Below, piece by piece: positions 1 through 64,000 of a stretch of DNA of 64,000 nt. Under the pieces are notes generated by a model that saw only the letters and a list, made by a program, of their open reading frames with translations, made no database searches and was not told the DNA's origin. How positions within the stretch are numbered: the stretch's first letter is position 1; every line of letters starts with the position of its first letter. The stretch comes from Candidatus Poribacteria bacterium. Lineage in GTDB: Bacteria; Poribacteria; WGA-4E; WGA-3G. The stretch lies in assembly GCA_965198235.1 (NCBI GenBank), contig OZ240248.1:1568001-1632000 (forward strand), read 5' to 3'. A program made the translations under genes and the position numbers.

Positions 1-54
1 TTATAGTGCGCAAGCCTATAGAGGCTTGCGGGACAATGCCTCCGTCTTTTTTTC

Positions 55-858
55 TTACTCTACCGCAACAATTGCGATCTTCCATCGGTCTGCTTGCTGA
101 ATGAGCACATCGGCATCCATCACAAAAGTTCGCCGGGCTTCCACTGCTAACGCACTCGCTTTAACTTGATGCAGCACCTCAAGCGTCTGCATTCCCACCG
201 TTGGCACATCAATACGAAAATCGTGGTTCTCGGCGGCTGCTTTCGCAACAACGATTCCCTGCCTTCCCAAGTTTCCTCCCCTCTGAATAGTCGCATCTGT
301 CCCTTCAATGGCTTCCATAGCAAGGACAATCTGATTCTTAACGACAACCGTTTGCCCGATATCCATATTTGCTATCTGCCGGGCGATACTGATACCGAGT
401 TCAATATCTGTCCATTGGCTCGCTGTGGGTTGTCGAGTTGTTAAAACGCTGGGTTGTGGAAGAAGGTGTTGGAGATACTGATCTTGGGTGAGGATGGTAA
501 GTCCGGCGGATTCAAGGTGGTTAAGTGCTGCGTTGACGATTACGGAAGGTTTTTCGCGTCGGTTCTGTACGAGGATTTTAATGGTGGTCGTATCAATTTG
601 AAAGGGTCGAAGGAGGATGTTTTTTTCGACTTTCCCGATGATCACAGTCTCTTTCACGCCTGAATTGAGAAGCGTTCGGGTGATCTTTTGAATCTGACCC
701 ACCCCATAAGTATGAAGTTCGCATGCGATTCCGGCGAAGCGTTGCGCGTCGGACTTGGTAATTTGGATGATAACGGGTTGTCGCTCATGGGCAACAGCGG
801 CACGTGCTAATAGCACCGGCAGCTCACCTGCGCCTGCAATAATACCCAATTTTTCCAC
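55..858 (-). CDS. lpxI: UDP-2,3-diacylglucosamine pyrophosphatase LpxI
   Basis: GIIAGAGELP N-terminus, DIGQTVVV, EAIEGTD and DVPTVG motifs; next to lpxA. Confidence 0.9.
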   Translation of the reverse strand: MEKLGIIAGAGELPVLLARAAVAHERQPVIIQITKSDAQRFAGIACELHTYGVGQIQKITRTLLNSGVKETVIIGKVEKNILLRPFQIDTTTIKILVQNRREKPSVIVNAALNHLESAGLTILTQDQYLQHLLPQPSVLTTRQPTASQWTDIELGISIARQIANMDIGQTVVVKNQIVLAMEAIEGTDATIQRGGNLGRQGIVVAKAAAENHDFRIDVPTVGMQTLEVLHQVKASALAVEARRTFVMDADVLIQQADRWKIAIVAVE

Positions 859-883
859 ACTTTCGCTCCCCGTATAGTTTCAA

Positions 884-1168
884 TTTTTTAACTATTGGCA
901 CTTGGGCATCGTTCCATTACATTCCACGATGGTTTCTGGTGAAGTCAGGAACCTTTGAACTCTTGGAGCGGGTTGGAATTGACCAAAAACCACTGCGAAA
1001 CGAAATTATGCCTTAAATGGCATAATTTTGCTTCGCATTGTCCCGCAGGTTTCCTATAGAGGCTTGCGCAGAATGCTTTACATTTGGAGCAGTTTAACCA
1101 TCAACTCGACTCCGTTATAAATGTTAAAGCACGAGTTGATGGTTAACAGAGTCCCGTAGTTAGAAAAT
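884..1168. repeat. Family A intergenic hairpin element with nested modules
   Basis: TTTTTAACTAT...TAGTTAGAAAA ends; arm CATCG-15nt-CGATG at 907-931; nested AAATTATGCC-TTAAAT-GGCATAATTT palindrome and CAACTCG...CGAGTTG module. Confidence 0.85.
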
Positions 1169-1245
1169 CTTTACACGGCTTTTGGTTAGAATAGTGTTCT
1201 CAAAGAGGTTATGAATAATGAGCCGTTGCCTAAGAATTTTGCAGG

Positions 1246-2070
1246 CTAACCACTCGGAGCGCGGTTCGGTTGACTAAACCCTATGCCACGTTTGGAGGTT
1301 TCTATAAATTTAAGTAAATATTCAACTTCCGGCGTTGGTTCGAGTGTTTCTCTGACTCTGGCGACGGCATGCTTAAGTGGTAGCCCCGAGCGGAACAAGG
1401 TGCGGAACGCCTTCTTTAACGCCGCGAGTGTTTCAGGTGTGAGCTGTGACAAAGGGTTAATCCGTGATGTTCGGATACCGATACGGTTGAGGTCCCGAAC
1501 ACGCGCCGGTTGTCCGGCGGAGAGGGCAAAGGGTGGGATATCCTGCACGATCTTTGAGAAACCGCCTGCCATTGCCATCTTGCCTACGCGCACATATTGG
1601 TGCAGTGCCGCATGCGCCCCCAGTCGAACGTCATCTTCAATCACGACATGCCCCGCAAGCGAGACAAAGTTTGCCATGATTATCCTATTGCCGACGATGG
1701 TGTCGTGTGCAAGGTTAACCCAATTCATCAGCAAATTATTGTCCCCAACGATAGTTGCTTCCTCTTCAAAAGATGACCTGGAGATGGAGACGTATTCGCG
1801 TAGTATATTGCGATTCCCGATTTTCACGTAACTCCGCCAACCCCCGTACTTTAGGTCTTTGGATTCGTTACCGATGGTAGCACCGAAGAAGATTTTGCAT
1901 TCTTCGCCGATAGTTGTCCATTTTTCAACCTGAACATGGGGGCCGATCACCGTGCCGCGCCCTATATGGACATCTTCACCGACAAGACTGTAGGGGCCAA
2001 TCTTAACCCCTTCTTCCAACGTTGCTTTTGGAGAGATAATAGCCGTAGGGTGAATGTTGGTTTCTAGCAC
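1246..2070 (-). CDS. lpxA: UDP-N-acetylglucosamine O-acyltransferase LpxA
   Basis: IHPTAII start, hexapeptide repeats, QDIPPF and LNRIG motifs; lpx cluster. Confidence 0.93.
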   Translation of the reverse strand: MLETNIHPTAIISPKATLEEGVKIGPYSLVGEDVHIGRGTVIGPHVQVEKWTTIGEECKIFFGATIGNESKDLKYGGWRSYVKIGNRNILREYVSISRSSFEEEATIVGDNNLLMNWVNLAHDTIVGNRIIMANFVSLAGHVVIEDDVRLGAHAALHQYVRVGKMAMAGGFSKIVQDIPPFALSAGQPARVRDLNRIGIRTSRINPLSQLTPETLAALKKAFRTLFRSGLPLKHAVARVRETLEPTPEVEYLLKFIETSKRGIGFSQPNRAPSG

Positions 2071-2091
2071 AGATGTCCCTCCCTAATCTTG

Positions 2092-2245
2092 TTTTTAAAT
2101 GATCAGCCCTCGCGCACCGTTCCACTACGTTTCACGATGGTTACTGATTTGATTGAAGCCGCCTCTGTTGCAAAAACCCTGTTTGAATACATCGGAAACC
2201 ACCGTGTAATGAAATGGAGCGGTGCCCAGGTGTTAATCATTTAAA
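2092..2245. repeat. Family A element (plain form)
   Basis: Two inverted arms with 15-nt loops (TTCCACTACGTTTCA; TGTAATGAAATGGAG at 2205-2219) around a unique core. Confidence 0.8.
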
Positions 2246-2266
2246 GAATGTTAAAAGGACCACGGT

Positions 2267-3553
2267 TCAGACAGAAGCCAATACAATTGACAGTTCCGCC
2301 TCTGTAGCGAGTTCGTCTCCTACATAAACGCGTCCTTCGATGCGTGCAATTCTGCTCCGTAGTTGGGCGACCTCTATTTCCAGTCGAAGCTGGTCCCCCG
2401 GAATGACAGCGCGTCGGAATGTTGCCTTATTGATCGAGCGAAAATAGCCAAGTTCACCTTCCTTACCGATGTCTCGAAGCACAAGCCATGCAGCGAGTTG
2501 TGCGAGTGCTTCAATCTGTAACACCCCAGGCATCACAGGGCGCGTCGGGAAATGCCCCTCAAAAATTGGTTCGTTATAAGTCACGTTCTTGATGCCTACG
2601 GCGCGCTTTTTACTTTCGTATTCAATAACTCTATCGACCATGCACATCGGATGTCGGTGCGGCAACACTTCATAAATATCCATTACCTCAATCGGTTCTT
2701 GAACAGGTGCCTGTTGAAGGTGGCCCGCCTCAGCGAGGGCTTGCACAAATTCCGCATGGAACATATGTCCAGTCCGCATCGCGAGAACATGTGCCTTCGG
2801 CATGTGTCCGGCTAAATAGAGATCGCCAATCAAATCAAGGATTTTATGTCGGACAAACTCGTCTTCAAACCGCAGTGGTGTACTGGATTCACCTGCGGCA
2901 TTGATAACAACGACATTATCGTAGGTTGCCCCTTTCCCAATACCGAGTGCCTGTAGTGCTTCAATTTCATTTTCAAAACAGAAACTCCGTGCTGGCGCGA
3001 TGTCGGAAGCGTATGATTCTGGGGTTATTTTGAATGTCGCTGTTTGTGGTTTCGTCTGTGGATGCGCGTAAACGAATGTCACCTCTAACGCGTCGGCAGG
3101 TAGCAACACGAGCTGCTTATCCGCTACAGAAAGCGCGAACGGCTCCGTGACCTCAATAAACTTCCGTGGGACATCTTGTGAGACAAGTCCTACTGCTTCG
3201 ATATTCTCGACATATGGTGCCGCGCTCCCATCAAGCCCAGGAGGTTCCGATGCGTCAAGCTCCACTGTCGCGTTGTCAACGCCGAGACCGCCGAGTGCTG
3301 AGAGGATGTGTTCGACGCTGCTAACCGTTGTATCACCGTTGCGTAGACTGGTACATCGTGGCAGAATATCTGCCCAGTTCTCCTGACATACCTTCACTTC
3401 TGGGGCACCAGCGATATCCACCCGTCGGAAGAGGATGCCAGAGTCTGCCGGGGCTGGTTTCAAGGTTAATGTCACGGGTTCCCCTAACATTAACCCTTTT
3501 CCTGTCATTGTTATTTCGTTTTGAATTGTTTGCTGTGAATCAGCTTTTGCCAT
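2267..3553 (-). CDS. lpxC: Bifunctional LpxC / FabZ
   Basis: VEHILSAL and RHKILDLIGDL (LpxC), followed by LPHRHP and GHFP..PVMPGVLQIEALAQ (FabZ). Confidence 0.95.
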   Translation of the reverse strand: MAKADSQQTIQNEITMTGKGLMLGEPVTLTLKPAPADSGILFRRVDIAGAPEVKVCQENWADILPRCTSLRNGDTTVSSVEHILSALGGLGVDNATVELDASEPPGLDGSAAPYVENIEAVGLVSQDVPRKFIEVTEPFALSVADKQLVLLPADALEVTFVYAHPQTKPQTATFKITPESYASDIAPARSFCFENEIEALQALGIGKGATYDNVVVINAAGESSTPLRFEDEFVRHKILDLIGDLYLAGHMPKAHVLAMRTGHMFHAEFVQALAEAGHLQQAPVQEPIEVMDIYEVLPHRHPMCMVDRVIEYESKKRAVGIKNVTYNEPIFEGHFPTRPVMPGVLQIEALAQLAAWLVLRDIGKEGELGYFRSINKATFRRAVIPGDQLRLEIEVAQLRSRIARIEGRVYVGDELATEAELSIVLASV

Positions 3554-3574
3554 TCGCTTTTGTCACCTTCTGTT

Positions 3575-3770
3575 TTTTTTACGATTGACTCTGGTCACTG
3601 CTCCATAAGTAAAACAAAGATAAATTATGCCATTTAAGGCATAATTTCATTCCGCAGTGGTTTTTGGTGAAGTTATGCCCAGTGCGGTTCGGAAATCCAC
3701 CTACCGGGGCTTCGGGACCGAAAACCATCCTGAAACGAAGTGGAACGATGCCCAGATTCAATCATTTAAA
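3575..3770. repeat. Family A element with nested palindrome
   Basis: Same arms plus AAATTATGCCATTTAAGGCATAATTT at ~3622-3647. Confidence 0.8.
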
Positions 3771-4800
3771 ATCCGCATTTTTCGTATCGTTCTATTGTGT
3801 TCTGAAAGCGTCTTTGAAAAGTGGTGCTTTCCCTCGCCTATCGCCACGAAGTAGAGATAGTCTGTTTTTTCGGGCCGCAGTGCAGCTATAATTGAATCAA
3901 TACCTGGATTCGCAATGGGACCAGGGGGTAAACCCTTGTGTTTATACGTATTGTAAGGCGAATCAACCTGTAGATCGGCTTTCGTCAAGGGTCTTTCTGG
4001 GTTCCCTAAGGCGTAAAGTACCGTTGGATCTGCCTGAAGCTTCCACTTTCGTGTAAGCCGGTTATGGAAGACACTTGAAATACGGGGGCGTTCCAGTCCA
4101 GATTGTGCTTCTTTTTCGATGACAGAAGCGAGCGTTACGATTTCGTGACGGGTACGCCCTAAATTTTGCGCCTCCTCGTCAAATTTTTCCGTCCATTGCT
4201 GTTTAAATTCATCAAGCATCATCTCAACAACTTTTTCAGTTGTTGTGCCTTTTGCGAATTTGTACGTATTCGGAAAAAGGTAGCCCTCTACAGTTTTGTC
4301 TGCAAGCCCGTACCGCTTCAACAAACGCGAGGATTCGGAGGCTTTCCGAAATGCCTCGGCTGTGCCAAAGCCGCTCATTTCCCAAAGTTCAGCAATAGCA
4401 GATGTCGTTAAACCCTCTGGCACTGTCCAGCTAACCAGCGTAACCTGCCCCTTTTCAAATTCATTGAGTAGATCCCACAACGCCATGTTCCGCCGTAACA
4501 TATAAGTTTCAGCTTGTAGGTGTCTACCAGTCCCTCTATATCGGACAACTATACGAAAGGCGTATTCGCTGCGTATTAGTTTTTGTTCAACCAATCGCTT
4601 TGCTATTGCCCGCGAACTACTCCCTACTGGTACGTCGAAATTAACAACCTCTTCTGACGATGTGGGTGGTAGCGTCAGGGATACCCCAATCAACAAAACA
4701 ATGAGGCAGAGAGCACCAAGACAGCAGAGCGTCAGTATGCCTATCTTAATTTTCGTGTTTTCGAGAGAGAAGTATCTTGACGACTTGGTGATTGGACAGA
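3758..4800 (-). CDS. mltG: Endolytic transglycosylase MltG (start uncertain)
   Basis: EGYLFPNTY, LASVIEKE, LQADPT, SPYNTY and GLPPGPI motifs; the TM helix lies upstream of the TTG at 4696. Confidence 0.88.
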
Positions 4801-4854
4801 TTTACCTTCTACTCCCTGTTCTGTTTGTGCAGACCCCATGTATTTTCATAATTC

Positions 4855-5002
4855 TTTAAATGATAGGCCCTCTGACTGTGCTCCATTACATTCCGCACAG
4901 GTTTTCGCTAAGAACGCACGAGTACTTTTTATCCTACATTTCTTAGAAAAGACCATCGTGGAACGAAATAGAACGATGAGCATTTGACCCTAGTTAGAAA
5001 AT
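4855..5002. repeat. Family A element
   Basis: Arm CTGTG-CTCCATTACATTCCG-CACAG at 4876-4900; ends TAGTTAGAAAA. Confidence 0.78.
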
Positions 5003-5048
5003 TGTTGGAGGGTCACCCGTAACACCTTGGCATATCCTAATGGAAAGA

Positions 5049-5495
5049 TCAGGAATGCTCTGTGGGTGCTGCAGGATTGATCTCCCGATTGCTATTCAAA
5101 TAGTCTTTGAGAATAATTACCGCTGCTACCTCGTCAATAAGTTCTTTCTGTGCTTTTGTGTCTTTGTTAAGATCGCGCAAAATCTCTTCTGCTTCAGCGG
5201 TTGTAAAACGTTCATCCTGAAATTCGATCGGAATGTCAATTACATGCTCCAAGCGTTGGGCAAACTTCTGGATCTTCTTCGCTTGCGTGCCAATAGAGCC
5301 GTCAAGAGAGATAGGCAAACCGATAACGACACGTTCCACCTTGTGGATGGAAATGAGATCCGAGATAGCAATTAAATCAACCTGCCGATTTTTTCGGGTT
5401 AGTGTACACAGTGGATGTGCCGCAATACCGAGAGCGTCGCTGAGCGCAACACCAATGCGTGTATCACCAACATCTAATCCGAGTAAAATTGCCAT
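5049..5495 (-). CDS. ruvX: RuvX/YqgF family nuclease
   Basis: LGLDVGDTRIGVALSD, VIGLP, DERFTT motifs; ATG at 5495 (the longer ORF start lies in a repeat). Confidence 0.93.
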   Translation of the reverse strand: MAILLGLDVGDTRIGVALSDALGIAAHPLCTLTRKNRQVDLIAISDLISIHKVERVVIGLPISLDGSIGTQAKKIQKFAQRLEHVIDIPIEFQDERFTTAEAEEILRDLNKDTKAQKELIDEVAAVIILKDYLNSNREINPAAPTEHS

Positions 5496-5635
5496 TTTTA
5501 AACGATTGCTCCTGGGCAAAGAAACACCCAAGCAAAAACCCCTCCATTTCATTGCGGGCAGGTTTCTGATAAAGTCCGTAACCCTTTCAAACCTAAAGCA
5601 GGTTCTCTACGTGCCCAGACCCAATAATTAAAAAA
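5496..5635. repeat. Family A element with AAAAACCCCAAGC-type words
   Basis: Core ~5570-5610 is an approximate reverse complement of the core at 56858-56903. Confidence 0.75.
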
Positions 5636-7414
5636 TTAGAAGCGGCCCGAACGCAAAATAGAGATTACCAATCCGAATCCAAAAAAAGTTGCAGTTAGAT
5701 AGCCCATAATGCCGAGAAAAAACTTCCATTCCCAGATTTCAGCGACTTGTAGGATGATCGACGAGCCTACAATCAATGAGGCAATGATGAGGCTAAAAGC
5801 GATCCGATTGACGACTCGATCGAATACCTTAATCACTGCTTCAAGGCTCAGATGCTCAAGCTCAAATTTAAGAGAACCTCGTTGTAATTTTTGCAGAATA
5901 CGATGCAGTTGAAGAGGCGTGTCTCGGACCAATTCCGTGAAATCTTCTATAGAATCTGCTACCTGCCGCTCCCACTGTTTACTTCCAAAATTTTGGACGA
6001 GAAATTGTGCAATATACGGTTGGCTGAATTTCAGGATATCGAAATCAGGATGCAGTTTCATCACAACCGATTCAACCGTCGCAACAGTCTTGCCGAGCAT
6101 TAAAAAGGCTGGCGGCACATGAATTTGATGACGCAATGATGCGTTAAAGACTTCGTGAATTACCTCGCCGAGACGGAGTCTACTCGGCGGCATATTGAAA
6201 TGACGCTCTAAAAAATCGTTCATTTCTAACTTTAACGCTGCGATGTCTGTTCCGTCCCCCAAAATACCCATTCGGATGTAGCTTCTAACGACCGCATCTA
6301 CGTCTTTAGTTAACACGGCACTCAGCCAACTACAGATATGACGCAACATATCGTTGCTTATCCTACCCACCATGCCGAAGTCTACCAGTCCGATCCGTCC
6401 ATCCTCTAAAACGAAAATGTTCCCCGGATGCGGATCCGCGTGGAAAAAGCCATCGCTCAGCACCTGTGTGTAGAATATTTCCACGAGCGTTTCAGCGAGT
6501 TCCGTCCGATCAAACCCCATCTCATCTAATTGGGCGATTGCGTTGATTGGTACACCATCGATCCGTTCCAAAGTCAAAACACGACGATTCGTGAATTCCC
6601 AATAGACTCTGGGAATTTTCACCTTCGGTGACGTTGCGAACCTCTGGTGGAACGCATCTGTATTTGCGGCTTCGATTGTAAAATCGATCTCTTTCCGAAT
6701 TGAGCGTGAGAACTCGCGGACGAGCTCAGTCGGTTTGAAGAGATGCATCTCTGGGTCTCGATTCTCAAGCCGTTCTGCTAACTCCATCAATAGGTTGAGA
6801 TCCGTCTGAATAATCGTTGCCACGCGTGGACGTTGGACTTTAACGACTACCGGCTCACCTGTTTCTAACGTTGCTGCGTGCACCTGTGCGATTGAAGCCG
6901 CCGCGAATGGCTGCCGTTCGTAGGTTAAGAAGACCTTCTCAAGCGGCAATTCGAATTCCTGTTCGATGGTGGTGCGGACCTCTGAGAAGTCGAAAGACTG
7001 TGCGTGTCGTTGCAATTTCTGGAACTCGGTGCTCCACGCTAGTGCTTCTTCTTGTCCGACGAGTTCAGAGAGAATGTCCACTCGGGTGCTGAGAACTTGT
7101 CCTAATTTTACGAACGTTGGTCCCAACTCTTCAAACGCAAGTCGCAAACGCTCTGGAACAGATAGGAGTGTCCCTGAAGTATTTTCATCTGAATCCTTTC
7201 TCACATTTCGGAAATCCCACCATCTCGATTTCTGGGAATGGGTATCTTCTCTCGCCTTCCGCGTGAACACACTTTTGAGTCTGAAACGACTTGTCCGTCC
7301 TCGCTCGAAAATTTGAGAGATGATATGTCCGAAGCCGTGTCTCGCAAGAATGCTAAAGATCTCAGGCAGACGTTTTGCACTTTTGAGTTTACGATTCAGG
7401 TTCAGAATGCGCAT
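5636..7414 (-). CDS. AarF/ABC1/UbiB family atypical kinase
   Basis: LGPTFVKLGQ, AAASIAQVH, VVVKVQRP, FFHADPHPGN and DFGMVG motifs; C-terminal TM helices. Confidence 0.92.
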   Translation of the reverse strand: MRILNLNRKLKSAKRLPEIFSILARHGFGHIISQIFERGRTSRFRLKSVFTRKAREDTHSQKSRWWDFRNVRKDSDENTSGTLLSVPERLRLAFEELGPTFVKLGQVLSTRVDILSELVGQEEALAWSTEFQKLQRHAQSFDFSEVRTTIEQEFELPLEKVFLTYERQPFAAASIAQVHAATLETGEPVVVKVQRPRVATIIQTDLNLLMELAERLENRDPEMHLFKPTELVREFSRSIRKEIDFTIEAANTDAFHQRFATSPKVKIPRVYWEFTNRRVLTLERIDGVPINAIAQLDEMGFDRTELAETLVEIFYTQVLSDGFFHADPHPGNIFVLEDGRIGLVDFGMVGRISNDMLRHICSWLSAVLTKDVDAVVRSYIRMGILGDGTDIAALKLEMNDFLERHFNMPPSRLRLGEVIHEVFNASLRHQIHVPPAFLMLGKTVATVESVVMKLHPDFDILKFSQPYIAQFLVQNFGSKQWERQVADSIEDFTELVRDTPLQLHRILQKLQRGSLKFELEHLSLEAVIKVFDRVVNRIAFSLIIASLIVGSSIILQVAEIWEWKFFLGIMGYLTATFFGFGLVISILRSGRF

Positions 7415-7522
7415 GAAGTTTCATCTCTTTATAAGTTTGACGATACCACTCTTAAAATTTTACACGAAAAATTTTGTGGAGTCAAGAAAAATCTCATAAG
7501 CACAAACATAGTGTACGGAAAC

Positions 7523-7551
7523 TTGATAAATTGCCATAGTGCTGGTATAAT
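7523..7551 (+). promoter_or_regulatory. sigma70-like promoter
   Basis: TTGATA-N17-TATAAT. Confidence 0.55.
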
Positions 7552-7670
7552 TTGCTAAGGAAAAGAGCAGCGAGATCGCAAGCCGTGTTGAGAACTGGAA
7601 TCGATCCTCTTTTTGCATTTAGCGGAAGGAAAATCGCTCACACGCTATTGTATACAGAACAGGAAATTAA

Positions 7671-8552
7671 ATGTCTAAACATCAACTTTATTATGGCGAT
7701 AACCTTGAAATTCTTCGGACGTATGTTCCTGATGAAAGCGTCAACCTGATTTATATTGATCCACCGTTTAACACGGGAAAACTCCAACAGCGTACAGAGA
7801 TCCAGGTCGAACTGGATGCCGATGGTGATCGGATTGGCTTCCAAGGTAAAACATATCGAACCCTCACAGGTAAAACCACGCATTACACCGATAAGTTTGA
7901 GAGTTCGGATGCTTATTTACAGTTTTTGCGACCTCGTTTTGAAGAAGCGTATCGCGTGATGCACCCGCACGGTAGTTTCTTCCTCCATATTGATTACCGT
8001 GAGGTGCATTATTGTAAAGTAATGCTTGATGAGATTTTCGGACGCGAATCTTTTATCAACGAGATTATTTGGGCTTACGATTACGGAGGGAGGCCCAAGT
8101 CGAGGTGGCCCGCCAAACACGATAATATCTTGTGGTATGCCAAAACGACTGAGCACTACACCTTCAATTTCGATGAAATGGATAGGATTCCGTATATGGC
8201 ACCCGGGTTAGTAGGAAAAGCAAAGGCGGCACGTGGCAAAACACCGACCGATGTCTGGTGGCATACCATTGTTGCCACTAATGGGGGTGAAAAGACCGGC
8301 TATCCGACACAAAAGCCGCTCGGAATCCTTAACCGTATCGTCAAGGTGCATTCATCATCAGGTGATACGCTTTTAGATTTTTTTGCTGGCAGTGGCACAT
8401 TCGGTGAAGCTGCAGCACTACACGACTGCTCCTCGATTTTAATCGATAATAATATTCCCGCAATCAAACAGATTATGAATAGATTGGCTCTTTATGGGAT
8501 CGAACTCGTCAATGTTGATTATGAGACATTGCGCGGGCATCAGGTAAAGTAG
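7671..8552 (+). CDS. Orphan N4/N6 DNA methyltransferase (beta class)
   Basis: DPPF motif IV before YPTQKP and DFFAGSGT motif I; no adjacent nuclease. Confidence 0.9.
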   Translation: MSKHQLYYGDNLEILRTYVPDESVNLIYIDPPFNTGKLQQRTEIQVELDADGDRIGFQGKTYRTLTGKTTHYTDKFESSDAYLQFLRPRFEEAYRVMHPHGSFFLHIDYREVHYCKVMLDEIFGRESFINEIIWAYDYGGRPKSRWPAKHDNILWYAKTTEHYTFNFDEMDRIPYMAPGLVGKAKAARGKTPTDVWWHTIVATNGGEKTGYPTQKPLGILNRIVKVHSSSGDTLLDFFAGSGTFGEAAALHDCSSILIDNNIPAIKQIMNRLALYGIELVNVDYETLRGHQVK

Positions 8553-8706
8553 GAGTATTTCGTTTTCTCATTCCGTGCCAAAAAAGTCAGAAATTGCTCC
8601 TTTGGCTATCTTTTTCGGTACCGGTGTTTCTAATTAAGAGTGAGTACCACATTGTAGCGATAAACCTGGAGGAGAGCTGAATCTCCTCGAAGATAGAAGC
8701 TTCGAC

Positions 8707-8735
8707 TTGATTTACATTGAGAAACTGGATATAAT
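8707..8735 (+). promoter_or_regulatory. sigma70-like promoter
   Basis: TTGATT-N17-TATAAT. Confidence 0.5.
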
Positions 8736-8741
8736 AGGTGT

Positions 8742-9422
8742 ATGGAGGCGGGGATGATGAAAAGACTTAAGGAGATTTCAGAACAGATTCGAGAAAATAT
8801 AAACCAATTTCTGGAAGCGGTTGACGGTGCCGAATCGCTGCTTGATAAAGCTATCGTTGACATGAAAGCGCGATTTGATGAGGCAAAAGATCTGGTAGCC
8901 ACAGCGATCGCAGAAGAACAGAGACTCAAACGCGCCTATCAGGAGGCTGTTGACACAGCGAACATGTGGGATGAAAAGGCTGACGCTGCTTTGCAAAATC
9001 GGGACACAGCACGTGCAAGCGAAGCACAACAGCGCAAGCGATACCATCTAAATGTCGCAGATGGCTATAAACGCCAAATTGCTGCTCAGACAGCAGTCGT
9101 AACGTCCCTCAAAACAGCACTTCAGGAATTTTATCGGCAATTCCAAAGCGCAGCGGGGCACGCTGAAACCCTATCCCACCGTCAGAAGCAAGCGGAGACG
9201 CGCGCGGAACTCTATAAATTAATCGCGGCAGCGGAAAAAGCGATCTCCACTACTTTGGTACAGTCTAAACAAAAATTAAAAACGGCGGAAGAAAAAGCAG
9301 AAATTTGGGAAAACCGAAATCGCCGCGATGCCGCTGATGTGAAAAAAAACGCAGATAATTCCAACCTCGACCAGACGCTTGCAGAACTTAAAAGTGATGT
9401 CTTAGGCAGTCATCGCAAATAA
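8742..9422 (+). CDS. PspA/IM30 family protein
   Basis: Coiled-coil; pattern LLDKAIVDM..VATAIAEE..W.EKA.AAL resembles PspA. Confidence 0.8.
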   Translation: MEAGMMKRLKEISEQIRENINQFLEAVDGAESLLDKAIVDMKARFDEAKDLVATAIAEEQRLKRAYQEAVDTANMWDEKADAALQNRDTARASEAQQRKRYHLNVADGYKRQIAAQTAVVTSLKTALQEFYRQFQSAAGHAETLSHRQKQAETRAELYKLIAAAEKAISTTLVQSKQKLKTAEEKAEIWENRNRRDAADVKKNADNSNLDQTLAELKSDVLGSHRK

Positions 9423-9522
9423 TCTTTTAACTATGGGTATCGCTGTGATTGCTCCTATCGGAGCGGTTATCGGTTTTCGGTTAGGTCTGGGCGTTTTCGC
9501 AGAACAGCACGGTTTCTTAAAA

Positions 9523-10281
9523 ATGATTAAAACCTTAAGTTTGACGAAATATTTCGGTAAATTGTGTGCTGTAGATGCATTGACACTTGAGGTGGAGGCA
9601 GGTGAGATATTTGGATTCCTTGGGCCTAATGGGGCAGGAAAGACGACGACAATCAACATGCTGACAGGCTTACTCCGTCCGACATCTGGCACTGCAACGC
9701 TTGGCGGTTATGACATTCAGAAGCAGAGTTTACAGGCGAAAGCGATTCTCGGACTGATGCCCGATACGCCTCAACTTTATGAAGCATTGAGCGGTAGACA
9801 GTTTGTCCGTATGATAGCGGATTTATATGAAGTACCACCGGGGCAAGCCGAAAATGAGATGGGCGTGCTACTTGAACAACTTGAACTTACCGATGCTGTT
9901 GACGATCAGATTAAAGGGTATTCTTACGGCATGCAGAAGAAGATTCTGCTGATCTCGGTTCTCGTGCATCATCCGCGGATTCTTTTCCTTGATGAACCGA
10001 CTAGTGGTCTGGATCCGAGGAGTGCACGCACTGTCAGGGAAATCCTGCGCGAACGTTGTGAGCAGGGTTCTACTGTATTTATGACAACACACATCCTTGA
10101 AATTGCTGAACGTATTTGCGATCGAGTCGGTATTATCAGTAGGAGTCAACTTATTGCTGTGGGAACTCTTGCGGAATTACAGCAGAAAAAGCAGGAATGC
10201 CACGGACGACCCGTTGATGTCAGTCAGGACCAGACGGAGACACTTGAGGATATTTTTCTCGATCTGACGACAGATTTTTAA
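9523..10281 (+). CDS. ABC transporter ATP-binding protein
   Basis: GPNGAGKT, YSYGMQKK and LDEPT motifs. Confidence 0.93.
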   Translation: MIKTLSLTKYFGKLCAVDALTLEVEAGEIFGFLGPNGAGKTTTINMLTGLLRPTSGTATLGGYDIQKQSLQAKAILGLMPDTPQLYEALSGRQFVRMIADLYEVPPGQAENEMGVLLEQLELTDAVDDQIKGYSYGMQKKILLISVLVHHPRILFLDEPTSGLDPRSARTVREILRERCEQGSTVFMTTHILEIAERICDRVGIISRSQLIAVGTLAELQQKKQECHGRPVDVSQDQTETLEDIFLDLTTDF

Positions 10282-10365
10282 ATTTTCCTTGCGGTTCGGT
10301 GAAGTGAGTTGAATGAACCACGATCCGCTCCGTGGATCCGCACTCCACTTCGTTACGTGCTACTG
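10280..10365 (-). repeat. Family B element
   Basis: Minus strand reads GTAGCAC..GTGCGGATCCACG..CGAACCGCAAGGAAAATT. Confidence 0.7.
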
Positions 10366-10367
10366 AC

Positions 10368-10481
10368 ACCTATCAAGAACCTGCTCGTAATGAAATTAGG
10401 TTTCCTTAAATGGCATAATTTTGCTTCGCAGTGAGAATGCTTTACATTTGGAGAGCAGTCCAGGAGCCCATAGTTTAAAAC
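10368..10481. repeat. Family A right arm with nested modules
   Basis: CTGCT-CGTAATGAAAT[insert]TGGAG-AGCAG; ends just before ATG 10482. Confidence 0.78.
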
Positions 10482-12146
10482 ATGTTAAAAGATGTGATAA
10501 TTCTGCTAAGAGCGGATTTGCAAGGGTGGTTGAATGGTCTTAGGCGCGGTGGGGAAGCGTGGCGAAAAGCCGCTTTAAAGGGTATAGGTTACCTCGTGTT
10601 CATCGTTGCACTATCAGTGTTAGGTAACTCCCTTTTCACGCATTTACGGCTCACTGAGGCAGAGCCGACGCTTCTGCTGGGTGTAATTAATGGGTTCATG
10701 GTCTTCGGGATTATCGTTGTTGCCAAGGAGTTGATGGAGAGTTCGCTGAAGAGTCTATATGAGGCACCGGACACCGCGTTGTTACACGCTGCACCGATTC
10801 AACCGGTTGCAATTTTCGGATATAAGTTCATTCATCTCACTATCACGCGCTTTCTGAGTATCTTCTGTTTTTTGGGACCCCCATGGGTAGCGTTCGGTCT
10901 GATATTTGGATTGCCGTGGCATTTTTACGCGGTGCTGTTTCCAGTGTGCTTGTGTCTTCTGGTAATGATCGCGAGTTATGTTACCATCAGCGTGATGTTG
11001 ATTGCGCGTTTCTTTTCATCTGGGTGGCTCCTCGCAACACTCAAGGTACTCGGCACTGCAATCGGCGTAACGGTGGGTTTTCTGTTATCGTTGACACTGT
11101 TTTTCGAGTTTGAGCCGATCCACATAAAGCAATTTTTGCTCAATTGGGCTTCCGAGAGAACGACGGATACGACTGCTTCGTGGTATCCACACGAGTGGAT
11201 TGGGGAACTTCTGCTAAGTTGGGTGACTGAATCCACAATTGGTGTCCGGTTGAGATGGGCACTCGGAGGTATCGGAGGAAGTCTCACCGCTGCCGGAGTG
11301 GCAACGCTCGTCGCGCGACTGATTTATCAGCGCGGTTGGGAAAATATCCGACAATTGAAAGCCAAGCGTAAACCCGTGCGGAATACCATTGTCCCGCAAG
11401 CCTCTATAGGCTTGTGCCAGTCTAAGGCATCGCATCTGGAACGCATACGGCGGACCCTCGGGCGTGGCAAAATACGCTCTATGATGCTAAAGGACTTTCT
11501 CATTTTCGTCCGGCACAGTGGACGGCTAATTGCTATTGTGATGCTCACACTTTTTTTGGTAGTTCACATCGCTATCTTACTCGTGCATGAAGGTAGTGCG
11601 GATACGAACGCTGGGTTGGTTCTTACTGTGCAGATAGTTCTTTATAGCATGCTTATTACCTTCGGTATCAGTTGTAACGGTCTTCGAGATGAAGCGAAGA
11701 CATGGTGGATGCTGAAAGCCTCCCCTGTTACGCCGAAGTTAGTGTTCAAGAGTAAATTCCTGACTGCGCTTCTCTGTGCGCTGATGTATGCTGAATTCTG
11801 GTCCCTGTTCGCTGTTTGTCTGCTCCGAATTCCGAGAGATGCTTGGATACCTGTGATGCTAACGCCTGTCTTAACACTCCCGACAGCGTGTGCAATGAAT
11901 ACGGCGATTGGGACATTGCCGTGGATGGCAGAATTGACACATCAACCGAAACCGATCTTGCGAGTTTTAACGTTCACAGTGACGCTTATCGTTGATGTGG
12001 CACTTGTCCTCGCGCCGGTGATAACATGGTATACGGAAAGTCTCATTTCGTTTATTGGATTGGTAATCCTTCTTGCGGGTGTATTTGCTGTGTCCTATAG
12101 ATGGGGAGTAGGGAATCTCCGCAGGTTGTTGGTTGCGCAACAGTAA
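10482..12146 (+). CDS. Putative ABC-2 type permease
   Basis: Multiple TM segments in two halves; follows the ABC ATPase. Confidence 0.8.
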   Translation: MLKDVIILLRADLQGWLNGLRRGGEAWRKAALKGIGYLVFIVALSVLGNSLFTHLRLTEAEPTLLLGVINGFMVFGIIVVAKELMESSLKSLYEAPDTALLHAAPIQPVAIFGYKFIHLTITRFLSIFCFLGPPWVAFGLIFGLPWHFYAVLFPVCLCLLVMIASYVTISVMLIARFFSSGWLLATLKVLGTAIGVTVGFLLSLTLFFEFEPIHIKQFLLNWASERTTDTTASWYPHEWIGELLLSWVTESTIGVRLRWALGGIGGSLTAAGVATLVARLIYQRGWENIRQLKAKRKPVRNTIVPQASIGLCQSKASHLERIRRTLGRGKIRSMMLKDFLIFVRHSGRLIAIVMLTLFLVVHIAILLVHEGSADTNAGLVLTVQIVLYSMLITFGISCNGLRDEAKTWWMLKASPVTPKLVFKSKFLTALLCALMYAEFWSLFAVCLLRIPRDAWIPVMLTPVLTLPTACAMNTAIGTLPWMAELTHQPKPILRVLTFTVTLIVDVALVLAPVITWYTESLISFIGLVILLAGVFAVSYRWGVGNLRRLLVAQQ

Positions 12147-12375
12147 GGTTGATAATTAGTACTAAGTTTTGCGGGCGAGGTTTCCAAGCGCGCAGGAAAG
12201 AAGGTTTTTTAACTATCAAATCTGGGCACCGTTCCATGGCATTTCATCGAAGAAATCCCCTCCCCAGTAACGGGCGGGGACCCCGGTTTCTGATGAAGTC
12301 AAACCCCTTCTCGCAACTGTGACGGCACGGTAGGAGCAGTTTCCTAACTGCTCCGAACCCTTGAGAAAAGGAAAA

Positions 12376-12882
12376 ATGTTGATAGAATATGAAGGCATAA
12401 CACCAAACGTGCATCCCTCTGTTTTCGTCGCTCCAGGGGCGATGATTATTGGCGATGTAACGATTGGGGAAGAATCAAGCATCTGGTTTAACAGCGTGCT
12501 CCGCGGGGATTTAGAACCGATCCGAATCGGATGTCGCACCAATGTTCAGGACGGTGCAGTGATACACATGGACAAAGAGATTCCGTGTCTCATCGGTGAT
12601 GACGTTACGATCGGGCACGGTGCAATCCTCCATAGTTGCACTATTGGAGACGGGGCACTAATCGGCATGGGGGCAATTCTCCTAACGGGTTCGGTGATCG
12701 GCGAAAATGCTGTTGTCGCAGCTGGGACGCTTGTCCGCGAAGGACAGGAAATCCCACCGGGTGCCGTTGCAATGGGAGTCCCAGCAAAAGTGCGGCGTGA
12801 GGCTACCGAGGCGGAACTTGAACGTGTCCGACGCGGCAAAGACGATTACGTCTTACGTGGCAAGCTGATGCAAAATTTTTAA
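12376..12882 (+). CDS. Gamma carbonic anhydrase family protein
   Basis: IIGDVTIG, VLRGD, TNVQDG, TIGHGAILH motifs. Confidence 0.92.
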   Translation: MLIEYEGITPNVHPSVFVAPGAMIIGDVTIGEESSIWFNSVLRGDLEPIRIGCRTNVQDGAVIHMDKEIPCLIGDDVTIGHGAILHSCTIGDGALIGMGAILLTGSVIGENAVVAAGTLVREGQEIPPGAVAMGVPAKVRREATEAELERVRRGKDDYVLRGKLMQNF

Positions 12883-13025
12883 ACGATTCAATATGAACTG
12901 CTGCGTCCGTTGTCCTTGCAGATTTTGAATCTTTAAGAAACCTTTCATAACCTAAAATAGGTTCTTTACTAATTTTAGATCGTTGCCGACAACGGAGGCA
13001 ACGCCCAGGAGCAATCGTTAGAAAA

Positions 13026-14066
13026 ATGGCAAAACGAACATGTTTAATGATTGGTGGAAGTGGTATGGCTGGTGGCTGGATCAACAATTTCACGAATAAT
13101 TTCGACGATCGAATTGAAATTGTCGGTTTAGCAGACGTGAATACAGGGGTCCTCGCAGCGCAAGGCGAAGCGTTGGGACTCAGCACATCACAACTTTTTA
13201 CAGATTTTAACGAGGCGTGTGCAACGGTCAAGGCAGACTTCTGTGGCATTGCTGTCCCACCGCAATTCCATAGTCCTGCCGCGATTGCCGCTATGGAAAA
13301 TGGGATGCCTGTTATCTGTGAAAAACCGATTGCAGACACCTTAGACGCAGCAAAGGCGATGGTACGTACCGCCCAAAAAACGGGATTGCCGTGTGCTATT
13401 ATCCAAAATTATCGCTATGCCGATAATAAACAGGAATTGATTCGCATCCGCGATGAAGGTAGATTGGGACGGCTTCAACACATTGTCGGAAGATACGCAT
13501 GCGATTACCGTCGTTATCTCTCATGGGGCAAAGCGTGGCGACACGATATGGATTTCGGGCTCCTTTTTGAAGGTTCCGTTCATCACCTTGACATGCTTCG
13601 GTTCCTCTCAGGTGGCGATTGTGAAACCTTGATCGGGTTTGGATGGAATCCCGAATGGTCGAGTTTCCAGCATTACTCCAGTGGTTTCTATGTGATGCGG
13701 ATGGATAACGGGATCCATACCTCTTATGAAGGCAACAGTTCATCGGCGGGTATTGTCAACTGTTGGAACCATGAACATTACCGTGCTGAGTTTGAGGAAG
13801 GTGCTGTGGAAATCGCAGGCGGCAACCAGATGACTATCCACCGCGTCGGTGGGGAAGCCGAAGTCTACGAGGCACCGGCAATTCCCTATCAAGCGCATCA
13901 GCATCTCTTTGATGAATTCCTGAATTGGCTCGATGGTGGCGAACCTTCTGATACGCGAATTGAGGACAATATCAAAAGCTTCGTGCTTGTCATCGCCGCG
14001 ATGGAGACAACCCTTGATGGACAACCCAAACAGATCGCCGATTACCTGAGCGACTTAGAGATTTAA
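13026..14066 (+). CDS. Gfo/Idh/MocA oxidoreductase
   Basis: Rossmann N-terminus, CEKP, HHLD. Confidence 0.88.
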   Translation: MAKRTCLMIGGSGMAGGWINNFTNNFDDRIEIVGLADVNTGVLAAQGEALGLSTSQLFTDFNEACATVKADFCGIAVPPQFHSPAAIAAMENGMPVICEKPIADTLDAAKAMVRTAQKTGLPCAIIQNYRYADNKQELIRIRDEGRLGRLQHIVGRYACDYRRYLSWGKAWRHDMDFGLLFEGSVHHLDMLRFLSGGDCETLIGFGWNPEWSSFQHYSSGFYVMRMDNGIHTSYEGNSSSAGIVNCWNHEHYRAEFEEGAVEIAGGNQMTIHRVGGEAEVYEAPAIPYQAHQHLFDEFLNWLDGGEPSDTRIEDNIKSFVLVIAAMETTLDGQPKQIADYLSDLEI

Positions 14067-14100
14067 GGGTTATGTATTCGCAAGGGCTTAGGTACTGACT

Positions 14101-14397
14101 GTGTTCAATCCAAACCCTGAAATACCACGTGTCCTTGAAGATATTCCTGAATCTGAGCAACGCGCCCTGCTTGAAAAGGCAGCAACGTGGATTGGACGGC
14201 GCGGTTTAACCGCGCCCGCAATTCTCTTTTTAGAGATCGGTAAGCCACTTAACTTTTTGGGGAGTCAACTCTTAATCGCGTTTAGTCCCTTTATTCAGGC
14301 GATTTTCAAGGGCGACGAGTACCATAAATTCGCACTTATTCTGGAAAAAGATGCGAATGTTGAACTATTGATTGAATTGATTGAGGCACACTCATGA
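14101..14397 (+). CDS. Conserved hypothetical protein
   Basis: Protein-like ORF (PAILFLE..KPLNFLGSQ) filling the intergenic space. Confidence 0.7.
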   Translation: MFNPNPEIPRVLEDIPESEQRALLEKAATWIGRRGLTAPAILFLEIGKPLNFLGSQLLIAFSPFIQAIFKGDEYHKFALILEKDANVELLIELIEAHS

Positions 14398-14440
14398 CTC
14401 CGTCACCAATAAAATGGTGGGTGGTTCTCCATCAGTTAAA

Positions 14441-14640
14441 GCGCGTAAGCCCAAGCATCGCGCCGGGCTGGGTATACGGAGAAGATCGTTCTCGTAAAAC
14501 TAACCTTATCGAACCGCAAGGAAACTTAGAAATAGGAATTGGATAGAGCGCGTAAGCCCAAGCATCGCGCCGGGCTGGATATACGGGGAGGATCGTTCCC
14601 TCAAAACTGGCCTTATCGAACCGCAAGGAAAATTAAAAAT
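14441..14640 (+). repeat. Tandem pair of Family B elements
   Basis: GCGCGTAAGCCCAAGCATCGCGCCGGGCTGGRTATACGG...CGAACCGCAAGGAAA starts at 14441 and 14548; second copy ends at ATG 14641. Confidence 0.9.
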
Positions 14641-16008
14641 ATGGCAGTTGAATTAAGAATGCTTCAGATGGATCAGACAATGACCAAGGGGAAAATCGGA
14701 AAATGGCTGGTTAAGGAGGGCGATACCGTCACACAAGGACAACCTTTGTTAGAGATTGAAACCGATAAGGTCGTCCATGAACAGGAATCCCCCACTGATG
14801 GTGTTATCGCGCAATTGTTTGCTGAGGAGGGTGCCAATGTTCCTGTCAATGCTCTGTTAGCGATTATCGGGGCACCCGGAGAGGAAGTGGCACGCGTTGA
14901 AGTGGACACGGGGACAGTTGAAGTGGACACCACGCCGGAACCACAAGCGTCAGTGCAACCTGCACAACCGAAGGCAACGCCACCGACTGTGACCGTTGCA
15001 CCAAAAGCCTCGCCAGCGGCACGCCAACTTGCCGAAAAACTCGCTATTGACTTGACCGAGGTCAAAGCCTCTGGACCTGGGGGACGTATCCTTGAAAGCG
15101 ATGTCCAGCGATATATTGATTTGAGGGGACCGGCTCCAATTGAAGAAACGACACGACTTAGGGCATCACCGCTTGCCCGGCGATTGGCGAAGGAGCACGG
15201 AGTTGACCTGATTTCAATTGTCGGTTCAGGACCCGATGGCAGAATTGTCCGTGACGATGTGTTACAAGCGAGCGCAGCCGCCGCTGAAGCCCCCGTTATA
15301 GAGACACCTGTTCTCCAACAAGCGACAGAAGTTATTCCTATGGGTGGCATCCGTGAAATTATCGCAGAGCGGATGACCATGAGCCTTCAAACTAACGCCA
15401 GCGTCACACTCCACACAGAGGTTGACGCAACGGCTTTCGTCGAACTACGTCGGATGCTCAACGATAAACTGCAGGCGAGAGAGGTGAGTCTCACCTACAC
15501 CGACCTGCTCGTTAAAGTCGTAGCAAACGCTTTGCGGGAATACCCTCGACTCAACGCAACACTCACGGATGAAGGGATTCATCTATTGCCGGAAATTAAC
15601 ATCGGTGTAGCCGTCGCACTGGACGATGGACTGGTGGTGCCAGTAATACGGAATGCGGACAAGGAGAGGTTATCGGAGATCTCTGATCAGGTAAGAGGTT
15701 TCGCAGAGCGGGCACGTAGTAATCAATTGACACCCGGTGAACTTCAAGGTGGCACCTTTACCATTACAAATCTCGGGAACTTCGGAATTGATGCTTTCAC
15801 GCCTATTATCAATCCACCGGAGAGTGCTATTCTTGGGGTGGGACGGATTCTGAAAAAGCCGGTTGTTCACGACGATGAGATTGTTGTCCGTAGCATGCTG
15901 ACCCTGAGTTTGACGTTTGACCATCGTGTGATAGACGGTGCGCCTGCAGCGCAGTTTCTACAAACGGTCTCCAGCTATATTCAAGATCCATATCTGTTGT
16001 TAGTGTAG
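14641..16008 (+). CDS. Dihydrolipoamide acyltransferase (E2)
   Basis: Lipoyl ETDK motif, two ASPxARxLA E3-binding domains, DHRVIDG. Confidence 0.93.
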   Translation: MAVELRMLQMDQTMTKGKIGKWLVKEGDTVTQGQPLLEIETDKVVHEQESPTDGVIAQLFAEEGANVPVNALLAIIGAPGEEVARVEVDTGTVEVDTTPEPQASVQPAQPKATPPTVTVAPKASPAARQLAEKLAIDLTEVKASGPGGRILESDVQRYIDLRGPAPIEETTRLRASPLARRLAKEHGVDLISIVGSGPDGRIVRDDVLQASAAAAEAPVIETPVLQQATEVIPMGGIREIIAERMTMSLQTNASVTLHTEVDATAFVELRRMLNDKLQAREVSLTYTDLLVKVVANALREYPRLNATLTDEGIHLLPEINIGVAVALDDGLVVPVIRNADKERLSEISDQVRGFAERARSNQLTPGELQGGTFTITNLGNFGIDAFTPIINPPESAILGVGRILKKPVVHDDEIVVRSMLTLSLTFDHRVIDGAPAAQFLQTVSSYIQDPYLLLV

Positions 16009-16114
16009 GGCTACCAATATTCTGTCTGTAGAGATTCAATTTCATCAAAGTGTGCGTCTCGTGTGACAAGAATCAAATCGTGTTGCATGGCAAGTGCCGC
16101 AATTCAAATATCAT

Positions 16115-17380
16115 CAAAACCTTTGGGCTGGAAACCCCACACTTTAGTGTGGGGAGGAAAGCCCCCTCCTATAATTAAAGTTCAGACGCGTAAGCACCCT
16201 AAAATCAGATTCTTGCGCACTTTGAGTGAGGCGTTGGTTTCCTTCCAAAGAATACAGAGAAATACCGGTTTTCCCAAACCCGCTAATACGGGTCAGCCCA
16301 TGCTTGACATGCTTGACGAGTGTATTCTTTACCAATCTGTTCCAAGTCGTGCCACCATAGCGGGGGCGTTTACCGCCTTTTTGAGGATTTTGCCGGTGCA
16401 GTTCTCGCCTGATAATAGGGATAGGGGAGATACAGAAAACATCTCTATTATCAACCCTATCTTTGCCGCCTATTCTATGATATACCAAGCACCAACTATC
16501 TACACAATGCGCTTCAAACGTCTCCGCAAGTTTTTTAGAAGACTTCTTCAAACCCAACCTATCACGAATCTCTTTCGTCTCCCACCCTTGGAGTGTCAAT
16601 AACTCCCACCGCTTCTGAATTTCAGTGTAGAACCATGCTTTGCCAACTTCGAGCGGACTAAAAGACGTATTCCACTTTTTCGCATGCTTTATCGTCCTCG
16701 CTTTTATGTTCTCAACACAAACATGACGGATAGGGAACAACCCTGATAACCAGTCTAATATCCGAAGTTTCCACTCCCAACGGGCGCGCGTGCCTGCGGG
16801 GATACGTGCTTGATTTGCCAGACGATTCATGCGGTTTTTGCGATTCGGACATTTCCGAGAACGCCTCCCTCTGCGCAACTCACGACGCTTTTCAACTTTC
16901 TTACCCACCTGGGTGTGTGCGTCTGCCTGCACATTCAAATACGTATGTGACTTGCTTTTCACGGTAAAGCCTTCTTTCTTGCTACCGGGGTCTACCCCTA
17001 CAGCGATCTCTTGTGTTTTTCTCTCAGAAGGCTCTTTGTTGAGACGGATACAATAAATACCATTATCCCAGTAGGGGGTTGCCTCGTCTCGCTTTATCAA
17101 CTTGCGCGCACGGGCGGAATGCATGGGCATGAGTATTTGACCGTCTTTTGCTTTTACAGGAACAAACATAAGTTTCTAATTCTCTTACAAAAGTAAGGTG
17201 TGTATTGCCCCTTCCAGATCACATATCCAAGGGGAATCAGACGAGGGGAGTATCCAAAACATTGTACTGGCTGCCACGCCGAGATATGCGATATATTACT
17301 GTAGACAACGGTTTAACTTATGGAGAGGTGCTTGGCAGGCACTTCGCAGAAGCCTCACGCTTTAGCGTGAGGTAGTTGAC
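16115..17380 (-). mobile_element. IS200/IS605-superfamily non-autonomous IsrB element
   Basis: Begins GTCAACTACC; subterminal hairpins CCTCACGC-TTTA-GCGTGAGG (17353-17372) and CCCCACAC-TTTA-GTGTGGGG (16135-16154); no target duplication; removal restores vapC. Confidence 0.88.
16144..17169 (-). CDS. isrB: IsrB (RRXRR, HNH-less IscB relative), predicted RNA-guided nickase
   Basis: PLMP-like ILMP, RuvC-I GVDPG, Arg-rich bridge helix RRELRRGRRSRK, RuvC-II VENI, RuvC-III HCVD; no HNH; 341 aa. Confidence 0.85.
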   Translation of the reverse strand: MFVPVKAKDGQILMPMHSARARKLIKRDEATPYWDNGIYCIRLNKEPSERKTQEIAVGVDPGSKKEGFTVKSKSHTYLNVQADAHTQVGKKVEKRRELRRGRRSRKCPNRKNRMNRLANQARIPAGTRARWEWKLRILDWLSGLFPIRHVCVENIKARTIKHAKKWNTSFSPLEVGKAWFYTEIQKRWELLTLQGWETKEIRDRLGLKKSSKKLAETFEAHCVDSWCLVYHRIGGKDRVDNRDVFCISPIPIIRRELHRQNPQKGGKRPRYGGTTWNRLVKNTLVKHVKHGLTRISGFGKTGISLYSLEGNQRLTQSAQESDFRVLTRLNFNYRRGLSSPH

Positions 17381-17400
17381 TGTCTGGAATAAGATTTCCT
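17175..17400 (-). ncRNA. Predicted omegaRNA (5' guide from the flank plus ~200-nt scaffold)
   Basis: Non-coding stretch between the element end (GTCAAC at 17380) and the isrB start, the established position in IscB/IsrB loci; ends inferred. Confidence 0.7.
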
Positions 17401-17578
17401 TTCTGCCGTAATTGATCTTTGATGATTCCAAACCACTGTGACGTTTCTAAGTCGCAAGAAAAGAGTGGGAATCTCTGCGTCTGCAGCCAAGAACATTTTA
17501 TCGGTATTTTCCACTTTTTCTTGAATTACTTTGTCCGCGGCAAACATCCCGATAATGATATTCGTGTCTAAAAGGTAC

Positions 17579-17809
17579 TTACCATTCTGATTCATCAACC
17601 CGTCCGCAGTCCTCCTCAATTGCTTGTTTTATTTCCTCAAGGTCTTCGGGGGGGAACAGCCCGACAAATTTAAGCAGCTCCTTACCGGAGGTGCCTCTTA
17701 TCGGTTCGCCTAAAAAAGAGAGAACAGAATTTAAAATCTGTTTCTGTTGCACAGGCGTAAGTTTGTCTAACCGCTCCACAATCTCTTGGATAGTCGTTGA
17801 TTTTTCCAT
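17579..17809 (-). CDS. Putative antitoxin partner of vapC
   Basis: 76 aa acidic protein overlapping the vapC start; GGAGG RBS. Confidence 0.75.
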   Translation of the reverse strand: MEKSTTIQEIVERLDKLTPVQQKQILNSVLSFLGEPIRGTSGKELLKFVGLFPPEDLEEIKQAIEEDCGRVDESEW

Positions 17810-17895
17810 CGTTTTACCTCCTTTTTGCCTAAATCCAAAAGAATAATAGCCATTACTATTATACAATAGGAAAATGGTGATTTTCAACGTTAAAA

Positions 17896-20800
17896 CTACC
17901 GAATTCCAGTTTTCTCAAACATCAAATCCAAATACGATTTTTCATTGTTGAAAAGTTGACTGGTGGAACCGTCTTCTGTTTTTTCATGCCAGTTTAATCG
18001 GAAGATATTATATGCCAACATATTCTCTTCGACCCACTCAACGGATTGTCTGTTTCCTAATTTGGAACTATCGCGTAGCAGCAAAAACGAATTGAGATGG
18101 AATGTCCGACCCTGTTCAGCCTCTAACCGTTTTTCAAGAATAATAAGTGTTTTATCCTCAGATTTTCGAGCGAGTTTAACCTTTGGATGATTTTGGTAGT
18201 CAAGTGTCTCGTCGTCGATAATACCACGCTGCCCTTTCGGATCGATGAAGAGGATGTGGGTTACCGTTTGTTCTGTATCTACTATCCACAACACAAAATC
18301 GGGATAGTAACTGCCCGAATCATTTTCCAAATAGATACCAATCTTCTGCACATTCCGCATCAGATAGAACTCATATCGTTTATTCCTGCCGTAGGATCGC
18401 TTAATATAATTTGTCAAGTCTTCAACGAATTTTCTTTCACCTGCATTTAGTCTATCTGGTGAGACTTTGACTTCGTTTGGTTCGTTCTCTCTGATATCCT
18501 TCGGGTCTAATAGGAGTGGGTTGTAAATATGCCGATGATGTAGTTCTAAAAATAATTGCAATTCTCTCTGGATCTGTACTTCCGGGTTTTTACGTCGCCC
18601 CTTTGATATATCTCTTTCCTTTTCTGCTTCCTCAATTTTTGCAAGAAATTCTTCATATTCATCACGATCTTTAAATTCCTTTGTTACTGTGTATTCATAG
18701 ATGAAGTCATCCTGGTTCAAAGGTTCATAAATATAGTTAGCACGATTGATATGGGCGTTGATGCGATTTCGTAGTTTACCAGTGACATCAATTACAACTT
18801 GGCGATTGAGCCTATCTGTCCACGCGATTTTATTTTTGCCCGCTTTCCGGTAACGAATTCCCCCAACAAGTGCCAGAAAATCTGAAATAGCGGGTTCGCT
18901 GTTGCCCTCATGATAAAGTTGCAGATGATTTTTCTCCGCCTCGCGGCGGATGATAGTAGCAAGTCTTGCCCGGTTCAGATAACAAGAATATTCTTTGTTA
19001 TATTTCTGCAGATATTCGTAGATATTCGGTGCCTCCTTCTCTTTGTCTGTTCGGTAATCCAACATAATTTCTTGCCAATTGTTGATAACTCCATGTTTTT
19101 CAGTGTTATCTTCAAAATAGGTATAATTAATTGATTTGTCACGGCTGAACACCACACACTTGATTGAGTTATCGCTGCTACCGATTTGCTTAAAAATGGG
19201 CAATTTGCTCTTATATTCCTCGAAGTGAATGGTTGTACCATTATCCACTTTAAAAAAAGTTGAATTTACATTAATTTTAAAGGTGTGATAAAGCCGAATG
19301 CCGCCCATGTGGACTTCCTTAAGAAAATGTTCAAGGTAGCTTCGCTGTAAGCTGAAAACGGTCAGCGTTTCCAATCGTCGAATCTCACTTTCTCTATCTC
19401 TTTTACGTGGAAGTGGGTAGGGGTAGTCTGGATCTTGCTCAATATACCGACGTTTTCCATCGCCACCTTTTCCACCTAACCGAACGCCGCGTCCGAAGAT
19501 CTGTATGATCAAGTTGCCTTTAGAACTTCCCAAGTTAATCAAATCAATTACGGAGAGACGATAAGAATTCCATCCTTCCGCAAACTTACGACTTCCAATA
19601 AGTATGTTTATCGGGCTGGTTTCGTTGTCGAGGTTTTCAAAATGGAGGTTTGGATCGGCGATTGATTCAACGCGTGTTTCAATGCAGTCGTTTTCAATGC
19701 TGTTGTAAAAACTCGCAGCGTCCCCAATGTTGATCATTCCCCACTTTTCGCCATCTCCATAAGAGAGAAGCAATTCACTATTGTTGTCTGGATTGCGTGC
19801 AACGACTAAGCGCCCAATAATATCACTACCAAAAATGGATCTGAATTTTTGGCGTTCCGCCTCGCTCAGTGCCGCAAGGTAATTGAGAACTTTCTGGATG
19901 TCAGAGACTTCATCGTTATCGTTTTTGCCTTCGTCCTTCGGATTTTCGACTGTATGTCCCATAAATGCCATCAAGGGACGATGCACAGTTAGATCAATGT
20001 CTTGCGATTCGTCGTCACGAACTCTTTTGAATGTTTGTAACTTTTTCTCCATCACCCAGAAACACTCGTCTAAGTTGTCTTTAATTTCTTGGTCGGATTC
20101 AGTAGCCACTGCATCTGCAGCAATCGGTTTGAAATAATGGTCTTTACCGTACCCATCGCTATAGAAGCGAGCATAATCGTACCGGTAGATGATTGCGCTA
20201 TCATATTCGTCCGCCAGTTCTTTAGCGATGTTGTGGAAGGTGGCTGAATATTCAAATAGGAAGGAATTTCCCACGTTGAGACGGTTCCGAAGTTCTCTGA
20301 ATTTGCCAGATTGCTGGCTTGTTAAGCCGATGTGTGCTTCGTCTACTAAAATGAGTCGGCGAATCTCTCCTGCATCCGGTAAACGGAAATAGTCGTCCTC
20401 CTTCTGCAAAAGCCCCTGCGTAGTGTCAATTGTAAGTTCAATCCGATTGCTATAGGTTTTGTTGAGTTCACGGACGTATGGCTCTAACTCGCGCTCATGC
20501 TGCTTAATCAGGTTTGCCAAGGGGGTCGTTAAGAAGATTTGAAGACGAGCATTGTCTTTTTTACAAAAATGGTGTAGGTATTGGAGGATATTAAGATGCA
20601 TGATGTGGGTTTTCCCACTGCCTGTCGCCATCCAATACGCCAGCATCCGTTTGTCTTCTTGTTCACTGCTTGTGTCAAATCCTTCTGACTGTTGTCGATC
20701 GGCAAAAAAACATTCGGTGAAAAGTAGAGCCAACACCTGATAGTAACGGAGTTTAAAAGCCTGCCTTGTCAGATAATTGTAATCTTCTAAGAAATCCTGA

Positions 20801-20940
20801 ATTCGCTCTAACGATTCAACAGGCAGTTGCAACGCTTGTTCAGGGTCATACAACTGAATTATTTCCTTTATCCCGTCATTTCGGATGTCAATCCCATTTT
20901 CGGTTAGGATTTTTGTTTCGTAGTCTTGATAAAGTGCCAT
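17896..20940 (-). CDS. Type III-like restriction subunit (Res)
   Basis: MATGSGKT, DEAH, QIFGRGVR; C-terminal YPDF..IDPKG nuclease motif. Confidence 0.88.
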   Translation of the reverse strand: MALYQDYETKILTENGIDIRNDGIKEIIQLYDPEQALQLPVESLERIQDFLEDYNYLTRQAFKLRYYQVLALLFTECFFADRQQSEGFDTSSEQEDKRMLAYWMATGSGKTHIMHLNILQYLHHFCKKDNARLQIFLTTPLANLIKQHERELEPYVRELNKTYSNRIELTIDTTQGLLQKEDDYFRLPDAGEIRRLILVDEAHIGLTSQQSGKFRELRNRLNVGNSFLFEYSATFHNIAKELADEYDSAIIYRYDYARFYSDGYGKDHYFKPIAADAVATESDQEIKDNLDECFWVMEKKLQTFKRVRDDESQDIDLTVHRPLMAFMGHTVENPKDEGKNDNDEVSDIQKVLNYLAALSEAERQKFRSIFGSDIIGRLVVARNPDNNSELLLSYGDGEKWGMINIGDAASFYNSIENDCIETRVESIADPNLHFENLDNETSPINILIGSRKFAEGWNSYRLSVIDLINLGSSKGNLIIQIFGRGVRLGGKGGDGKRRYIEQDPDYPYPLPRKRDRESEIRRLETLTVFSLQRSYLEHFLKEVHMGGIRLYHTFKINVNSTFFKVDNGTTIHFEEYKSKLPIFKQIGSSDNSIKCVVFSRDKSINYTYFEDNTEKHGVINNWQEIMLDYRTDKEKEAPNIYEYLQKYNKEYSCYLNRARLATIIRREAEKNHLQLYHEGNSEPAISDFLALVGGIRYRKAGKNKIAWTDRLNRQVVIDVTGKLRNRINAHINRANYIYEPLNQDDFIYEYTVTKEFKDRDEYEEFLAKIEEAEKERDISKGRRKNPEVQIQRELQLFLELHHRHIYNPLLLDPKDIRENEPNEVKVSPDRLNAGERKFVEDLTNYIKRSYGRNKRYEFYLMRNVQKIGIYLENDSGSYYPDFVLWIVDTEQTVTHILFIDPKGQRGIIDDETLDYQNHPKVKLARKSEDKTLIILEKRLEAEQGRTFHLNSFLLLRDSSKLGNRQSVEWVEENMLAYNIFRLNWHEKTEDGSTSQLFNNEKSYLDLMFEKTGIR

Positions 20941-20997
20941 TAGTTTCTCTAAACATCTGTGGAAGTAATATGCATTTGTGTTCCTATTATTTTTTTG

Positions 20998-23900
20998 CTA
21001 CGCTTCAAGAGTGTCCCACACCGCTCCTGTGTCAAAATCCGATGTTGAGATGAGATGAATCTGTCGCAGCTCCGAATTCTCAAGCAATGCTTGCTGATGC
21101 ACATCACAGTTAACATCTAGCTGTGTGACACCCGCTAACTGTTCATCTGCGAGAATTTCCAATAACTGAGGCGTATCGTCCTCCTCGGTTACATTGCGGA
21201 ATACAACCAGTCGCGTACCACTTTGAACAACTCGGTATACCTGATCATTTAAATCAAACCGCAAACGACGCTGAACCGGGAGCCCTTTGAGATAGCAATA
21301 AGTTTCCAAGACATCTACGTAGTCTTCTCTGCTATCCTTACCATACGTAATCCGATTAGAGAAGGGGTCGCGCATATCCATCATCAGCCGAGTCTGCTGT
21401 TCCTCGGGCCGATAGAGATATTTGACGGGGAGTTCTGTTTTCGTATTATAATTTGGAGGTGATGTCGTGAGGTTGTTGAGGACATCCTCATACTGTTCCA
21501 ACTGTTGATATTTAACAATGCCGACGGTGCCATCAATTTTCTTTTTTGCGTCCGGTTTGCCATCTCTCCAATTTGCGGAGAACATGACGCGCCGGATCCG
21601 CTCCTTCAAGGTGCTATCAAAGTAGTCTCCGATCTCAACAAGGATAAATTTGCGGTTGCCGTTATCGATTTTGTTGAGGTTAAGGATGGCATGCCCCGTT
21701 GTGCCACTACCGGCAAAGAAGTCAAGCGTAATTCCTTTACCATCATTTGTAACTGCCCAAACGAACTTTTCATATAAGTCAATAGGATGAGAGTATGGGA
21801 AATTTAACCCTAATGCGTCCAATTGCATTTTGCCTCTTTCGCCTGAGGGCAAGACTGAGGATAACTCGCCGACCAGATAGTTTTTCAAATAAATTTTGAG
21901 TCGAGGTTGTTTGGTTTCATCGGTACCGAAAATAATGCGGCCTTCATCCAAAAATTTCTGCATGTTTTCTGGAGTTCTACTCCATCCAGTCGCTGGAACT
22001 GGACAAGATTTACGAGTGATTGGATGAATCAATGGTTCGTGGAATTTAGGGTTGGTCAGCAATGCCGGGGCTCCTATACTGACATCTGAAAAAACCTGTC
22101 CCGCATCGTCAATTTTTGAATAAGCCCGTTCTCCACCACTCAACTCAGGTTTGTTCGTAATCCAATTTCTAAATTCTTTGCGGCACTCCTCTGTGACACT
22201 GCTATACTGTTTTATTAATGAGGCAGCCTTTCTAAGAATCGCTTCACGGTTGGTTGGTATAGCTTTGAGTTTTACGGTTCCTTTAGAATAGCACACAACA
22301 TATTCATGTTGTGTGGCTATCGTATTTGTTCCGAAAACAGGGTTTCTTTTGTCCCAAACAATAGTCCCCTGATTTTTCATCTGCATGGTGCTGAATACTT
22401 GAAATAGGTTTTCATATTCGTTCTCGTCAATATGGCAAAGGATGCAGCTATCTGGTGCCATTAACTGTTCGGCGAGGGACAACCGGTTTTCCATCATCGT
22501 TAGCCAACTGGAATGCTGATAATTGTTTTTATAGAGGAAGCCGCTTGTGTTGGTGTTGTAAGGCGGATCAATGTGGACACACCTTATGGAGTTTCGGTAT
22601 TTTTCCATAAGTAGGTCCAACGCCTGAGAGTTTTCACTGTTGAGTAACACGCCATCAATTTGCGATTCTAAATCTTTGAATAGGGCAAGAATCTCATCAA
22701 CAAAACCTTCCTCAAAATGCTGTGTGTCCAATGGTAGTGTTGGATATAATCCTTCAAGCAACGGCAGTTGCTCTGTAATATCGATACCGAAGGTTTCACG
22801 CCAGTCGGCAAGTTGTGCCTCGTTTTCCAGAATCTGTGAGATGAGTGCTTCCCGTTGGACTGTGTCATCTTTTGTTGCCTCTGAAATCTTACCTACAGAG
22901 ATGAGATAGTCGGTAGAAACAACCTTTTTCTTCATCAAGAATAGCTGCTTCTGAAATGTCTCCACAGCAACAAGCAGTGCAATTACTTCGTCTGTAACGC
23001 TGCGGAATGCTGTTGCTATAGCGAATGCCGGGTTTTCAGAACTGAGATTCAAAAGCGTATCCAAATCGCTGAGGATGATGTTCTGGATATAGCGGCGTTG
23101 CTCGGTTTTCAGAAATTTATCCAAATCTTTATGGATAAAGTAGTCTGAATCCATGCCCACGAAGAAGGTGTTCAGGTTTTTGTCAAGGGTGTGGAACCGT
23201 TGCACTATAAGGCGTTTTTCTAATACTGCTTGCCGTTCTGTATTGTTTTTGCCGAGTCCTTTGAAATCGGGATGGCTTACCAATTTCCCCGCGTAACTTG
23301 ACAAGTCCAAGTGCAACGCGTTGATACCTTGCAATCTGCCGTTCTGCACCTTGTCGTAAGTGTTCGCAAGGTCCTTAAAGATGGGTTTGCCCTGTTCCTC
23401 CCCTTTCTTAGGACGTTCGTGGAGATAGATGTCTACATCATCCGTTTCACTGAATATCTGAGTGCACATCTCACGGTATATCTCAACTTTTGGCGTTGAG
23501 GTTTCTGCCAAGTGAAGGATAACGCGCCATGTCTGTTCGGTATCGTCGGGTTTGGGAGGATCAATCCTACCAAAGCGATAATGTTTGAAATCGTCACGGT
23601 TATTGTTTTGTGCAATACTGGAACTTGCTTCTCCCTCTAACCGATACTCAATCCGTTTGTCTTCAACTTCAAAAGCAACACTGTTGAACCCTGTCGCCGT
23701 TTTAACGTAGTAGCTATCGCGACATTTCCAGTGGAAAAGTGTATCTGTCCCGTTGTAGTCTGCCTCATCGGGGTAGTCCACCTTATAGAGTGCAGTACTC
23801 CTGTCATTATAGCCGAAGTCACCATCTCGGTAGTATCCTTCAAAAAAACTATGAACATGATTATAGACGCGGAAAGCGAGTTTGGATTTGAGTTCGTCCG

Positions 23901-24261
23901 GGTCCGTTTCCAATGGAGCGATAAGTTCTTCCTTATCTTCGGTCTGGAGAAAATCTATCAGTTGTTGAGAGTTCTCGGCGATGTTTTCAAGCCAATCTCT
24001 TTGTCTACGCCCGCCTTCCTCAGCGACGAATTCCCTAACCTTGGTGAGTTGGCTATCGTAGAGTGTCTTAGTGACTTCTACGAGTGCTTCATCTACTATA
24101 GTTGTTAACTTTTCGTCAATGAATTGATTAACCTCATCGCGCTTAATTTTGAGGATACGGAAGATACCGAAGTCGAGGTCGTTATGTGCGAAGTGAAACA
24201 TATCGCGAAGTTTCTCGCGGAGGGTGTTGAGTGCTTCGGTTGTTGAGTTTGATTCGGGCAT
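20998..24261 (-). CDS. Type III-like methyltransferase (Mod), 1087 aa
   Basis: IDPPYNT and DFFAGSGTT motifs; directly upstream of Res. Confidence 0.88.
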   Translation of the reverse strand: MPESNSTTEALNTLREKLRDMFHFAHNDLDFGIFRILKIKRDEVNQFIDEKLTTIVDEALVEVTKTLYDSQLTKVREFVAEEGGRRQRDWLENIAENSQQLIDFLQTEDKEELIAPLETDPDELKSKLAFRVYNHVHSFFEGYYRDGDFGYNDRSTALYKVDYPDEADYNGTDTLFHWKCRDSYYVKTATGFNSVAFEVEDKRIEYRLEGEASSSIAQNNNRDDFKHYRFGRIDPPKPDDTEQTWRVILHLAETSTPKVEIYREMCTQIFSETDDVDIYLHERPKKGEEQGKPIFKDLANTYDKVQNGRLQGINALHLDLSSYAGKLVSHPDFKGLGKNNTERQAVLEKRLIVQRFHTLDKNLNTFFVGMDSDYFIHKDLDKFLKTEQRRYIQNIILSDLDTLLNLSSENPAFAIATAFRSVTDEVIALLVAVETFQKQLFLMKKKVVSTDYLISVGKISEATKDDTVQREALISQILENEAQLADWRETFGIDITEQLPLLEGLYPTLPLDTQHFEEGFVDEILALFKDLESQIDGVLLNSENSQALDLLMEKYRNSIRCVHIDPPYNTNTSGFLYKNNYQHSSWLTMMENRLSLAEQLMAPDSCILCHIDENEYENLFQVFSTMQMKNQGTIVWDKRNPVFGTNTIATQHEYVVCYSKGTVKLKAIPTNREAILRKAASLIKQYSSVTEECRKEFRNWITNKPELSGGERAYSKIDDAGQVFSDVSIGAPALLTNPKFHEPLIHPITRKSCPVPATGWSRTPENMQKFLDEGRIIFGTDETKQPRLKIYLKNYLVGELSSVLPSGERGKMQLDALGLNFPYSHPIDLYEKFVWAVTNDGKGITLDFFAGSGTTGHAILNLNKIDNGNRKFILVEIGDYFDSTLKERIRRVMFSANWRDGKPDAKKKIDGTVGIVKYQQLEQYEDVLNNLTTSPPNYNTKTELPVKYLYRPEEQQTRLMMDMRDPFSNRITYGKDSREDYVDVLETYCYLKGLPVQRRLRFDLNDQVYRVVQSGTRLVVFRNVTEEDDTPQLLEILADEQLAGVTQLDVNCDVHQQALLENSELRQIHLISTSDFDTGAVWDTLEA

Positions 24262-24279
24262 TAGTATATTGTCCTTTTA

Positions 24280-24507
24280 CTATTCGGATTCATCGACCTG
24301 CTCACATCCTTCTTCAATCGTTTGCTTCATTATTTCTAAGTCTTCCTTTGAAATTGTGCCTACAAATTGAAGTAGATTTTTGCCTGGGTATTGCTTTGGC
24401 GGTTTCCCCAACAACTCCCGCGTGAAATCCAAGACCTGCCTCTATTGCTCAAGTGAAAGAATTTTGAGTAGTTTTATAATTTCTTGGATAGTTGCTGAAT
24501 TTTTCAT
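24280..24507 (-). pseudogene. Second antitoxin paralog with internal TAG
   Basis: MKNSATIQEI..EQ*RQVLDF..GKNLLQFVG..EDLE..IEEGCEQVDESE aligns with 17579-17809; stop at 24442-24444. Confidence 0.75.
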
Positions 24508-24725
24508 AGTGTTGTCTCCTTTTGGTTCAAGCACCATAGTGGTTTACACCGACCAAGACTGCTGTAGACAGTTTACCATCAATTGTATCAAAAATCAATT
24601 TTTTTCTATGTTAACACCGGTTTAGTTTTCAGTTTTATCATTCCAAAGGCGTGAAGGCGTGTATCAATCTTCAGTCCACTATGGCATCACGTCTCTCCTT
24701 CCATTCGTGAAAGGTGAAGATACAT

Positions 24726-24890
24726 CTATATGTATTCAGCAAGTTGCAGCCCTTCCTGCGCTGCCCACCTTTCTAAGAGGTCTTTCTCTTTAGGTGTCGC
24801 CAGCCGATTGCGCTTGCCACGAACCTGACGGATAAGTTTTTGGCGAGGTGATAACTCAATCGTCAAAATCTTGCGTCGTCCGTTTTCATA
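24726..24890 (-). pseudogene. C-terminal remnant of a PcfJ-like protein
   Basis: ILTIELSPRQKLIRQVRGKRNRLATPKEKDLLERWAAQEGL with no in-frame start. Confidence 0.5.
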
Positions 24891-24892
24891 AA

Positions 24893-25738
24893 TCAGTAGA
24901 AAAGTCGGACTGAAAACAGTGAGGTCTGCGAACCGTATCTCTCATTCACGAAGGCGTAGTCTAATCTGATGTTACCGCGCTGATAGCCGAATCCAGCGGT
25001 GAGTCCATCACTGAAACGCCATCCCAGTCGCATCGCAAATTCACCATGCCGATACTCACATCCGATACGCGGGACACCGTTGGCTACCTCAAAGGCCGCT
25101 AACAGAGCATCGGGTTTTCTGTCTGATGTATCTGAACCAAAGTTAATTTTTACAGCAGAACCGATACGCCATTCACGTAGCAGCAACTCGGTGTAGGTGC
25201 TCTTGGAAGCCGTCTCTGCAAGTCGGCGATAGGACAGGTTTGAGAACAGGTTCGGGAATACTATACCAATTCTAACGATCTCCGTCATAAGATCGTACTG
25301 GATGCCGAGATCGGTGCCCCATCCTGCTCCACGACCTAACGGCACTTGTTCCAGATTCACCGAAGTGCTAAAATATTTGGCATTAATACCGATGTACAAT
25401 CTCTTCCATATACGGGTTGCGGAAGACAACATCACAATCCGCTCTTGAGAGATTCCTTCTGTATCACTTGAATTTAAGATTGCTGCGCCGACGGTTTGTC
25501 CGCTCCGAATTGGATGTGCCACTCCGACGAAACTGTAACCTAACACACCGTGCAGATCAAGGTAACTGATGCCGATCTCGGGCGTAGGTAATCGTGCCAG
25601 ACCTGCCGGATTCCATATCAGTGCGCTGGTGTCCTGCGTCGCCGCCGAGTACGCGCTACCCATCCCTGCGGGTCCCGCCATGAGTTCGATATTCTCGAAC
25701 GCCGCGTTGACCGATCCATTCAGCAGCAAAATTAGCAT
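24893..25738 (-). CDS. PorV/PorQ-like outer-membrane beta-barrel protein
   Basis: GMGSAY..D.SALIWNPAGL and LDYAF motifs; aromatic C-terminus; true start probably slightly upstream. Confidence 0.7.
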   Translation of the reverse strand: MLILLLNGSVNAAFENIELMAGPAGMGSAYSAATQDTSALIWNPAGLARLPTPEIGISYLDLHGVLGYSFVGVAHPIRSGQTVGAAILNSSDTEGISQERIVMLSSATRIWKRLYIGINAKYFSTSVNLEQVPLGRGAGWGTDLGIQYDLMTEIVRIGIVFPNLFSNLSYRRLAETASKSTYTELLLREWRIGSAVKINFGSDTSDRKPDALLAAFEVANGVPRIGCEYRHGEFAMRLGWRFSDGLTAGFGYQRGNIRLDYAFVNERYGSQTSLFSVRLFY

Positions 25739-25892
25739 TAGCAGAAGGTATGCGGAGAGTTTTATAATGGAATAAAAGAAATGATTCGTGTTTTTCGTCC
25801 GTCTACCTCCTTAGGGTCTGAGTTGTGTGGCGAAGCAAAGACTATTTTATCAAAAAGGGTCTCTCTTTGTCAATCAACGGCATTTATGAATT

Positions 25893-26017
25893 AGGGGCAT
25901 TCAGTTTTTCTGTAGGAGGGGAAAACGTCCAAGCAAAAACACACATCCCTGTAGGAGCGACCTCCCGGTCGCGATTTCCTACAAAAATGCGTAGAAAACC
26001 GAGAACTAAATAGCCCA
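25893..26017. repeat. Family D inverted-end element containing a GTAG REP-like hairpin
   Basis: GGGCATTCAGTT...AACTAAATAGCCC; related to 51415-51575 and ~50190. Confidence 0.55.
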
Positions 26018-26190
26018 GTTTATGAATCGACAAGGTTTTGAAGATAATTAAAGTGTAGAACAACTAACGTTACAGTTTCTCTATACACGGTCATCTTGAG
26101 GATTGGAAAGTTTTTTGACAAAGGCATGTGATTTTTAATGTTCCGTTCAAACCAGTCTATGTGCTGGTTATGTAAACCTACCGTTTCGGT

Positions 26191-26220
26191 TTGACATAAC
26201 CCCACTATGAATGGTATACT
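26191..26220 (+). promoter_or_regulatory. sigma70-like promoter
   Basis: TTGACA-N18-TATACT. Confidence 0.5.
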
Positions 26221-26262
26221 ATAAGGATTAGAGCGGGTGCTTGATGTTTCAGCCATTCGCAA

Positions 26263-26308
26263 TTGCCCCTTTTTGTGCGCTGAAGCGAGAGTTGCCCCTT
26301 TTTGTGCG
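26263..26308. promoter_or_regulatory. 17-bp direct repeat pair, putative activator sites
   Basis: TTGCCCCTTTTTGTGCG at 26263 and 26292. Confidence 0.55.
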
Positions 26309-26337
26309 AAATCTCACGCTTGAGGCAGGAAATGAGA

Positions 26338-26353
26338 TGGCATAGAAATTGCT
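26338..26353 (+). promoter_or_regulatory. sigma54 (-24/-12) promoter
   Basis: TGGCATAGAAATTGCT has GG-N10-GC in TGGCA..TTGC context. Confidence 0.65.
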
Positions 26354-26406
26354 TAAATTGCTTATCTGTTACTGTGGACTGACAGCGATTTTAAGGAGGA
26401 ACCGTA

Positions 26407-27213
26407 ATGTTTTTGTTTAAAAATGTGCGGATAGGTCTCGCGAGTTTTATAGCAGTCTTTTTGCTAATAGCACTACCCAGTTTCGCTGAGATTGACCCCG
26501 AGAATATTATGGGAATGTGGCTCTTTGACGAGGGGAAGGGCAATGTTGCTACTGATTCGTCGAAACAGGGAAATGATGGTGAAATCCACGGCGCGAAATG
26601 GGTAGACGGGAAATTTGGAAAAGCACTTGAATTTGATGGTGCTGGCAATTGGGTTGAGGTCCCACATTCAGACACTGTCGGGTTTAAGGCGGGTGTCTCG
26701 TTCACGATCACCTGTTATTTCAAAGGCAGCAGGGTCGCTGGCGCGCTTGTTGGCAAGAACTACGAGGATACATCGCAGGCGCTCCCCTGGTACCTGCTCT
26801 GGAACGGAGGTGGCGATAACAAGGTGACCCTCTACCTGCGCGACAGTGCGTCGGCAAGTTTCCGAGCAGGCGGCACTACCGAAATTGGAGACGACAAATG
26901 GCACTTTGTCGTCGGCAGAGCCGACGCAAGTACTGGTAAGGCTTCGATATGGATAGATGGCGAGATGGAAGCCGAGGTTGATTTCAATGAAAAAGACGGA
27001 TACGGTACCGGTGAAGGTGTGTTTCACATCGCACGGCACTATGATCGGTATACTGATGGTATTATTGATGATGTCGCTCTCTTCAACGTCGCTTTGGAAG
27101 AAGAGGATATAAAGGCTCTCATGAACGATGGTGTTGAAACTGCCGCGGCGGTTGAACCTGTGAACAAGTTAACAACGACGTGGGGCAGAATCAAACGACA
27201 GATAAACAGATAG
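26407..27213 (+). CDS. Secreted LamG-like protein
   Basis: Signal peptide, WLFDEGKG, GKFGKALEFDG, GIIDDVALFN; tail AVEPVNKLTTTWGRIK. Confidence 0.88.
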   Translation: MFLFKNVRIGLASFIAVFLLIALPSFAEIDPENIMGMWLFDEGKGNVATDSSKQGNDGEIHGAKWVDGKFGKALEFDGAGNWVEVPHSDTVGFKAGVSFTITCYFKGSRVAGALVGKNYEDTSQALPWYLLWNGGGDNKVTLYLRDSASASFRAGGTTEIGDDKWHFVVGRADASTGKASIWIDGEMEAEVDFNEKDGYGTGEGVFHIARHYDRYTDGIIDDVALFNVALEEEDIKALMNDGVETAAAVEPVNKLTTTWGRIKRQINR

Positions 27214-27222
27214 GGAAAAATC

Positions 27223-28368
27223 ATGAAACAGATACAGGCTTTTTCGGTGCAGCTTGTAAACCGAAAACTTACTATACAGACATTTGCTTTAGTGCTATTG
27301 CTGTTTGCAGGATTGAATTGCGGGACAGAGAATCCCGTTAAGGAAACGGTAGACCCCTCCGCAGTTGAGGCACTGACAGGCTCGCTGCGTGGAGAGGTGC
27401 AATCTATTGACGGTGTATTGATTCAGGTGCGTTTACTAAGAGATGGGCAACTCTTAGCGCAAACTGAGGCGCGGGCGACCTACGAACTTGCATCAATCGA
27501 AGTTGGAAACTACACACTCCAAATATCGGCAAAAGGATATGAGACTAAGGAGGTAAATGTCACAGTCACCGCTGGACAAGTTGTCTCGCTGGATAAGGTG
27601 GCACTTGTGGCGTTGGCGACCCCTGTCTCGCATCTGCGCGGTGTTTTAACGGATAAAGCGACAGGTGAACCTCTCGGTGAAGTCAACCTCCAACTTACTG
27701 ATAAAGCCGGGAAAGTTTACGAGGCGTTGACAACAGGGGTGGGTGTTTTCAGCTTTGAAAACCTCCCTGTAGAACAAGCCTTCACCTTAGCAATCGCACA
27801 TGCAGGTTACGAAGAAACCGAGGTCGCTGTGCATCCGATACCCGCGGCAGAGACATTGGAGTTACAGGTTCAAATCACTCGGCTCCCTGAACAGGACAAG
27901 TTGGATCCGGGTCAAGGCTTGAGTCTCGAAAGTCAGGCACCCGCCTTTGAATTACCGGATGGCGATGGCAAGTTGCACGCACTCGCTGATTATGTCGGCA
28001 ACAAGAATGTAGTGCTTATATTTTACCGCGGCGGCTGGTGACCGTTCTGCAGAGCGCAACTCGGAGAGTTGCAAAAAAACTATGCTAAAATTCGGGCGGC
28101 AGGCGCGGCGCTCATCGCTATCAGTTCCGATGATGAAGGCGATACCAAAAAGACGGTTCAAGGCAGTGGACTTGAATTCCCTGTACTCGCTGATAAGGAC
28201 AGAGAGGTAATCAAGGCTTACAATGTCTTGAATCCCGGTAACGACAGAATAGCCCGTCCTGCAACCTACGTTCTTCGCAAAGATGGGACAATCGTTTGGA
28301 AATCCCTTGATGGGGTAGCCGTACGTGTTCCGACGGCACAAATTCTCACGGAATTGGGTAAACTCTGA
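27223..28368 (+). CDS. Selenoprotein: lipoprotein with two carboxypeptidase-regulatory-like domains and an AhpC/TSA (UxxC) domain
   Basis: FYRGGW-TGA-PFC continues in frame into ORF 28069-28368; SECIS-like hairpin follows. Confidence 0.88.
28056..28072 (+). promoter_or_regulatory. SECIS-like hairpin
   Basis: GCAACTC-GGA-GAGTTGC starting 14 nt after the UGA at 28039-28041. Confidence 0.7.
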
Positions 28369-29492
28369 TGAAACCTCACGATACAGTTATAGCAGACATT
28401 ATCGCCGACAGCCAAGAGGCAGCGCGGCATCAAAATGCGCTTGACCGTCGACAATTCTTAACCCGGCTTGCTGCCGGTGTAGGTGGAATCGGTGGTGCAC
28501 TGAGCACACTCCCGGCGTTCGCGCAGTTGAGTAGTGGGCAGTTACAGCCTGATACCACGACAGGAACACCCCTTACATCTGTCGTTGAGGCTGTCAGTGA
28601 GAACGTCTGGGATGGCGATCGGCTCGATGAAGATGCTGTCAGTGAACTGATTGATCAGGCGATGATGAAGTTCACTGGACGTGCTTCCGCTAAAGAGGCG
28701 TGGCGAGATATTGTCCTACCCGACGACATCGTCGGTATAAAAATCAATCCACTCGGCGGACCCGAACTCAGCACACATCCTATCATTGTTGATAAGATCG
28801 TTGAGGGATTATACGGTGCCGGTGTCCTCAAAAAACAAATTATTATCTGGGACCGGTTTGAAAGCCACCTCTTGAACGCTGGGTATCCCATCAAGCAAGA
28901 TGAAGGCGAAGTGCAAACTTTTGCCTCTGACACAGGGGGTATCGGGTATGATGACGAGGTGTTTTACGAAAGCGGAAAAGACAGTGTTAACCGCCGAGAA
29001 AACGAAAGTACTCGCTCTCGGTATTCCCGAATCGTCACACAGCATGTTGATGTGTTGATTAATGTTCCTGTTTTGAAACACCATGAAATGGCGGGGGTCA
29101 GCGGGTGTTTAAAGAATCTCGCGTTTGGCAGTGTTGATAACACACGCCGGTTTCATGCGAAGCCGCTCTATTGCAACCCGGCTATCGCTGAGATTCTGGA
29201 GCATAAGGTCTTGAAAGATAAACTTGCCCTCAATATCGTTGATGGGTTGGTGGCATCGTTTGACCGAGGACCGACATACCACGCCGAAAGCACATGGAAA
29301 TACGGCAGTCTCTTTGTCAGTACAGATCCGGTTATTCTTGATGTCCTTGTCCTTCAGACTATCAACCAGAAGCGCGAGGAGATGGAGTTGGATTCTGTGT
29401 CTAAGTTAGCGAACCATATCAACACGGCGAGTGTGCTCGGTTTAGGCACAAATACGCTCGATCAAGCCGACCTTCAGAAAGTTGAGGTTTAA
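28368..29492 (+). CDS. DUF362 protein with Tat signal
   Basis: DRRQFL, VGIKIN, INVPVLKHH..GVSGCLKN, DPV..D. Confidence 0.85.
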   Translation: MKPHDTVIADIIADSQEAARHQNALDRRQFLTRLAAGVGGIGGALSTLPAFAQLSSGQLQPDTTTGTPLTSVVEAVSENVWDGDRLDEDAVSELIDQAMMKFTGRASAKEAWRDIVLPDDIVGIKINPLGGPELSTHPIIVDKIVEGLYGAGVLKKQIIIWDRFESHLLNAGYPIKQDEGEVQTFASDTGGIGYDDEVFYESGKDSVNRRENESTRSRYSRIVTQHVDVLINVPVLKHHEMAGVSGCLKNLAFGSVDNTRRFHAKPLYCNPAIAEILEHKVLKDKLALNIVDGLVASFDRGPTYHAESTWKYGSLFVSTDPVILDVLVLQTINQKREEMELDSVSKLANHINTASVLGLGTNTLDQADLQKVEV

Positions 29493-29494
29493 CG

Positions 29495-29830
29495 ATGAAA
29501 CACATTTTTATAGCAGTCAGCCATCAGCAGTCAGCGATCAGCAAGAGGGTATCATTTCACCAGAAAATCTCTTTCCTGAAGGTTTCCGAGAACCGACAGC
29601 CGACAGCCATTTTCATTCTCTTCTGCATCGCGATCGCCCTTTTTCAGATGACAGGATGTACCGTAACTTTCACGCAGAGTGATACGCTCCAGTTCAGTTT
29701 ATCCGAACCGGTAGAGGAAACGATGTCGATCGTTGCCGAGTTTGAAGCAGGCGAGGCTGACAGTGTTGCCGGTGATGTGACACAGAAAGCAGGGAGTGTC
29801 TGTGCAGGTGGGGCGTGTATTATCTATTAA
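29495..29830 (+). CDS. Small lipoprotein with CAGGAC tail; Family C insertion in the signal peptide
   Basis: Removing 29510-29614 gives MKHIFILFCIAIALFQMTGC; ends VCAGGACIIY. Confidence 0.6.
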   Translation: MKHIFIAVSHQQSAISKRVSFHQKISFLKVSENRQPTAIFILFCIAIALFQMTGCTVTFTQSDTLQFSLSEPVEETMSIVAEFEAGEADSVAGDVTQKAGSVCAGGACIIY

Positions 29831-29919
29831 CAGTCTGTCGTCTGCGTTGAGGAAGTCGCAAAGAGAAAGCGGGCTTATTAGCCCGCTTGTGGTAAGATTC
29901 GGTTTGAATGATAACGCTA

Positions 29920-30507
29920 CTAATCCGATTTGATTTTGCCCCATGTTGTCGTTAGATTCCCAGCCGGGTCAACGGGAAGCACACCTTCTTCGAGGAAGAT
30001 CGTCCACATGAGGACCGGGTCTCCGATAACCTCATCAATACCGAGTAACTCCACTGTTCCTTTCGGATACGGTTCATTGGATTTGTAGATGTGGTACTCG
30101 GTTGGGGCGTGTGGGGCATCTAACATGAGGATTTCGCCGGTATCCGTATACCCCTTTGTAAACCAGCCTTTCGGATCCTGTCCGCGGTCCTCCGGTGATG
30201 TATGTCGGCTATCCCATGCTTGGTAGACATAAGCCGGTCGGTCGATGTCAAACGTAAGTCGGTAGTCCTGTCCGCCGGGACAGTCCGCTGACGTGGAAAC
30301 TTGCGTTAAGCCAAGAAATTCTTTCGGAATATTCGTAATCGTATAGTCTCTATCGTGGAAAAATTTTCCACCTTCTTCCAACTCGGTGGCTTGATAGGCA
30401 CCACCCTTGTTATCCTTTATTTCTGTGACTTCTACATTCTCAGCGGCGAAGGCGGTTAACGCAACTGCAATACACAGTGCGGCGATACAAACATAAGCCA
30501 GTTTCAT
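29920..30507 (-). CDS. Secreted hypothetical protein with LTTTWG tail
   Basis: Signal peptide; PVDPAGNLTTTWGKIK. Confidence 0.82.
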   Translation of the reverse strand: MKLAYVCIAALCIAVALTAFAAENVEVTEIKDNKGGAYQATELEEGGKFFHDRDYTITNIPKEFLGLTQVSTSADCPGGQDYRLTFDIDRPAYVYQAWDSRHTSPEDRGQDPKGWFTKGYTDTGEILMLDAPHAPTEYHIYKSNEPYPKGTVELLGIDEVIGDPVLMWTIFLEEGVLPVDPAGNLTTTWGKIKSD

Positions 30508-30639
30508 TTTCAGTACTCCTTTTCATTTTGTTTGCAGTCTCGTAGAGACTTGAAAAAAAATAACATTTGTGTAATACTTAAATTGTATAACAATTTTTTT
30601 TAATTTGCAAATCTTCTAACTATCAAAATCTGAGCGTCG

Positions 30640-31200
30640 TTTTTTTAACTATTAACTCTGGTCATTGTTCCACTTCGTTTCACGAAGGTTTCTGGTGAAT
30701 TGAGAAACCTTTGAGCACCTAAAGCAGGTTGAAGTTCACTGAAAACCACTGCGAAACGAAATTATGCCTTAAATGGCATAATTTGTCTTTGCTTTACATT
30801 TAGAGCAGTTTAACTATCAACTCGACTCCGTTATAGATGTTAAAGCACGAGTGTTTTTGCTTGGGGTTTTTGCTTGGGTGTTTCTGCGGATTTCTTCGAT
30901 GGTTAACAGATTCCCATAGTTAGAAAATCGTTTCACGAGGGTTTCTGGTTAATTCCAACTGCCTTAAAGACGAGAGAGTACCAACCCTACGTGAACTCGA
31001 CCAAAAACTTGTCCGAAACGAAGTGAAGGGGTGTTTTTGATAGGGGTGTTTTTGCTTGGGGTTTTTGATAGGGGTTTTTGATAGGGCATTTCTGCGGATT
31101 TCCCTGCGTATTGATAGGGGTTTTTGATAGGGTATTTCTGTGGATTTCCCTGCGTATTGCTTGGGTGTTTCTTTGCTCAGAGGCCCATGGTTAGAAAAAT
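30640..31200. repeat. Two adjacent Family A elements with an expanded array of short words
   Basis: Arms, nested palindrome, and many TTTTTGATAGGG / TTTTTGCTTGGG / TGCGGATTTC units. Confidence 0.85.
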
Positions 31201-31216
31201 GGAAGAAGGAAGTCCT

Positions 31217-31537
31217 ATGGTTGAACACATCGTCCTACTGAAGTTAAAATCGGATGTTACCGCGACACAGTTGGAAACTTTGTCTGATGTGCTCTTGGGA
31301 ATGGCTGATGAAATTCCCGGTATTGAATCCATAACTGCTGGTACGAACAACAGTCCTGAAGGCAAAAGTCAGGGGTACACGTATGGTTTTATAGTGCGTT
31401 TTACAGACGAAGCGGCACGCGACGCATATCTGCCACATCCTTTTCACCGCCAAGTCGCGGGCGAACACATCCGTCCGCTTGTTGAGGATGTCCTTGTTTT
31501 CGATTATTCCGCACCTACCAACAACCAAAGCGTGTAG
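31217..31537 (+). CDS. Dabb family protein
   Basis: HIVLLKLK, IPGI, YLPHPFH, LVFDY. Confidence 0.9.
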   Translation: MVEHIVLLKLKSDVTATQLETLSDVLLGMADEIPGIESITAGTNNSPEGKSQGYTYGFIVRFTDEAARDAYLPHPFHRQVAGEHIRPLVEDVLVFDYSAPTNNQSV

Positions 31538-31649
31538 CTTGGAACATTGTCCTGCAAGCCTCTATAGGCTTGCACCAGGAAAGCGGATATACGGAAAAGA
31601 ACTAATTAACCAGAACTCACCGAACCGAACCGCAAGGAAAATTAAAAAA
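31534..31649 (+). repeat. Family B element with nested CAAGCCTCTATAGGCTTG module
   Basis: GTAGC..GCGGATATACG..CGAACCGCAAGGAAAATTAAAAAA then ATG. Confidence 0.75.
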
Positions 31650-33038
31650 ATGAGTTGGAACATAGTCGTCGTTGTTTCAGATACGCTGCGAACCGCATAT
31701 CTCAGTCCTTATGGCAACGATTGGATTCGAACACCGAATTTAGCACGGTTTGCCGAACAGAGTGTCAGGTTTACGAACGCCCACCCGGAATGCTTACCAA
31801 CAATCCCCACGCGCCGGACTTTACATACCGGCAGACGCGCCTATCCATTCAGCACTTATACCCCTGTACCATGGGACAACGTCTATACCCCCGGTTGGCA
31901 ACCGATGTCTTCCGATGAACCCGCAATTGCTGAATCGCTTGTGCGAAATGGGTATCATACCGGTTTCTTCGCCGATGTGCCGCACTATTTTGTGCCGGGC
32001 ATGAATTTCACGCGCGGGTTCCGGCAGTGGGAATTCGTCAGGGGTCAAGCCGAAGATAGGTACCGGGGTGGTGCGCACGCCGATCCTACGCTGATTTCCC
32101 GTTATCGAGGAAATCCCGAACGTATCCGTGCCCATATTGTGAACGTTCAACCTGAACGTCCAGAGGAGATGTGGCCCGCCGCGCGGTTGTTCCGTTCCGC
32201 CATCGAATTCGTTGAACACAATCATCAGAATACTCCGTTTTACCTCTATGTTGATGGATTCACACCGCACGAAACATGGGAAGCACCTATCCATTACTAT
32301 GATATCTATGGTAAGCGAGAAGACCGCGAGCCTATCTGTCTCAACCTCCCCTACGGTTCACTCAACGATGAGGAACTTGAGGAACGGTTGCCGAGCGTTA
32401 AAGCCAACTACGCAGGTTTGGTAACGCTCGTAGATACTTGGTTTGGAAGGTTGGTGGATACGATTGATCGGCTTGGACTGCGTGAGAACACGCTCATCAT
32501 GTTCCTCAGCGACCACGGCACCAACTTCGCAGAGAATCCAGACAAAGCCACTGGTAAACCGGCGAACTTTATGTACCCCGGCACGATGGACATCCCTTTA
32601 ATGGTTAGCCATCCGTCAGGCGTTAACGCCGGCACGACGTGTGATGAATTCGTCTATACGCTTGATGTACCTGCCACCGTTATGGCAGCAAGCCAAGTTG
32701 AACCTGCTGGCGAGATTCAAGGGCAGAGTTTGCTTCCGATCGTTGAAGGGAAAAACGATTTTACGTCGCGTGAATATCTGACCTGTCGCTATGTCAATTC
32801 TGTTTGGTATAAAGATGCGAAGAGTTGGTATTTTTCCAGCGTCGACTTCCAACAAGATACACGCCTGTTTGATCTTGAGGCGGATGTCGCTTGTCAGCAT
32901 AACATCGCTGATAAGGGTGCAGACCGGATTGCCCTCGCACAGGAGCGGATTTTGGCGGATGCCGGTGGACGCCTGCCTCACTACAAACGCCAAGGTAGAA
33001 CGGATGCCCTCGGCAGACCGCAGTTCGCGGAGGCATAG
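31650..33038 (+). CDS. Sulfatase / alkaline-phosphatase superfamily hydrolase
   Basis: NIVVVVSDTLR, TIPTR..TG, PHE, SDHG motifs. Confidence 0.87.
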   Translation: MSWNIVVVVSDTLRTAYLSPYGNDWIRTPNLARFAEQSVRFTNAHPECLPTIPTRRTLHTGRRAYPFSTYTPVPWDNVYTPGWQPMSSDEPAIAESLVRNGYHTGFFADVPHYFVPGMNFTRGFRQWEFVRGQAEDRYRGGAHADPTLISRYRGNPERIRAHIVNVQPERPEEMWPAARLFRSAIEFVEHNHQNTPFYLYVDGFTPHETWEAPIHYYDIYGKREDREPICLNLPYGSLNDEELEERLPSVKANYAGLVTLVDTWFGRLVDTIDRLGLRENTLIMFLSDHGTNFAENPDKATGKPANFMYPGTMDIPLMVSHPSGVNAGTTCDEFVYTLDVPATVMAASQVEPAGEIQGQSLLPIVEGKNDFTSREYLTCRYVNSVWYKDAKSWYFSSVDFQQDTRLFDLEADVACQHNIADKGADRIALAQERILADAGGRLPHYKRQGRTDALGRPQFAEA

Positions 33039-33147
33039 TCTGTGCCCTGCTGCAGCACCGGTGGGAGGGGTTTGTAACCCCGAACTTTTCCGTAGTCTGT
33101 GCCCTGCTGCAGCACCGGTGGGAGGGGTTTGTAACCCCGAACTTTTC
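33036..33147 (+). repeat. 57-bp tandem duplication with REP-like hairpin
   Basis: TAGTCTGTGCCC...GGGGTTTGTAACCCCGAACTTTTC at 33036 and 33093. Confidence 0.9.
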
Positions 33148-33245
33148 GATAAAGCGATTGCAACCTTAAACGCCTTGATTGATGAAGTGGATCCCGACGA
33201 ACAATACCCTCTCTATGACCTCCTTGATACATTGGGTGTAGAGCA
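33148..33245 (+). pseudogene. Internal fragment of a HigA-like antitoxin
   Basis: DKAIATLNALIDEV..EQYPLYDLLDTLG; both ends replaced by repeats. Confidence 0.5.
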
Positions 33246-33249
33246 CCTG

Positions 33250-33375
33250 CGTTAGGTTATGAGAGGTTGCTAACTTTACCAGAAACCATTGCGTAATGAA
33301 ATTAGGTTTCCTTAAATGGCATAATTTGTCTTTGCTTTACATTTGGAGCAATGCTCAGAGGCAATCGTTTAAAAA
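33250..33375. repeat. Family A right half
   Basis: CATTG-CGTAATGAAAT[insert]TGGAG-CAATG; near-identical to 35859-35947; abuts ATG. Confidence 0.85.
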
Positions 33376-35250
33376 ATGCAAATCCGCTTCTCCGAACTCA
33401 GCCATCACCTATACGTTCATCACGGACATGTCAATACGGGTATCCTTCGTGATGGAGATCGTGCACTCCTCATTGATCCGAGTGGGACTACCCTCCACGC
33501 CACACTCGCGGAACTTGGGATCGCCAACGTCGAGCAGATTCTATTTACGCATCATCACCGTGATAGCACAGCAGGTTTCCCGATACCGGGGTCCCCACCC
33601 GTTACTGGAAAGGGGAAGCATGCTCGCGTCGGGGTTCCGGCGAAAGAGGCAGCGTGGTTTAGCGAGGTTGAAACCTTTTGGGACGATCCACAATACCGAT
33701 GGCACCTCTATAATTATCATCCCCACAATCTCATGCTTGCCAATGCTATCTCCGTGACGGATACATATACTGAGGGTGAACAGATTGAATGGGGTCCGGC
33801 ATCGCTGACGGTTCTTGAAACACCAGGGCATACCGATGGAAGTGTCACCTATCTTATTGATGTTGATGGGGGACGTTTCGCCTTCTCCGGCGATCTCATT
33901 TATGACAAGGGTAAGTTATGGGATCTTTATAGTTTACAAAAAGGGCAACAGACGAGTGACTATCACGGGTTTCTCGGTGCACGCGATGAGCTAACAGAGA
34001 GTCTTGGGAAGGTCCGCCGTGCATCACCAGCGGCACTCATTCCGACCCACGGTGTTGTCATGAGAGATCCTGATAGGGCAATAGATGCGCTTCTGAACCA
34101 GTTAGCGCACTGTTACGATAAATACGTCGCGATCTCTGCTCTCCGACACTACTTTCCGAAACTCTTTGCTGAATTTGAGGGACGTGCTGGACACATGCCT
34201 ATCCGAGAGGGCAAGCCACCACCTAAATTTTTGCGCCATTTCGGCACAACGTGGTTGATTATCTCCGAAAACGGTGAGGCGTTCGTGATGGATTGCGGTT
34301 CACCGAATGTTATCAAACAGATCCAGCAGTTACAAGCAAGCGGCGAAATTTCGGAAGTTACCCAATTTTGGGTAACGCACTACCATGACGATCATGTTGA
34401 TGCTATCCCTGAATTTCAAGCGACCTTCTCTTGTGAAACGATAACGGATTCAGTTGTCGCACGAGTCATCACAAATCCGATCGGTTTCCGGCTTCCCTGT
34501 ATTTCGCCTTCGGTTACGCGAGTGGATCGCATTACCCGTGATGGAGATTCTTGGCAGTGGAATGAGTTCACGATGACAGCATACCATTTTCCGGGACAAA
34601 CCTATTATCACGGTGGACTGCTTGTTAAGGGGCGCGGTGTTCGGATGTTCTTCGCAGGTGATTCCTTCACGATGGCAGGAATTGACGACTATTGTTCAGG
34701 GAATCGGAATTTGCTCGGTAAAAATGCCGGTTACGAAAAATGTCTAAGGCGTATTCAGCAGCTCAATCCGACGCATATCTTTAACTGCCATGTCGATCCA
34801 GCCTTTGATTTTACTGATGCCGAGATTCAGTGTATGCTGGACACACTTGCCGAACGTGAAAAATGCTATACCGCGCTCTTTCCTTGGGACCACGCGAACT
34901 ACGGCATGGACGAACATTGGGTCCGTTGTTATCCTTATGAACAGGAAGTCGCTCTTGGAGAAACGGCACAGTTACGCGTGGAGATAACGAATCATTCATC
35001 TGAGCCACGCACAGCAATTGCCCAACCGATCCTTCCGAGCGAGTGGAGTATCGAGCTTCCCTCAGTAGAAACAACGATTCCAGCGCGATCAGATGGTCAC
35101 ATCGATTTTTCTGTCCCGACTCCACTGCGTTGTGAGTGGGAGGGATTTGTAACCCCGACCGTAAGAATTGTCGTTCCAGTAGATATTACCTATGATACGC
35201 GTCCACTCGGTCAATTTCGAGAGGCAATCTTCGTTCTGACAGGAGGTTAG
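33376..35250 (+). CDS. Duplicated MBL-fold metallo-hydrolase
   Basis: THHHRD, TPGHT, SGD; second THYHDDH domain. Confidence 0.88.
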   Translation: MQIRFSELSHHLYVHHGHVNTGILRDGDRALLIDPSGTTLHATLAELGIANVEQILFTHHHRDSTAGFPIPGSPPVTGKGKHARVGVPAKEAAWFSEVETFWDDPQYRWHLYNYHPHNLMLANAISVTDTYTEGEQIEWGPASLTVLETPGHTDGSVTYLIDVDGGRFAFSGDLIYDKGKLWDLYSLQKGQQTSDYHGFLGARDELTESLGKVRRASPAALIPTHGVVMRDPDRAIDALLNQLAHCYDKYVAISALRHYFPKLFAEFEGRAGHMPIREGKPPPKFLRHFGTTWLIISENGEAFVMDCGSPNVIKQIQQLQASGEISEVTQFWVTHYHDDHVDAIPEFQATFSCETITDSVVARVITNPIGFRLPCISPSVTRVDRITRDGDSWQWNEFTMTAYHFPGQTYYHGGLLVKGRGVRMFFAGDSFTMAGIDDYCSGNRNLLGKNAGYEKCLRRIQQLNPTHIFNCHVDPAFDFTDAEIQCMLDTLAEREKCYTALFPWDHANYGMDEHWVRCYPYEQEVALGETAQLRVEITNHSSEPRTAIAQPILPSEWSIELPSVETTIPARSDGHIDFSVPTPLRCEWEGFVTPTVRIVVPVDITYDTRPLGQFREAIFVLTGG

Positions 35251-35256
35251 AAACCC

Positions 35257-35676
35257 GTGCTAAACTTATCGCATCCCACCATCGACATCGCTATTACCTG
35301 TAGCGACTTTGCAGCGTCGTTGGACTTCTATCATAACAAGTTAGGGCTTGAAATCGTGTTAGAGTTAGAGATTCCAGATGACCTCGCGCGCGGTGTAGGG
35401 CTTGCCCCGACCGGTTTTCGCCAGGTCCGCCTTAAAGCTGGCAACACGCTCATCAAACTGATGGATATTGAATCGCCACCGCCGACACCAGCAGACGGAT
35501 TCTCGGCAGGTGTCCGTTGGCTTACCTTTTTTGTAGAGGATATTCAGGGAACCGTCGAAGGCTTAAAACAGAATGGTGTTGAATTTCTGTCCGAACCGAT
35601 AAGCGCACCAGACGCAGTAGGCGTTGCGTGTGCGAAGGACCCGGATGGCATTCTGGTTGAACTGGTCCAAATTTGA
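35257..35676 (+). CDS. VOC/glyoxalase family protein
   Basis: FY..KLGL and DPDGILVEL motifs. Confidence 0.88.
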   Translation: MLNLSHPTIDIAITCSDFAASLDFYHNKLGLEIVLELEIPDDLARGVGLAPTGFRQVRLKAGNTLIKLMDIESPPPTPADGFSAGVRWLTFFVEDIQGTVEGLKQNGVEFLSEPISAPDAVGVACAKDPDGILVELVQI

Positions 35677-35714
35677 CCATACGCGGTCGAATTTCGCATT
35701 TACATTATATAAGA

Positions 35715-35947
35715 GGTTTTTAATTTATTGAATATGGGCGTTATTCCTCTACAGAGATATTGAAGAAATCCGCAGGGAAATCCGCAGAAATGCCCTATCA
35801 AAAACCCCAAGCAAAAACCCCCTACGGGGTTCAGTCCCCGTTGAAATTGACCGGGAACCATTGCGTAATGAAATTAGGTTTCCTTAAATGGCATAATTTG
35901 TCTTTGCTTTACATTTGGAGCAATGCCCAGGAGCAATCATTTAAAAA
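35715..35947. repeat. Family A element with word array
   Basis: TTTTTAATTTATTGAAT left end; GAAATCCGCA units; nested palindrome; abuts ATG 35948. Confidence 0.8.
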
Positions 35948-36826
35948 ATGAAAACATTGACTGATTCGCAAATCCTCGATTTTAATGAGAACGGTTATCT
36001 GTTAATCGAAGATGCCCTTGCTCCAGACGATCTAAATCCGCTTATCGTGGAATTTGAAGAAATTGTTGATACGGGAGCATCAGAACTCTACGCAGAAGGT
36101 GAGCTTGATTCCGAATTCAAAACGGAAGGATTTAATACCCGCTTGGCAAAAATTACGGCGCAGTCTCCTGTCTTGTTTCAGAAGTTGTTCAGTGGTGCAC
36201 ACACAGGACCGGCACTCTTTGACCTGCTCATCAATCCGAAGCTGCTTGACCTCGCTGAGTCGCTCGTCGGGCCGGAAATTATGTGCCATCCCGCCTACCG
36301 GGTTCGTCCCAAGCTCCCTGAGCACGACCGGACCCTCGTTCCATGGCATCAAGACGCTGGCTATATGGAGCCTAAATGTGATTCTGTCTTGCAACTCACG
36401 ATCTGGATTCCGCTGATAGATGCTACCGTTGAAAACGGATGTTTGGAGGTCATCCCGCATGTCCATCGGGATGGCGTTTTCCGGCATCAGAGTGTTCCGG
36501 GACGTTTCTATCTTGAGATACCACCAGATGAATTGCCTGAAGTCGAACCCGTAGTAGTTCCTGTCAAGTTTGGCAGCATTCTTCTACTTACCAATCTGAC
36601 CCCGCACCGTTCCATTCCGAATGTCAGTCATCAAGTCCGATGGAGTGTTGATTCTCGCTATCAGGACACCGCAAAACCGACCGGCTATCAACCGGAAGCA
36701 GGCTTTCTCGCGCGGAGCCGGATGCACCCTGAAGATGTTGTTACCACGCCTGAGAAATTTAAACGTGTTCGCGATGAACATCAACCCGGTCCTGGTCCAA
36801 ATCGGTGGGCAAAGAAGGTCCGTTAA
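35948..36826 (+). CDS. Phytanoyl-CoA dioxygenase (PhyH) family
   Basis: PWHQD, ENGCL, PHRS..N...R. Confidence 0.9.
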   Translation: MKTLTDSQILDFNENGYLLIEDALAPDDLNPLIVEFEEIVDTGASELYAEGELDSEFKTEGFNTRLAKITAQSPVLFQKLFSGAHTGPALFDLLINPKLLDLAESLVGPEIMCHPAYRVRPKLPEHDRTLVPWHQDAGYMEPKCDSVLQLTIWIPLIDATVENGCLEVIPHVHRDGVFRHQSVPGRFYLEIPPDELPEVEPVVVPVKFGSILLLTNLTPHRSIPNVSHQVRWSVDSRYQDTAKPTGYQPEAGFLARSRMHPEDVVTTPEKFKRVRDEHQPGPGPNRWAKKVR

Positions 36827-36976
36827 CTATGGCGGCTTCCGCTCGGTTTTTCTCTGTTTTGATCATCAACTCGTGCCTTTATAAAATGTGGAAGACGAGT
36901 TGATGGTCAAGAAAAACCGGTTTCTGCCTAAATCGGAACAGGACTGGAAACAATTCAGTTTTTCTGAAGGAGACGA

Positions 36977-37471
36977 ATGATGCGTAATTTACAGGGGTTG
37001 TCCCTATTTTTTATCGTGCTAATTCTATTCATGAGTGGAGCTACACCTCCAACCGAAGAACAGAAACCGCGAGAGGTTGAACTCCGAGGCAAAATCGTCT
37101 GCTTAGCGGAGGAGATGCACACCCACTATGGTGTAGAACTCTTTAAAACCCACGATCATCTATACGGTGTCAAAACTGAAGATGGCAAATACTACACCCT
37201 CCTACGGACATCGCTGGCGGAGGCATTCTTTGTTGACGAGCAATTGCATGAGAAAGATCTGATTATCAACAGTCGCGTCTTTCCCAAAACGCAACTACTG
37301 GAGGTAATCCGATTTTACGCTATCAAAGATGGGGTTGTACATGAACTCTACTACTACTGCGACACGTGCTACATCCGAGCGGTTGCCCCGGGGAATTGCG
37401 ACTGCTGTCAGGCACCGGTTGTGTTAATAGAGAAACCTCTAAATGTCGATTCTACAATACCGTCACCGTAG
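36977..37471 (+). CDS. Exported hypothetical protein with C-terminal CxxC..CxCC motif
   Basis: Signal peptide; YYCDTC..PGNCDCCQ. Confidence 0.75.
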   Translation: MMRNLQGLSLFFIVLILFMSGATPPTEEQKPREVELRGKIVCLAEEMHTHYGVELFKTHDHLYGVKTEDGKYYTLLRTSLAEAFFVDEQLHEKDLIINSRVFPKTQLLEVIRFYAIKDGVVHELYYYCDTCYIRAVAPGNCDCCQAPVVLIEKPLNVDSTIPSP

Positions 37472-37476
37472 GAACA

Positions 37477-37631
37477 TTTTTAAATAATTGATCCCTGGGG
37501 CCTCGTTCCACTACGTTTCACGAGGGTTTTCGGTGAAGTTAAGCCACTCCATTGACGGAAGCACGACTCGACTTAACCAAGAACCGTTGCGAAATGTAAT
37601 GGAGCAACGACCAGATTTAATAGGTAAAAAA
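37477..37631. repeat. Family A element (plain form)
   Basis: Arms CCTCG-15-CGAGG (37501-37525) and CGTTG-15-CAACG (37585-37609); abuts ATG 37632. Confidence 0.85.
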
Positions 37632-38825
37632 ATGGAAAAACGACCTAAAATCGCCGCGATTGCGACGATTTATCACAAATACTCGCACACACAGCACATC
37701 GTCGATCGATTCTTGGAAGGCTATGGGTGGAACAGCCGACATCATCACCCGCCGATGGATCTCGTTTCCCTTTTCGTCGAACAGATCAAGGACAACGACC
37801 TCAGTCGCGAACGTCTGGAACGTTTCCCTACGGTGAAGGGATATCCTACAATCGCGGAGGCACTCACCCTCGGAGGTGAGGAACTCGCAGTCGACGGTGT
37901 CTTAATCATCGGTGAACACGGCGAATATCCAACCAACGAAAAAGGACAACGTTTCTATCCGCGCTATGAACACTTCATGCAGATCGCTGAGGTTTATGAA
38001 AAGAATGGACGCGGTGTGCCGACCTTTAACGACAAACACCTCTCATGGAACTGGGAGTGGGCGCGCGAGATGTACGACATTTCCCAGTCTATGGGCTTCG
38101 CGTTTATGGCAGGCTCGTCCCTGCCTGTTACGTGGCGCACACCTTCCATTGACATGCCGCTCGGTGTACCCGTTTCAGAGGCAGTATGTGTCGGCTACGG
38201 TGGTGTAGATAGTTATGATTTCCACGCGCTGGAAACCTTGCAGTGTATGGTAGAGCGGCGCGAAGACGGTGAGAGTGGGGTCAAATGGCTGCAAGCGTAT
38301 CGCGGCGACGCGTTTTGGGAGGCACATCACACCGAACTCTGGTCGCGAGAACTCTTTGAAGCTGCCCTCTGTCGGAGTCATACCCTTACACCATCACGTT
38401 CTGGGTTTAACAATCCTTTTCCGAATCTTGATGAGTTGAAGGAGATCGTGAAAGACCCAATAGCGTATCAATACGAACACAACGACGGACTCAAGTCTAC
38501 CATGATTCTGATGAACGGATTAGTCCAGGATTTCAACTTTGCCGCTTATATCGGGTCGGACAACGAGATTCTTTCAACACAGATGTATCTCCCGATGCCA
38601 CCCGCACGGACAACGTTGGCAAACTTCTTTTCGCCGCTGGTTAACAATATCGAAAAGATGTTCTTGACAGGTGAGGCAACCTATCCCGTTGAACGTACGT
38701 TATTGACGACGGGACTTGTTGCGGCAGGCGTTGACAGTCTCTTTGCTGATAGCACACGGCAGGAGACCCCTCATTTAGGCATTGCATATCAACCCACTGA
38801 AGCGTCAACTTTCTGGAGGACCTGA
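37632..38825 (+). CDS. Uncharacterised Gfo/Idh/MocA-like protein, paralog 1
   Basis: VDGVLIIGEHG.YP, NDKHLS, AGSSLP, FHALE motifs. Confidence 0.8.
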   Translation: MEKRPKIAAIATIYHKYSHTQHIVDRFLEGYGWNSRHHHPPMDLVSLFVEQIKDNDLSRERLERFPTVKGYPTIAEALTLGGEELAVDGVLIIGEHGEYPTNEKGQRFYPRYEHFMQIAEVYEKNGRGVPTFNDKHLSWNWEWAREMYDISQSMGFAFMAGSSLPVTWRTPSIDMPLGVPVSEAVCVGYGGVDSYDFHALETLQCMVERREDGESGVKWLQAYRGDAFWEAHHTELWSRELFEAALCRSHTLTPSRSGFNNPFPNLDELKEIVKDPIAYQYEHNDGLKSTMILMNGLVQDFNFAAYIGSDNEILSTQMYLPMPPARTTLANFFSPLVNNIEKMFLTGEATYPVERTLLTTGLVAAGVDSLFADSTRQETPHLGIAYQPTEASTFWRT

Positions 38826-38829
38826 GGTT

Positions 38830-40011
38830 ATGAGAACAAAAAGGATTGCCGTTATCGCTACTATCTACCGTTATCTATCGCACGCGCAGCACTTCGCTGA
38901 CCGGTTTCTTGTCGGCTATCCGACTGAGGGGAGATGGCATCATCCGGATATGAAAGTCGTCTCGTTGTTCGTTGACCAGAAGCCGGAAGGTGACCAGAGT
39001 TTGGATCGTGCCAGAGAGTTCGGTTTTTCTGTCTACCCCACTATTGCCGAGGCACTCCGTTGTGGTGGTGATGAGATTGCTGTTGACGCGGTGCTACTCA
39101 TCGGGGAACATGGTGATTACCCGCACAATGAAATGAACCAGGTCCTGTATCCGCGGTACGAATTTTTCAAAGAATGTGTCAAAGTCTTTGAGGCAGATGG
39201 ACGTGCCGTGCCTATCTATAACGACAAGCACCTCTCTTATAGTTTTGAGAAAGCGAAGGAGATGGTGGAGGATGGACATCGGCTCGGTTTTGGCGTGCTT
39301 GCAGGGTCATCGTTACCCGTCACGTGGCGGTTGCCGGATGTGGAATTGCCGTTAGAGTGTGAGATAGAGGAGGCACTCATGGTAGGCGTTGGAGGCTCGG
39401 ATCCGATGGATTATCACGCCTTGGAGGCGATGCAATGCATGATAGAACGCCGAAAGGGTGGGGAAACCGGGGTCGCCGCTGTGCAACTCATTGACGGTGA
39501 TGCTGTCTGGGAAGCCGGTGAGAAAGGCAACTGGTCACACGCACTCTTGGAAGCGGCACTCTCTCGAAGCGATACGCCCTGCGGTTTAACCGATGAGGAC
39601 GGCAGAACGCAAGATCTGCTCGGTACGGGTGAACTTCAGCGGCTTGTCGAAAATCCGTCCGCCTATTTCATTGAATATAACGACGGATTGAAAGCGACAC
39701 TTCTGATGCTCAATGGGGCAGTGCGGGATTACTGCTTCGCCGCGCAGCTAAAGGATGAACCGGTACCAGTGTCAACCCAGTTTTTCTTAACGCCGACCCC
39801 GAACGTTACTTATTCAGCATGTCTTATCGCTAAGATTGAGGAGCTTTTTGAAACGGGTGTCGCACCGTATCCAGCAGAACGAACGTTATTGGTGAGTGGT
39901 GCCTTGGAGAGTTGTCTAACCTCGCGGATTCAAGGGCATGTTAGGTTGGAAACTCCGCATCTTAATGTTGAATACCATGCCCCTGCGGAATCACAGTATG
40001 CACGGCGGTGA
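38830..40011 (+). CDS. Uncharacterised Gfo/Idh/MocA-like protein, paralog 2
   Basis: Same motifs as the upstream gene. Confidence 0.8.
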   Translation: MRTKRIAVIATIYRYLSHAQHFADRFLVGYPTEGRWHHPDMKVVSLFVDQKPEGDQSLDRAREFGFSVYPTIAEALRCGGDEIAVDAVLLIGEHGDYPHNEMNQVLYPRYEFFKECVKVFEADGRAVPIYNDKHLSYSFEKAKEMVEDGHRLGFGVLAGSSLPVTWRLPDVELPLECEIEEALMVGVGGSDPMDYHALEAMQCMIERRKGGETGVAAVQLIDGDAVWEAGEKGNWSHALLEAALSRSDTPCGLTDEDGRTQDLLGTGELQRLVENPSAYFIEYNDGLKATLLMLNGAVRDYCFAAQLKDEPVPVSTQFFLTPTPNVTYSACLIAKIEELFETGVAPYPAERTLLVSGALESCLTSRIQGHVRLETPHLNVEYHAPAESQYARR

Positions 40012-40039
40012 AATGTAAGGGCGGGGACCTGGACCCGCC

Positions 40040-40187
40040 CATTTATTTCGCCTTTCCCAATCCGCGCTTTTACGCCTTCGGGTAAGTGCCGTAAATGCCA
40101 ATCTTGTGTATCTTGCGAGATAGTATTTTGCGGAACAACACATATCGCGAATCCAATCGCTAAAATTAGAACCAATGTTTTTTGCAT
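40040..40187 (-). pseudogene. N-terminal remnant of a WD40 protein paralog
   Basis: MQKTLVLIL..LPEGVKARIGKG matches the start of 40349-42349; cut at a REP-like hairpin. Confidence 0.75.
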
Positions 40188-40348
40188 GAGAAAGTTTTCC
40201 TTTTTCGGTAGGGATTGTTTGTAATTTAATCGTAACATGAGTTAGCGACAAAAAAGGATATGATTATTGGCTATCGGCTTTCAGTTGTCAGCCATCAGTG
40301 GTAGTAAATCGGGCTTACAAAGACCTCCTACAATATGAGGTACACAGT

Positions 40349-42349
40349 CTAATCCACATTATCAGATGTAAGATCCCACAACAACACGATGCCATCCCAA
40401 CTTGCACTCGCCAGCGTTTTTCCATTCGGACTGAATGCTATTGCAATAACAGCATTCCGATGTGCATCCAGGGTCCGAAGATGTGTGCCAGTTTCCACAT
40501 CCCACAGACGAATAGTTCTGTCCAAACCCGAACTTGCCAGTATCTTTCCATCCGGACTGAAAGCGATACTATAGACATTTCCCTGATGCGCTTCTATCGT
40601 CCGAATCAGTTCACCAGACCCTGGATTCCAGAAACGCACGGTCTGGTCCGTACTGCAACTCGCCAGTATCTTTCCATCCGGACTAAATGCTACGCCATTT
40701 ACAGAATCACTATGTTTGTCCAAAGTAAAAAGAGGGGTACCCGTCTGCACATCCCATACACGCAAAATTTCATCATCACTCGCGCTTGCTAACAGTGAAC
40801 TGTCCGGGCTGAATGCTATGCGATAGACATGTTCCCCGGGATCTAACGCCATGAGTAGACTTTTACGTAGCTTTTGTGCTGCTTCCTTATCACCTTTTAG
40901 CATTCGATCACGCAGCTTTTGTATCTCTTCCGGACTAGGCAATTTTTGATGTTTTGACATCATACGTATAGGTTTTCGTGTTTGCCTATCCCACAAATAG
41001 ATGGTGTTTTGACGACTTGCACTCGCCAGTGTTTTGCCATCCGGGCTGAATGCAACGGTTGTGATATCTGCATCTGCATTATGCCCCATCAACGGCGGCA
41101 GTTTTATGCCTGTTTTTATATCCCACAATTTCACGGTCTTGTCCCAACCGCTACTTGCCAGTGTCTTTCCATCTGGACTGAATGCGACGTTTGCTCTAAG
41201 GTAGATATCGCTTTCCAGCGGCGGAAGCGGTGCCCCTGTCTGCGCATTCCAGAAATAAACGGTATTATCCCAAGTGCCACCTGCCAGCGTTTTGCCGTCC
41301 GGACTGAATGCAAGGCTATGTACATCCATCATCGTATGCTCTACTATCTTTTGAAGTTCTTTACCGGTTTCCACATCCCACAACCGCACGGTGTCGTCCA
41401 TGCTACCGCTCATCAGCATCTTCCCATCCGGGCTAAATAGAACGCGCTCGCTACCCCATTCATGCCCAGACACCACCCGCAGATGTGCCCCTGTCTGCAC
41501 ATCCCATAGACGGATGGTCTTGTCGGCACTTGTACTCGCCAATGTCTTCCCATCTGGACTGAACGCGATACCTTCAACAATAGCACTATGCTCAGTCAAC
41601 GTCTGAAGAGTCTCACCGGTCTGCACATTCCACAAACGCACGCTTCGATCCTGATTTGCACTCGCGAGTGTCTCCCCATCCGGACTGAATACTACGGTAT
41701 AAACATCGCCCTGATGCCCTGTTAGCGTCCGAACAGAATTTCCCGTTTGCGCATCCCACAGACGAACGGTTTTGTCCGAACCCGAACTTGCCAGTGTTTC
41801 TCCATCCGGACTAAACGCTACGCTTGTGACACCACCTTCATGTGCTGCCAGCACCCGAAGATTTGTGCCGGTTTCCACATCCCACAGACGAATGGTCTCG
41901 TCTACACTGCCACTTGCCAGCATCTTCCCGTCCGGACTGAATGCTACACTTGTGGTAAATTCTTCATGTCCTTGCATCGTCCGAAGTTCAGCACCCGTCT
42001 GTGCATTCCATAAACGGACGGTGCGGTCTTCACTTGTGCTTGCCAATATCTTCCCATCTGGGCTAAACGCTACGCTCAATACCCAATGCGTATGCCCTGT
42101 CAACAGATTAAGTATTTTGCCTGTCTCTACGTCATACATCCAAATACCGATGCTACCCGCGACCGCTAAACGTTTTCCATCAGCGGAACTCGCTATCTTT
42201 CCTGTTAACGAACCTTTGCCGTGCCGTGCTTTCACGCCTTTGGGTAAATACCGTAAATACAAATCCTGTGGGTCTTGTGCTATGGTATTTTGAGGAATAA
42301 CACATATCGCCAGTCCAATCACTAAAATGAAAGTCAGTGTATTTTTCAT
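40349..42349 (-). CDS. Secreted WD40-repeat protein
   Basis: About 14 repeats of VAFSPDGK.LAS...D.TVRLW. Confidence 0.95.
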   Translation of the reverse strand: MKNTLTFILVIGLAICVIPQNTIAQDPQDLYLRYLPKGVKARHGKGSLTGKIASSADGKRLAVAGSIGIWMYDVETGKILNLLTGHTHWVLSVAFSPDGKILASTSEDRTVRLWNAQTGAELRTMQGHEEFTTSVAFSPDGKMLASGSVDETIRLWDVETGTNLRVLAAHEGGVTSVAFSPDGETLASSGSDKTVRLWDAQTGNSVRTLTGHQGDVYTVVFSPDGETLASANQDRSVRLWNVQTGETLQTLTEHSAIVEGIAFSPDGKTLASTSADKTIRLWDVQTGAHLRVVSGHEWGSERVLFSPDGKMLMSGSMDDTVRLWDVETGKELQKIVEHTMMDVHSLAFSPDGKTLAGGTWDNTVYFWNAQTGAPLPPLESDIYLRANVAFSPDGKTLASSGWDKTVKLWDIKTGIKLPPLMGHNADADITTVAFSPDGKTLASASRQNTIYLWDRQTRKPIRMMSKHQKLPSPEEIQKLRDRMLKGDKEAAQKLRKSLLMALDPGEHVYRIAFSPDSSLLASASDDEILRVWDVQTGTPLFTLDKHSDSVNGVAFSPDGKILASCSTDQTVRFWNPGSGELIRTIEAHQGNVYSIAFSPDGKILASSGLDRTIRLWDVETGTHLRTLDAHRNAVIAIAFSPNGKTLASASWDGIVLLWDLTSDNVD

Positions 42350-42662
42350 GAGAGGGTTATCCTTTTGCGGGAATATATCTGTTATCAAATCGGCAATAGA
42401 TGGAATATGCCGTCTTGAACTTCTCTGAATCCTTAAGTCGAACTTACTTTATTAAAGACACAATTTTTAGGCAAAACGTTACATGGCGTGAAAAAAAGGA
42501 TTTTATCGGATGATGATTTACAATTTATGGGTCTGGTGATGCCAAGTCGTTTTTCACAGGGTTTCTGATAAAGGTGTATAAGTATATACGTGCATACAGG
42601 TGTGTAATCTGTGTCAATCCGAGATTCAGACAAAAACGGTGCACTTAGCTGACAGTTGATCG

Positions 42663-44279
42663 CTACTTCCGTATCAACATCTTCCGTATCGCCGTGAATT
42701 CCCCGGCTCCGAGTGTATAGAAATAGACTCCACTCGCGACAGGCTCACCGAATTCGTTTTTGCCGTCCCAATGTGCTGCACGGCTACGGTTCTGGTATAC
42801 ACCCGCGGATTGATGTCCTAATGCTAAGGTGCGGACCAAAGTGCCGTTCACAGAATAGATAGTCAATGTAACATCAGCAGGTTTAGAGAGTTGATAGGGT
42901 ATCCACGTTTCAGGATTGAACGGGTTGGGGTAATTGGGCAGAAGTCCTGTCTTTTTTGGGGTCAACACCTCCATAAGATACTTTAGGACGATCACCCCTC
43001 TTTGGAAGGTTGGGTCGCGCACGTCAGTGCGTTGTATTTGAGTCAGCCAAAGTTGGATGTCTTCAGGGCGTAGGGGCGGGTGACTGGGGGCTGCTCCTAT
43101 ACCAGCAAAAATAGGAGGCGCGGCTGCTTCCGTACCCATTAAAGCTGCAGCCAAGACAATATCACGAATATTAACAGTACCATCGCCGTTAACATCCGCA
43201 GGATCAGGGCCCGTTCGCCCCAAACGCGACGCAATACGGACGAGGTCCAGGATATTTACGACTCCGTTACCATCAACATCTGCAGGTAGAGGACGCGATC
43301 CGGGAAGTATAGCAGGTTCCTCTCCAGTAACGAGTGTCGCGAATTCTGATAAAGCATTGGGGTTTTGCAGTAGAGTCTGAAAGTCCGCATCGCGGAGCAT
43401 CGCTCTGAGACCGGCGTTTTCTTTAATGAATGTTATCGTTTTATCCTGTAAACCGAACTGCGCCAAGAGGTCTGGATTCTCAGCAACAGCATCTATCGTG
43501 AGCGGGGTCAAAAGGACCTGTATCTCCGGTTCTTGAAGTCGCGATAAGACGGTTGGAAGTACTTCCTGAATCTCCGGATCTTGGAGGATGGCACTATATT
43601 TTTCAAACAGGTATGTAGCGAGAGAAATATCGAAAGTCACAATAGGCAGGGCAGTGCTAAAATCGCCCGCCTCAAGATAGATCTCAAAAAACATTCCCCA
43701 ATTCCATAGATTATCACTTACCTTAACGAGCAGGAGGTTATCTCCGACTTTCAGGTTGACGCGGAACAGGTCTTGAATGCCAGTTGTGCGTCTATCCACC
43801 TTGTTTACGTGAACCACTTTGCCATTGAGCCAAACCTTGACGGAGTCGTCGCTGCCAACTCCCATCGCGACGTTTTTTCGTTCTCGCGGCGAGATGATGT
43901 TAATCAAAGCGTACGCAGAGTGATAATTTAAACCCCGATCATTGCTCAATCCTATCCTGTTGATAACATTGTTGACATTGTCTGAATGGCAGATCCAACC
44001 CCGGAATAAGCAATCAACCTCTGGGAAAATCCGACCACGGGTCCATTGCAACTGCCCGACGGTATCCCCTTCGTTTACGCCATATTCAGCGACAAGATTT
44101 TCAGTGATCATCCCCTTGCTTGCGGCAGCCAACTGGTCGCTATCTATATCTGCACCGCTGGCAATCATCCACAACCAAGGCCCTTCTATATAAGCCTCCA
44201 CAGGAGGGCAAAGGACACCTATGAATAAAACAAAAAGACCCACCAGGACGCAGCTTGTGGGTTTACTATACAGATTCAT
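42663..44279 (-). CDS. Secreted protein with dockerin-like repeats and FlgD/T9SS-like C-terminal domain
   Basis: ADVDGNGVVNILDL, ADVNGDGTVNI, NYPNPFNPETWIPY, ASGVYFY..RKMLIRK. Confidence 0.88.
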   Translation of the reverse strand: MNLYSKPTSCVLVGLFVLFIGVLCPPVEAYIEGPWLWMIASGADIDSDQLAAASKGMITENLVAEYGVNEGDTVGQLQWTRGRIFPEVDCLFRGWICHSDNVNNVINRIGLSNDRGLNYHSAYALINIISPRERKNVAMGVGSDDSVKVWLNGKVVHVNKVDRRTTGIQDLFRVNLKVGDNLLLVKVSDNLWNWGMFFEIYLEAGDFSTALPIVTFDISLATYLFEKYSAILQDPEIQEVLPTVLSRLQEPEIQVLLTPLTIDAVAENPDLLAQFGLQDKTITFIKENAGLRAMLRDADFQTLLQNPNALSEFATLVTGEEPAILPGSRPLPADVDGNGVVNILDLVRIASRLGRTGPDPADVNGDGTVNIRDIVLAAALMGTEAAAPPIFAGIGAAPSHPPLRPEDIQLWLTQIQRTDVRDPTFQRGVIVLKYLMEVLTPKKTGLLPNYPNPFNPETWIPYQLSKPADVTLTIYSVNGTLVRTLALGHQSAGVYQNRSRAAHWDGKNEFGEPVASGVYFYTLGAGEFTAIRKMLIRK

Positions 44280-44420
44280 GAACGTTGCTCCCTCAAAGGG
44301 GCTTCCTTATGAAAAAACAGTGGAATGAAGCAGGTTAAAAGTATTACACAAAATCTAATATTTTGCTATAATGCGTGTAGTATACTACATCCAATCATCA
44401 TACACAAGGAATAACGACGC

Positions 44421-45248
44421 ATGAAATTTAAACGCGAAGAAATTTTAACGCAACTGCGCAGCAACATTGATGCAGGCAAACCCATCATTGGGGCAGGTGC
44501 TGGCACAGGTATCTCTGCGAAATGTGAGGCAGCCGGTGGCATTGACCTGATTATTATCTATAATTCCGGCAGATTTAGGATGGCGGGTAGGGGTTCACTC
44601 GCCGGTATGATGCCATACGGCGACGCGAACCAGATTGTCGTTGAGATGGCAAGCGAGGTGCTACCAGTCGTTCCAGACACACCTGTCCTTGCAGGGGTCT
44701 GTGGTACGGATCCGTTCCGTTTGATGGATGTCTTCTTGAGTCAGATAGATGCGATCGGGTTTTCCGGTGTGCAAAACTTCCCAACGGTGGGACTGATTGA
44801 CGGCACATTCCGTCAACTGCTTGAAGAGACCGATATGGGATACGGACCCGAGGTGGAGATGATTCGGACGGCGCATCAGATGGGGATGCTTACCACACCT
44901 TACGCTTTCAACGAAACTGAGGCAGAGCAGATGGCGGATGCGGGTGCGGATATTCTCGTCGCACACATGGGATTGACAACAAAGGGTTCTATCGGTGCGC
45001 AAACTGCTCTCACGCTTGCGGATGCCGCCAAACGGGTGCAAGCCATTCATGATGCGGCGAAAGGGGTTAACTCGGAGATTCTCGTTATCTGTCACGGGGG
45101 TCCGATCGCTGAGCCAGAGGACGCAACGTCTGTTCTGGAAAATACCGAAGGGGTAGTGGGGTTCTATGGTGCGTCAAGCGCGGAGCGTCTCCCGACGGAA
45201 CGCGCGATTACAGCACAGATTGAGGAATTCAAGAAGATTCGGTTGTAG
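44421..45248 (+). CDS. PEP-hydrolase-like / Tm-1-like TIM-barrel protein
   Basis: [38 protein letters not shown]. Confidence 0.9.
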
Positions 45249-45406
45249 GAGGCGAGACACAGGGGTTTACCAAACAAGGTTCATTAGTAGAGACATCGGG
45301 CTTACAAGGTTTCCCTCCCACAACGGGATTTGATCTCACCTATCATAATTATTGATATAGGTTGGCGAGGTTAGGAAACCTCGCCAGCGGGATGGGACGT
45401 AGGTGC

Positions 45407-47020
45407 TTACAACGGCACAACCCCAGCGTATTTAACACTTGTCAAATAGGCGATATCGCGCTCCCATGTCGTCAAATCGTCTGGATTGAATTGATTCAGA
45501 TGGGTGTGTCCGCAGGCACGCGCTAACACCTGTATGAGGGAAACAGACGCACCAAAAAACCGGTTCAATTGTTCCGCTGCGACTTCCACCTTGAGTCGAG
45601 AACGCAGATGATCCTTCTGTGTTGCAATGCCAACGGGGCAATTGTTGGTATGGCATGCGCGCATCCCGATACAACCGATCGCTTGCATCGCTGAATTCGC
45701 AATCGCAACCCCATCTGCACCGAGTGCCAACGCTTTGGCAAAATCAGCGGCTGTTCGCAAACCACCCGTAATAATAAGCGTAACATCGCTGTTGCCCGTT
45801 TCGTTGAGGTATTTCCGGGCGCGTGCTAAGGCTGGCATCGTTGGGACTGAGATGTTGTCTCGGAATAGAAGCGGTGCGGCACCGGTGCCACCGCCTCTAC
45901 CGTCCAAGATAATATAGTCCACACCGACGTGGAGTGCGGCTTCGATGTCCTTCTCGATGTGCTGCGCGGAGAGCTTAAATCCGATCGGAATACCGTCGGT
46001 CTCCTTCCGCACCAATTCAGCAAACTTCGCAAAGTCGTCCAGTGTTTCCCAATCGGGAAACCGCGCAGGTGAGATCGCAGGTTCCCCCGGACGCAACCCA
46101 CGTACCGCCGCTATCTCCTCTGTTACCTTGTTGCCGGGGAGATGTCCGCCTGTCCCCGTCTTTGCTCCTTGGCCACCCTTGAAATGAAATGCCTGCGCGT
46201 GTTCCAATTTATCGTAAGAGAATCCGAACCGCGCGGAAGCGAGTTCATAAAAGTAACGGCTGTTTGATTGAGCCTCTGCCAATAGCATACCGCCTTCGCC
46301 GGAGCAGATGCCTGTGCCTGCCATCTCCGCACCCTTCGCTAATGCGGTTTTCGCCTCAGCCGACAGCGCACCGAAACTCATATCGGAGACAAAGATCGGT
46401 ATATCCAGTTTAAGCGGTTTCTTCGCCCGCGGACCGATAACCAGTTCCGTTCCGACCGGTTCATCATCGAGGTGTGGTGTTTTGTGGAGCTGCGCCACCA
46501 CGAACTGAAGATTGTCCCAATTCGGTAAATTCTCCCGCAGCACTCCCATCGCCTCGGTTTGACCGTGGTGTCCGACCTTGCTCAGTCCGTGGCGTGCCAA
46601 TTCCTGAATTTGGACGACATAGGGTTCTTCCGAGGTGCCGTGGATGTCTTGATACGTTCCCTGATATTCGTCCCGGTGGTAAGGTTGCGGGTTCTGACCT
46701 TCCCACTCCCGGATTTCGTCTTCGTCAACGTAGACAGCATCGTTCTCTATCCATGCATTAAATTTGGCGAGACGTTCCGTGTTCTGATATTCGCTGACAC
46801 CGGTATCGTAGCGATAATCCCAGTAGTGAACGCCACATATCAGGTTTTCGCCGTCGATGTAACCATCTGAGAGCAAAGCCCCGCGATGATGGCATCTCCC
46901 ATAAAGCACAGAAACTTCGTTGTCATACCGGATAACGACGAGATCTACATTTGCAACGAGGGCATAAGCCGGCTCGCGATCGTTGAGTTTGCTGAAGTCA
47001 GCAATTTTTGTTTTCATCAT
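45407..47020 (-). CDS. Rieske domain fused to an FMN-binding glutamate-synthase-like domain
   Basis: CHHRG..CGVH; MSFGALS, GEGG, GQGAK, C....ACHTNNCPVG. Confidence 0.88.
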   Translation of the reverse strand: MMKTKIADFSKLNDREPAYALVANVDLVVIRYDNEVSVLYGRCHHRGALLSDGYIDGENLICGVHYWDYRYDTGVSEYQNTERLAKFNAWIENDAVYVDEDEIREWEGQNPQPYHRDEYQGTYQDIHGTSEEPYVVQIQELARHGLSKVGHHGQTEAMGVLRENLPNWDNLQFVVAQLHKTPHLDDEPVGTELVIGPRAKKPLKLDIPIFVSDMSFGALSAEAKTALAKGAEMAGTGICSGEGGMLLAEAQSNSRYFYELASARFGFSYDKLEHAQAFHFKGGQGAKTGTGGHLPGNKVTEEIAAVRGLRPGEPAISPARFPDWETLDDFAKFAELVRKETDGIPIGFKLSAQHIEKDIEAALHVGVDYIILDGRGGGTGAAPLLFRDNISVPTMPALARARKYLNETGNSDVTLIITGGLRTAADFAKALALGADGVAIANSAMQAIGCIGMRACHTNNCPVGIATQKDHLRSRLKVEVAAEQLNRFFGASVSLIQVLARACGHTHLNQFNPDDLTTWERDIAYLTSVKYAGVVPL

Positions 47021-47025
47021 TTTCG

Positions 47026-48090
47026 CTACTCCAGATAGGTTTCGTTGATATAGCGCGTGATTATCTCTATCTCTTCCTCTTCAAGATAGAGCCCGGTGTC
47101 TATCATTCGGATTATGATCTCGGTTGTCTCCTCTTTGGAGCGCGGTGGATAGTCTTCAACGTCCGTGAACGGATGACATTGCGAACATTTGTCCTCAAAG
47201 AGTGCTTTCGCTTCTACTTCATCGTAGGTGTTTGTCGTTGTGACAATCTCACCTTCTGCTTCCATTTCTATAGCGAAAGTCACGACTTGGGCAGCGATTT
47301 TCGCTTCATCCGCGCGCATCTGTTCCTGCCGTTGTTGTCGCACTGAAGTCTGAATATCAGGTGTAATTGCGATGAGATATGCTGAGACGCTCCACTCTTC
47401 TTCCTCGTGAATAGGTTCGCTAATCATAGGCTTTATCGCCATCCGATTGACGAGACGGACCCAATCTGTGGGGGTGCGTGGTTTTGCGAGAATGGTGCGT
47501 AGATCGTGGCAGACGACGCACTTGTGCTGTAAGACCTGCTGTCCGTCCCGCAATTTTCGCTTTGATGCCAACTGGTCGAGCGGTGCCTCTATAGGCAATC
47601 CGGCGTTTTCAAGCAACCTGCGTGTTCGCGCGATACCCTCCTCACTAAATGCCCCTGTCTGTGTTCGCAACGCCGCTTCACGGAATGTGAACGGCACCGA
47701 CAGTCCAATCAACAGATAGGTGCAAATCAGCAGGGTGGTACCAATATACGGCATCACTTCCTCAAAATGTCGGAAAAACCGAAGGATGGCAATCTTGACG
47801 AGGATCAACACGCCGATGGTGATACCGAGCATCAGATGAGCGACGGTTCGAGGCGGCAATTCGACTTGGTAATTCCACAAACGTGGTACCATGTACCACA
47901 TCATAAAAACATAGAGTATCGCATACGCATAGCCGATGAGTCGATGAAGCAGCATCAAGGAACGTGGAGCGGAACTTGTATGCGTCTCCTTGTCAAATGG
48001 ATAACCCCAGAGTTTAAACATCAAGAAAACGGAGGCGTTCGCGAGTCCTAAAAAAATTAGACCCAGGATTGCACTCATTGAAGTAGACAT
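47026..48090 (-). CDS. Membrane diheme c-type cytochrome
   Basis: Four N-terminal TM helices with His residues; CVVCH and CSQCH. Confidence 0.8.
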   Translation of the reverse strand: MSTSMSAILGLIFLGLANASVFLMFKLWGYPFDKETHTSSAPRSLMLLHRLIGYAYAILYVFMMWYMVPRLWNYQVELPPRTVAHLMLGITIGVLILVKIAILRFFRHFEEVMPYIGTTLLICTYLLIGLSVPFTFREAALRTQTGAFSEEGIARTRRLLENAGLPIEAPLDQLASKRKLRDGQQVLQHKCVVCHDLRTILAKPRTPTDWVRLVNRMAIKPMISEPIHEEEEWSVSAYLIAITPDIQTSVRQQRQEQMRADEAKIAAQVVTFAIEMEAEGEIVTTTNTYDEVEAKALFEDKCSQCHPFTDVEDYPPRSKEETTEIIIRMIDTGLYLEEEEIEIITRYINETYLE

Positions 48091-48105
48091 GTCGGATATT
48101 CCTTC

Positions 48106-48906
48106 CTACGCCTCCAAGGTCGGACGATTTAATCGAGAATGATAGGGAGGCTCCATGACAGCGCGCTGACGTTCATTTGCCCACTCCGGTATTTCATAGG
48201 CGGGAACATACGCCATGTTGCCTGCGGTATAACGGGTTAAGATGGAGCGACGTGGATGTTCAGCCGTCCATGGGAGTGTTCCGTGCGTCACTGCTTCCGT
48301 GAAAATTATCACATCGCCAGCGTCACAGACGAGCTGCCGGATGTGTTCTTGGTGTTGCTGATAGAGCCGCATCTCTTGTGGGCACGTGTAGTTGCTCTTA
48401 TGACTCCCCGGTATAACGATTAACCCACCCGCTCCCGGTGGCACGTCCGTTAACTGAAACGTAACGACGCTCAAGCCGTTGTGCATACGTCCATCACGGA
48501 AAATGTAATACTGGTTCGGGTCGAAGCTGGGACCGGAGGATCCGTGGAAGATGAAACCTTCCGCGCCTTTGTCCATTGAAAGCAGAAACATGTGATGATC
48601 CATACGGAAGCCCTTGCCGAGTATCTCATTAAGATAGGGAACGAGTGTCGGATGTGCGAGCATGTGTCGGAACGGATTACACCACGGTTCTTCCCATCCA
48701 AGCATACCGCCTTGTTCGCCTCTGCCTTGTTCGCCTTTTAGTTCTGGGGATCCGCCATCAAGCGTCTGGTCGCGTGGACGGATGCGCGCTTGGTCACTAT
48801 GTTTGTCAAGAGCTTCGTTGGCGAGGGCTACCTCTTCGGGTGTTAGTACGTTCTTGATAATAAGGTAACCGTTCAGATCGAATAGATATTTTTCATCAAC
48901 GTTCAT
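48106..48906 (-). CDS. PhyH family dioxygenase
   Basis: FDLNGYL, IPGSHK, HGTLPW. Confidence 0.87.
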   Translation of the reverse strand: MNVDEKYLFDLNGYLIIKNVLTPEEVALANEALDKHSDQARIRPRDQTLDGGSPELKGEQGRGEQGGMLGWEEPWCNPFRHMLAHPTLVPYLNEILGKGFRMDHHMFLLSMDKGAEGFIFHGSSGPSFDPNQYYIFRDGRMHNGLSVVTFQLTDVPPGAGGLIVIPGSHKSNYTCPQEMRLYQQHQEHIRQLVCDAGDVIIFTEAVTHGTLPWTAEHPRRSILTRYTAGNMAYVPAYEIPEWANERQRAVMEPPYHSRLNRPTLEA

Positions 48907-48973
48907 GTTCGATGTCCTCCACCTCGCTTTGCCGAGCGAGGTTTCGTGCGGTTACAAACCGCAGTTACCACCA

Positions 48974-50101
48974 TTACACCGCGTAAGCGACAGAGCCATC
49001 TTCACGCAAAAGTGTCGTTCCTGTATTCATTGGTTGATAAGGATTCTTCTCGATTAAACTATCGTCAAGTTCGATGCCCAAACCTGGAGCTTCGGGGATT
49101 GGGATGTATCCACCTTCCCGCTGATACGCTACTTTATAAACAGCGTAGTTTGGGGATTCATCGCCTTTGCTGTATTCCTGTGTAATGAAGTTCGGGATGC
49201 TCGCATCTAAGTGAAGCGATGCGGCGGTAATGAGCGGTCCGAGAAAGTTATGTGTGACAACCGCGCTGTGATACGCTTCAGCCAGTGCCGCGATTTTCTT
49301 GCAGTGCGTTATACCGCCGGCAAGACCGAGGTCTGGACGGACGTATTGCGGTCCACCTGCCTCCAGGAGTTCACGGAATTCCCAGATGCTTACATTACGT
49401 TCGCCGATAGCGAGCGGGGTTGTCATCCGTTTTGCTAATTCCGCTTGCGTTGTAATAGTATCTATTTGGATCGGGTCTTCAATGAAATAGAGATTAAAAG
49501 GGGCAAGTGCGGATTCTAAGACAATGCCATTCATCGGTGTCAGTTTCCGATGTACTTCAACGATCAGATCGAGATCCGGTCCACCGCCTTCACGCGCAGC
49601 AGCGACGATGTCACGAGCGGTCTTGACGAGCCGATCGACTGCCATATCTTGGAAGTTGCCGACCACCGGGTCAAACTTGAGTGCTGTGAAACCTTCTTCG
49701 ACAGCCTCTTTCGCTGCGTCATACATCGTTTCTGGCGTGCTACCGCCACCGAGGAGATGCAATCGAATCTTATCACGACAGTTTCCGCCTAACAGTTCCC
49801 AGATCGGAACACCGAAATGTTTACCCTTGATGTCCCACAAAGCGATGTCCACCGCGCTGATAGCACCGCTCAGCGCGGTCCCACGAAACGGACCCATGCG
49901 GTAGAGATATTGCCAGTGATGCTCAATCCGCAACGGGTTCTGTCCAATAAGATGTTTCTTAAACGTGTTGATGATGCTATCAACGGCTTCTGGATACCCC
50001 CAGCACGCTGTCTGTCCCACGCCGCTGATGCCCGTATCTGTATGAATCCGAATCACATAGCCGTTCCTGATAAAAAACGACTCAATTTTATCAATCTTCA
50101 T
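48974..50101 (-). CDS. Mandelate racemase / galactonate dehydratase-like enolase
   Basis: DIALWDIKGK, EVH, EDP, IGER, PGLG. Confidence 0.9.
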   Translation of the reverse strand: MKIDKIESFFIRNGYVIRIHTDTGISGVGQTACWGYPEAVDSIINTFKKHLIGQNPLRIEHHWQYLYRMGPFRGTALSGAISAVDIALWDIKGKHFGVPIWELLGGNCRDKIRLHLLGGGSTPETMYDAAKEAVEEGFTALKFDPVVGNFQDMAVDRLVKTARDIVAAAREGGGPDLDLIVEVHRKLTPMNGIVLESALAPFNLYFIEDPIQIDTITTQAELAKRMTTPLAIGERNVSIWEFRELLEAGGPQYVRPDLGLAGGITHCKKIAALAEAYHSAVVTHNFLGPLITAASLHLDASIPNFITQEYSKGDESPNYAVYKVAYQREGGYIPIPEAPGLGIELDDSLIEKNPYQPMNTGTTLLREDGSVAYAV

Positions 50102-50500
50102 ATATGCCTCCTATCAGAAGTGACTTAACTTAGTCCGTTGAATTGTATCACAAGCACACGAATTTAACAATAGAGAAGTGAAAAACGTCAGGGCTATTTA
50201 GTTTTCCATTTTTTAGAACATTTTCGGGGTCCCGGACCCGGTAGGAGCGGTTTGTAACCGCTCCGGGCATTGAAAAAGAGGTGTTCAAACGCCAAACAAT
50301 CCGATAATTTCTTAAAACTAAATGGCTCTGGAAAAACGTAGGGACATTTATGGTAGATTTTAGAATTAATTGGACATTAGCACTGGCGAGGTTAGGAAAC
50401 CTCGCCAGCGGGTGTGAAGAAGGACGAGGCACGGGGACCTCGTCCAACATGTTTGTTGCAACAGAAACCGTTAGGGGTTAAAGAAGGTATCCGCTTGAAT

Positions 50501-51307
50501 CTATCGCGTCTTGATCGCTCCCCAACTGAGAGTGAGCAGACCGGTCAGGTCAACTGCTAAACCGTCTTCCATTGCCTCTTCAATCTCGTTTGCGGTTAGT
50601 GCTGCGTCGTAAATTCGGATGTCGTCAATGGCCCCCTCGTAATCGATGCCGCCGGGCCAGCCACTCGTAAACCCGATCTGCCATGTGTTCCCTTTAATGT
50701 CTGCACCACCGTTGTATCCCATGTGATGGACGCCTTCGACCCCATCGACGTAGATATGCCCTCCAAGCCCTTTCAACTCCCACGTCACGGCAACGTGATG
50801 CCATTTGCTGTCTGCTACATCTGTGTCGCCTCTGATCCAGTCACAACTATGACCGACCCATTCGACCGCTCCAGTCTTTCCGCCCTCTGAAGTCGCCGCG
50901 TCACCCACGTAAAACAACTTTTCATGAAGGTCGAGTTGCCGATCGCCGTCGTTCTTGGTCAGGAAACTAACGCCGGTCGTGCTGGTTTTTATCCAAGCCG
51001 TAATCGAGAAATCTGCAGCACCTGTTTCGGTGATCCAAGCGTCGATAGCCACGTAGTCGTCGCCATCGAACTCCAGTGCACTGCCTGAAACACCCGGTAC
51101 CCATTGTGGATCGCCGCCGCCGAATTCACCATCGTGTCCTTTGCCGGAGCTGTCCTTGATGGTCTTGCCTTGACCTTCATTAAGTTGCCAGTGCGCTACC
51201 AATCCTCCTGTCGCATCAATGGACTGTCCAAAAAGGATACACACTGTTGCCAAGAAAATGGCGAAATGGCGTATATGTTTGAAAGTAATAGATTTGGTAA
51301 ATTTCAT
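50501..51307 (-). CDS. Secreted LamG-like protein
   Basis: ALEFDG, WHHVAVTW, GAIDDIRIY; tail AVDLTGLLTLSWGAIK. Confidence 0.87.
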   Translation of the reverse strand: MKFTKSITFKHIRHFAIFLATVCILFGQSIDATGGLVAHWQLNEGQGKTIKDSSGKGHDGEFGGGDPQWVPGVSGSALEFDGDDYVAIDAWITETGAADFSITAWIKTSTTGVSFLTKNDGDRQLDLHEKLFYVGDAATSEGGKTGAVEWVGHSCDWIRGDTDVADSKWHHVAVTWELKGLGGHIYVDGVEGVHHMGYNGGADIKGNTWQIGFTSGWPGGIDYEGAIDDIRIYDAALTANEIEEAMEDGLAVDLTGLLTLSWGAIKTR

Positions 51308-51414
51308 CCGTATGCCCTCCAGAGTTATTTCTGTCCAGACGCGTAACCGTTCATTCTGTGTGTATGATTATAGTCTGATGTGGAAAAAGAGTCAACTGTG
51401 TGAATATGTGGGTT

Positions 51415-51575
51415 AGGGTCATTTAGTTTATATATTTACTTTATGTGAATAAACATTTTATTATGTGCATGAACACTTTTTATCAGGTGTAGCGTGAAAA
51501 GTCCCTCGATATCTCATAAAAACACTAACATCTGTGAACCAAAACTAAAGGCGGAGCCGAAAACTAAATGACCCT
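51415..51575. repeat. MITE-like element, Family D
   Basis: Perfect 15-bp terminal inverted repeat AGGGTCATTTAGTTT / AAACTAAATGACCCT. Confidence 0.65.
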
Positions 51576-51675
51576 GGCTTCCAAATCAAACGGTTGACAC
51601 AAATTTGTGGGCGTGTTAATATAATAGCAAGTTTCGGAGACCTGCAAACTGCACGCTTCAACGAGGAGGCACATT

Positions 51676-52710
51676 ATGGGAATGTATCGAACTGGGATCG
51701 TTGGTGGAAGGCGGGGTGTACACCATGCCCGACGTTATGAAGGCATCGAAAATATGAAGGTAATTGCCATCTGCGAGATTGATGAGGAACGGTTAAAAGC
51801 AGCGGTAGAAGAACTCAGCGTCCCGGGGTACACAGATTACGTCGAGATGTTGGAAAAGGAGAAACCCGATATTGTCCATGCCGTCACAGAGCCGACAGTG
51901 CCACGGCATATCTGGGTAGAGCCTGCTGCCGAAGCGGGTGTTAAAGCATTGGTGATAGAGAAACCGCTCGCACTCAGACCCAGCGAAGCAGAGGCACTCG
52001 TCGCAGCGCACGAGAAAACAGGGTTGAAGATTATCGTCAATCACCAACGGCGGTATCTGCCGTTTGCTGAAAAATTATTAGAGTTTTTTGCCGACGACAG
52101 TCTTGGTGACATACACTTCATCCGTGCCTGCACCGAAGGCGACATTACTGATATGGATACCCACTTGATGGATGTCGTGCTTTTCGCGCTCAAAGACATT
52201 CCGATTACGCACGTGTGGGGTGCCGTTGAAGGTGCTGAAATCTATGACGTTCCACATCGGCAGTGCCCCGAAGATTTGATGGCGATTTATACGTTTGAAA
52301 ACGGTGCCCGCGTCTTTTTTGAGTCCGCACGGACAGCATTCGGAACAATTGATTTTCCCGGCAGTAATCCGCGGTGCAACCTCGATTTTTGGGGGACAAA
52401 AGGCAGGATGTGGTGGCGAGAAAACGGTTCATGGGGCTATCAGTTTGACGGTATGGCACAGCACTTTGTTGAGAAGACCCACTTCGGTGAAGATGACAAA
52501 TTCGGACAGCGAGCATTCACAGAAGCCATCGCGGCGTGGCTGGATGACGAAAATCAACCGCATCGGAACAGATTGGAGTCTGCGATGCTTGGGTTTGATT
52601 TGATTATGGCGGCGTATCGCTCCGCGCTCATCGGCGAACGGATTGCGTGGCCCCCTAAACTCTCCGATGAAGAGTGGGTGGAACTGAAAAATAGGATCGT
52701 TGGTTCCTAA
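51676..52710 (+). CDS. Gfo/Idh/MocA oxidoreductase
   Basis: IEKP, NHQRR, THLMD. Confidence 0.87.
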   Translation: MGMYRTGIVGGRRGVHHARRYEGIENMKVIAICEIDEERLKAAVEELSVPGYTDYVEMLEKEKPDIVHAVTEPTVPRHIWVEPAAEAGVKALVIEKPLALRPSEAEALVAAHEKTGLKIIVNHQRRYLPFAEKLLEFFADDSLGDIHFIRACTEGDITDMDTHLMDVVLFALKDIPITHVWGAVEGAEIYDVPHRQCPEDLMAIYTFENGARVFFESARTAFGTIDFPGSNPRCNLDFWGTKGRMWWRENGSWGYQFDGMAQHFVEKTHFGEDDKFGQRAFTEAIAAWLDDENQPHRNRLESAMLGFDLIMAAYRSALIGERIAWPPKLSDEEWVELKNRIVGS

Positions 52711-52763
52711 AACAAAATGATAGCGTACGGAACTACAGAACCTCACCATCTTTATCTAATTCA

Positions 52764-52955
52764 TGTAAGCCCAACCAACGGGCGGGCTGGATATACGCAA
52801 GAGGTTTCTCTTTACATAATCTGCCTAAACGAACCGCAAGGAACATTATTTTTGTCTAATTGGTGTAAGCCCAACCAACGGGCGGGCTGGATATACGCAA
52901 GAGGTTTCTCTTTACATAATCTGCCTAAACGAACCGCAAGGAACATTAAAAAAAT
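52764..52955 (+). repeat. Tandem pair of identical Family B elements (period 100)
   Basis: 85-nt unit TGTAAGCCC...GAACCGCAAGGAACATTA at 52764 and 52864; abuts ATG 52956. Confidence 0.92.
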
Positions 52956-53768
52956 ATGCTCAATCAAACTCAGGTTGACACATTTCGTGAAAAAGGGTTT
53001 CTCCTCGGAAACCGTGTTTTAAGTGATGAACAGGTTGACGAGTTGCGTGAGGAATTGGCACGCGTTATTGATGACTACGAAAAAGACGAAGTTCCGCAAC
53101 CGGTGCGCATTGCCAATCTCGGCGGTAAGGAAGAGAGTCCGGTCTGGCAAATCGTTAATATTTGGGAGGCGAGTCCTGCTTACCACCGACTGATTCATAA
53201 CCCGATCATCGTAGAAGAGATTGGGCAACTCATGTCGGCGACAGAGTTGCGCGTCTGGCACGACCAAATCCAATACAAACCGCCGAAAGTCGGTGGTGTC
53301 AATCGTTGGCATCAGGATTCGCCGTTGTGGGGCATTCTCACCCCGAAAACGAGTCAAGTGAGTGCGTGGGTTGCGTTAGACGATGTTGATGAGAGCAACG
53401 GATGTATGCGCATGGCCCGAGGCTCCTATCACTGGGGGAGCCAGATGCCATTCTTGCGCGAGGTCGGAGACATCGATTCGATGCCAAGTCAATTTGAAGG
53501 TGACGAATTGGAGGTGGAACTTTGTCCTGTGCCGAAAGGGCATGTCCATTACCATCACGCTTTGACGTGGCACGGATCGCACGACAACACCAGTGGCGGT
53601 CCTCGGCGTGCGATTGCGGTGCATTATATGACAAGTGAAACCCTTTACGATGCCAGCGGAAACCATGTTATGAAACCCTTTGTCACCGTCAACGATGGTG
53701 ATAAATTAGCAGGCGACCATTTTCCACTTGTGATGGATGACGGGGTGCCTACGAGTCCTAATGCCTAA
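52956..53768 (+). CDS. PhyH family dioxygenase
   Basis: WHQD, SNGCM, WHGS..N...RR. Confidence 0.9.
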   Translation: MLNQTQVDTFREKGFLLGNRVLSDEQVDELREELARVIDDYEKDEVPQPVRIANLGGKEESPVWQIVNIWEASPAYHRLIHNPIIVEEIGQLMSATELRVWHDQIQYKPPKVGGVNRWHQDSPLWGILTPKTSQVSAWVALDDVDESNGCMRMARGSYHWGSQMPFLREVGDIDSMPSQFEGDELEVELCPVPKGHVHYHHALTWHGSHDNTSGGPRRAIAVHYMTSETLYDASGNHVMKPFVTVNDGDKLAGDHFPLVMDDGVPTSPNA

Positions 53769-53783
53769 ACCTTTTTTATCTAA

Positions 53784-53877
53784 ATAGCAGTCGGCTGTCG
53801 GTTTCCGTCGGCTATCAGTCAAGAGGTTTTTTAGTGAAGTAACACCGTCTTGCTGATTGCTGACCGCTGATAGCCAA
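53784..53877. repeat. Family C heptamer-ladder palindrome
   Basis: (GCWRTCR)n...AAGAGG..TCTT...(YTGAYWG)n. Confidence 0.7.
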
Positions 53878-53897
53878 TAAAAAGGAACATTAAAAAA

Positions 53898-55532
53898 ATG
53901 AAAGTTGTTGATGCAGTTGCGAAAGTCCTTAAAGCAGAGGGGGTAGAGTACCTATTCGCCTATCCTGTTAACCCGATCATCGAAGCGGCGGCGAAGTTAG
54001 ACATCCGTCCGATTATCGTTAGACAGGAACGTATAGGACTTCACATGGCAGACGCGATGAGCCGAATAACCTCTGGGGAGAAGATTGGTGTGTTCTGTAT
54101 GCAGAGCGGACCCGGTTCCGAAAACGCCTTCGGGGGTGTCGCCCAAGCCTATGGCGATTCGGCACCGATTGTGGTGCTGCCGGGTGGTTATTCTCGAGGC
54201 ATGACGCAAATCCAACCGAATTTCAATTCTGCCCTGAACTATCGGCATGTAACAAAGTCGTGTGAGCAGGTCACGATGCCTGAAGCTGTCCCGGAAGCGA
54301 TGCGGCGTGCATTTACCCAAGTCCGGAACGGCAGACCGCGGCCCGCGCTCGTAGAATTCCCGTCGGATATATTTAGTGAGGAAATTTCCGACTCCTTTGA
54401 TCCGACACCGGTGCCCACCGTGCGTTACGGACCTGACAGCGCGTCAATTGAAGCCACCGCAGAGGCATTGCTTGATGCCGAATGTCCTGTCCTCTACGCA
54501 GGGCAAGGCGTGCATTATGCGCAAGCCTGGGATTCTTTGAAAGAGTTGGCGGAGCTGCTCGGTGCACCTGTGACAACGAGTTTAGGTGGCAAAAGCGCAT
54601 TCCCAGAAGATCATCCGTTAGCCCTCGGTTCCGGCGGACGCGCGATTCCGAAAGCGGTGCATCACTTCCTCCAAAAAACCGATCTGATTTTGGGTATCGG
54701 GTGCAGTTTCACTCGAACCGGCTTCGGTGTCAGGATTCCCGAAGGAAAACGAGTTATTCACGCGACATTAGATCCAGCGGACATCAACAAAGATGTTCCC
54801 GTTGAAACTGCTCTCGTTGGCGATGCGGGTTTAATTTTAGATGGATTGGTAGAAGCCGTTCGCGATCGTTCTAATGGTGCATCCGAAGAGCGCACGGCTG
54901 CCGTCACCGGGGAAATTAGTGCGGTTAAAGCGGAATGGCTCGACCAGTGGAAGGCTAAACTCACTTCGGATGAGGTGCCGATGACGCCGTATCGCGTTAT
55001 CTCGGATCTGCTGCACACTGTCGATGTCAAAAACACGATTATTACGCACGATGCAGGGAGTCCGCGCGACCAAATGTCGCCCTTCTGGCAGTCTGTCGCA
55101 CCGCTCACTTATATCGGTTGGGGCAAGACGACGCAGCTCGGTTACGGTCTCGGACTCGTCATGGGTGCGAAACTCGCCAGACCGGATGCACTCTGTGTTA
55201 ACGTCTGGGGTGATGCCGCTATCGGCTTCACTGGAATGGATTTTGAGACTGCTGTGCGGGAAAGGATACCGATTTTGTCGGTGCTTTTCAACAATTTCTC
55301 TATGGCGATTGAGATTCCGATTATGCCCGTGTCTACCGAAAAATTCCGTAGTACAGACATCTCTGGTCACTACGCAGACATGGCGAAGGCGTTCGGTGGC
55401 TACGGCGAGCGTGTCGAAACACCTGATCAAATTATCCCGGCTATTCAGCGCGGCATCCAAAAAACACAGGAAGGCACTCCTGCGCTTCTTGAGTTTATTA
55501 CAGCGAAGGAAATTCAAATTTCTTCCTTCTAA
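53898..55532 (+). CDS. Thiamine pyrophosphate-dependent enzyme (acetolactate synthase-like)
   Basis: RQE..HMADA, SGPG, GDAA..NN motif. Confidence 0.9.
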   Translation: MKVVDAVAKVLKAEGVEYLFAYPVNPIIEAAAKLDIRPIIVRQERIGLHMADAMSRITSGEKIGVFCMQSGPGSENAFGGVAQAYGDSAPIVVLPGGYSRGMTQIQPNFNSALNYRHVTKSCEQVTMPEAVPEAMRRAFTQVRNGRPRPALVEFPSDIFSEEISDSFDPTPVPTVRYGPDSASIEATAEALLDAECPVLYAGQGVHYAQAWDSLKELAELLGAPVTTSLGGKSAFPEDHPLALGSGGRAIPKAVHHFLQKTDLILGIGCSFTRTGFGVRIPEGKRVIHATLDPADINKDVPVETALVGDAGLILDGLVEAVRDRSNGASEERTAAVTGEISAVKAEWLDQWKAKLTSDEVPMTPYRVISDLLHTVDVKNTIITHDAGSPRDQMSPFWQSVAPLTYIGWGKTTQLGYGLGLVMGAKLARPDALCVNVWGDAAIGFTGMDFETAVRERIPILSVLFNNFSMAIEIPIMPVSTEKFRSTDISGHYADMAKAFGGYGERVETPDQIIPAIQRGIQKTQEGTPALLEFITAKEIQISSF

Positions 55533-55653
55533 ATGGCAATCGGTCTTCGGTTATCAGTTGTTGGTTAAGGGATCATTTGTGGCAGACACGACTTATGCAA
55601 CTGCCACACGAGCAACCGACAACTGACAACCATCAAAAAAGGAGTTCCCTATT

Positions 55654-56430
55654 ATGAAACCGATTATCATAGTTTTTTGCCTCATTGCCTTATGTTTTAG
55701 TGTTGATGCGTGGGCATTAAACGATGACAAGGCGCTCATGTTGTACTTCACTTTCGATGAAGACGACGGTGGCAAAGTTGTAGATGTAACTGGAAATAAC
55801 ATTGAAGGCACCTTTGAAGGTGCGGTCTGGTCGAAAGATGGTAAGATTGGCGGTGCTGTGCATCTTGAAGATTCCGGGCAGTTTGTAGAGGTTGACACGG
55901 TCCCCGAACTCGACATTACCGATGAGATCACGATTCAGGCATGGTTTTTCCCTGAGGAATCCCAAGGTGACTCTAACCTGATGGGGCGTAGAAGTTCGGC
56001 AAACGTCGGTGGGTATTGTCTCCAGTGGAGCGCGCAGTTTACGGGTTCCCCACAAATTGAGACCTGGATTAACATCGGCGGGTGGAAAGGTTCTCGAAAT
56101 AAACAGACTATTAAACCCGACTTGGAAAAATGGCACCACGTCTCTTCTACCTACGATGGCGATATGATTCGCCAATATATTGATGGCAAGTTGGATGTCG
56201 AATTCGCACCACCGAAAGGTAAAATTAACAGCATTGAGGTGGTCTTCCGTATCGGTAAGGCACAAACGGGGTTACCCGGCATGATTGGCTTGGTCGATGA
56301 GGTTGCCATTTACGACCGCGCCCTCACCGTTGACGAGATTAACCAAGATATGGAAAACGGCGTTTACTTTGCTGTGTCGCCCAATGACAAGCTTGCCTCA
56401 ACGTGGGGTAAGTTGAAAATGTTTTTTTAA
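55654..56430 (+). CDS. Secreted LamG-like protein
   Basis: YFTFDE, WHHVSSTYDG, DEVAIY; tail AVSPNDKLASTWGKLK. Confidence 0.87.
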   Translation: MKPIIIVFCLIALCFSVDAWALNDDKALMLYFTFDEDDGGKVVDVTGNNIEGTFEGAVWSKDGKIGGAVHLEDSGQFVEVDTVPELDITDEITIQAWFFPEESQGDSNLMGRRSSANVGGYCLQWSAQFTGSPQIETWINIGGWKGSRNKQTIKPDLEKWHHVSSTYDGDMIRQYIDGKLDVEFAPPKGKINSIEVVFRIGKAQTGLPGMIGLVDEVAIYDRALTVDEINQDMENGVYFAVSPNDKLASTWGKLKMFF

Positions 56431-56685
56431 CTATTAAGTTTTTGCGCATCGCTCCAAATGTAAAGCATTCTGCGCAAGCCTATAGAGGCTTGCGGGACAA
56501 TGCGAAGCAAAATTATGCCATTTAAGGAAACCTAATTTCGTTCCGCGATGGTTTCTGATTAAGTATGAAAGGGTCTCGGGGAACCTGCCCGAAACGAAGT
56601 GGAGGGGTTTTTGCTTGGGGTTTTTGATAGGGCGTTTCTGCGGATTTCTGCGGATTTTTTTAGCCCAGGAAACCATAGTTAGAAA
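56422..56685. repeat. Family A element, fully nested form
   Basis: Contains the CAAGCCTATAGAGGCTTG module, the palindrome and a word array. Confidence 0.85.
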
Positions 56686-56737
56686 GCCAAATTTTGTTGT
56701 AAGGGCGGGTTCTTTACCCGCCCTTCTGTTCATCAGC

Positions 56738-56800
56738 GACACCCTTGATGTTTCTGCCCGCGGCAAACTGGCAACGGTATGGGGTCAGTTGAAGAAATAG
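56738..56800 (+). pseudogene. Orphan C-terminal tail of an LTTTWG-family gene
   Basis: DTLDVSARGKLATVWGQLKK* with no gene body. Confidence 0.65.
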
Positions 56801-56957
56801 TTTTTAATTTATTGAATCTGAGCATCGTTCCACTTCGTTTCACGATGGTTTTTGGGGAAGTAGAAAACCTGCTTTAGGTTTGAAAAGGTTACTGACTTTA
56901 CCGGAAACCACTGCGGGATGTAATGGAGCCGTGCTCAGATTCCAATAGTTAGAAAAA
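56800..56957. repeat. Family A element (plain form)
   Basis: AATCTGAGCA...TGCTCAGATT outer inverted repeat; both 15-nt loop arms. Confidence 0.88.
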
Positions 56958-57019
56958 TTGCATCTGTCTATTGCCTATTGCAACTGAGATGGGCGGGATT
57001 CATTCTCGCCCATTTTTCG

Positions 57020-57048
57020 TTGCAAATAGGCAGAAATAGACGTATAAT
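57020..57048 (+). promoter_or_regulatory. sigma70-like promoter
   Basis: TTGCAA-N17-TATAAT. Confidence 0.55.
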
Positions 57049-57081
57049 TGATTTAAAGTCATCGCTGGCGAGGAAGAGACA

Positions 57082-58521
57082 ATGCATAAAGCCAAAAATG
57101 CACCAAAGTGCCCGAACATCCAAATTGCAGTGGAGAATTTCGGACCGATAGAGAAGGCAGAGATAGATCTCCGTCCGTTGACTGTATTTGTCGGCGAGAG
57201 CAACACCGGCAAGACCTATCTTGCCGCGCTAATCTATGCACTACAGCGTACCTTTGAAGGGTTCGCGCGAATTCCTTCACCACATAGCAGTATTTTGCTT
57301 TTAAAACAATCAAGATTCCGCTTTCAGACAGAACTAGACGATGAGACTCTGGAGACACTAAAAAAACTAAACACTCACGAACAGTCATTCAAATTTTCAG
57401 ATTTCCCACAGTGGTTACGTGCACATAAATTGCGTGCCCTTAACAATCCAGAACTTTTTAGGGGCCGGCTCAAAAGGTGTTTCAACTTGGATTCTGTTTC
57501 AGAGTTGATTCGCTTTACTGGGAACAAAGGTAACGAACTGAAGGTTTCGCTAAAAGTTAGCGAGGAAAATCAACCGCTTTGGAACTTTGAAATGGAAGGC
57601 TCTGGGTCAGGCATCACTGTAGGTGGAAAGATCAACAAGAACATGATTTTTCGCAACAAGAATGAAACACCATCACAAGAAATACTTGATCTTGACGATC
57701 TTGCAGCACTTTTACATATCAAGGGAAGTGAGATATCAGACTTCTATTACCTTCCTGCTCCTCGGAGCGGCATCATGGAAACCCGTGGGGTAATTATCAG
57801 TTCTCTCGTAGAGAATGCTACCCGTATCGGATTGGAACGATTTCATGAAGATGCTACACTTTCCGGGGTGACAGCGGATTTTCTAAAACAAATCATAAAT
57901 TACGACGAACGTCGCGTGCCTTCAGATGAGATGAGTGGAGTTGCCAAATTTCTGGAGGACAAAGTTCTGTGTGGAGAGATAGAGGTTAGGCGAACCGCTG
58001 CTGGATCTCTGGAATTTCGCTATCGTCCACAAAAATCGGAGCAGACACTGCCTATGAGTCGATCTTCGTCAATGGTATCTGAACTCGCGCCGCTCGTGCT
58101 ATTTTTACGCGGAGTCGTTCAACCCGGGGATACCCTCATTATTGAAGAACCCGAAGCTCATCTACACCCCGCTGCCCAGACTAAGGTTGCTCTGACCCTT
58201 GCCCGCTTGGTGCGAGCCGGTGTGCGCGTGATTATAACAACGCATAGCGACTGGCTCCTCGAGCAAATTAGCAACTTGGTTCGCGAAGGCGAAGTGATGA
58301 AATTGGGAAAAAGTAAGACAGAACCGGTGACTTGGTTGACGAAGGAAGAAATCGGTGCCTGGTGGTTTCGCACGGGCAAACCGGTGACGGAAATACCGTT
58401 TGATTACATTGAAGGCATAGAGCCGAAAGACTACTACAACGTTGCTGAGGAACTCCATAATAACGCTGTTGAGTTCCAACAACATCTCCTGAATGAGGAA
58501 GAATTCGGTGATGATGAGTGA
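57082..58521 (+). CDS. AAA_15/AAA_21 (AbiEii-like) ATPase
   Basis: NFGPI, GESNTGKT, SSMVSEL, IEEPEAHLHP, TTHSD. Confidence 0.88.
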   Translation: MHKAKNAPKCPNIQIAVENFGPIEKAEIDLRPLTVFVGESNTGKTYLAALIYALQRTFEGFARIPSPHSSILLLKQSRFRFQTELDDETLETLKKLNTHEQSFKFSDFPQWLRAHKLRALNNPELFRGRLKRCFNLDSVSELIRFTGNKGNELKVSLKVSEENQPLWNFEMEGSGSGITVGGKINKNMIFRNKNETPSQEILDLDDLAALLHIKGSEISDFYYLPAPRSGIMETRGVIISSLVENATRIGLERFHEDATLSGVTADFLKQIINYDERRVPSDEMSGVAKFLEDKVLCGEIEVRRTAAGSLEFRYRPQKSEQTLPMSRSSSMVSELAPLVLFLRGVVQPGDTLIIEEPEAHLHPAAQTKVALTLARLVRAGVRVIITTHSDWLLEQISNLVREGEVMKLGKSKTEPVTWLTKEEIGAWWFRTGKPVTEIPFDYIEGIEPKDYYNVAEELHNNAVEFQQHLLNEEEFGDDE

Positions 58522-59004
58522 AGTTCTCAGCGAAATCCGAGAACGGGTTGGTGAAAAAAACTTATTAACTCGTGTAGTGGTCGTGGGTGTCGTGTGGACA
58601 TGACTGATGTTCCACGCGAGCGGGTTGTGGTAAATGTGGACATGGCGTTCCCTGCAAATAGGGTTACAGGCAAACGATGCGACCGGATTCTAATTTACGG
58701 AGATACTACCAAAAGCAAGTTAATTGTAGTTTTAATTGAACTAAAGAGCGGGACCTTTAAAGCGACAGATGTGTTTGAACAACTACAAGGGAGCGTAGGG
58801 TTGCTCTCTGGCTTAATACAGCAGGTTCTCGAAACTACCTGTGTTCCTGTTCTTTTCCATGGTAAGGGGATTTCCAAACTCCAACTTAGAGACCTCAATA
58901 GGACCCCGGTACGTTTTCGGAATCAAAAATTTCCTGTTCGGCTAAAAAGATGTGGCGCGCCAAAGAATCTAGCGAGTGTGCTGTCTCGATCTGATAACCT
59001 CTGA
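58511..59004 (+). CDS. Small PD-(D/E)xK-like protein, frameshifted at the A7 run
   Basis: ATG overlaps the ATPase stop; CDRIL..IELKSG lies in the -1 frame. Confidence 0.6.
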
Positions 59005-59025
59005 ACATGGCTGTCCGAATTTTTG

Positions 59026-59676
59026 TTACGGGAGTTCAGACACAACGCCCTTAAGCGCGCCCTCTTGCTCCGCAAGTACTTTGAGTTCCGGGTTGAGACG
59101 GACTGCTTGCGTAAGCGAGTTTACCGATTTTTGCGATGCACCCTCCAATGCGTATGCGCACGCAAGGTTGTAATGGAGCAGGGCAGCCTGCGGAAAGGTT
59201 TGAAGGGCGCGCAGGCACGATGCACGCGCATCGGCGGGTAGATTCTGTTGGAGATAGGCGGTTGATAGATTGACATAGCCTTCCGCGATATCGGGTGCCA
59301 TCTCAATCACTTTTTTAAAGTTCTCAACAGCGGGAGCATATTGCTCGTCATATAGATAGGCTTGCCCAAGGTTATTGTAAGCCGACGGTTCTTTGATGAA
59401 GAATAGTGTGCGCCCTTTATTTTTTATTGCCTTCTGATACGCTTCAATTGCTTCCTTGGCTTCGCCGTTGCGCATCAGAAAAGTTGCTTTCCGGTAGTGA
59501 TCGTTGAATTGGGTTTGGTGGTGCCAGACCCAGAGAAACAGTACCGTTACTGCAAGGCAAAACGTCATACAGACAATTCTAAAAGCTTTGTTGGTAGGTG
59601 TCTGTTCGGAGTCCTGCTCCTCTGTAGGCGAATGCTCTGGAACTTGATTTTCATTGGAAGTCATAAATTTTTCCAT
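59026..59676 (-). CDS. Membrane-anchored TPR protein
   Basis: TM helix; AYNNLG, YVNL, YNLACAYA. Confidence 0.85.
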   Translation of the reverse strand: MEKFMTSNENQVPEHSPTEEQDSEQTPTNKAFRIVCMTFCLAVTVLFLWVWHHQTQFNDHYRKATFLMRNGEAKEAIEAYQKAIKNKGRTLFFIKEPSAYNNLGQAYLYDEQYAPAVENFKKVIEMAPDIAEGYVNLSTAYLQQNLPADARASCLRALQTFPQAALLHYNLACAYALEGASQKSVNSLTQAVRLNPELKVLAEQEGALKGVVSELP

Positions 59677-59890
59677 TTTTTAGATAATTGGCCTCTTGGG
59701 TTGCTCTCCAAATGTAAAGCATTCTCACTGCGAAGCAAAATTATGCCATTTAAGGCATAATTTCATTACAAGCAGGTTTCTGGTGAAGTCAGAAACCTTG
59801 GGCACCCCAGAAGTGATTGGAATTAACCGAAAACCACCGCGTAATGTAATGGAGCGGTGCCTATATTCAATAGTTAAAAAAGTTAAAAAT
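59677..59890. repeat. Family A element between divergent start codons
   Basis: Nested left arm; CACCG-15-CGGTG at 59835-59859. Confidence 0.85.
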
Positions 59891-60940
59891 ATGAAAACAT
59901 ACGGATTTGGTATTATTGGGTGCGGAATGATCTCCGATTTCCATTCCGCCGCGATTTCTGAATTAGAACACGGGCAATTGGTCGCAGTCAGTTCACGTAA
60001 TGCTGAGAACGCCAAACGACTTACCGATCGATACAACGTTGAAAGCTACGCCGATTATGCCGAGATGCTCAAACGGGACGATCTGGATATCGTTTGCGTC
60101 TGTACGCCAAGCGGTGCGCATTTGGAACCCGCCGTCGCTGCAGCGGAAGCCGGTAAACACGTCATCGTTGAAAAACCCTTGGAAATCACGCTACCGCGGT
60201 GTGATCAGATTATTCAAGGGTGTGATGCATCCGATGTCCGGCTCTGCGCTATCTTCAATTCCCGCTTCACGGAAAGTACGCAACTCGTAAAATCCACAAT
60301 TGAGAGTGGACGGTTCGGCAAGTTAACCTTGGGTGATGCCTACATCAAGTGGTACCGTTCCCAAGAGTATTACGACAGCGGCGGCTGGCGAGGAACGTGG
60401 GACCTTGATGGTGGTGGCGCGCTCATGAACCAGTCTATCCACGCTATCGACCTACTCCAGTATTTTATGGGACCCGTTAAATCCGTCCAAGCGTTTACTG
60501 ATACCTTAGCACACGAACGGATAGAGGTCGAAGATGCCGCTGTTGCCGCACTCCGATTTGAAAACGGGGCACTCGGTGTCATCGAAGGCACAACTGCCGC
60601 TTTTCCCGGCATGCTTAAGAAAACTGAAATCTCCGGCACAAACGGAACTGTCGTCTTAGCGGAAGAGGACATTGTAACTTGGGAATTCGACCCAGAACTG
60701 CCTGAAGATGCGGAGATCCGAGAGAAATTCGCCCAGAGGACAGACACAGGCGGTGGCGCATCCGACCCAAGAGCTATTAACCATGCCAATCACCGGCGGC
60801 AAATGGAAAACCTCATTAATGGTCTTGAGAGCGATGCCTCACATCTCGTTGATGGGCGCGAGGGACGCAAAGCCGTTGAGATTATCCTCGCTATCTACCA
60901 GTCCAGTCGTGAGGGATGTCCCGTTGAATTGCCGTTGTAA
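59891..60940 (+). CDS. Gfo/Idh/MocA oxidoreductase
   Basis: GCGMIS, VEKP, GGGALMNQSIHAID. Confidence 0.92.
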   Translation: MKTYGFGIIGCGMISDFHSAAISELEHGQLVAVSSRNAENAKRLTDRYNVESYADYAEMLKRDDLDIVCVCTPSGAHLEPAVAAAEAGKHVIVEKPLEITLPRCDQIIQGCDASDVRLCAIFNSRFTESTQLVKSTIESGRFGKLTLGDAYIKWYRSQEYYDSGGWRGTWDLDGGGALMNQSIHAIDLLQYFMGPVKSVQAFTDTLAHERIEVEDAAVAALRFENGALGVIEGTTAAFPGMLKKTEISGTNGTVVLAEEDIVTWEFDPELPEDAEIREKFAQRTDTGGGASDPRAINHANHRRQMENLINGLESDASHLVDGREGRKAVEIILAIYQSSREGCPVELPL

Positions 60941-61372
60941 CGGCAGAGCGGAGTCCGCCTACTGTTCTATCCATTTTGAATTTTAGGGTAAGTTCGTAGT
61001 AGTGCGGTTTATCGCACTGCTTCGCAGTGAGAACAGGTCAACAACGGGCAATGAATTGCCCTACTACAAACCGAGGAAACATCCTCCAATTTGAAACTGG
61101 ATAAAGTACTACTACTATTCATATCACCCAAACCATACGTTTGTAGCACAATCTGTTAGATTGTGATTTTACGTGGCAGCCGCTATTATATTGTGGGTAA
61201 TAGCCCCAGCAGGAGCGGGGAAATCCGCAGAAATCCGCAGAAATACCCAAGCAAAAACACCCCTATCAATACGCAGAAATACCCAAGCAAAAACACCCCA
61301 AGCAAAAACCCTCCGATTCCCGACTTCCACTTCCGAACCTACCGCTCGGTATGTTTGCGTCTGTCCTAATTG

Positions 61373-62430
61373 TTACGACTTCGCTAACGCTTTCAAAACG
61401 TGTTGATGGAGTTTTCCGTTGGTTGCGATGATACCGCGATTCTTATGCATCCGCTTTCCTGTCAGAAAGTTGAGAGGAATGCCGTTCGCGTCTGTTACCG
61501 TGCCTCCTGCTTCTTCAACTACGATAAGTCCTGCAGCGTGGTCCCAGATGCATTCGCGGTAATCTGGGTAAGCCGGATTCGGAAGACGGATATAGAGCGA
61601 CGCTTCGCCACGGGAAACGATGCCGTACTTCGCTTGGCTGTCCATGCGGATGGGCGATTCTGTAATTCCGAGGGCATTCGCAATGCTACTGTGTGCATCA
61701 CTGTCCCCGTGCGTGGATTCGAAGCTCTCTGCGAAGCGATGTACCGCTTCCGATACGTGTACTTGCTCTATGAAGTCCCCTGCTTTAGTGTAGAGCCGCG
61801 TGCCTTCGCCGCGGATGGCGACAAAGAGGCATCCATGTTCTGCGTTTCCATCGTTCAACCGGTACGGCAAGTTTGGGCACCCTAAAACGCCGAGTTGAAC
61901 AGTGCCATTGACGATATAAGCCAAGGCGATTGCGTACTGATCGCGACGAAGAAAGCCTTTCGTGCCGTCAATTGGGTCAAGTGTCCAGAAGTTCGGTCCA
62001 ACCTCACCACTTCCCCGATCAATCCATTCACAGACAGTTTCTGCTGAGTGCAGTGTGTCTTTGCAAAATCGGTTCACATAACCTGTGACGCGTTCTAAGA
62101 GCGAGGCGTTCTCTTTCAGTGCCTGCGCGCTTTCCTCAGCAACAATAACGTCGTCGGGAAAAGCATCGCCAATTGCCTTGCATATCAGTGCCTGTGATCC
62201 GAAGTCGGCGACAGTTACGGGACTCCGGTCTGTCTTTTGGATTGCATCTGTTGGCACCATCTCAGCTTGCACCTGTTCGCAGAGTTGCATGGCTTTTATC
62301 ACAGCGTCAATGGCAGTTTGTACTTTGGCTATCGGCTCGAACCCCCAACTCGTGCTTTGCTGTCTTGTATCGGAGTCGAGTTGGGGATTCGGGCTTTCAG
62401 CCGTCAGCAAAGAGGGTTTTTGATTTGTCA
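61373..62430 (-). CDS. 3'(2'),5'-bisphosphate nucleotidase (HAL2/SAL1 type); start uncertain
   Basis: SPVTVADF, WTLDPIDGTKGFLR, MDSQAKY, IWDHAAG. Confidence 0.9.
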
Positions 62431-62523
62431 TCGGTTTCCTGTTTGGTTTGAAAGTTTCCAAAAACTGGTAGAGAGCCCGCTGACAGCCGAAGGTTCTCAC
62501 TGCGAAGCAGGCTGACCGCTATT

Positions 62524-63171
62524 TCAGCGTCTGTTGAATTGGTTCATTGCTGTAAGAATATCATCTTTGACGAAGGTTTCAATGGCATCAACGGCACGGT
62601 CGATGGTATGTGCTATCTCAATTTCTTCGTCTTCTGTAAAACCCGTAAGAACATAATCGGTTAAGTCGCCGATGGATTCGCCGATGCCGATGCGTAAGCG
62701 CGGAAAAGCAGTAGTGCCCAAATGATGGATGATAGACTTCATTCCCTTCTGACCTCCATCACTCCCCTTCTGCCGCATCCGAAGCACACCGATGTCTAAG
62801 TGAATATCATCGTAGACGATGCACAGTTCCGGGGATGAAATCTCGAACTGCCTAACAAGTGCGGCGACAGCGGTGCCACTGTTGTTCATATATGTCATCG
62901 GCTTCGCGAGGATAATAGGGACGTCGTGCCATGTCGTCTGCATAACGAGTGATTTGCAAATTGATGTATGGGTCAAATGGCTATCGGAAACCATCGGCTT
63001 TCGGCTATCAGTGCCAAGAGGTTTTCGTTTAATGACACCCTCTTGCTGACTGCTGACTGCTGATGGCTGACGGCTATTTTCGTAGAGTGCGTCAATCACG
63101 CGAAAACCGACGTTATGTTTGGTCTGCTCGTAGCGTATCCCTGGATTGCCGAGTCCAACAATGAGTTTCAC
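62524..63171 (-). CDS. pth: Peptidyl-tRNA hydrolase with a 31-aa repeat-derived insertion
   Basis: GLGNPG, HNVGF, KPMTYMNNSG, RLRIGIG. Confidence 0.93.
   Translation of the reverse strand: MKLIVGLGNPGIRYEQTKHNVGFRVIDALYENSRQPSAVSSQQEGVIKRKPLGTDSRKPMVSDSHLTHTSICKSLVMQTTWHDVPIILAKPMTYMNNSGTAVAALVRQFEISSPELCIVYDDIHLDIGVLRMRQKGSDGGQKGMKSIIHHLGTTAFPRLRIGIGESIGDLTDYVLTGFTEDEEIEIAHTIDRAVDAIETFVKDDILTAMNQFNRR
62979..63077. repeat. Family C element inside pth
   Basis: Heptamer-ladder palindrome with GGCTAT direct repeats 93 nt apart. Confidence 0.85.
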
Positions 63172-63172
63172 T

Positions 63173-63406
63173 TTTTAATTATACCTTGCGGATAAGTAAC
63201 GGAGTTTGTAACTTGACACTTTTCGTGTTTGAGTTGAAGAAACACCCAAGCAATACGCAGAAATACCCAAGCAAAAACACCCTGCGCCGTTGTTGCAGGC
63301 TTGGTTTTTGATGTATCCTGTATTCCTTTTTAAAGATAGACAAGCGTTTCACCAGAAACCTGCCCGTAATGAAATGGAGGGCAGTCCAAGAGTCCATAAA
63401 TTAAAG
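63173..63406. repeat. Family A element with word array
   Basis: CTGCC-CGTAATGAAATGGAG-GGCAG at 63360-63384. Confidence 0.75.
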
Positions 63407-63408
63407 TC

Positions 63409-64000
63409 CTATTGAAGCAGATGTAGAGGTTGTGAAAGGTTGAGGTGTCCCGCGAGCGTTTTCACTTCCTCGCCATCAATTAAAATCTGAACCTGTTCAA
63501 TTTCATCAGGAAATGCGTCGAATACGGTTTTGAGAATTGCCGTAACGGTCAAAAGTTCTGCTGTTGTTCCGCCGATATGTCCATTGGTGAGATGGCTTGA
63601 AAAGTCCAAGTATGCGGTTTGTTGACTATCGATGTAGGCTTCGTTCAGGACTGTTCCACGCGGAATCGTGTTTCTAAAGTTGGGTGGTGTTTCCTGAATG
63701 AGTGCTGTGACTATTTGACTCAAACGTTTGGTAAGTTCGACATGGAGTCGTCGTTCGGTTTTAACCGGGACAAGTGTTGGTGCAGTGGTGTCGAGAAGAA
63801 ATAGATTAACCTCTTGTGGTGGGGGTGGTATGTCTGACGGGTTAGCGGCGATGGGCAATGGTGGGGGTGCTGTCGGAACCGCCGATTGCTTTGACCGTTC
63901 AATCAAATATAACGTCACACTGAGGCCAACTGCAACGAGAACTAAGGTTATTCCCCATATCACTAAAAGTCTTGAAAACCCGGCACTACTGTTATGTTTC
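63409..64000 (-). CDS. GerMN domain protein (5' end probably beyond the window)
   Basis: IPRGT, AYLDFS, GGTTAE, VQILIDG..TLAGH; frame is open to the window edge. Confidence 0.85.
   Translation of the reverse strand, partial: KHNSSAGFSRLLVIWGITLVLVAVGLSVTLYLIERSKQSAVPTAPPPLPIAANPSDIPPPPQEVNLFLLDTTAPTLVPVKTERRLHVELTKRLSQIVTALIQETPPNFRNTIPRGTVLNEAYIDSQQTAYLDFSSHLTNGHIGGTTAELLTVTAILKTVFDAFPDEIEQVQILIDGEEVKTLAGHLNLSQPLHLLQ

Follow-up and report, generated by a model that had tools for sequence, protein, structure and literature searches.

Gene content and repeats of the window

The window analysed here, a 64-kb stretch of a Candidatus Poribacteria genome, has a G+C content of 47.8% and an ordinary bacterial gene content. 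It carries the cluster lpxI-lpxA-lpxC/fabZ-yceG-ruvX on the minus strand (positions 55-5552), and its further genes include those for a sulfatase and for WD40, PhyH and Laminin_G_3 proteins. A search of the whole window against Rfam 15 gave no matches at the gathering score and none at E values up to 1, and a tRNA/tmRNA scan of the window found none. Canonical 12-mers seen at least three times numbered 211, whereas 20 simulated sequences (first-order Markov) contained 1.3 on average and 5 at most. These repeated 12-mers covered 18.3% of the 10,219 non-coding bases versus only 0.98% of the 53,781 coding bases, the two being separated with a gene map in which start positions had been corrected by hand. 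Within the window a 15-mer had four matches (0.08 expected) and a 26-nt hairpin, M1, was found in four exact copies (0.00 expected). The strings that a first-pass annotation of this DNA had listed were all present at the positions it gave for them, and none of them is expected by chance.

The comparison was extended from this 64 kb of the genome itself to 1.06 Mb of relatives, obtained by scanning species-representative genomes with the LpxC/FabZ protein. This gave 55 loci (designated L001, L002, etc.), all of them from Poribacteria MAGs and with 72-96% identity to the LpxC/FabZ query; the source genome of the window is apparently not among them. Modules of 16, 30, ca. 40 and ca. 53 nt are repeated within the window and are present in as many as 32 of the 56 sequences. 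An assembly artefact was considered and dismissed, as these modules appear again in independent short-read and long-read MAGs. The coordinates given below are those of the window, and the sub-coordinates of some parts were counted by hand from the printed sequence.

A paired hairpin unit in the intergenic regions

What the first-pass annotation had called the plain loop belongs to a conserved unit of ca. 65 nt, here named LH. This unit has a conserved flank on its 5' side, then a stem of 6 bp that encloses the loop (13 nt, likewise conserved), and lastly a conserved tail that runs out into a series of A. There are ca. 25 copies in the window according to nhmmer, with a model built from the window copies themselves, so that any comparison of LH density is biased towards the window. 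Twenty of the copies are arranged as 10 back-to-back pairs, with the minus-strand unit on the left, the plus-strand unit on the right and 17-42 nt between the two. A pair amounts to an imperfect palindrome of ca. 170 nt, and whole intergenic regions are filled in this way. A structural scan for LH gave 87 rows. A good many were chance matches in which coding DNA supplied a long "insert", and only the rows with LH flanks were used.

Plain pairs are found at 2092-2253 (minus unit 2092-2148, plus unit 2186-2253 with the plain loop at 2208-2219), where they fill the lpxC/fabZ-lpxA spacer, at 4847-5007 in the yceG/ruvX spacer, at 37476-37635, with a start ATG in the tail of the plus unit, and at 56796-56960. 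A plain minus-strand copy at 879-946 faces the lpxI start and is the partner of the most elaborate copy in the window, described below. The minus-strand LH at 5494-5576 has a short G-array unit just after the loop and the ruvX start ATG in its tail, and a single plain copy on the plus strand (63347-63413, with the second plain loop at 63368-63379) faces the 3' end of a gene.

In its plain form the LH hairpin has little thermodynamic stability (z -0.9), and its stem covaries strongly: 95.5% of the cells are paired in the 22 plain copies, five of the six pairs vary on both sides (33 cells), none of 500 shuffles matched this value and slid controls fell to 20-55%. We also considered the long-range pairing between the two partners seen in the minimum-energy fold of a pair (z -6.8). 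The stems of the two partners differ from each other in every pair listed while each local stem covaries, and for this reason the conserved structure is the local hairpin and not the long-range one.

The tails have some properties of gene leaders. They contain a Shine-Dalgarno-like purine run, in 8 of the 25 copies they include the ATG with which the next gene starts, at a fixed offset (-5 to +6), and on the other strand they supply TAA stops. In 13 of the 25 cases the tail precedes the start of an ORF, versus 8.8 ± 2.5 for random positions, so that a general link with gene starts is weak; the remaining 12 point to the end of a gene or to nothing. A sigma-70-like promoter inside LH was unconvincing by eye. 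Together with the strong covariation, the fixed ATG and the purine run would suit a functional structured leader, of RNA or DNA, with short- and long-loop subfamilies, whose inserts would be tolerated expansion segments exchanged by homologous recombination instead of mobile units. However, about half of the tails are not in the position of a leader at all, and Rfam gave no match even at E up to 1. The contents of the loops bear on this explanation further.

Nested inserts in LH loops

Eight LH loops in the window are filled, with inserts of 39 nt (two copies), 42 nt (two copies), 50, 53, 79 and 82 nt. In all of them, and in the filled LH of L001, L004, L008, L010 and L040, the insert falls between the same two positions of the loop (13/13). 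The deepest nest is in the plus-strand LH at 976-1173, made of flank and stem strand (976-996), the 5' part of the loop (997-1006), a 79-nt insert (1007-1085), the 3' part of the loop with the other stem strand (1086-1093), a further module D (1094-1146) and the LH tail (1147-1173). The nest begins with the M1 hairpin (1003-1028), a 10-bp perfect palindrome with a 6-nt loop (-7.6 kcal/mol, z -3.5), whose outer 4 bp make use of the last four bases of the LH loop. It is followed by the first nine bases of a 16-mer (1029-1037), by a variant of module C that splits this 16-mer (1038-1070) and by the 16-mer end with the 3' tail common to the loop inserts (1071-1085), all of them on the plus strand. 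That is, module C lies in the 16-mer, which lies in an M1-tail insert, which lies in LH. The variant module C has a 5' arm longer by 3 nt and its loop is inverted with respect to the canonical copy at 56471-56502.

That canonical copy, with a split 16-mer and a variant arm instead of the M1 arm, is part of the 82-nt insert (56453-56534) of the minus-strand LH at 56420-56564. The 16-mer is uninterrupted in two other copies. One is the plus-strand LH at 10372-10487, where a variant arm and the 16-mer (10422-10437) make up a 53-nt insert (10397-10449) and the start ATG of an ABC_tran_2 gene lies in the tail; the other is the minus unit of the pair at 59700-59885, in a divergent spacer, with an M1 arm and the 16-mer (59722-59737) in a 50-nt insert (59710-59759) and a plain plus unit at 59821-59885. 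For the filled copy of this pair (59767) our exact-stem rule overshot, and it was read from the MAFFT alignment instead. The shortest inserts, of 39 nt, are in the pair at 3574-3776 (insert 3605-3643 in the minus unit, 3574-3672; plain plus unit, 3714-3776) and in the pair at 30638-30933 (plain minus unit, 30638-30701; insert 30763-30801 in the plus unit). The latter plus unit also holds a copy of module D (30810-30906) that is in turn interrupted by a G-array (30852-30895). Inserts of 42 nt with the variant arm are present in the plus-strand copies at 33274-33380 (33303-33344) and 35846-35951 (35875-35916), both with a start ATG in the tail. The variant-arm form of the insert is thermodynamically weak.

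The first-pass annotation had read these forms as four successive steps of nesting. All the forms do exist, but in the MAFFT alignment they are not strictly additive, with one to three substitutions at each junction. The two arm types and three middle types (short; 16-mer; 16-mer split by module C) are found in all six combinations among the eight filled copies. Moreover, the copies at 999 and 30755 have stem, loop and module D in common and differ in the depth of the nest, whereas those at 999 and 56542 have the deepest nest in common and differ in stem, arm and D. This assortment is incompatible with a tree of unique events, and also with deletion from one ancestor.

Derivation of all variants by deletion from one long ancestral element was the case that the first-pass annotation had itself named as refuting its reading. 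Deletions do occur, as the LH of L001, L004 and L040 have lost the part of the loop between an internal direct repeat. But the shorter insert forms contain bases that the longer ones lack, all six combinations exist, the outgroups are empty at two sites of module C (a coding sequence and a terminator loop, see below), and the empty coding alleles match the outgroup beyond what excision could recreate. A deletion-only origin is therefore rejected, and we give it hardly any credence.

A more serious alternative dispenses with transposition altogether and attributes the nests to template switching during replication and short-patch gene conversion at hairpins, through palindrome extension, correction of quasi-palindromes and microhomology-guided ectopic copying. 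The junctions are indeed untidy: besides the substitutions, the end of the added module overlaps similar bases of the host, a pattern of overlap and replacement that suits this explanation, and neither LH nor the loop inserts show an evident target-site duplication. When the deepest nest is folded, the initial portion of the 16-mer base-pairs with LH, on the 5' strand of its stem and loop, like an inverted copy of that strand, and the inverted loop of the module C at 1038 would find a place here as well.

As for the insert as a whole, filled LH copies all share the last five bases of the loop and only 3 of 13 empty copies do. Such loop and stem features common to the filled copies are what the structured leader with expansion segments would lead one to expect, and so is the confinement of the M1-tail insert, 13 of its 14-17 copies being located in LH loops. 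On the other side, a relative of the M1-tail is present outside LH in L043 (score 55, null maximum 35) and, judging from borderline scores of 30, 39 and 36, probably also in the lpxI terminator loop of L042, L048 and L049. For this particular unit, it is quite possible that LH copies already filled have spread as a subfamily, or that gene conversion has taken place between copies of LH.

Modules in unrelated contexts

Module C is a 30-nt sequence forming a strong hairpin (z -5.9). We found it at no fewer than eight unrelated sites, with ends constant within 1-2 nt and with mutually dissimilar flanks. Apart from the LH nests, it is present in the loop of the terminator hairpin downstream of lpxI (7-38, minus strand), in frame inside the ABC_tran_2 coding sequence (11389-11416, plus strand) and in the spacer after a Dabb-domain gene (31547-31574, plus strand), that is, in a terminator loop, in coding sequence and in other intergenic DNA. 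At least four more of the sites are in the relatives. The left flanks have a final A in common at 7/7 sites, and no target motif longer than this one base was found at the seven. Neither was there a consistent target-site duplication at module C: a two-base repeat fits two to four of the seven sites and does not fit the others. The claim of site specificity made in the first-pass annotation is only partly supported: the ca. 40-nt insert is always at one position of the LH loop, but module C has no motif beyond a single base.

Some copies of module C have arms lengthened by 3 nt. In the window (1038-1070) and in the coding sequences of L003 and L006 only one arm is affected, in the terminators of L001 and L008 both are. 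Lengthening of one arm or both is the pattern expected from arm-to-arm correction and speaks for template switching. Nevertheless, this process would be expected to leave ragged ends, while those of module C are the same within 1-2 nt at eight or more dissimilar sites, including a coding sequence.

The other modules are also found in different surroundings. The 16-mer is present in many varied non-LH contexts in nine other loci, and twice outside LH in the window, at 61018-61033 (plus strand), where together with the three preceding bases it forms a 6-bp hairpin of its own (z -2.7), and at 62494-62509 (minus strand). Module D is 53 nt long in the copy at 1094-1146 (plus strand), between the LH stem and the tail, and has perfect terminal inverted repeats of 15 nt (-13.7 kcal/mol, z -6.3). 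Another copy is located in a different spacer at 36860-36909 (plus strand), a D-like hairpin in the opposite orientation and with different outer ends at 62343-62386 (minus strand), both with hand-counted limits, and in L027 module D is in the loop of another hairpin. M1 and C, in contrast, are simple hairpins and not elements bounded by terminal inverted repeats. Module E (30 nt, thermodynamically weak) occupies LH loops of another clade and also other hairpin loops. Short tandem G-arrays are among the inserted units too, also outside LH, and give nests of their own, G-array in D and G-array in E in an LH loop.

The modules are thus found in unrelated hosts, as had been claimed: module C at eight sites or more, the 16-mer in nine other loci, D and E in other hairpin loops and an M1-tail relative outside LH. 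The occurrence outside LH of C, D, E, the 16-mer and the G-arrays is hard to reconcile with expansion segments of a leader, and we regard that explanation of the inserts as rather improbable.

Empty and filled states at orthologous sites

Comparison of orthologous intergenic regions across Poribacteria MAGs, proposed in the first-pass annotation as a check, revealed empty and filled states of the same hairpins. For the LH located upstream of ABC_tran_2, L007 and L039 have an empty loop, and there are 38 additional nt in L008, 39 in L040 and 53 in the window, with the same flanks and stem throughout. One pair of this stem is C-G in L007, L039 and L008, T.G in L040 and T-A in the window. Another orthologous LH is empty in L033 and filled in L030. 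In the lpxA-lpxI spacer the loop is plain in L017, contains module E in L016, L027, L029 and L032, and contains E with a G-array inside it in L036 and L052. The clade of the window is nearly a polytomy, so that gain of an LH insert is not always separable from its precise loss.

Two sites of module C can be followed in many relatives. Six of 46 orthologues of the ABC_tran_2 protein carry it as an in-frame addition of 9-10 residues, while the 40 others, including all the distant ones, are without it. Placed on the tree of the lpx genes, this distribution requires four changes. The empty coding alleles match the outgroup sequence, and because of this we infer a single insertion followed by recombination or lineage sorting. 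As for the lpxI terminator, 11 rows belonging to the clade of the window have module C in its loop, and the hairpin is intact and empty in 20 rows that include all the outgroups, a distribution for which the tree requires two changes.

Whole spacers can be unrelated in species that have 96% identity in the proteins on either side. Orthologous LH units may differ in four of five stem bases beside proteins of such identity, suggesting that copies have been overwritten, and the central segment of a spacer is inverted in L002 relative to L040; both observations would be natural results of template switching and gene conversion. Against this stands the conservation of the module sequences themselves, which are kept across species down to ca. 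70-80% protein identity. On balance, we consider that an origin of all this variation without transposition is possible but unlikely.

In summary, the modules are real, dispersed, mostly hairpin-forming sequences that are present in unrelated hosts, vary at orthologous sites and assort independently. They are separate units, each with its own history, that were acquired in place by hairpins already present, and sites without similarity to each other are open to them. The idea of small independent modules is borne out by the separate contexts, by presence and absence at orthologous sites and by the six arm-by-middle combinations. The stronger proposal, that they move independently and site-specifically, is supported as regards independent gain; the junctions are not clean, and a fixed target motif is supported only in part.

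Comparison with known small repeats

By analogy, the nearest known kinds of sequence would be the small dispersed repeats (SDR) of the Nostoc group, the REP/BIME mosaics and Neisseria REP2. The SDRs of Nostoc punctiforme and its relatives, the subject of work by Elhai and colleagues in 2008, are reportedly 21-27 nt long. To our knowledge, they are the only well-described case of repeats far below the size of MITEs, and we know of no enzyme or mechanism for them. Like the Poribacteria modules, they are said to be well under 100 nt, to be nested in each other, to be associated with hairpins and short tandem repeats and to be present or absent at orthologous sites. The Poribacteria modules differ in their size (16-55 nt), in the phylum and in having a covarying hairpin, LH, as main recipient. 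The resemblance to Nostoc pointed out in the first-pass annotation is apt, as one of analogues at most.

REP/BIME elements are described as short extragenic palindromes and inverted doublets that combine with other short motifs into mosaics (PMC3116915, PMC3184786), and, from titles referenced in PMC3116915, REP hairpins are known as insertion targets. LH has a certain likeness to REP, BIME and REPIN, with 10 back-to-back pairs and with repeats strongly enriched outside genes. However, in LH, the reverse of REPs, the stems vary while the loop and the flanks are conserved. In contrast to the REPIN-RAYT system as outlined there, there was no RAYT among the window ORFs scanned and one Poribacteria module sits in coding sequence. 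[quoted passage not shown] LH, with its internal stem-loop and with the ATG at a fixed offset in 8 of 25 tails, partly recalls these repeats, but it is shorter, it comes as a rule in back-to-back pairs, and some half of the copies point towards the end of a gene.

The palindromic elements of Rickettsia, of ca. 150 bp, are presented in PMC10969869 as often intragenic and in frame in unrelated protein genes. Module C shares with the elements so presented the palindrome and the in-frame addition of 9-10 residues to the ABC_tran_2 protein; it is only 30 nt long, however, and one coding insertion was seen. Finally, the 15-nt terminal inverted repeats and long hairpin of module D, the imperfect palindrome of the LH pair and the presence of IS200/IS605-superfamily genes recall the accounts of MITEs and IS200/IS605-derived palindrome-associated elements in PMC3184786 and PMC10969869. 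Unlike the MITEs of these accounts, there is no consistent target-site duplication at module C, LH or the loop inserts, and in the 64 kb of the window and 1.06 Mb of relatives no parental insertion sequence with the same ends was seen. This lack of duplication agrees with what they say of IS200/IS605-type elements, but the fixed target of 4-5 nt is absent, as seven left flanks of module C share the last base only. In searches of the literature on Poribacteria and intergenic, palindromic, MITE or dispersed repeats, including PMC11602168, we found no description of these repeats.

A possible mechanism

We think it probable that these sequences belong to a system of miniature repeats, non-coding and lineage-specific, of the Poribacteria associated with sponges, with modules being added successively into hairpin loops. 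LH loops, other hairpin loops and the modules themselves would receive the M1-tail unit, the 16-mer, C, D, E and the G-arrays one by one. The modules would be non-autonomous and copied in trans as defined units. Selection may then spare only the insertions into loops or those in frame within tolerant segments of proteins, so that the location in loops could mirror the survival of insertions rather than targeting.

A Pfam scan of 55 window ORFs detected no transposase, RAYT or Y1 gene, and a laxer rescan of seven of them (six without a family hit and the RRXRR/IsrB ORF) did not add any. There is an IsrB homologue, of the IS200/IS605 superfamily, at 16144-17169, and a TnpB element in L012, the ends of which are different. 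The likeliest route, which we put forward tentatively and at somewhat less than even chances, would be the handling of single-stranded hairpin DNA at the replication fork by an HUH/Y1-type enzyme (RAYT or IS200/IS605-like). The constant ends of module C at unrelated sites and the strong hairpins of M1, C and D are observations in favour of an enzyme acting on single-stranded hairpins, as are the absence of duplications and the presence of genes of the IS200/IS605 superfamily. On the opposite side are the lack of Y1 or RAYT among the scanned window ORFs, of a fixed target motif and of tidy junctions. Template switching guided by microhomology is the main alternative and only a little less likely. 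For the LH inserts in particular, gene conversion or template switching instead of true transposition is possible.

A more specialized version would be a dedicated loop-targeting system, in which modules of 30-45 nt are copied single-stranded into hairpin loops, with an HUH/Y1 enzyme as catalyst or with maintenance through homing driven by the nucleases of the resident IsrB/TnpB elements, and with LH as a reusable landing pad. We find it improbable. If it were true, these modules would be among the smallest mobile DNA known, and leaders, terminators and even proteins would be remodelled in a modular way.

Significance for Poribacteria

Whatever the route, the turnover of spacers is fast, as illustrated by unrelated spacers between genes that are 96% identical. 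Through the repeats, genes acquire start and stop codons, ORF calls become longer, spurious ORFs arise and peptides are put into proteins, so that the annotation, assembly and strain typing of Poribacteria MAGs are affected. For the host, the consequences are probably neutral to mildly regulatory, through the remodelling of 5' leaders, terminators and gene ends.

Here we have the same phenomenon as that of the Nostoc-group repeats in an unrelated and uncultured phylum of sponge symbionts. With dozens of closed Poribacteria chromosomes, target preference, strand bias and co-occurring enzymes are testable by comparison alone.

Further short modules and tandem arrays

Besides the hairpin modules, a further short module, K, combines a core that resembles a Shine-Dalgarno sequence with an A-rich end, and was found in the window at 10281-10298, 14510-14524, 14617-14634, 31626-31643, 52830-52843 and 52930-52952. 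Its 59 matches are spread over 32 of the 56 sequences, and its position depends on its orientation: one way round it adjoins start codons, the other way round it adjoins stop codons.

A smaller unit still is common to two unrelated hairpin modules, M1 (carried by the ca. 40-nt insert of the LH loop) and C (30 nt). The 5' arm of both can contain an identical 8-nt string in place of 5 nt beside the loop, as seen in the window at 1047-1054, 10398-10405, 33304-33311, 35876-35883 and 56526-56533 and, among the relatives, in the copy of module C within the ABC_tran_2 coding sequence (L003 and L006) and in that of the lpxI terminator loop (L001 and L008). In some copies the string is confined to a single arm and in others it is mirrored on both, and it is similar to the complementary sequence of the 5' flank of LH.

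The G-arrays are tandem repeats of 11-15-nt units, each made up of a G run, a T run and a short variable end, and they vary in length (window 5519-5553, 30852-30895, 31027-31173, 35764-35821, 56591-56657, 61218-61311 and 63237-63282). Among the 55 related loci, at least 23 contain such arrays. Their places of insertion are directly after the LH loop, within module D and, in relatives, within module E.

The repeats distort the calling of ORFs in the window (56434-56766 on the minus strand, 37488, 59696, 5552, 31124 and 61373-62500). One ORF of 110 aa consists wholly of repeats, and several ORFs called from the first start extend upstream across LH units, the true start being the ATG in the LH tail.

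Genes of the IS200/IS605 superfamily and their neighbours

The gene at 16144-17169 (minus strand) codes for a 341-aa protein that has an RRXRR domain and matches 8dmb, a solved IsrB protein, with E 1.8e-33; IsrB belongs to the IS200/IS605 superfamily and acts as an RNA-guided nickase. A search of the ca. 400 nt 5' of this gene (17170-17578) against Rfam did not find a guide-RNA family. Beside it, at 17896-24261 (minus strand), lie two large neighbouring genes, coding for a ResIII/DEAD helicase (1014 aa) and an N6_N4 DNA methylase (1087 aa), that resemble a cluster of the restriction or defence type. Among the relatives, a TnpB (OrfB_IS605) element sits within the ABC spacer of L012 (2209-3857), and the spacers of L028 and L032 contain short elements with inverted ends similar to those of this element.

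Deletion, inversion and possible exchange in spacers

In three LH copies (L001 9801-9853, L004 4961-5013 and L040 6257-6311) the loop has become shorter by a deletion between a direct repeat inside it, so deletion by slippage also takes part in shaping these units. On a larger scale, the central ca. 70-110 nt of the lpxA-lpxI spacer, LH unit included, are in inverted orientation in L002 versus L040, and the inverted segment is bounded by short inverted repeats. L004 is the closest relative of the window, yet its spacer upstream of ABC_tran_2 (5109-4962 region), compared with those of L013, L016, L018 and L020, is laid out as in a distant clade. This incongruence between gene tree and spacer content points to either recombination between lineages or repeated colonisation of the same site.

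Follow-up and report, generated by a model that had tools for sequence, protein, structure and literature searches.

Why should one hairpin, fixed in its loop and free in its stem, recur between so many genes of a single bacterial genome? The question arises from 64 kb of Candidatus Poribacteria DNA (the window, by which the whole of this stretch is meant), where the original prediction had noticed an intergenic hairpin family, here termed family A. Its copies adjoin start and stop codons exactly, and family A thus looks like a standard gene spacer and leader rather than a junk repeat. Three findings presented here are new, namely the codon-flush ends of the arms, their enrichment in GGAG, and the conservation of the hairpin at orthologous sites.

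Occurrence of family A

The motif YTCCAYTWCRTTHCR has 13 exact matches in the window against none expected, and not one of 100 dinucleotide-preserving shuffles contained any, which confirms an intergenic hairpin family with a conserved loop. When up to two mismatches are allowed, 22 matches are found (shuffle mean 8.3, shuffle maximum 18), and the motif together with its stem ends and GGTT is matched 11 times in the window and never in the shuffles. A covariance model built from 140 arms, the arm being the unit of the family, recognises 20 arms in the window at E<1e-3. These form about 15 elements, in agreement with the predicted copy number. The hairpin of 25-27 nt and the 20 arms per 64 kb correspond in size and copy number to REP-type sequences, which are high-copy, extragenic palindromes of 20-40 bp. 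Moreover, of 117 arms, 105 are located outside predicted ORFs, and the remaining 12 mostly at over-extended ORF starts. The copies in the window are 69-92% identical to one another, and therefore no recent burst is indicated.

The stems expected in the window are all present, namely CATCG/CGATG at 907, CACCG/CGGTG at 2197 and 59832, CTGTG/CACAG at 4876, CCTCG/CGAGG at 37501, CGTTG/CAACG at 37582, and CTGCC/GGCAG at 63357. For CTGCT/AGCAG at 10381 and CATTG/CAATG at 33287, the stems exist but do not close a 15-nt loop, since the loop at both sites is split by an insert of 46-57 nt. Similarly, paired arms do occur, but not every copy has two arms as had been supposed, many arms being single.

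Anatomy of the arm

The arm measures about 63 nt and consists of an outer T5AA end, CTGGGC, the hairpin, and GGTTTYYGGT. The T-rich and A-rich ends that had been described are real, and conservation spans roughly positions -29 (TTTTTAA) to +34, counted from the loop start. In a column profile of 139 arms, the hairpin is flanked by CTGGGC (5') and GGTTTY (3'), and the TAA of the outer end is variable, with A at 73% and 65%. The stem comprises 6 bp, its sequence being free as long as it is paired, and the loop comprises 13 nt of fixed sequence, because positions 1 and 15 of the originally defined loop also pair (C-G in 90 and T-A in 44 of 140 arms). Within the loop lies a further co-varying 2-bp helix capped by three bases; loop positions 6 and 10 are C-G in 78 arms, T-A in 59, and otherwise combined in 3.

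Some arms stand alone and others form inverted pairs with a short core between them; the elements measure about 160-215 nt and carry no ORF. In the start-side orientation, the arm ends in ...TTAAAAA-ATG and thus forms the last 60 nt or so before the start of a gene, with the purine-rich loop YGDAAYGWARTGGAR on the coding strand and often a GGAG after the stem. In the stop-side orientation, the stop codon of the gene upstream falls within the T5AA end or directly beside it.

Covariation and folding

The compensation between stem strands that had been claimed is real and goes far beyond both controls. As much as 94.9% of 1120 cells are paired compared with 68.7% in shuffles, none of 500 shuffles reaching the observed value, and only 17-49% of cells pair when the partner within the arm is slid. 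All seven pairs are Watson-Crick in 95 of 142 arms, which form 30 pair-haplotypes and require at least 31 compensated pair replacements. RNAalifold predicts the small hairpin as the sole structure of 59 start-side arms.

Pairing between the arms of an element was considered as the origin of the covariation and rejected, as stem positions pair in 203 of 230 cases within arms and in 111 of 230 between arms. Only one of 23 two-arm elements with both loops intact has the same stem in both arms, and since paired arms carry different stems, each arm folds on its own. The covariation therefore belongs to the local fold of each arm, from which a fold read as single-stranded nucleic acid follows; the earlier suggestion of such recognition is thus supported. 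A copying mechanism that perfects hairpins may be another source of the compensation. G-U pairs make up only about 1% of cells, a low share for an RNA helix. Of the mismatches, 6 would be G-U on the transcript and 3 on the other strand, counts so small that strand assignment from wobble pairs was dropped. Whole two-arm elements are predicted to fold into long hairpins in which the T-run pairs with the A-run.

Elements in the window

The first element (E1) has a left arm at 882..961 (+; CATCG/CGATG, loop 912-926; covariance model 79.2 bits, E 4e-14), with a T-rich outer end directed at the LpxI start 24 nt away (858). The LpxI gene keeps its own SD. The right arm of E1 lies at 967..1100 (-), with a partial nhmmer match at 1006-967, and by reading of the sequence its loop is split by a TTATGCC..GGCATAA hairpin insert and a further nested insert. 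E2 (2090..2249), a two-arm element between lpxC-fabZ and lpxA, is composed of arms at 2090-2170 (+) and 2170-2249 (-) scoring 54.9 and 71.7 bits in the covariance model, and its predicted RNA fold is a long hairpin of -59.3 kcal/mol (z -8.1). E3 (3572..3774) joins a long-loop arm at 3572-3689 (+) to an arm at 3696-3774 (-), both from the covariance model, and contains the YceG stop codon (3758-3760) inside its outer end. E4 (4851..5003) carries CTGTG/CACAG in its arm at 4851-4930 (+) and CATCG/CGATG, with one mismatch in the loop, at 4924-5003 (-). In E5 (5493..5637; 48.8 bits in the covariance model), the loop stands in another context, AAAAACCC-loop-GGCAGG, and the partner arm at 5575-5637 (-) is weak (18.3 bits, E 0.27).

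E6 (10340..10483) combines a short hairpin of 'family C' type at 10340-10360 (+) with a long-loop arm at 10363-10483 (-; CTGCT/AGCAG) lying flush at the ATG of the gene at 10482. A single arm with an insert after the loop follows at 12203..12315 (+; 32.5 bits, E 2.7e-4). E8 (30639..30830) has an arm at 30639-30717 (+) with the degenerate stem CATTG/CGAAG and a long-loop right arm. An arm-like unit at 30983..31033 (-; 19.4 bits, E 0.16) shows the loop in the AAAAACCC context, and 13-nt tandem repeats adjoin it. Two long-loop arms with CATTG/CAATG stems, at 33257..33377 (-) and 35829..35949 (-), are flush at the ATG of a metallo-beta-lactamase-fold gene (33376) and of a PhyH gene (35948), respectively.

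E11 (37475..37633), identified by covariance model and fold with stems CCTCG/CGAGG and CGTTG/CAACG, is a two-arm element that makes up a whole spacer; the stop of the ORF at 36977-37471 lies 6 nt before its T-run and an ATG comes right after its A-run. In E12 (56421..56606), a long-loop arm carrying nested inserts closely follows the stop of the gene at 55654-56430, and a second unit, of AAAAACCC type, lies at 56588-56606 (-). The two-arm element E13 (56799..56958) has arms at 56799-56877 (+) and 56879-56958 (-) and a predicted RNA fold of -64 kcal/mol (z -7.4). E14 (59675..59883), also two-armed, fills the spacer of divergent genes, its long-loop arm at 59675-59795 (+) being flush with the start of a TPR gene at 59676 (-) and its arm at 59805-59883 (-) ending 8 nt before the ATG of a GFO/IDH/MocA gene. 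The last is a single CTGCC/GGCAG arm at 63329..63409 (-), which abuts with its outer end the stop codon of the gene at 63409-63963 (-).

Register with start and stop codons

Among 103 classifiable arms, 52 abut a start codon (START), 34 abut a stop codon (STOP) and 17 do neither. The register is narrow, as 46 of the 52 START arms stand at offset +1 or +2, and TAA lies inside the T5AA end in 18 of the 34 STOP arms. In 47 of 115 arms with an exact loop, an ORF of at least 90 codons begins exactly 26-29 nt past the loop. The gene preceding a START arm is co-directional in 41 of 46 cases, and the spacers at START arms are mostly 143-221 nt long, which is the size of a whole element. GGAG or GAGG between stem and A-run is found in 28 of 48 START arms versus 5 of 26 STOP arms (Fisher p 0.0015). 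This GGAG lies about 14-16 nt before the ATG on start-side arms, whereas the SD of armless genes in the window lies 6-9 nt before it. Perfect hairpins occur in 44 of 48 START and 21 of 26 STOP arms (p 0.26), and in 14 of 41 arms away from gene ends. The genes downstream of arms belong to many unrelated families, and arm-bearing operons include the essential L18-S5, nuo, rib, and pheST.

A role as terminator was rejected, as the T-run stands before and the A-run after the hairpin on both strands; a terminator scan did not single out the arms. The outer end as a promoter for leaderless mRNAs was likewise not supported by a consensus scan of 59600-59960.

Conservation and turnover at orthologous sites

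Ten pairs of orthologous genes from different species were compared. The 25-nt hairpin is 100% identical in eight of them, with third codon positions 47-82% identical, and in the remaining two it differs by fully compensated pairs only. Together with the register at start and stop codons, this conservation of orthologous leaders points to a role in gene expression, beyond selfish mobility. At larger distance (the window against locus L067, and L018 against L048), the arm of the same gene is of another subtype, which indicates turnover too.

Orthologous spacers differ in content, and the L064 spacer that corresponds to E8 lacks this element, but the window orthologues L064 and L067 and eight locus pairs yielded no clean empty site. 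The one filled-versus-short comparison, that of window 12150-12364 with L067, is not clean; the L067 spacer orthologous to the arm at 12203..12315 is about 70 nt long and the hairpin is absent from it. No clear target-site duplication was seen around family A elements, and the ends TTTTTAA/TTAAAAA would conceal a palindromic duplication of TTAA or TA.

Host range and search for a mobilising enzyme

As far as a scan of the collection shows, family A occurs almost only in Poribacteria. Of 104 loci, 95 are so titled, two 'uncultured bacterium' loci also carry true arms, and four non-Poribacteria loci that were tested gave no covariance-model match at E<=0.01. Cyanobacterial small dispersed repeats or Nezha were dropped as candidates, the gene content and the collection scan pointing to Poribacteria. 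In other genomes, about 276 kb of flanking sequence holds six further arms besides the central element by which each locus was ascertained, and the density of 20 arms per 64 kb in the window may be untypical.

No mobilising enzyme was found in the window, as had been stated. A HUH/RAYT transposase or reverse transcriptase flanked by arms was also sought, and the window and 150 of 272 neighbour genes contained none; Pfam revealed no transposase, integrase or reverse transcriptase among those 150. When 889 ORFs from the 104 loci were clustered all against all, only housekeeping and expanded metabolic families resulted, and a parent insertion sequence with arm ends was not seen in 395 kb (window and loci). 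The window contains an IsrB gene, so IS200/IS605-type elements live in this genome, and no HEARO/omega RNA was detected beside that gene at E<=1. A distant blastn search of the plasmid collection, for which a complete element of 171 nt was the query, found nothing.

Family A is also without a match in Rfam 15, which had no hit in the window at gathering score, and at E<=1 five loci gave only far sub-threshold matches to microRNA-precursor and SmY snRNA models. In the openly available literature on Poribacteria repeats and intergenic regions, surveyed by title and start of abstract, no description of family A was found.

Comparison with known repeats and operators

Mosaic BIME clusters of E. 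coli are comparable to family A. Bacterial MITEs such as Correia, ERIC/IRU, and Nezha are non-coding elements of 150-200 nt with inverted ends and AT-rich termini; they are co-transcribed with neighbour genes, fold into long hairpins, and in some cases have variants with internal inserts. Family A, whose elements are likewise small, non-coding, and terminated by inverted repeats, shares their AT-rich ends, long-hairpin fold, and inserts. However, each of its ends has a co-varying hairpin of its own, many arms are single, the codon register is exact, and neither a parent insertion sequence nor a target duplication was identified. The mycobacterial MIRUs fill the intercistronic spacers of operons, with ends overlapping the flanking stop and start codons, and are tandem units of 40-100 bp with small in-frame ORFs. 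Family A resembles them in spacer filling and codon overlap and differs in its hairpin arms and conserved loop. Translational operator hairpins near the RBS, such as CsrA-type GGA-loop sites and phage coat-protein operators, are similar in their variable but paired stem and fixed GGA-containing loop just upstream of an SD-like GGAG and a start codon. Unlike them, family A has a far higher copy number, and its unit also occurs inverted at stop codons.

The resemblance to REP/REPIN elements that had been proposed holds for the architecture, but neither for the sequence tag nor for a placement mainly downstream of genes. According to two papers (PMC3733652, PMC3116915), REPs and REPINs are high-copy, short intergenic hairpin units, often in inverted pairs around a spacer, mostly between co-directional genes, with complementary stem changes and long persistence in one lineage, all of which is also true of family A. 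Most REPs conserve a GTAG or CGTC tag that stays unpaired beside the palindrome, at one of its ends (PMC3733652), and neither tag nor its complement is conserved in the flanks of the 139-arm profile. REPINs are hairpin-forming REP doublets linked to RAYTs (PMC3116915). In family A, 23 inverted pairs have both loops intact and whole elements are predicted to fold as long hairpins, but the stems differ in 22 of the 23 and many arms stand single. Furthermore, REPs mostly have 2-3-nt loops and family-specific stems, whereas family A conserves a 13-15-nt loop and varies its stem; the usual place of REPs is downstream of genes, whereas the arms of family A are in half of the cases flush with start codons; and a family A pair unites arms of different types, with no RAYT seen in the window or in 150 of 272 neighbour genes.

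A proposed co-opted leader and spacer

The explanation that fits best, to which we give about an even chance, is that family A is a modular cassette of REP/MITE-like kind that lies between genes and has been co-opted as leader and spacer of mRNAs. Family A would first have spread as REP/MITE-like mobile DNA, and copies fitting gene boundaries would have been kept. In the mRNA, the cassette would serve as a standard leader and intercistronic spacer supplying its own translation signals, and the hairpin would be a putative structure-plus-loop recognition site for a factor. On the purine strand, a mini-hairpin with a G-W-A triloop between G/A-rich mismatches could arise within the loop. The upstream arm of a two-arm element would pair with the leader arm and mask the region just before the ATG, for which the predicted pairing of T-run with A-run speaks; a ribosome terminating in the T-run would then open the masking pair, leading to translational coupling.

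Several observations run against this explanation. STOP hairpins are kept about as well as START ones, yet their transcripts would show the complementary, pyrimidine-rich loop, and such similar retention would be more simply explained by a strand-symmetric, DNA-level constraint. The low G-U share and a GGAG farther from the ATG than a usual SD also count against it, as do the lack of a clean empty site and target-site duplication, the turnover of arms, and the sparser arms in the flanks from other genomes.

A bolder version is, on balance, rather doubtful. It holds that the family is a phylum-wide 'plug-in' cassette, a domesticated mobile element serving as operon punctuation. The fixed-loop, free-stem hairpin would be the operator of a putative global factor on hundreds of leaders, including those of ribosomal-protein and respiratory operons, and the cassette would bring along the stop context, the RBS region, a promoter in its long-loop form, and translation coupling in its two-arm form.

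Alternative explanations

A REPIN-like selfish element, rather unlikely in our judgement, would use the hairpin as the ssDNA site of a transposase of the HUH tyrosine type (RAYT-like or IS200/IS605-like) with a single gene elsewhere in the genome, its position at gene ends reflecting tolerated insertions. Inverted pairs of hairpin units around a spacer, inserts nested in the loop, and presence or absence differing between orthologous spacers all suit such an element, and the IsrB gene in the window places IS200/IS605-type elements in the genome. The hairpin is kept equally in both orientations and is nearly all Watson-Crick, as expected if both DNA strands matter, and hairpin-forming REP doublets accompanied by RAYTs are described in PMC3116915. 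However, the GTAG/CGTC tag of REPs (PMC3733652) is absent, a conserved loop with a variable stem is the reverse of most REPs, and no transposase was found in the window or 150 of 272 neighbour genes. Across 104 loci no non-housekeeping neighbour family recurs, and the 69-92% identity of window copies leaves no room for a recent burst. The ATG register (46 arms), the GGAG enrichment, and the identity of orthologous hairpins at near-saturated third positions also oppose it, and together they make host-level selection necessary.

A cis-regulatory RNA motif of strictly vertical descent, which would serve a single global RNA-binding regulator as its operator and would have multiplied through gene duplication alone without ever being mobile, appears quite improbable. 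It would account for the conservation at orthologous leaders, for a distance to the ATG that is fixed in each of two unrelated kinds of leader (26-29 nt here and 67-68 nt in 'family C'), and for the predominance of the sense orientation (START 52 versus STOP 34), but not for downstream genes of many unrelated families, antisense arms at stop codons, inverted pairs, nested inserts, or orthologous spacers that differ in element content.

An ordinary MITE, moved by cut and paste through a DDE transposase that reads terminal inverted repeats of about 63 nt as dsDNA, with the small hairpins incidental, is very improbable. The family is small and non-coding, with AT-rich ends and terminal inverted repeats in two-arm copies, and the outer TTAA could hide a palindromic target duplication. 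Double-strand reading, however, leaves unexplained the 31 or more compensated changes within arms, as well as the difference between the two ends of an element exactly at stem positions (the same in 1 of 23). Many arms are single, the TAA end is not invariant (A 73%, 65%), and a parent insertion sequence and clear target duplication were not found in the window and loci. Chance similarity or an assembly artefact has practically no standing and is refuted, as none of the 100 shuffles matched and family A recurs across many independent assemblies of one phylum.

Significance

A number of predicted ORFs in the window have starts that extend into arms, and for annotation, start codons beside arms can be placed exactly. 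If the co-opted cassette is the true explanation, one structurally constrained repeat module would make up the mRNA leaders and the spacers between cistrons for many genes of an uncultivated phylum of sponge symbionts. Family A would then clearly exemplify interspersed repeat DNA that is kept through host-level selection. Furthermore, its defined hairpin, its defined ATG distance, and its natural compensatory variants would open post-transcriptional control to direct testing in organisms that resist cultivation.

Copies, anatomy and distribution of Family A

Family A is built from arms of about 63 nt, each with a hairpin, which occur singly or as inverted pairs and are then called elements. 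In the window, which has a G+C content of 47.8% and carries LpxI/LpxA/LpxC-FabZ, sulfatase and many GFO/IDH/MocA, PhyH and enolase-superfamily genes, a content consistent with the Poribacteria found by the scan described below, the motif YTCCAYTWCRTTHCR is repeated in 13 exact copies, whereas none of 100 shuffles contained any. A covariance model (R1), built on an alignment (A3) of 140 arms, detected 20 arms in the window at E<1e-3. These make about 15 elements, the number given in the original prediction, and all the stems listed there were found at their positions. The order within an arm is TTTTTAA, about 12 nt, CTGGGC, a 5-nt stem, the 15-nt motif, the complementary stem and GGTTTYYGGT, these limits being set by conservation that spans about -29 to +34 around the loop. 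Over stretches of 100 nt or more, window copies share 69–92% identity, and the family is, to judge by its sequences, an old and diverged one. Two elements, E11 (37475-37633) and E14 (59675-59883), each occupy a complete spacer. The two-arm E14 fills the whole spacer between divergent genes (TPR start at 59676, GFO/IDH/MocA ATG at ~59891), so the promoters of both genes, if any, should sit within it. Mechanical ORF predictions reach into arms at 5049-5552 (-), 37488-38825 (+) and 59696-60940 (+). The first ATG of the RuvX ORF (5049-5552) lies inside an arm loop, and the ORFs predicted from 37488 and 59696 begin within arms, the ATG directly 3' of the A-run being their likely true start.

A collection of genome contigs was scanned with the loop pattern and stem ends as query, which yielded at least 104 loci (numbered from L001). 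Among those listed, 95 are titled Poribacteria, and two titled 'uncultured bacterium' (L039 and L085) bear full arms. Five non-Poribacteria matches that were inspected had neither complementary stems nor T-rich ends, and four non-Poribacteria loci gave no match to the covariance model at E<=0.01. Family A is real and, among the scan matches listed, specific to one phylum. The original prediction had not recognised the family. No Rfam 15 family matched the window at gathering score or five loci at E<=1, and one element had no match in a plasmid collection. Among open-access full texts and preprints, no account of repeats of this type in Poribacteria was found. Arm density in the window is 20 per 64 kb, and only six more arms, beyond the central ascertained element, lay in about 276 kb of flanking sequence of other genomes (loci L001-L080). 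Lineages or regions may vary greatly in copy number.

Fold and covariation of the hairpin

The hairpin structure of Family A is strongly supported. The compensation between stem halves noticed at the outset was borne out across 140 arms: for the eight proposed pairs, 94.9% of the 1120 cells show pairing, compared with 68.7% when partners are shuffled, a control in which 0 of 500 trials reached the observed value. Sliding the 3' partner by 1–3 columns left 17–49% of pairs formed. Beyond the five stem pairs, there is pairing between loop positions 1 and 15 (C-G 90, U-A 44) and between positions 6 and 10 (C-G 78, U-A 59), the latter adjoining an invariant A-U. Since cell counts are inflated by related copies, haplotypes were counted too: all seven variable pairs are Watson-Crick in 95 of 142 arms, and these 95 comprise 30 pair-haplotypes whose minimum spanning tree requires 31 pair replacements. 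Furthermore, RNAalifold, run on 59 start-side arms with no structure supplied, predicted this hairpin and nothing else.

Stem pairing is within the arm. In 23 elements with both loops intact, stem positions pair in 203/230 cases within an arm versus 111/230 between arms, and the two arms share an identical stem in only one of the 23. The best predicted RNA fold of a whole two-arm element is one long hairpin (-47 to -64 kcal/mol, z -3.4 to -8.1), because the remainder of the arms are inverted repeats. The purine-rich strand of the loop reads YGDAAYGWARTGGAR, in which a helix of two pairs closes off a G-W-A triloop, with G/A-rich mismatches on either side. GNA triloops are known to be stable, and the loop would form a compact mini-hairpin.

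Register with start and stop codons

The arms stand in close register with genes. With the purine-rich loop on top, an ORF of 90 codons or more starts 15–80 nt after the loop in 70 of 115 arms, and in 47 of those the start lies exactly 26–29 nt after the loop, immediately 3' of ...TTAAAAA; with short loci included, 59 arms have this exact register. A list of 126 arms obtained independently with nhmmer, 103 of them classifiable, was divided into START arms, whose outer end abuts a start codon (52/103, one fixed offset in 46 of them), STOP arms, which adjoin or include the stop codon of a gene that runs into the T-rich end (34/103, the stop being the TAA of TTTTTAA itself in 18), and arms of neither type (17/103). 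Eight arm pairs combine the stop and start types, so that these elements take up all the space separating two genes. Upstream of start-side arms, 41 of 46 genes are co-directional, with stop-to-ATG distances mostly of 143–221 nt. Core operons are among the hosts, including the ribosomal L18-S5 spacer (L013 and L063 too) and sites within nuo (L019), rib (L031) and pheST (L040). Arms at 10483, 33377, 35949 and 59675 of the window end at ATGs.

Window genes without arms have an ordinary GGAGG 6–9 nt 5' of the ATG, and lpxI and lpxA are arm-adjacent yet retain a GGAGG-type site between arm and start. GGAG or GAGG occurs between stem and A-run in 28/48 start-side versus 5/26 stop-side arms (p 0.0015), and the start-side spacing from GGAG to ATG is long (14–16 nt).

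Conservation and turnover at orthologous sites

In ten orthologous gene comparisons between species, with third codon positions 47–82% identical, eight show 100% identity across the 25-nt hairpin. The next 85 nt upstream are 49–88% identical. Two stem pairs are replaced in L012/L087 and L035/L059, each together with its partner, and an inner pair in L012/L087 and the closing pair in L035/L059 likewise show compensated changes. Perfect 6-bp hairpins are much commoner in arms at gene boundaries (44/48 START, 21/26 STOP) than in other arms (14/41).

At larger distances, arms show turnover. In the window, the arm before an ABC-type gene is a CTGCT arm with an interrupted (long) loop; in L067 it is a CATCG arm with a short loop. 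At one site with flanks 90% identical, L018 and L048 carry different arms. L064 and L067 are orthologous to parts of the window (69–86% identity); the window element 30639-30830 and the arm 12203-12315 are missing from their orthologous spacers, and these comparisons gave no clean empty site. At ~2150-2290, L055 has an extra insertion of ~230 nt next to a conserved element, with GGATGGAAGGAACGGAAGG-type repeats, inverted copies and a further arm, which is not present in orthologous L036.

Loop inserts, associated repeats and neighbouring genes

In several arms, the loop is split between CTCCA and TTTCATTACG by an insert of 46–83 nt containing a perfect 10-bp hairpin with the loop ATTTAA; in the window, such inserts lie at ~1003, 3624, 10400, 30775, 33310, 35880, 56512 and 59740. 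All 14 true occurrences of this hairpin in the window and loci are inside an arm loop and in a single orientation, and a further hairpin is sometimes nested in the insert. In the gene-ward sense the insert reads TGGCATAAT, which resembles an extended -10 box. A consensus promoter scan found ATGAAA-18-CATAAT at 10390-10419, 33296-33325 and 35868-35897, each toward a start-flush gene; it flagged nothing in 59600-59960. The insert may be a candidate promoter module.

The loop-and-stem unit also recurs in two other repeated contexts. One of them, Family C, is a second repeated leader cassette with the layout hairpin - GGATATACGG - ... - ACCGAACCGCAAGGAAA - TTAAAAAT - ATG, the ATG standing 67–68 nt after the loop (window 10340-10360, 14440-14641 and 52751-52948; L041, L042, L059, L076 and others). 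Its variants with a different hairpin form 100–107-nt tandem duplications 5' of the genes at 14539 and 52956. Short tandem arrays (30851-31159, 35765-35787, 56603-56657 and 61220-61244) consist of 13-nt GTTTTTGATAGGG-like and 10–12-nt TTTCTGCGGA-like units and adjoin arm-like units with the loop between AAAAACCC and GGCAGG.

Separately, the window encodes at 16144-17169 (-) a 341-aa RRXRR-domain protein homologous to the RNA-guided nickase IsrB (PDB 8dmb, E 1.8e-33; IscB chains weaker). It adjoins a ResIII helicase (17896-20940, -) and a large N6/N4 DNA methylase (20998-24261, -), and the HEARO/omega RNA family had no match at E<=1 in 15900-18000.

Nature and possible role of the element

Architecture places Family A with REP/BIME and MITE-like interspersed elements, and only in this respect did the proposed likeness to REP/REPIN hold, as the test for a REP tag failed and the pattern of conservation is reversed. 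REP sequences, as portrayed in PMC3733652, have a tag and usually a conserved stem with a free loop, whereas Family A is without the tag, its loop conserved and its stem free. As first noted, the window has no mobilising enzyme; no such gene was found among 150 of 272 neighbour genes either, nor any recurrent neighbour family of this kind. Family A is thus placed among interspersed repeats, and its association with translation starts is unusual.

The main rival to a role in mRNA is a reader of the hairpin at the DNA level, for example an HUH enzyme. Stop-side arms keep their hairpins as well as start-side arms do, and G-U pairs are near absent (about 1% of cells in 140 arms), both of which are consistent with such a DNA-level reader and weaken an RNA-only reading. 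On the other side, arm ends are in exact register with start and stop codons, GGAG is enriched in start-side arms, arms occur inside essential operons, and hairpins of orthologous leaders are unchanged or compensated. These four findings indicate that the host retains many copies as functional components of gene expression. On these findings, the arm is most likely a leader and spacer module within mRNA, whose hairpin would be a putative recognition site for a factor and whose two-arm form may keep the region 5' of the ATG masked until translation of the upstream ORF.

Follow-up and report, generated by a model that had tools for sequence, protein, structure and literature searches.

A predicted IsrB OMEGA element in a vapC gene of a Candidatus Poribacteria bacterium, with a candidate guide and TAM readable at its insertion site

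An element in codon 98 of a vapC toxin gene

Within the window, by which we mean the whole 64,000-nt (64-kb) stretch of DNA that was analysed, two remnants of a vapC toxin gene flank an insertion that carries isrB. The features of the locus, numbered from the first letter of the window, are as follows.

17858-17887, minus strand: promoter-like site with 11/12 consensus matches, ahead of the small ORF on the upstream side of vapC; a possible origin of read-through into guide and scaffold
17381-17595, minus strand: vapC remnant, 5' part, with about 26 codons deleted internally and a frameshift near 17481
17381-17400, minus strand: flank of about 20 nt predicted to supply the guide, made up of vapC codons ...GNLIPD and the first base of N98, and adjoining the conserved scaffold on its 5' side
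16115-17380, minus strand: non-autonomous IS200/IS605 element of the IsrB/ISC1 type, 1266 bp, delimited by homology limits, the vapC rejoin and family length
17184-17380, minus strand: predicted omegaRNA scaffold, 197 nt, from covariation in a 63-copy alignment
16144-17169, minus strand: isrB ORF, 341 aa plus stop, with LMPM at residues 13-16, RuvC-I D60, RuvC-II E153, RuvC-III H221 and D224, and no HNH
16135-16154, no strand assigned: left-end subterminal hairpin that takes in the final codons of isrB and its stop; relatives show compensatory changes here
16115-16134, no strand assigned: left-end linker, 20 nt, ending in CCAAAGG TTTTG on the IsrB strand; in the family, CCGAAGA plus 3-6 nt, mostly G-final
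16111-16114, minus strand: predicted target- or transposon-adjacent motif (TAM), ATGA on the IsrB strand and TCAT on the plus strand, within vapC codons N98/D99
16011-16114, minus strand: vapC remnant, 3' part, with TGA at 16104-16106 in place of the expected W101 and a weak PIN match

The element evidently lies in codon 98 of vapC, a gene now broken elsewhere too. The initial annotation had held that removal of 16115-17380 rejoins vapC, and this was borne out: excision of these 1266 nt, a multiple of 3, joins ...KGNLIPD to NDI-stop-IAALAMQHDLILVTRDAHFDEIESLQTEYW-stop, an exact rejoin without target duplication that restores LIPDNDIW up to the TGA at W101. With the 48-aa translation ahead of the junction, left unaltered, as the query, 15 VapC proteins of 115-135 aa were matched. 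All 5 intact homologues that were fetched (131-135 aa) read LIPDNDIWIAA across the junction, and the best homologue, P0001, matches the 33 in-frame residues ahead of it with 100% identity. Moving both boundaries by one base would give PDSDI or PDDDI at the junction, and neither is present in the 5 fetched homologues.

Besides the insertion, vapC is dead for two reasons: a deletion corresponding to P39-L64 of P0001, with its frameshift, and the TGA at W101. Pfam recovered a weak PIN match in the C-terminal piece (profile positions 96-118 of 120, E 0.0023) and no match in the two other vapC pieces. A different genetic code, in which TGA is read as Trp at W101, was considered and rejected, since the neighboring genes read as long open frames with table 11 and the same vapC carries a frameshifting deletion.

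Element ends are shared by related copies

On the plus strand, the left end of the element is 16115 and the right end 17380, with isrB on the other strand. For a blastn comparison with 80 related loci, the element was extended by 100 nt on either side. Matches began at query position 100/101, corresponding to 17380, in many loci and stopped at 1360-1378, query position 1366 being 16115; beyond both ends, the flanks are unrelated among copies. The family has a median element length of 1263 nt, with 59 of 62 copies falling between 1253 and 1270 nt, and the window copy measures 1266 nt. On the IsrB strand, the 5' end in relatives consists of a conserved GTCA(A/G)(C/T)NAC followed by a hairpin with compensatory stem substitutions. 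The 3' end runs in the order hairpin, conserved CCGAAGA, 3-6 nt that are mostly G-terminated, ATGA and then unrelated sequence. The expectation that other copies would have the same ends was thus confirmed, the GTCA... 5' end being common to relatives whose upstream flanks are unrelated.

Each end carries a subterminal hairpin. The arms at the left end (16135-16143 and 16146-16154) and at the right end (17353-17361 and 17364-17372) are 9 nt each and 100% complementary, with a 2-nt gap; the two hairpins share 90% identity over 20 nt and lie 20 nt (left) and 8 nt (right) from the element end. A matching pair of hairpins had been described with 8-bp stems; the pair is present, and its stems measure 8-9 bp. 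Subterminal hairpins at both ends, the lack of terminal inverted repeats and of a target-site duplication, and insertion directly 3' of a fixed tetranucleotide (TCAT on the top strand) at the left end are all as in IS200/IS605 elements. IS608-type elements follow the rule that the cleavage site pairs with a tetranucleotide lying 5' of each hairpin.

The encoded protein resembles IsrB

The 341-aa product matches RRXRR (PF14239) over residues 3-157 (E 2.7e-30, Pfam), and no HNH domain family was found in the ORF by Pfam at E <= 0.01. The spacing between E153 of RuvC-II and H221 of RuvC-III is just 67 residues, and the protein is shorter than the IscB chains matched in the PDB, which have 441-496 aa (the 1068-aa chain of TbaIscB apart). 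LMPM at residues 13-16 aligns with the N terminus of DtIsrB, as expected of a PLMP domain; L13, M14 and P15 are invariant across a 46-sequence family alignment. In a phmmer search of the PDB, the best match was DtIsrB (8DMB; E 1.8e-33, residues 3-275), with VDPG, the RuvC-II E-D and the H..D motif aligned, and IscB chains matched the N terminus only. An AlphaFold model built from the 46-sequence alignment was of moderate quality (pLDDT 67.2, pTM 0.53), and its top Foldseek match was again 8DMB (E 9.2e-19, TM 0.48/0.49, 28% identity), with IscBs next. The IsrB identity proposed at the outset is therefore supported by RRXRR, by DtIsrB as the best PDB match in both sequence and fold, and by the lack of HNH. 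A search with IsrB/IscB profiles, suggested earlier as a check, succeeded in part: RRXRR was clearly recovered, and the NCBIfam model guided_IscB matched the N-terminal half of the protein only, with 83 bits against a cut-off of 175.

D60, E153, H221 and D224 are invariant in the 46 sequences and present in the window copy, in agreement with the claim of three intact RuvC motifs, with the caveat that the residue beside the catalytic Glu is N rather than D here (D154N, considered below). The roles of these catalytic residues in DtIsrB are presumably those known from Cas9 and IscB. In the C-terminal region, where a TAM-interacting domain would be expected, the phmmer alignment to 8DMB ends at residue 275; Foldseek aligned 352 columns to 8DMB with a moderate model in which residues 240-272 and 330-341 have pLDDT below 50.

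A covarying structure upstream of isrB

The region upstream of isrB was aligned for 63 distinct copies, and the following elements of structure were assigned in the window copy from this alignment.

17374-17380 with 17304-17310, minus strand: S1, in which the first 7 element bases are paired
17353-17372, minus strand: SL1, also the right-end hairpin
17317-17352, minus strand: SL2, a bipartite stem-loop
17299-17301 with 17215-17217 and 17283-17292 with 17218-17227, minus strand: long-range stems enclosing SL4 and SL5
17268-17281, minus strand: SL4
17237-17257, minus strand: SL5
17184-17197, minus strand: SL7, the last hairpin
17333-17336 with 17273-17276, minus strand: pseudoknot between the SL2 and SL4 loops, from covariation
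17244-17248 with 17208-17212, minus strand: pseudoknot between the SL5 loop and the strand before SL7, from covariation

RNAalifold returned 34 pairs; compensatory changes are seen in 22. A fuller structure, written by hand, has 60 pairs in 11 helices and two pseudoknots; its partners can pair in 93.0% of alignment cells, versus 33-40% when they are slid by 1-3 columns, and 33 of the 60 pairs are changed on both sides across the alignment. None of 500 shuffles reached any of five measures for the 60-pair structure. The slid-partner control carries the argument, since related sequences can beat shuffles without structure. The pseudoknots vary in step as well: columns 49/123 hold GC in 34 copies, AU in 24, GU in 4 and another combination in 1, and columns 152/186 hold AU in 40, UA in 15 and others in 8. 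The window copy keeps 55 of the 60 pairs (family median 56, range 51-59). The structure spans the first base of the element to just before the ribosome-binding site of isrB, and in nearly every copy 202-214 nt separate the 5' end from the isrB ATG. A scaffold of about 200 nt had been proposed; the covarying structure ends at 17184, giving 197 nt.

Searches with existing models and single sequences were less informative. Contrary to the expectation of an omegaRNA covariance-model match, neither HEARO (RF02033) nor another omegaRNA family of Rfam was found at gathering thresholds in the window or 20 related loci, and the more permissive limit of E <= 10, applied to 16000-17600, gave none either. 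The sot0042 hit in that 16000-17600 search scored 12.9 bits, where the gathering score is 88, and was set aside as a chance match. The single-sequence minimum free energy fold of 17140-17400 was no better than shuffles (z = -0.42). With nhmmer, the scaffold RNA was found at one locus in the window.

The lack of an Rfam match would also be expected if the structured region were no guide RNA at all, being instead a DNA end to which the transposase binds or a regulatory leader of the isrB mRNA. Both ends of the structure could be read in this way, as the first hairpin (17353-17372) doubles as the right-end DNA hairpin expected for TnpA and the last overlaps the Shine-Dalgarno region of isrB in most copies of the alignment. 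However, covariation over 197 nt, 11 helices and two pseudoknots goes far beyond the needs of a transposase end, and the structure begins at base 1 with a helix order and pseudoknot partners as described for IsrB omegaRNAs in the available text of PMC9581776. We therefore consider a DNA end or leader very improbable and retain the omegaRNA reading.

According to the same text, the guide of DtIsrB is 20 nt long and its scaffold 262 nt, the latter with 12 helices and two pseudoknots. The core shared by six IsrB orthologues comprises S1-4 and SL1, SL2, SL4, SL5 and SL7, with SL3, SL6 and SL8 peripheral and missing in some; in "group A" omegaRNAs, SL2 pairs with SL4 and SL5 with the strand beside SL7 (PMC9581776). 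The topology of the window RNA appears to fit group A with core helices only, the helix names having been mapped from the text of that paper rather than from its figures. The 197-nt length would follow from this core set without peripheral stem-loops. The initial description of the scaffold as compact holds relative to DtIsrB (197 versus 262 nt); it is probably no record among orthologues, since published ones are also described without the peripheral SL3, SL6 and SL8.

The flanks suggest a guide and an ATGA TAM

The guide had been placed at about 17400-17381. This position is supported by its location immediately 5' of the scaffold and by the unrelated flanks of relatives; the 20-nt length was carried over from DtIsrB, as given in the available text of PMC9581776, and is inferred for the window element. 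At up to 4 mismatches, no second match to the 20-nt flank was found in the 64-kb window.

At the far end, the motif across 81 copies (the window copy included) was ATGA in 55, ATGG in 8, ATAG in 3, ATAA in 2, ACGA in 3 and none of these in 10. Boundaries were placed automatically for these counts, with two copies (L074 and L077) read by eye. The ATAG of L014 and L018 is no real TAM, since the 3' end is disrupted in both copies. As a control, the 12 nt preceding the 5' end were inspected in 69 copies, of which 3 contain ATGA there. The proposal that other copies be inspected for ATGA at the far junction was thus answered with 55/81 ATGA and 8/81 ATGG, and the assignment of ATGA as the TAM is favored by 55/81 versus 3/69 in the control and by its fit to published IsrB TAMs. 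DtIsrB has the TAM NTGA and orthologues NTG or NTGG, and substrates with ATGA and ATGG were tested (available text of PMC9581776).

Conservation beside the ends cannot by itself tell a terminus from a target, and the same motif would be seen if ATGA were the last four bases of the element, in which case the guide-plus-TAM reading of the empty site would be wrong. The host genes argue otherwise. Removing 1270 nt breaks the vapC frame, whereas removing 1266 nt restores LIPDNDIW as in 5/5 homologues, so that ATGA is part of vapC and outside the element. In relatives, genuine host genes such as dnaN start at the ATG of the motif; for dnaN, Pfam profile positions 1-120 align to residues 1-120. A terminal ATGA is scarcely credible in our assessment. 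As predicted features, the guide, the TAM and the intactness of the element are supported. The window element is, in its predicted parts, a structurally complete IsrB OMEGA element and an ordinary member of a known transposon class.

A proposed omegaRNA-guided cycle and its precedents

We conclude that 16115-17380 is very probably a non-autonomous IS200/IS605 element of the IsrB type (HNH-less IscB, "ISC1") with the following proposed cycle. Transcription from the host side, plausibly from the vapBC promoter, would produce an omegaRNA that begins with ~20 nt of vapC flank (17400-17381) and continues as the element-encoded scaffold. IsrB would bind this RNA and nick DNA in which the matching 20-mer is followed by ATGA, a combination found where the site is empty or the element has been excised. 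Acting in trans, a Y1 TnpA would excise and insert the element as single-stranded DNA beside TCAT on the top strand, and the nick at the rejoined donor site could provoke recombinational restoration of the element. Expression, nicking and mobilisation of the window element are inferred from analogy with characterized systems.

The closest of these by protein is DtIsrB of Desulfovirgula thermocuniculi (8DMB; Hirano et al. 2022), which shares with the window protein the PLMP domain, a split RuvC and the lack of HNH. DtIsrB also has a C-terminal TAM-interacting region, to which the C-terminal part of the window protein may correspond. As far as the available text describes it, both systems have a guide 5' of an element-encoded scaffold with two pseudoknots, and the NTGA-type TAM of DtIsrB covers the ATGA of the window element. 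They differ in the scaffold, for which equivalents of SL3, SL6 and SL8 of the 262-nt DtIsrB RNA were not found in the 197 nt of the window, and in the pseudoknot partners, which are as in group A in the window, whereas DtIsrB belongs to group B (PMC9581776).

For the cycle, the nearest precedent is provided by IscB elements. In these, as described in the available text of 10.1101/2023.03.14.532601, the right end provides the scaffold, the guide is external to the element and transcription has to begin externally; the left-end TAM is common to TnpA and the nuclease, and the rejoined donor site is the target. Most of them have no nearby tnpA (10.1101/2023.03.14.532601). The layout of the window element agrees with every one of these features. 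The IscB/IsrB elements of Geobacillus stearothermophilus described there (Meers et al.) resemble the window element in being non-autonomous, in the right-end scaffold and external guide, in the TAM beside the left end and in co-orientation with upstream genes, and the window anatomy would fit their use of the rejoined donor site as nuclease target. In contrast, the G. stearothermophilus IscBs are HNH-containing double-strand cutters with an AT-rich TAM, whereas the window protein is a predicted HNH-less nickase with ATGA. From the same text, TnpA activity and element retention were demonstrated for the G. stearothermophilus elements, whereas the window element is known from its sequence alone. 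HEARO (RF02033), an RNA class historically tied to IscB genes in the source as available, lies upstream of its ORF like the window RNA; its model matched neither the window RNA nor those of the 20 related loci.

The genes upstream of the guide, namely what is left of vapC and a small ORF that belongs to no known family, are co-oriented. By consensus matching, 4 promoter-like sites were seen in the region, a number not above that in shuffles (2.9 +/- 1.9), and no terminator-like site was found in 15950-18050.

Relatives appear recently mobile

The best 80 of 286 relatives were taken for comparison; 79 are titled Poribacteria and one "uncultured bacterium", and their proteins are 68-84% identical to that of the window. 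An ORF of 333-343 codons is intact in 76 of 81 copies. Contig OZ244616.1 holds 8 copies at unrelated sites that are 97.2-99.8% identical, which indicates recent transposition in the family. Multiple near-identical copies are a feature of these relatives only, none having been seen for the window copy.

It is conceivable that the identification is right and that the window copy is an immobile relic, structurally complete but with its nickase inactive or the element no longer moving, in a decaying toxin-antitoxin locus. The surroundings would suit this account: the scan of 54 window ORFs found no Y1 transposase (TnpA), neither a second element copy nor a stand-alone scaffold RNA was found in the 64 kb, and the nearest relatives among the best 80 of 286 are only 83-84% identical in protein sequence. 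The host vapC has acquired a deletion and a stop codon since the insertion, which is therefore not very recent. The protein itself departs from the family at three positions with conservation of at least 95%, as D154N (beside the catalytic Glu), A229V and K319Q; all three family residues are kept in a relative of 94% identity. Yet three such deviations are near the family median of 2 (maximum 9), and D154 need not be essential, since the residue after the catalytic Glu in TbaIscB is not D. The ORF is full length with all four RuvC residues present, and the 55/60 retained RNA pairs compare with a median of 56. On balance, we regard a relic as unlikely.

If the IsrB reading holds, the locus offers a clean natural case in which the guide, TAM and empty site of an IsrB can be read directly, backed by 80 related copies. 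The predicted 197-nt omegaRNA is supported by covariation and missed by the current Rfam model, and the protein would offer tool builders a candidate nickase of small size whose TAM, ATGA, is simple.

Start-codon placement and the wider family

Among 55 distinct insertion sites whose 5' boundary is known and whose motif is of the ATG type, 32 have an ORF of at least 60 codons that opens with the ATG of the motif. GGAG, GAGG or AGGA lies at -4 to -17 in the flank across the element at 22 of the 32 sites. The background in the same flanks is 130 of 3775 ATGA/ATGG sites (3.4%), giving a binomial p of ~3e-18 with sites assumed independent. Of the 32 downstream ORFs, 26 have Pfam domains at E <= 1e-6. 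The profile begins at residue 1 in dnaN (L027) and in GFO_IDH_MocA (L073) and at residue 2 in PUA_2 (L069), which indicates that the ATGs in several relatives are real start codons. The window copy does not have this placement. Such placement in relatives is of interest for transposon biology.

A tentative extension, which we hold to be possible and somewhat doubtful, is that the Poribacteria IsrB lineage is specialised for start codons and forms a distinct, unusually small IsrB system with a defined niche. The TAM ATGA/ATGG would then be the ATG of a host gene plus a purine, and the element would separate the Shine-Dalgarno sequence of a co-oriented gene, dnaN being one such gene, from its start codon. 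The host promoter and 5' UTR would supply transcription and guide, and the host gene might be translated from the conserved 3' end of the element or by re-initiation ~30 nt past the isrB stop. If true, the 341-aa nickase and its core-only omegaRNA of 197 nt, missed by Rfam, would constitute a distinct small natural system.

The copies described here would add a large and apparently recently mobile IsrB family from sponge-symbiont (Poribacteria) genomes. A full-text literature search found no paper linking Poribacteria with IscB or with IsrB. A wider protein search gave 2948 clusters at E <= 1e-10 among 4171 candidates, and public records name these only as "RRXRR domain-containing" or hypothetical proteins.

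Insertion sites of relatives at start codons

Among the related loci (L001-L080, the best 80 of 286), the element very often lies precisely in the gap that separates a Shine-Dalgarno-like motif from the start codon of a real gene in the same orientation; this is so at 22 of 55 distinct sites, compared to a background of 3.4%. The ATG of the TAM, the motif just past the 3' end of the element, is therefore the host start codon at these sites, and the genes concerned include dnaN, TonB-dependent receptors, and ATP sulfurylase.

Locus positions about 2790 and 4055: element junctions in L001-L080
L027:4054; L073:4057; L069:4059: example junctions

In one related locus, L026, the element ends with the 8 nt AAGGAGAT followed by ATGA (about 4049-4056), and its 5' flank ends with the identical 8-mer, AAGGAGAT (about 2785-2792). 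The gene downstream may use the conserved CCGAAGA-type 3' end of the element in place of its own ribosome-binding site.

Certain element copies among the relatives carry interruptions of their own. Divergence begins within the loop of the left-end (3') hairpin in L014 and L018, and in L049 an insert precedes the last ~25 nt at the 3' end of the element; in L013, about 90 extra nt separate the RNA from the open reading frame (ORF), near the ORF start, and the reading is broken.

The omegaRNA and isrB

Window 17184-17197 (A1 columns 204-223): last omegaRNA hairpin

In most of the 63 distinct element copies aligned over the omegaRNA scaffold (alignment A1), the GGAG preceding the isrB start codon lies within the 3' strand of this final hairpin (columns 204-223). 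With GGAG so placed, folding of the omegaRNA could mask isrB translation.

The window IsrB carries a D154N substitution directly after the catalytic Glu (codon 154, window 16708-16710, minus strand), a position occupied by D in 97% of 71 relatives, a 94%-identical protein among them. A229V and K319Q are also private to this copy.

The vapC remnant and its neighborhood

Window 16011-16114 and 17381-17595, minus strand: vapC remnant
Window 17896-24261, minus strand: two large ORFs directly upstream of the vapBC remnant

The window vapC is inactivated three times: by the IsrB element at codon 98, by deletion of about 26 codons with a frameshift near 17481, and by replacement of W101 with TGA (16104-16106). 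Apart from these lesions, it is nearly identical to P0001, its best-matching intact homologue (131 aa). Of the two upstream ORFs, one (1014 aa) is ResIII/DEAD helicase-like and the other (1087 aa) carries an N6_N4 DNA methylase domain; together, beside the vapBC remnant, they look like a restriction-modification or defense neighborhood.
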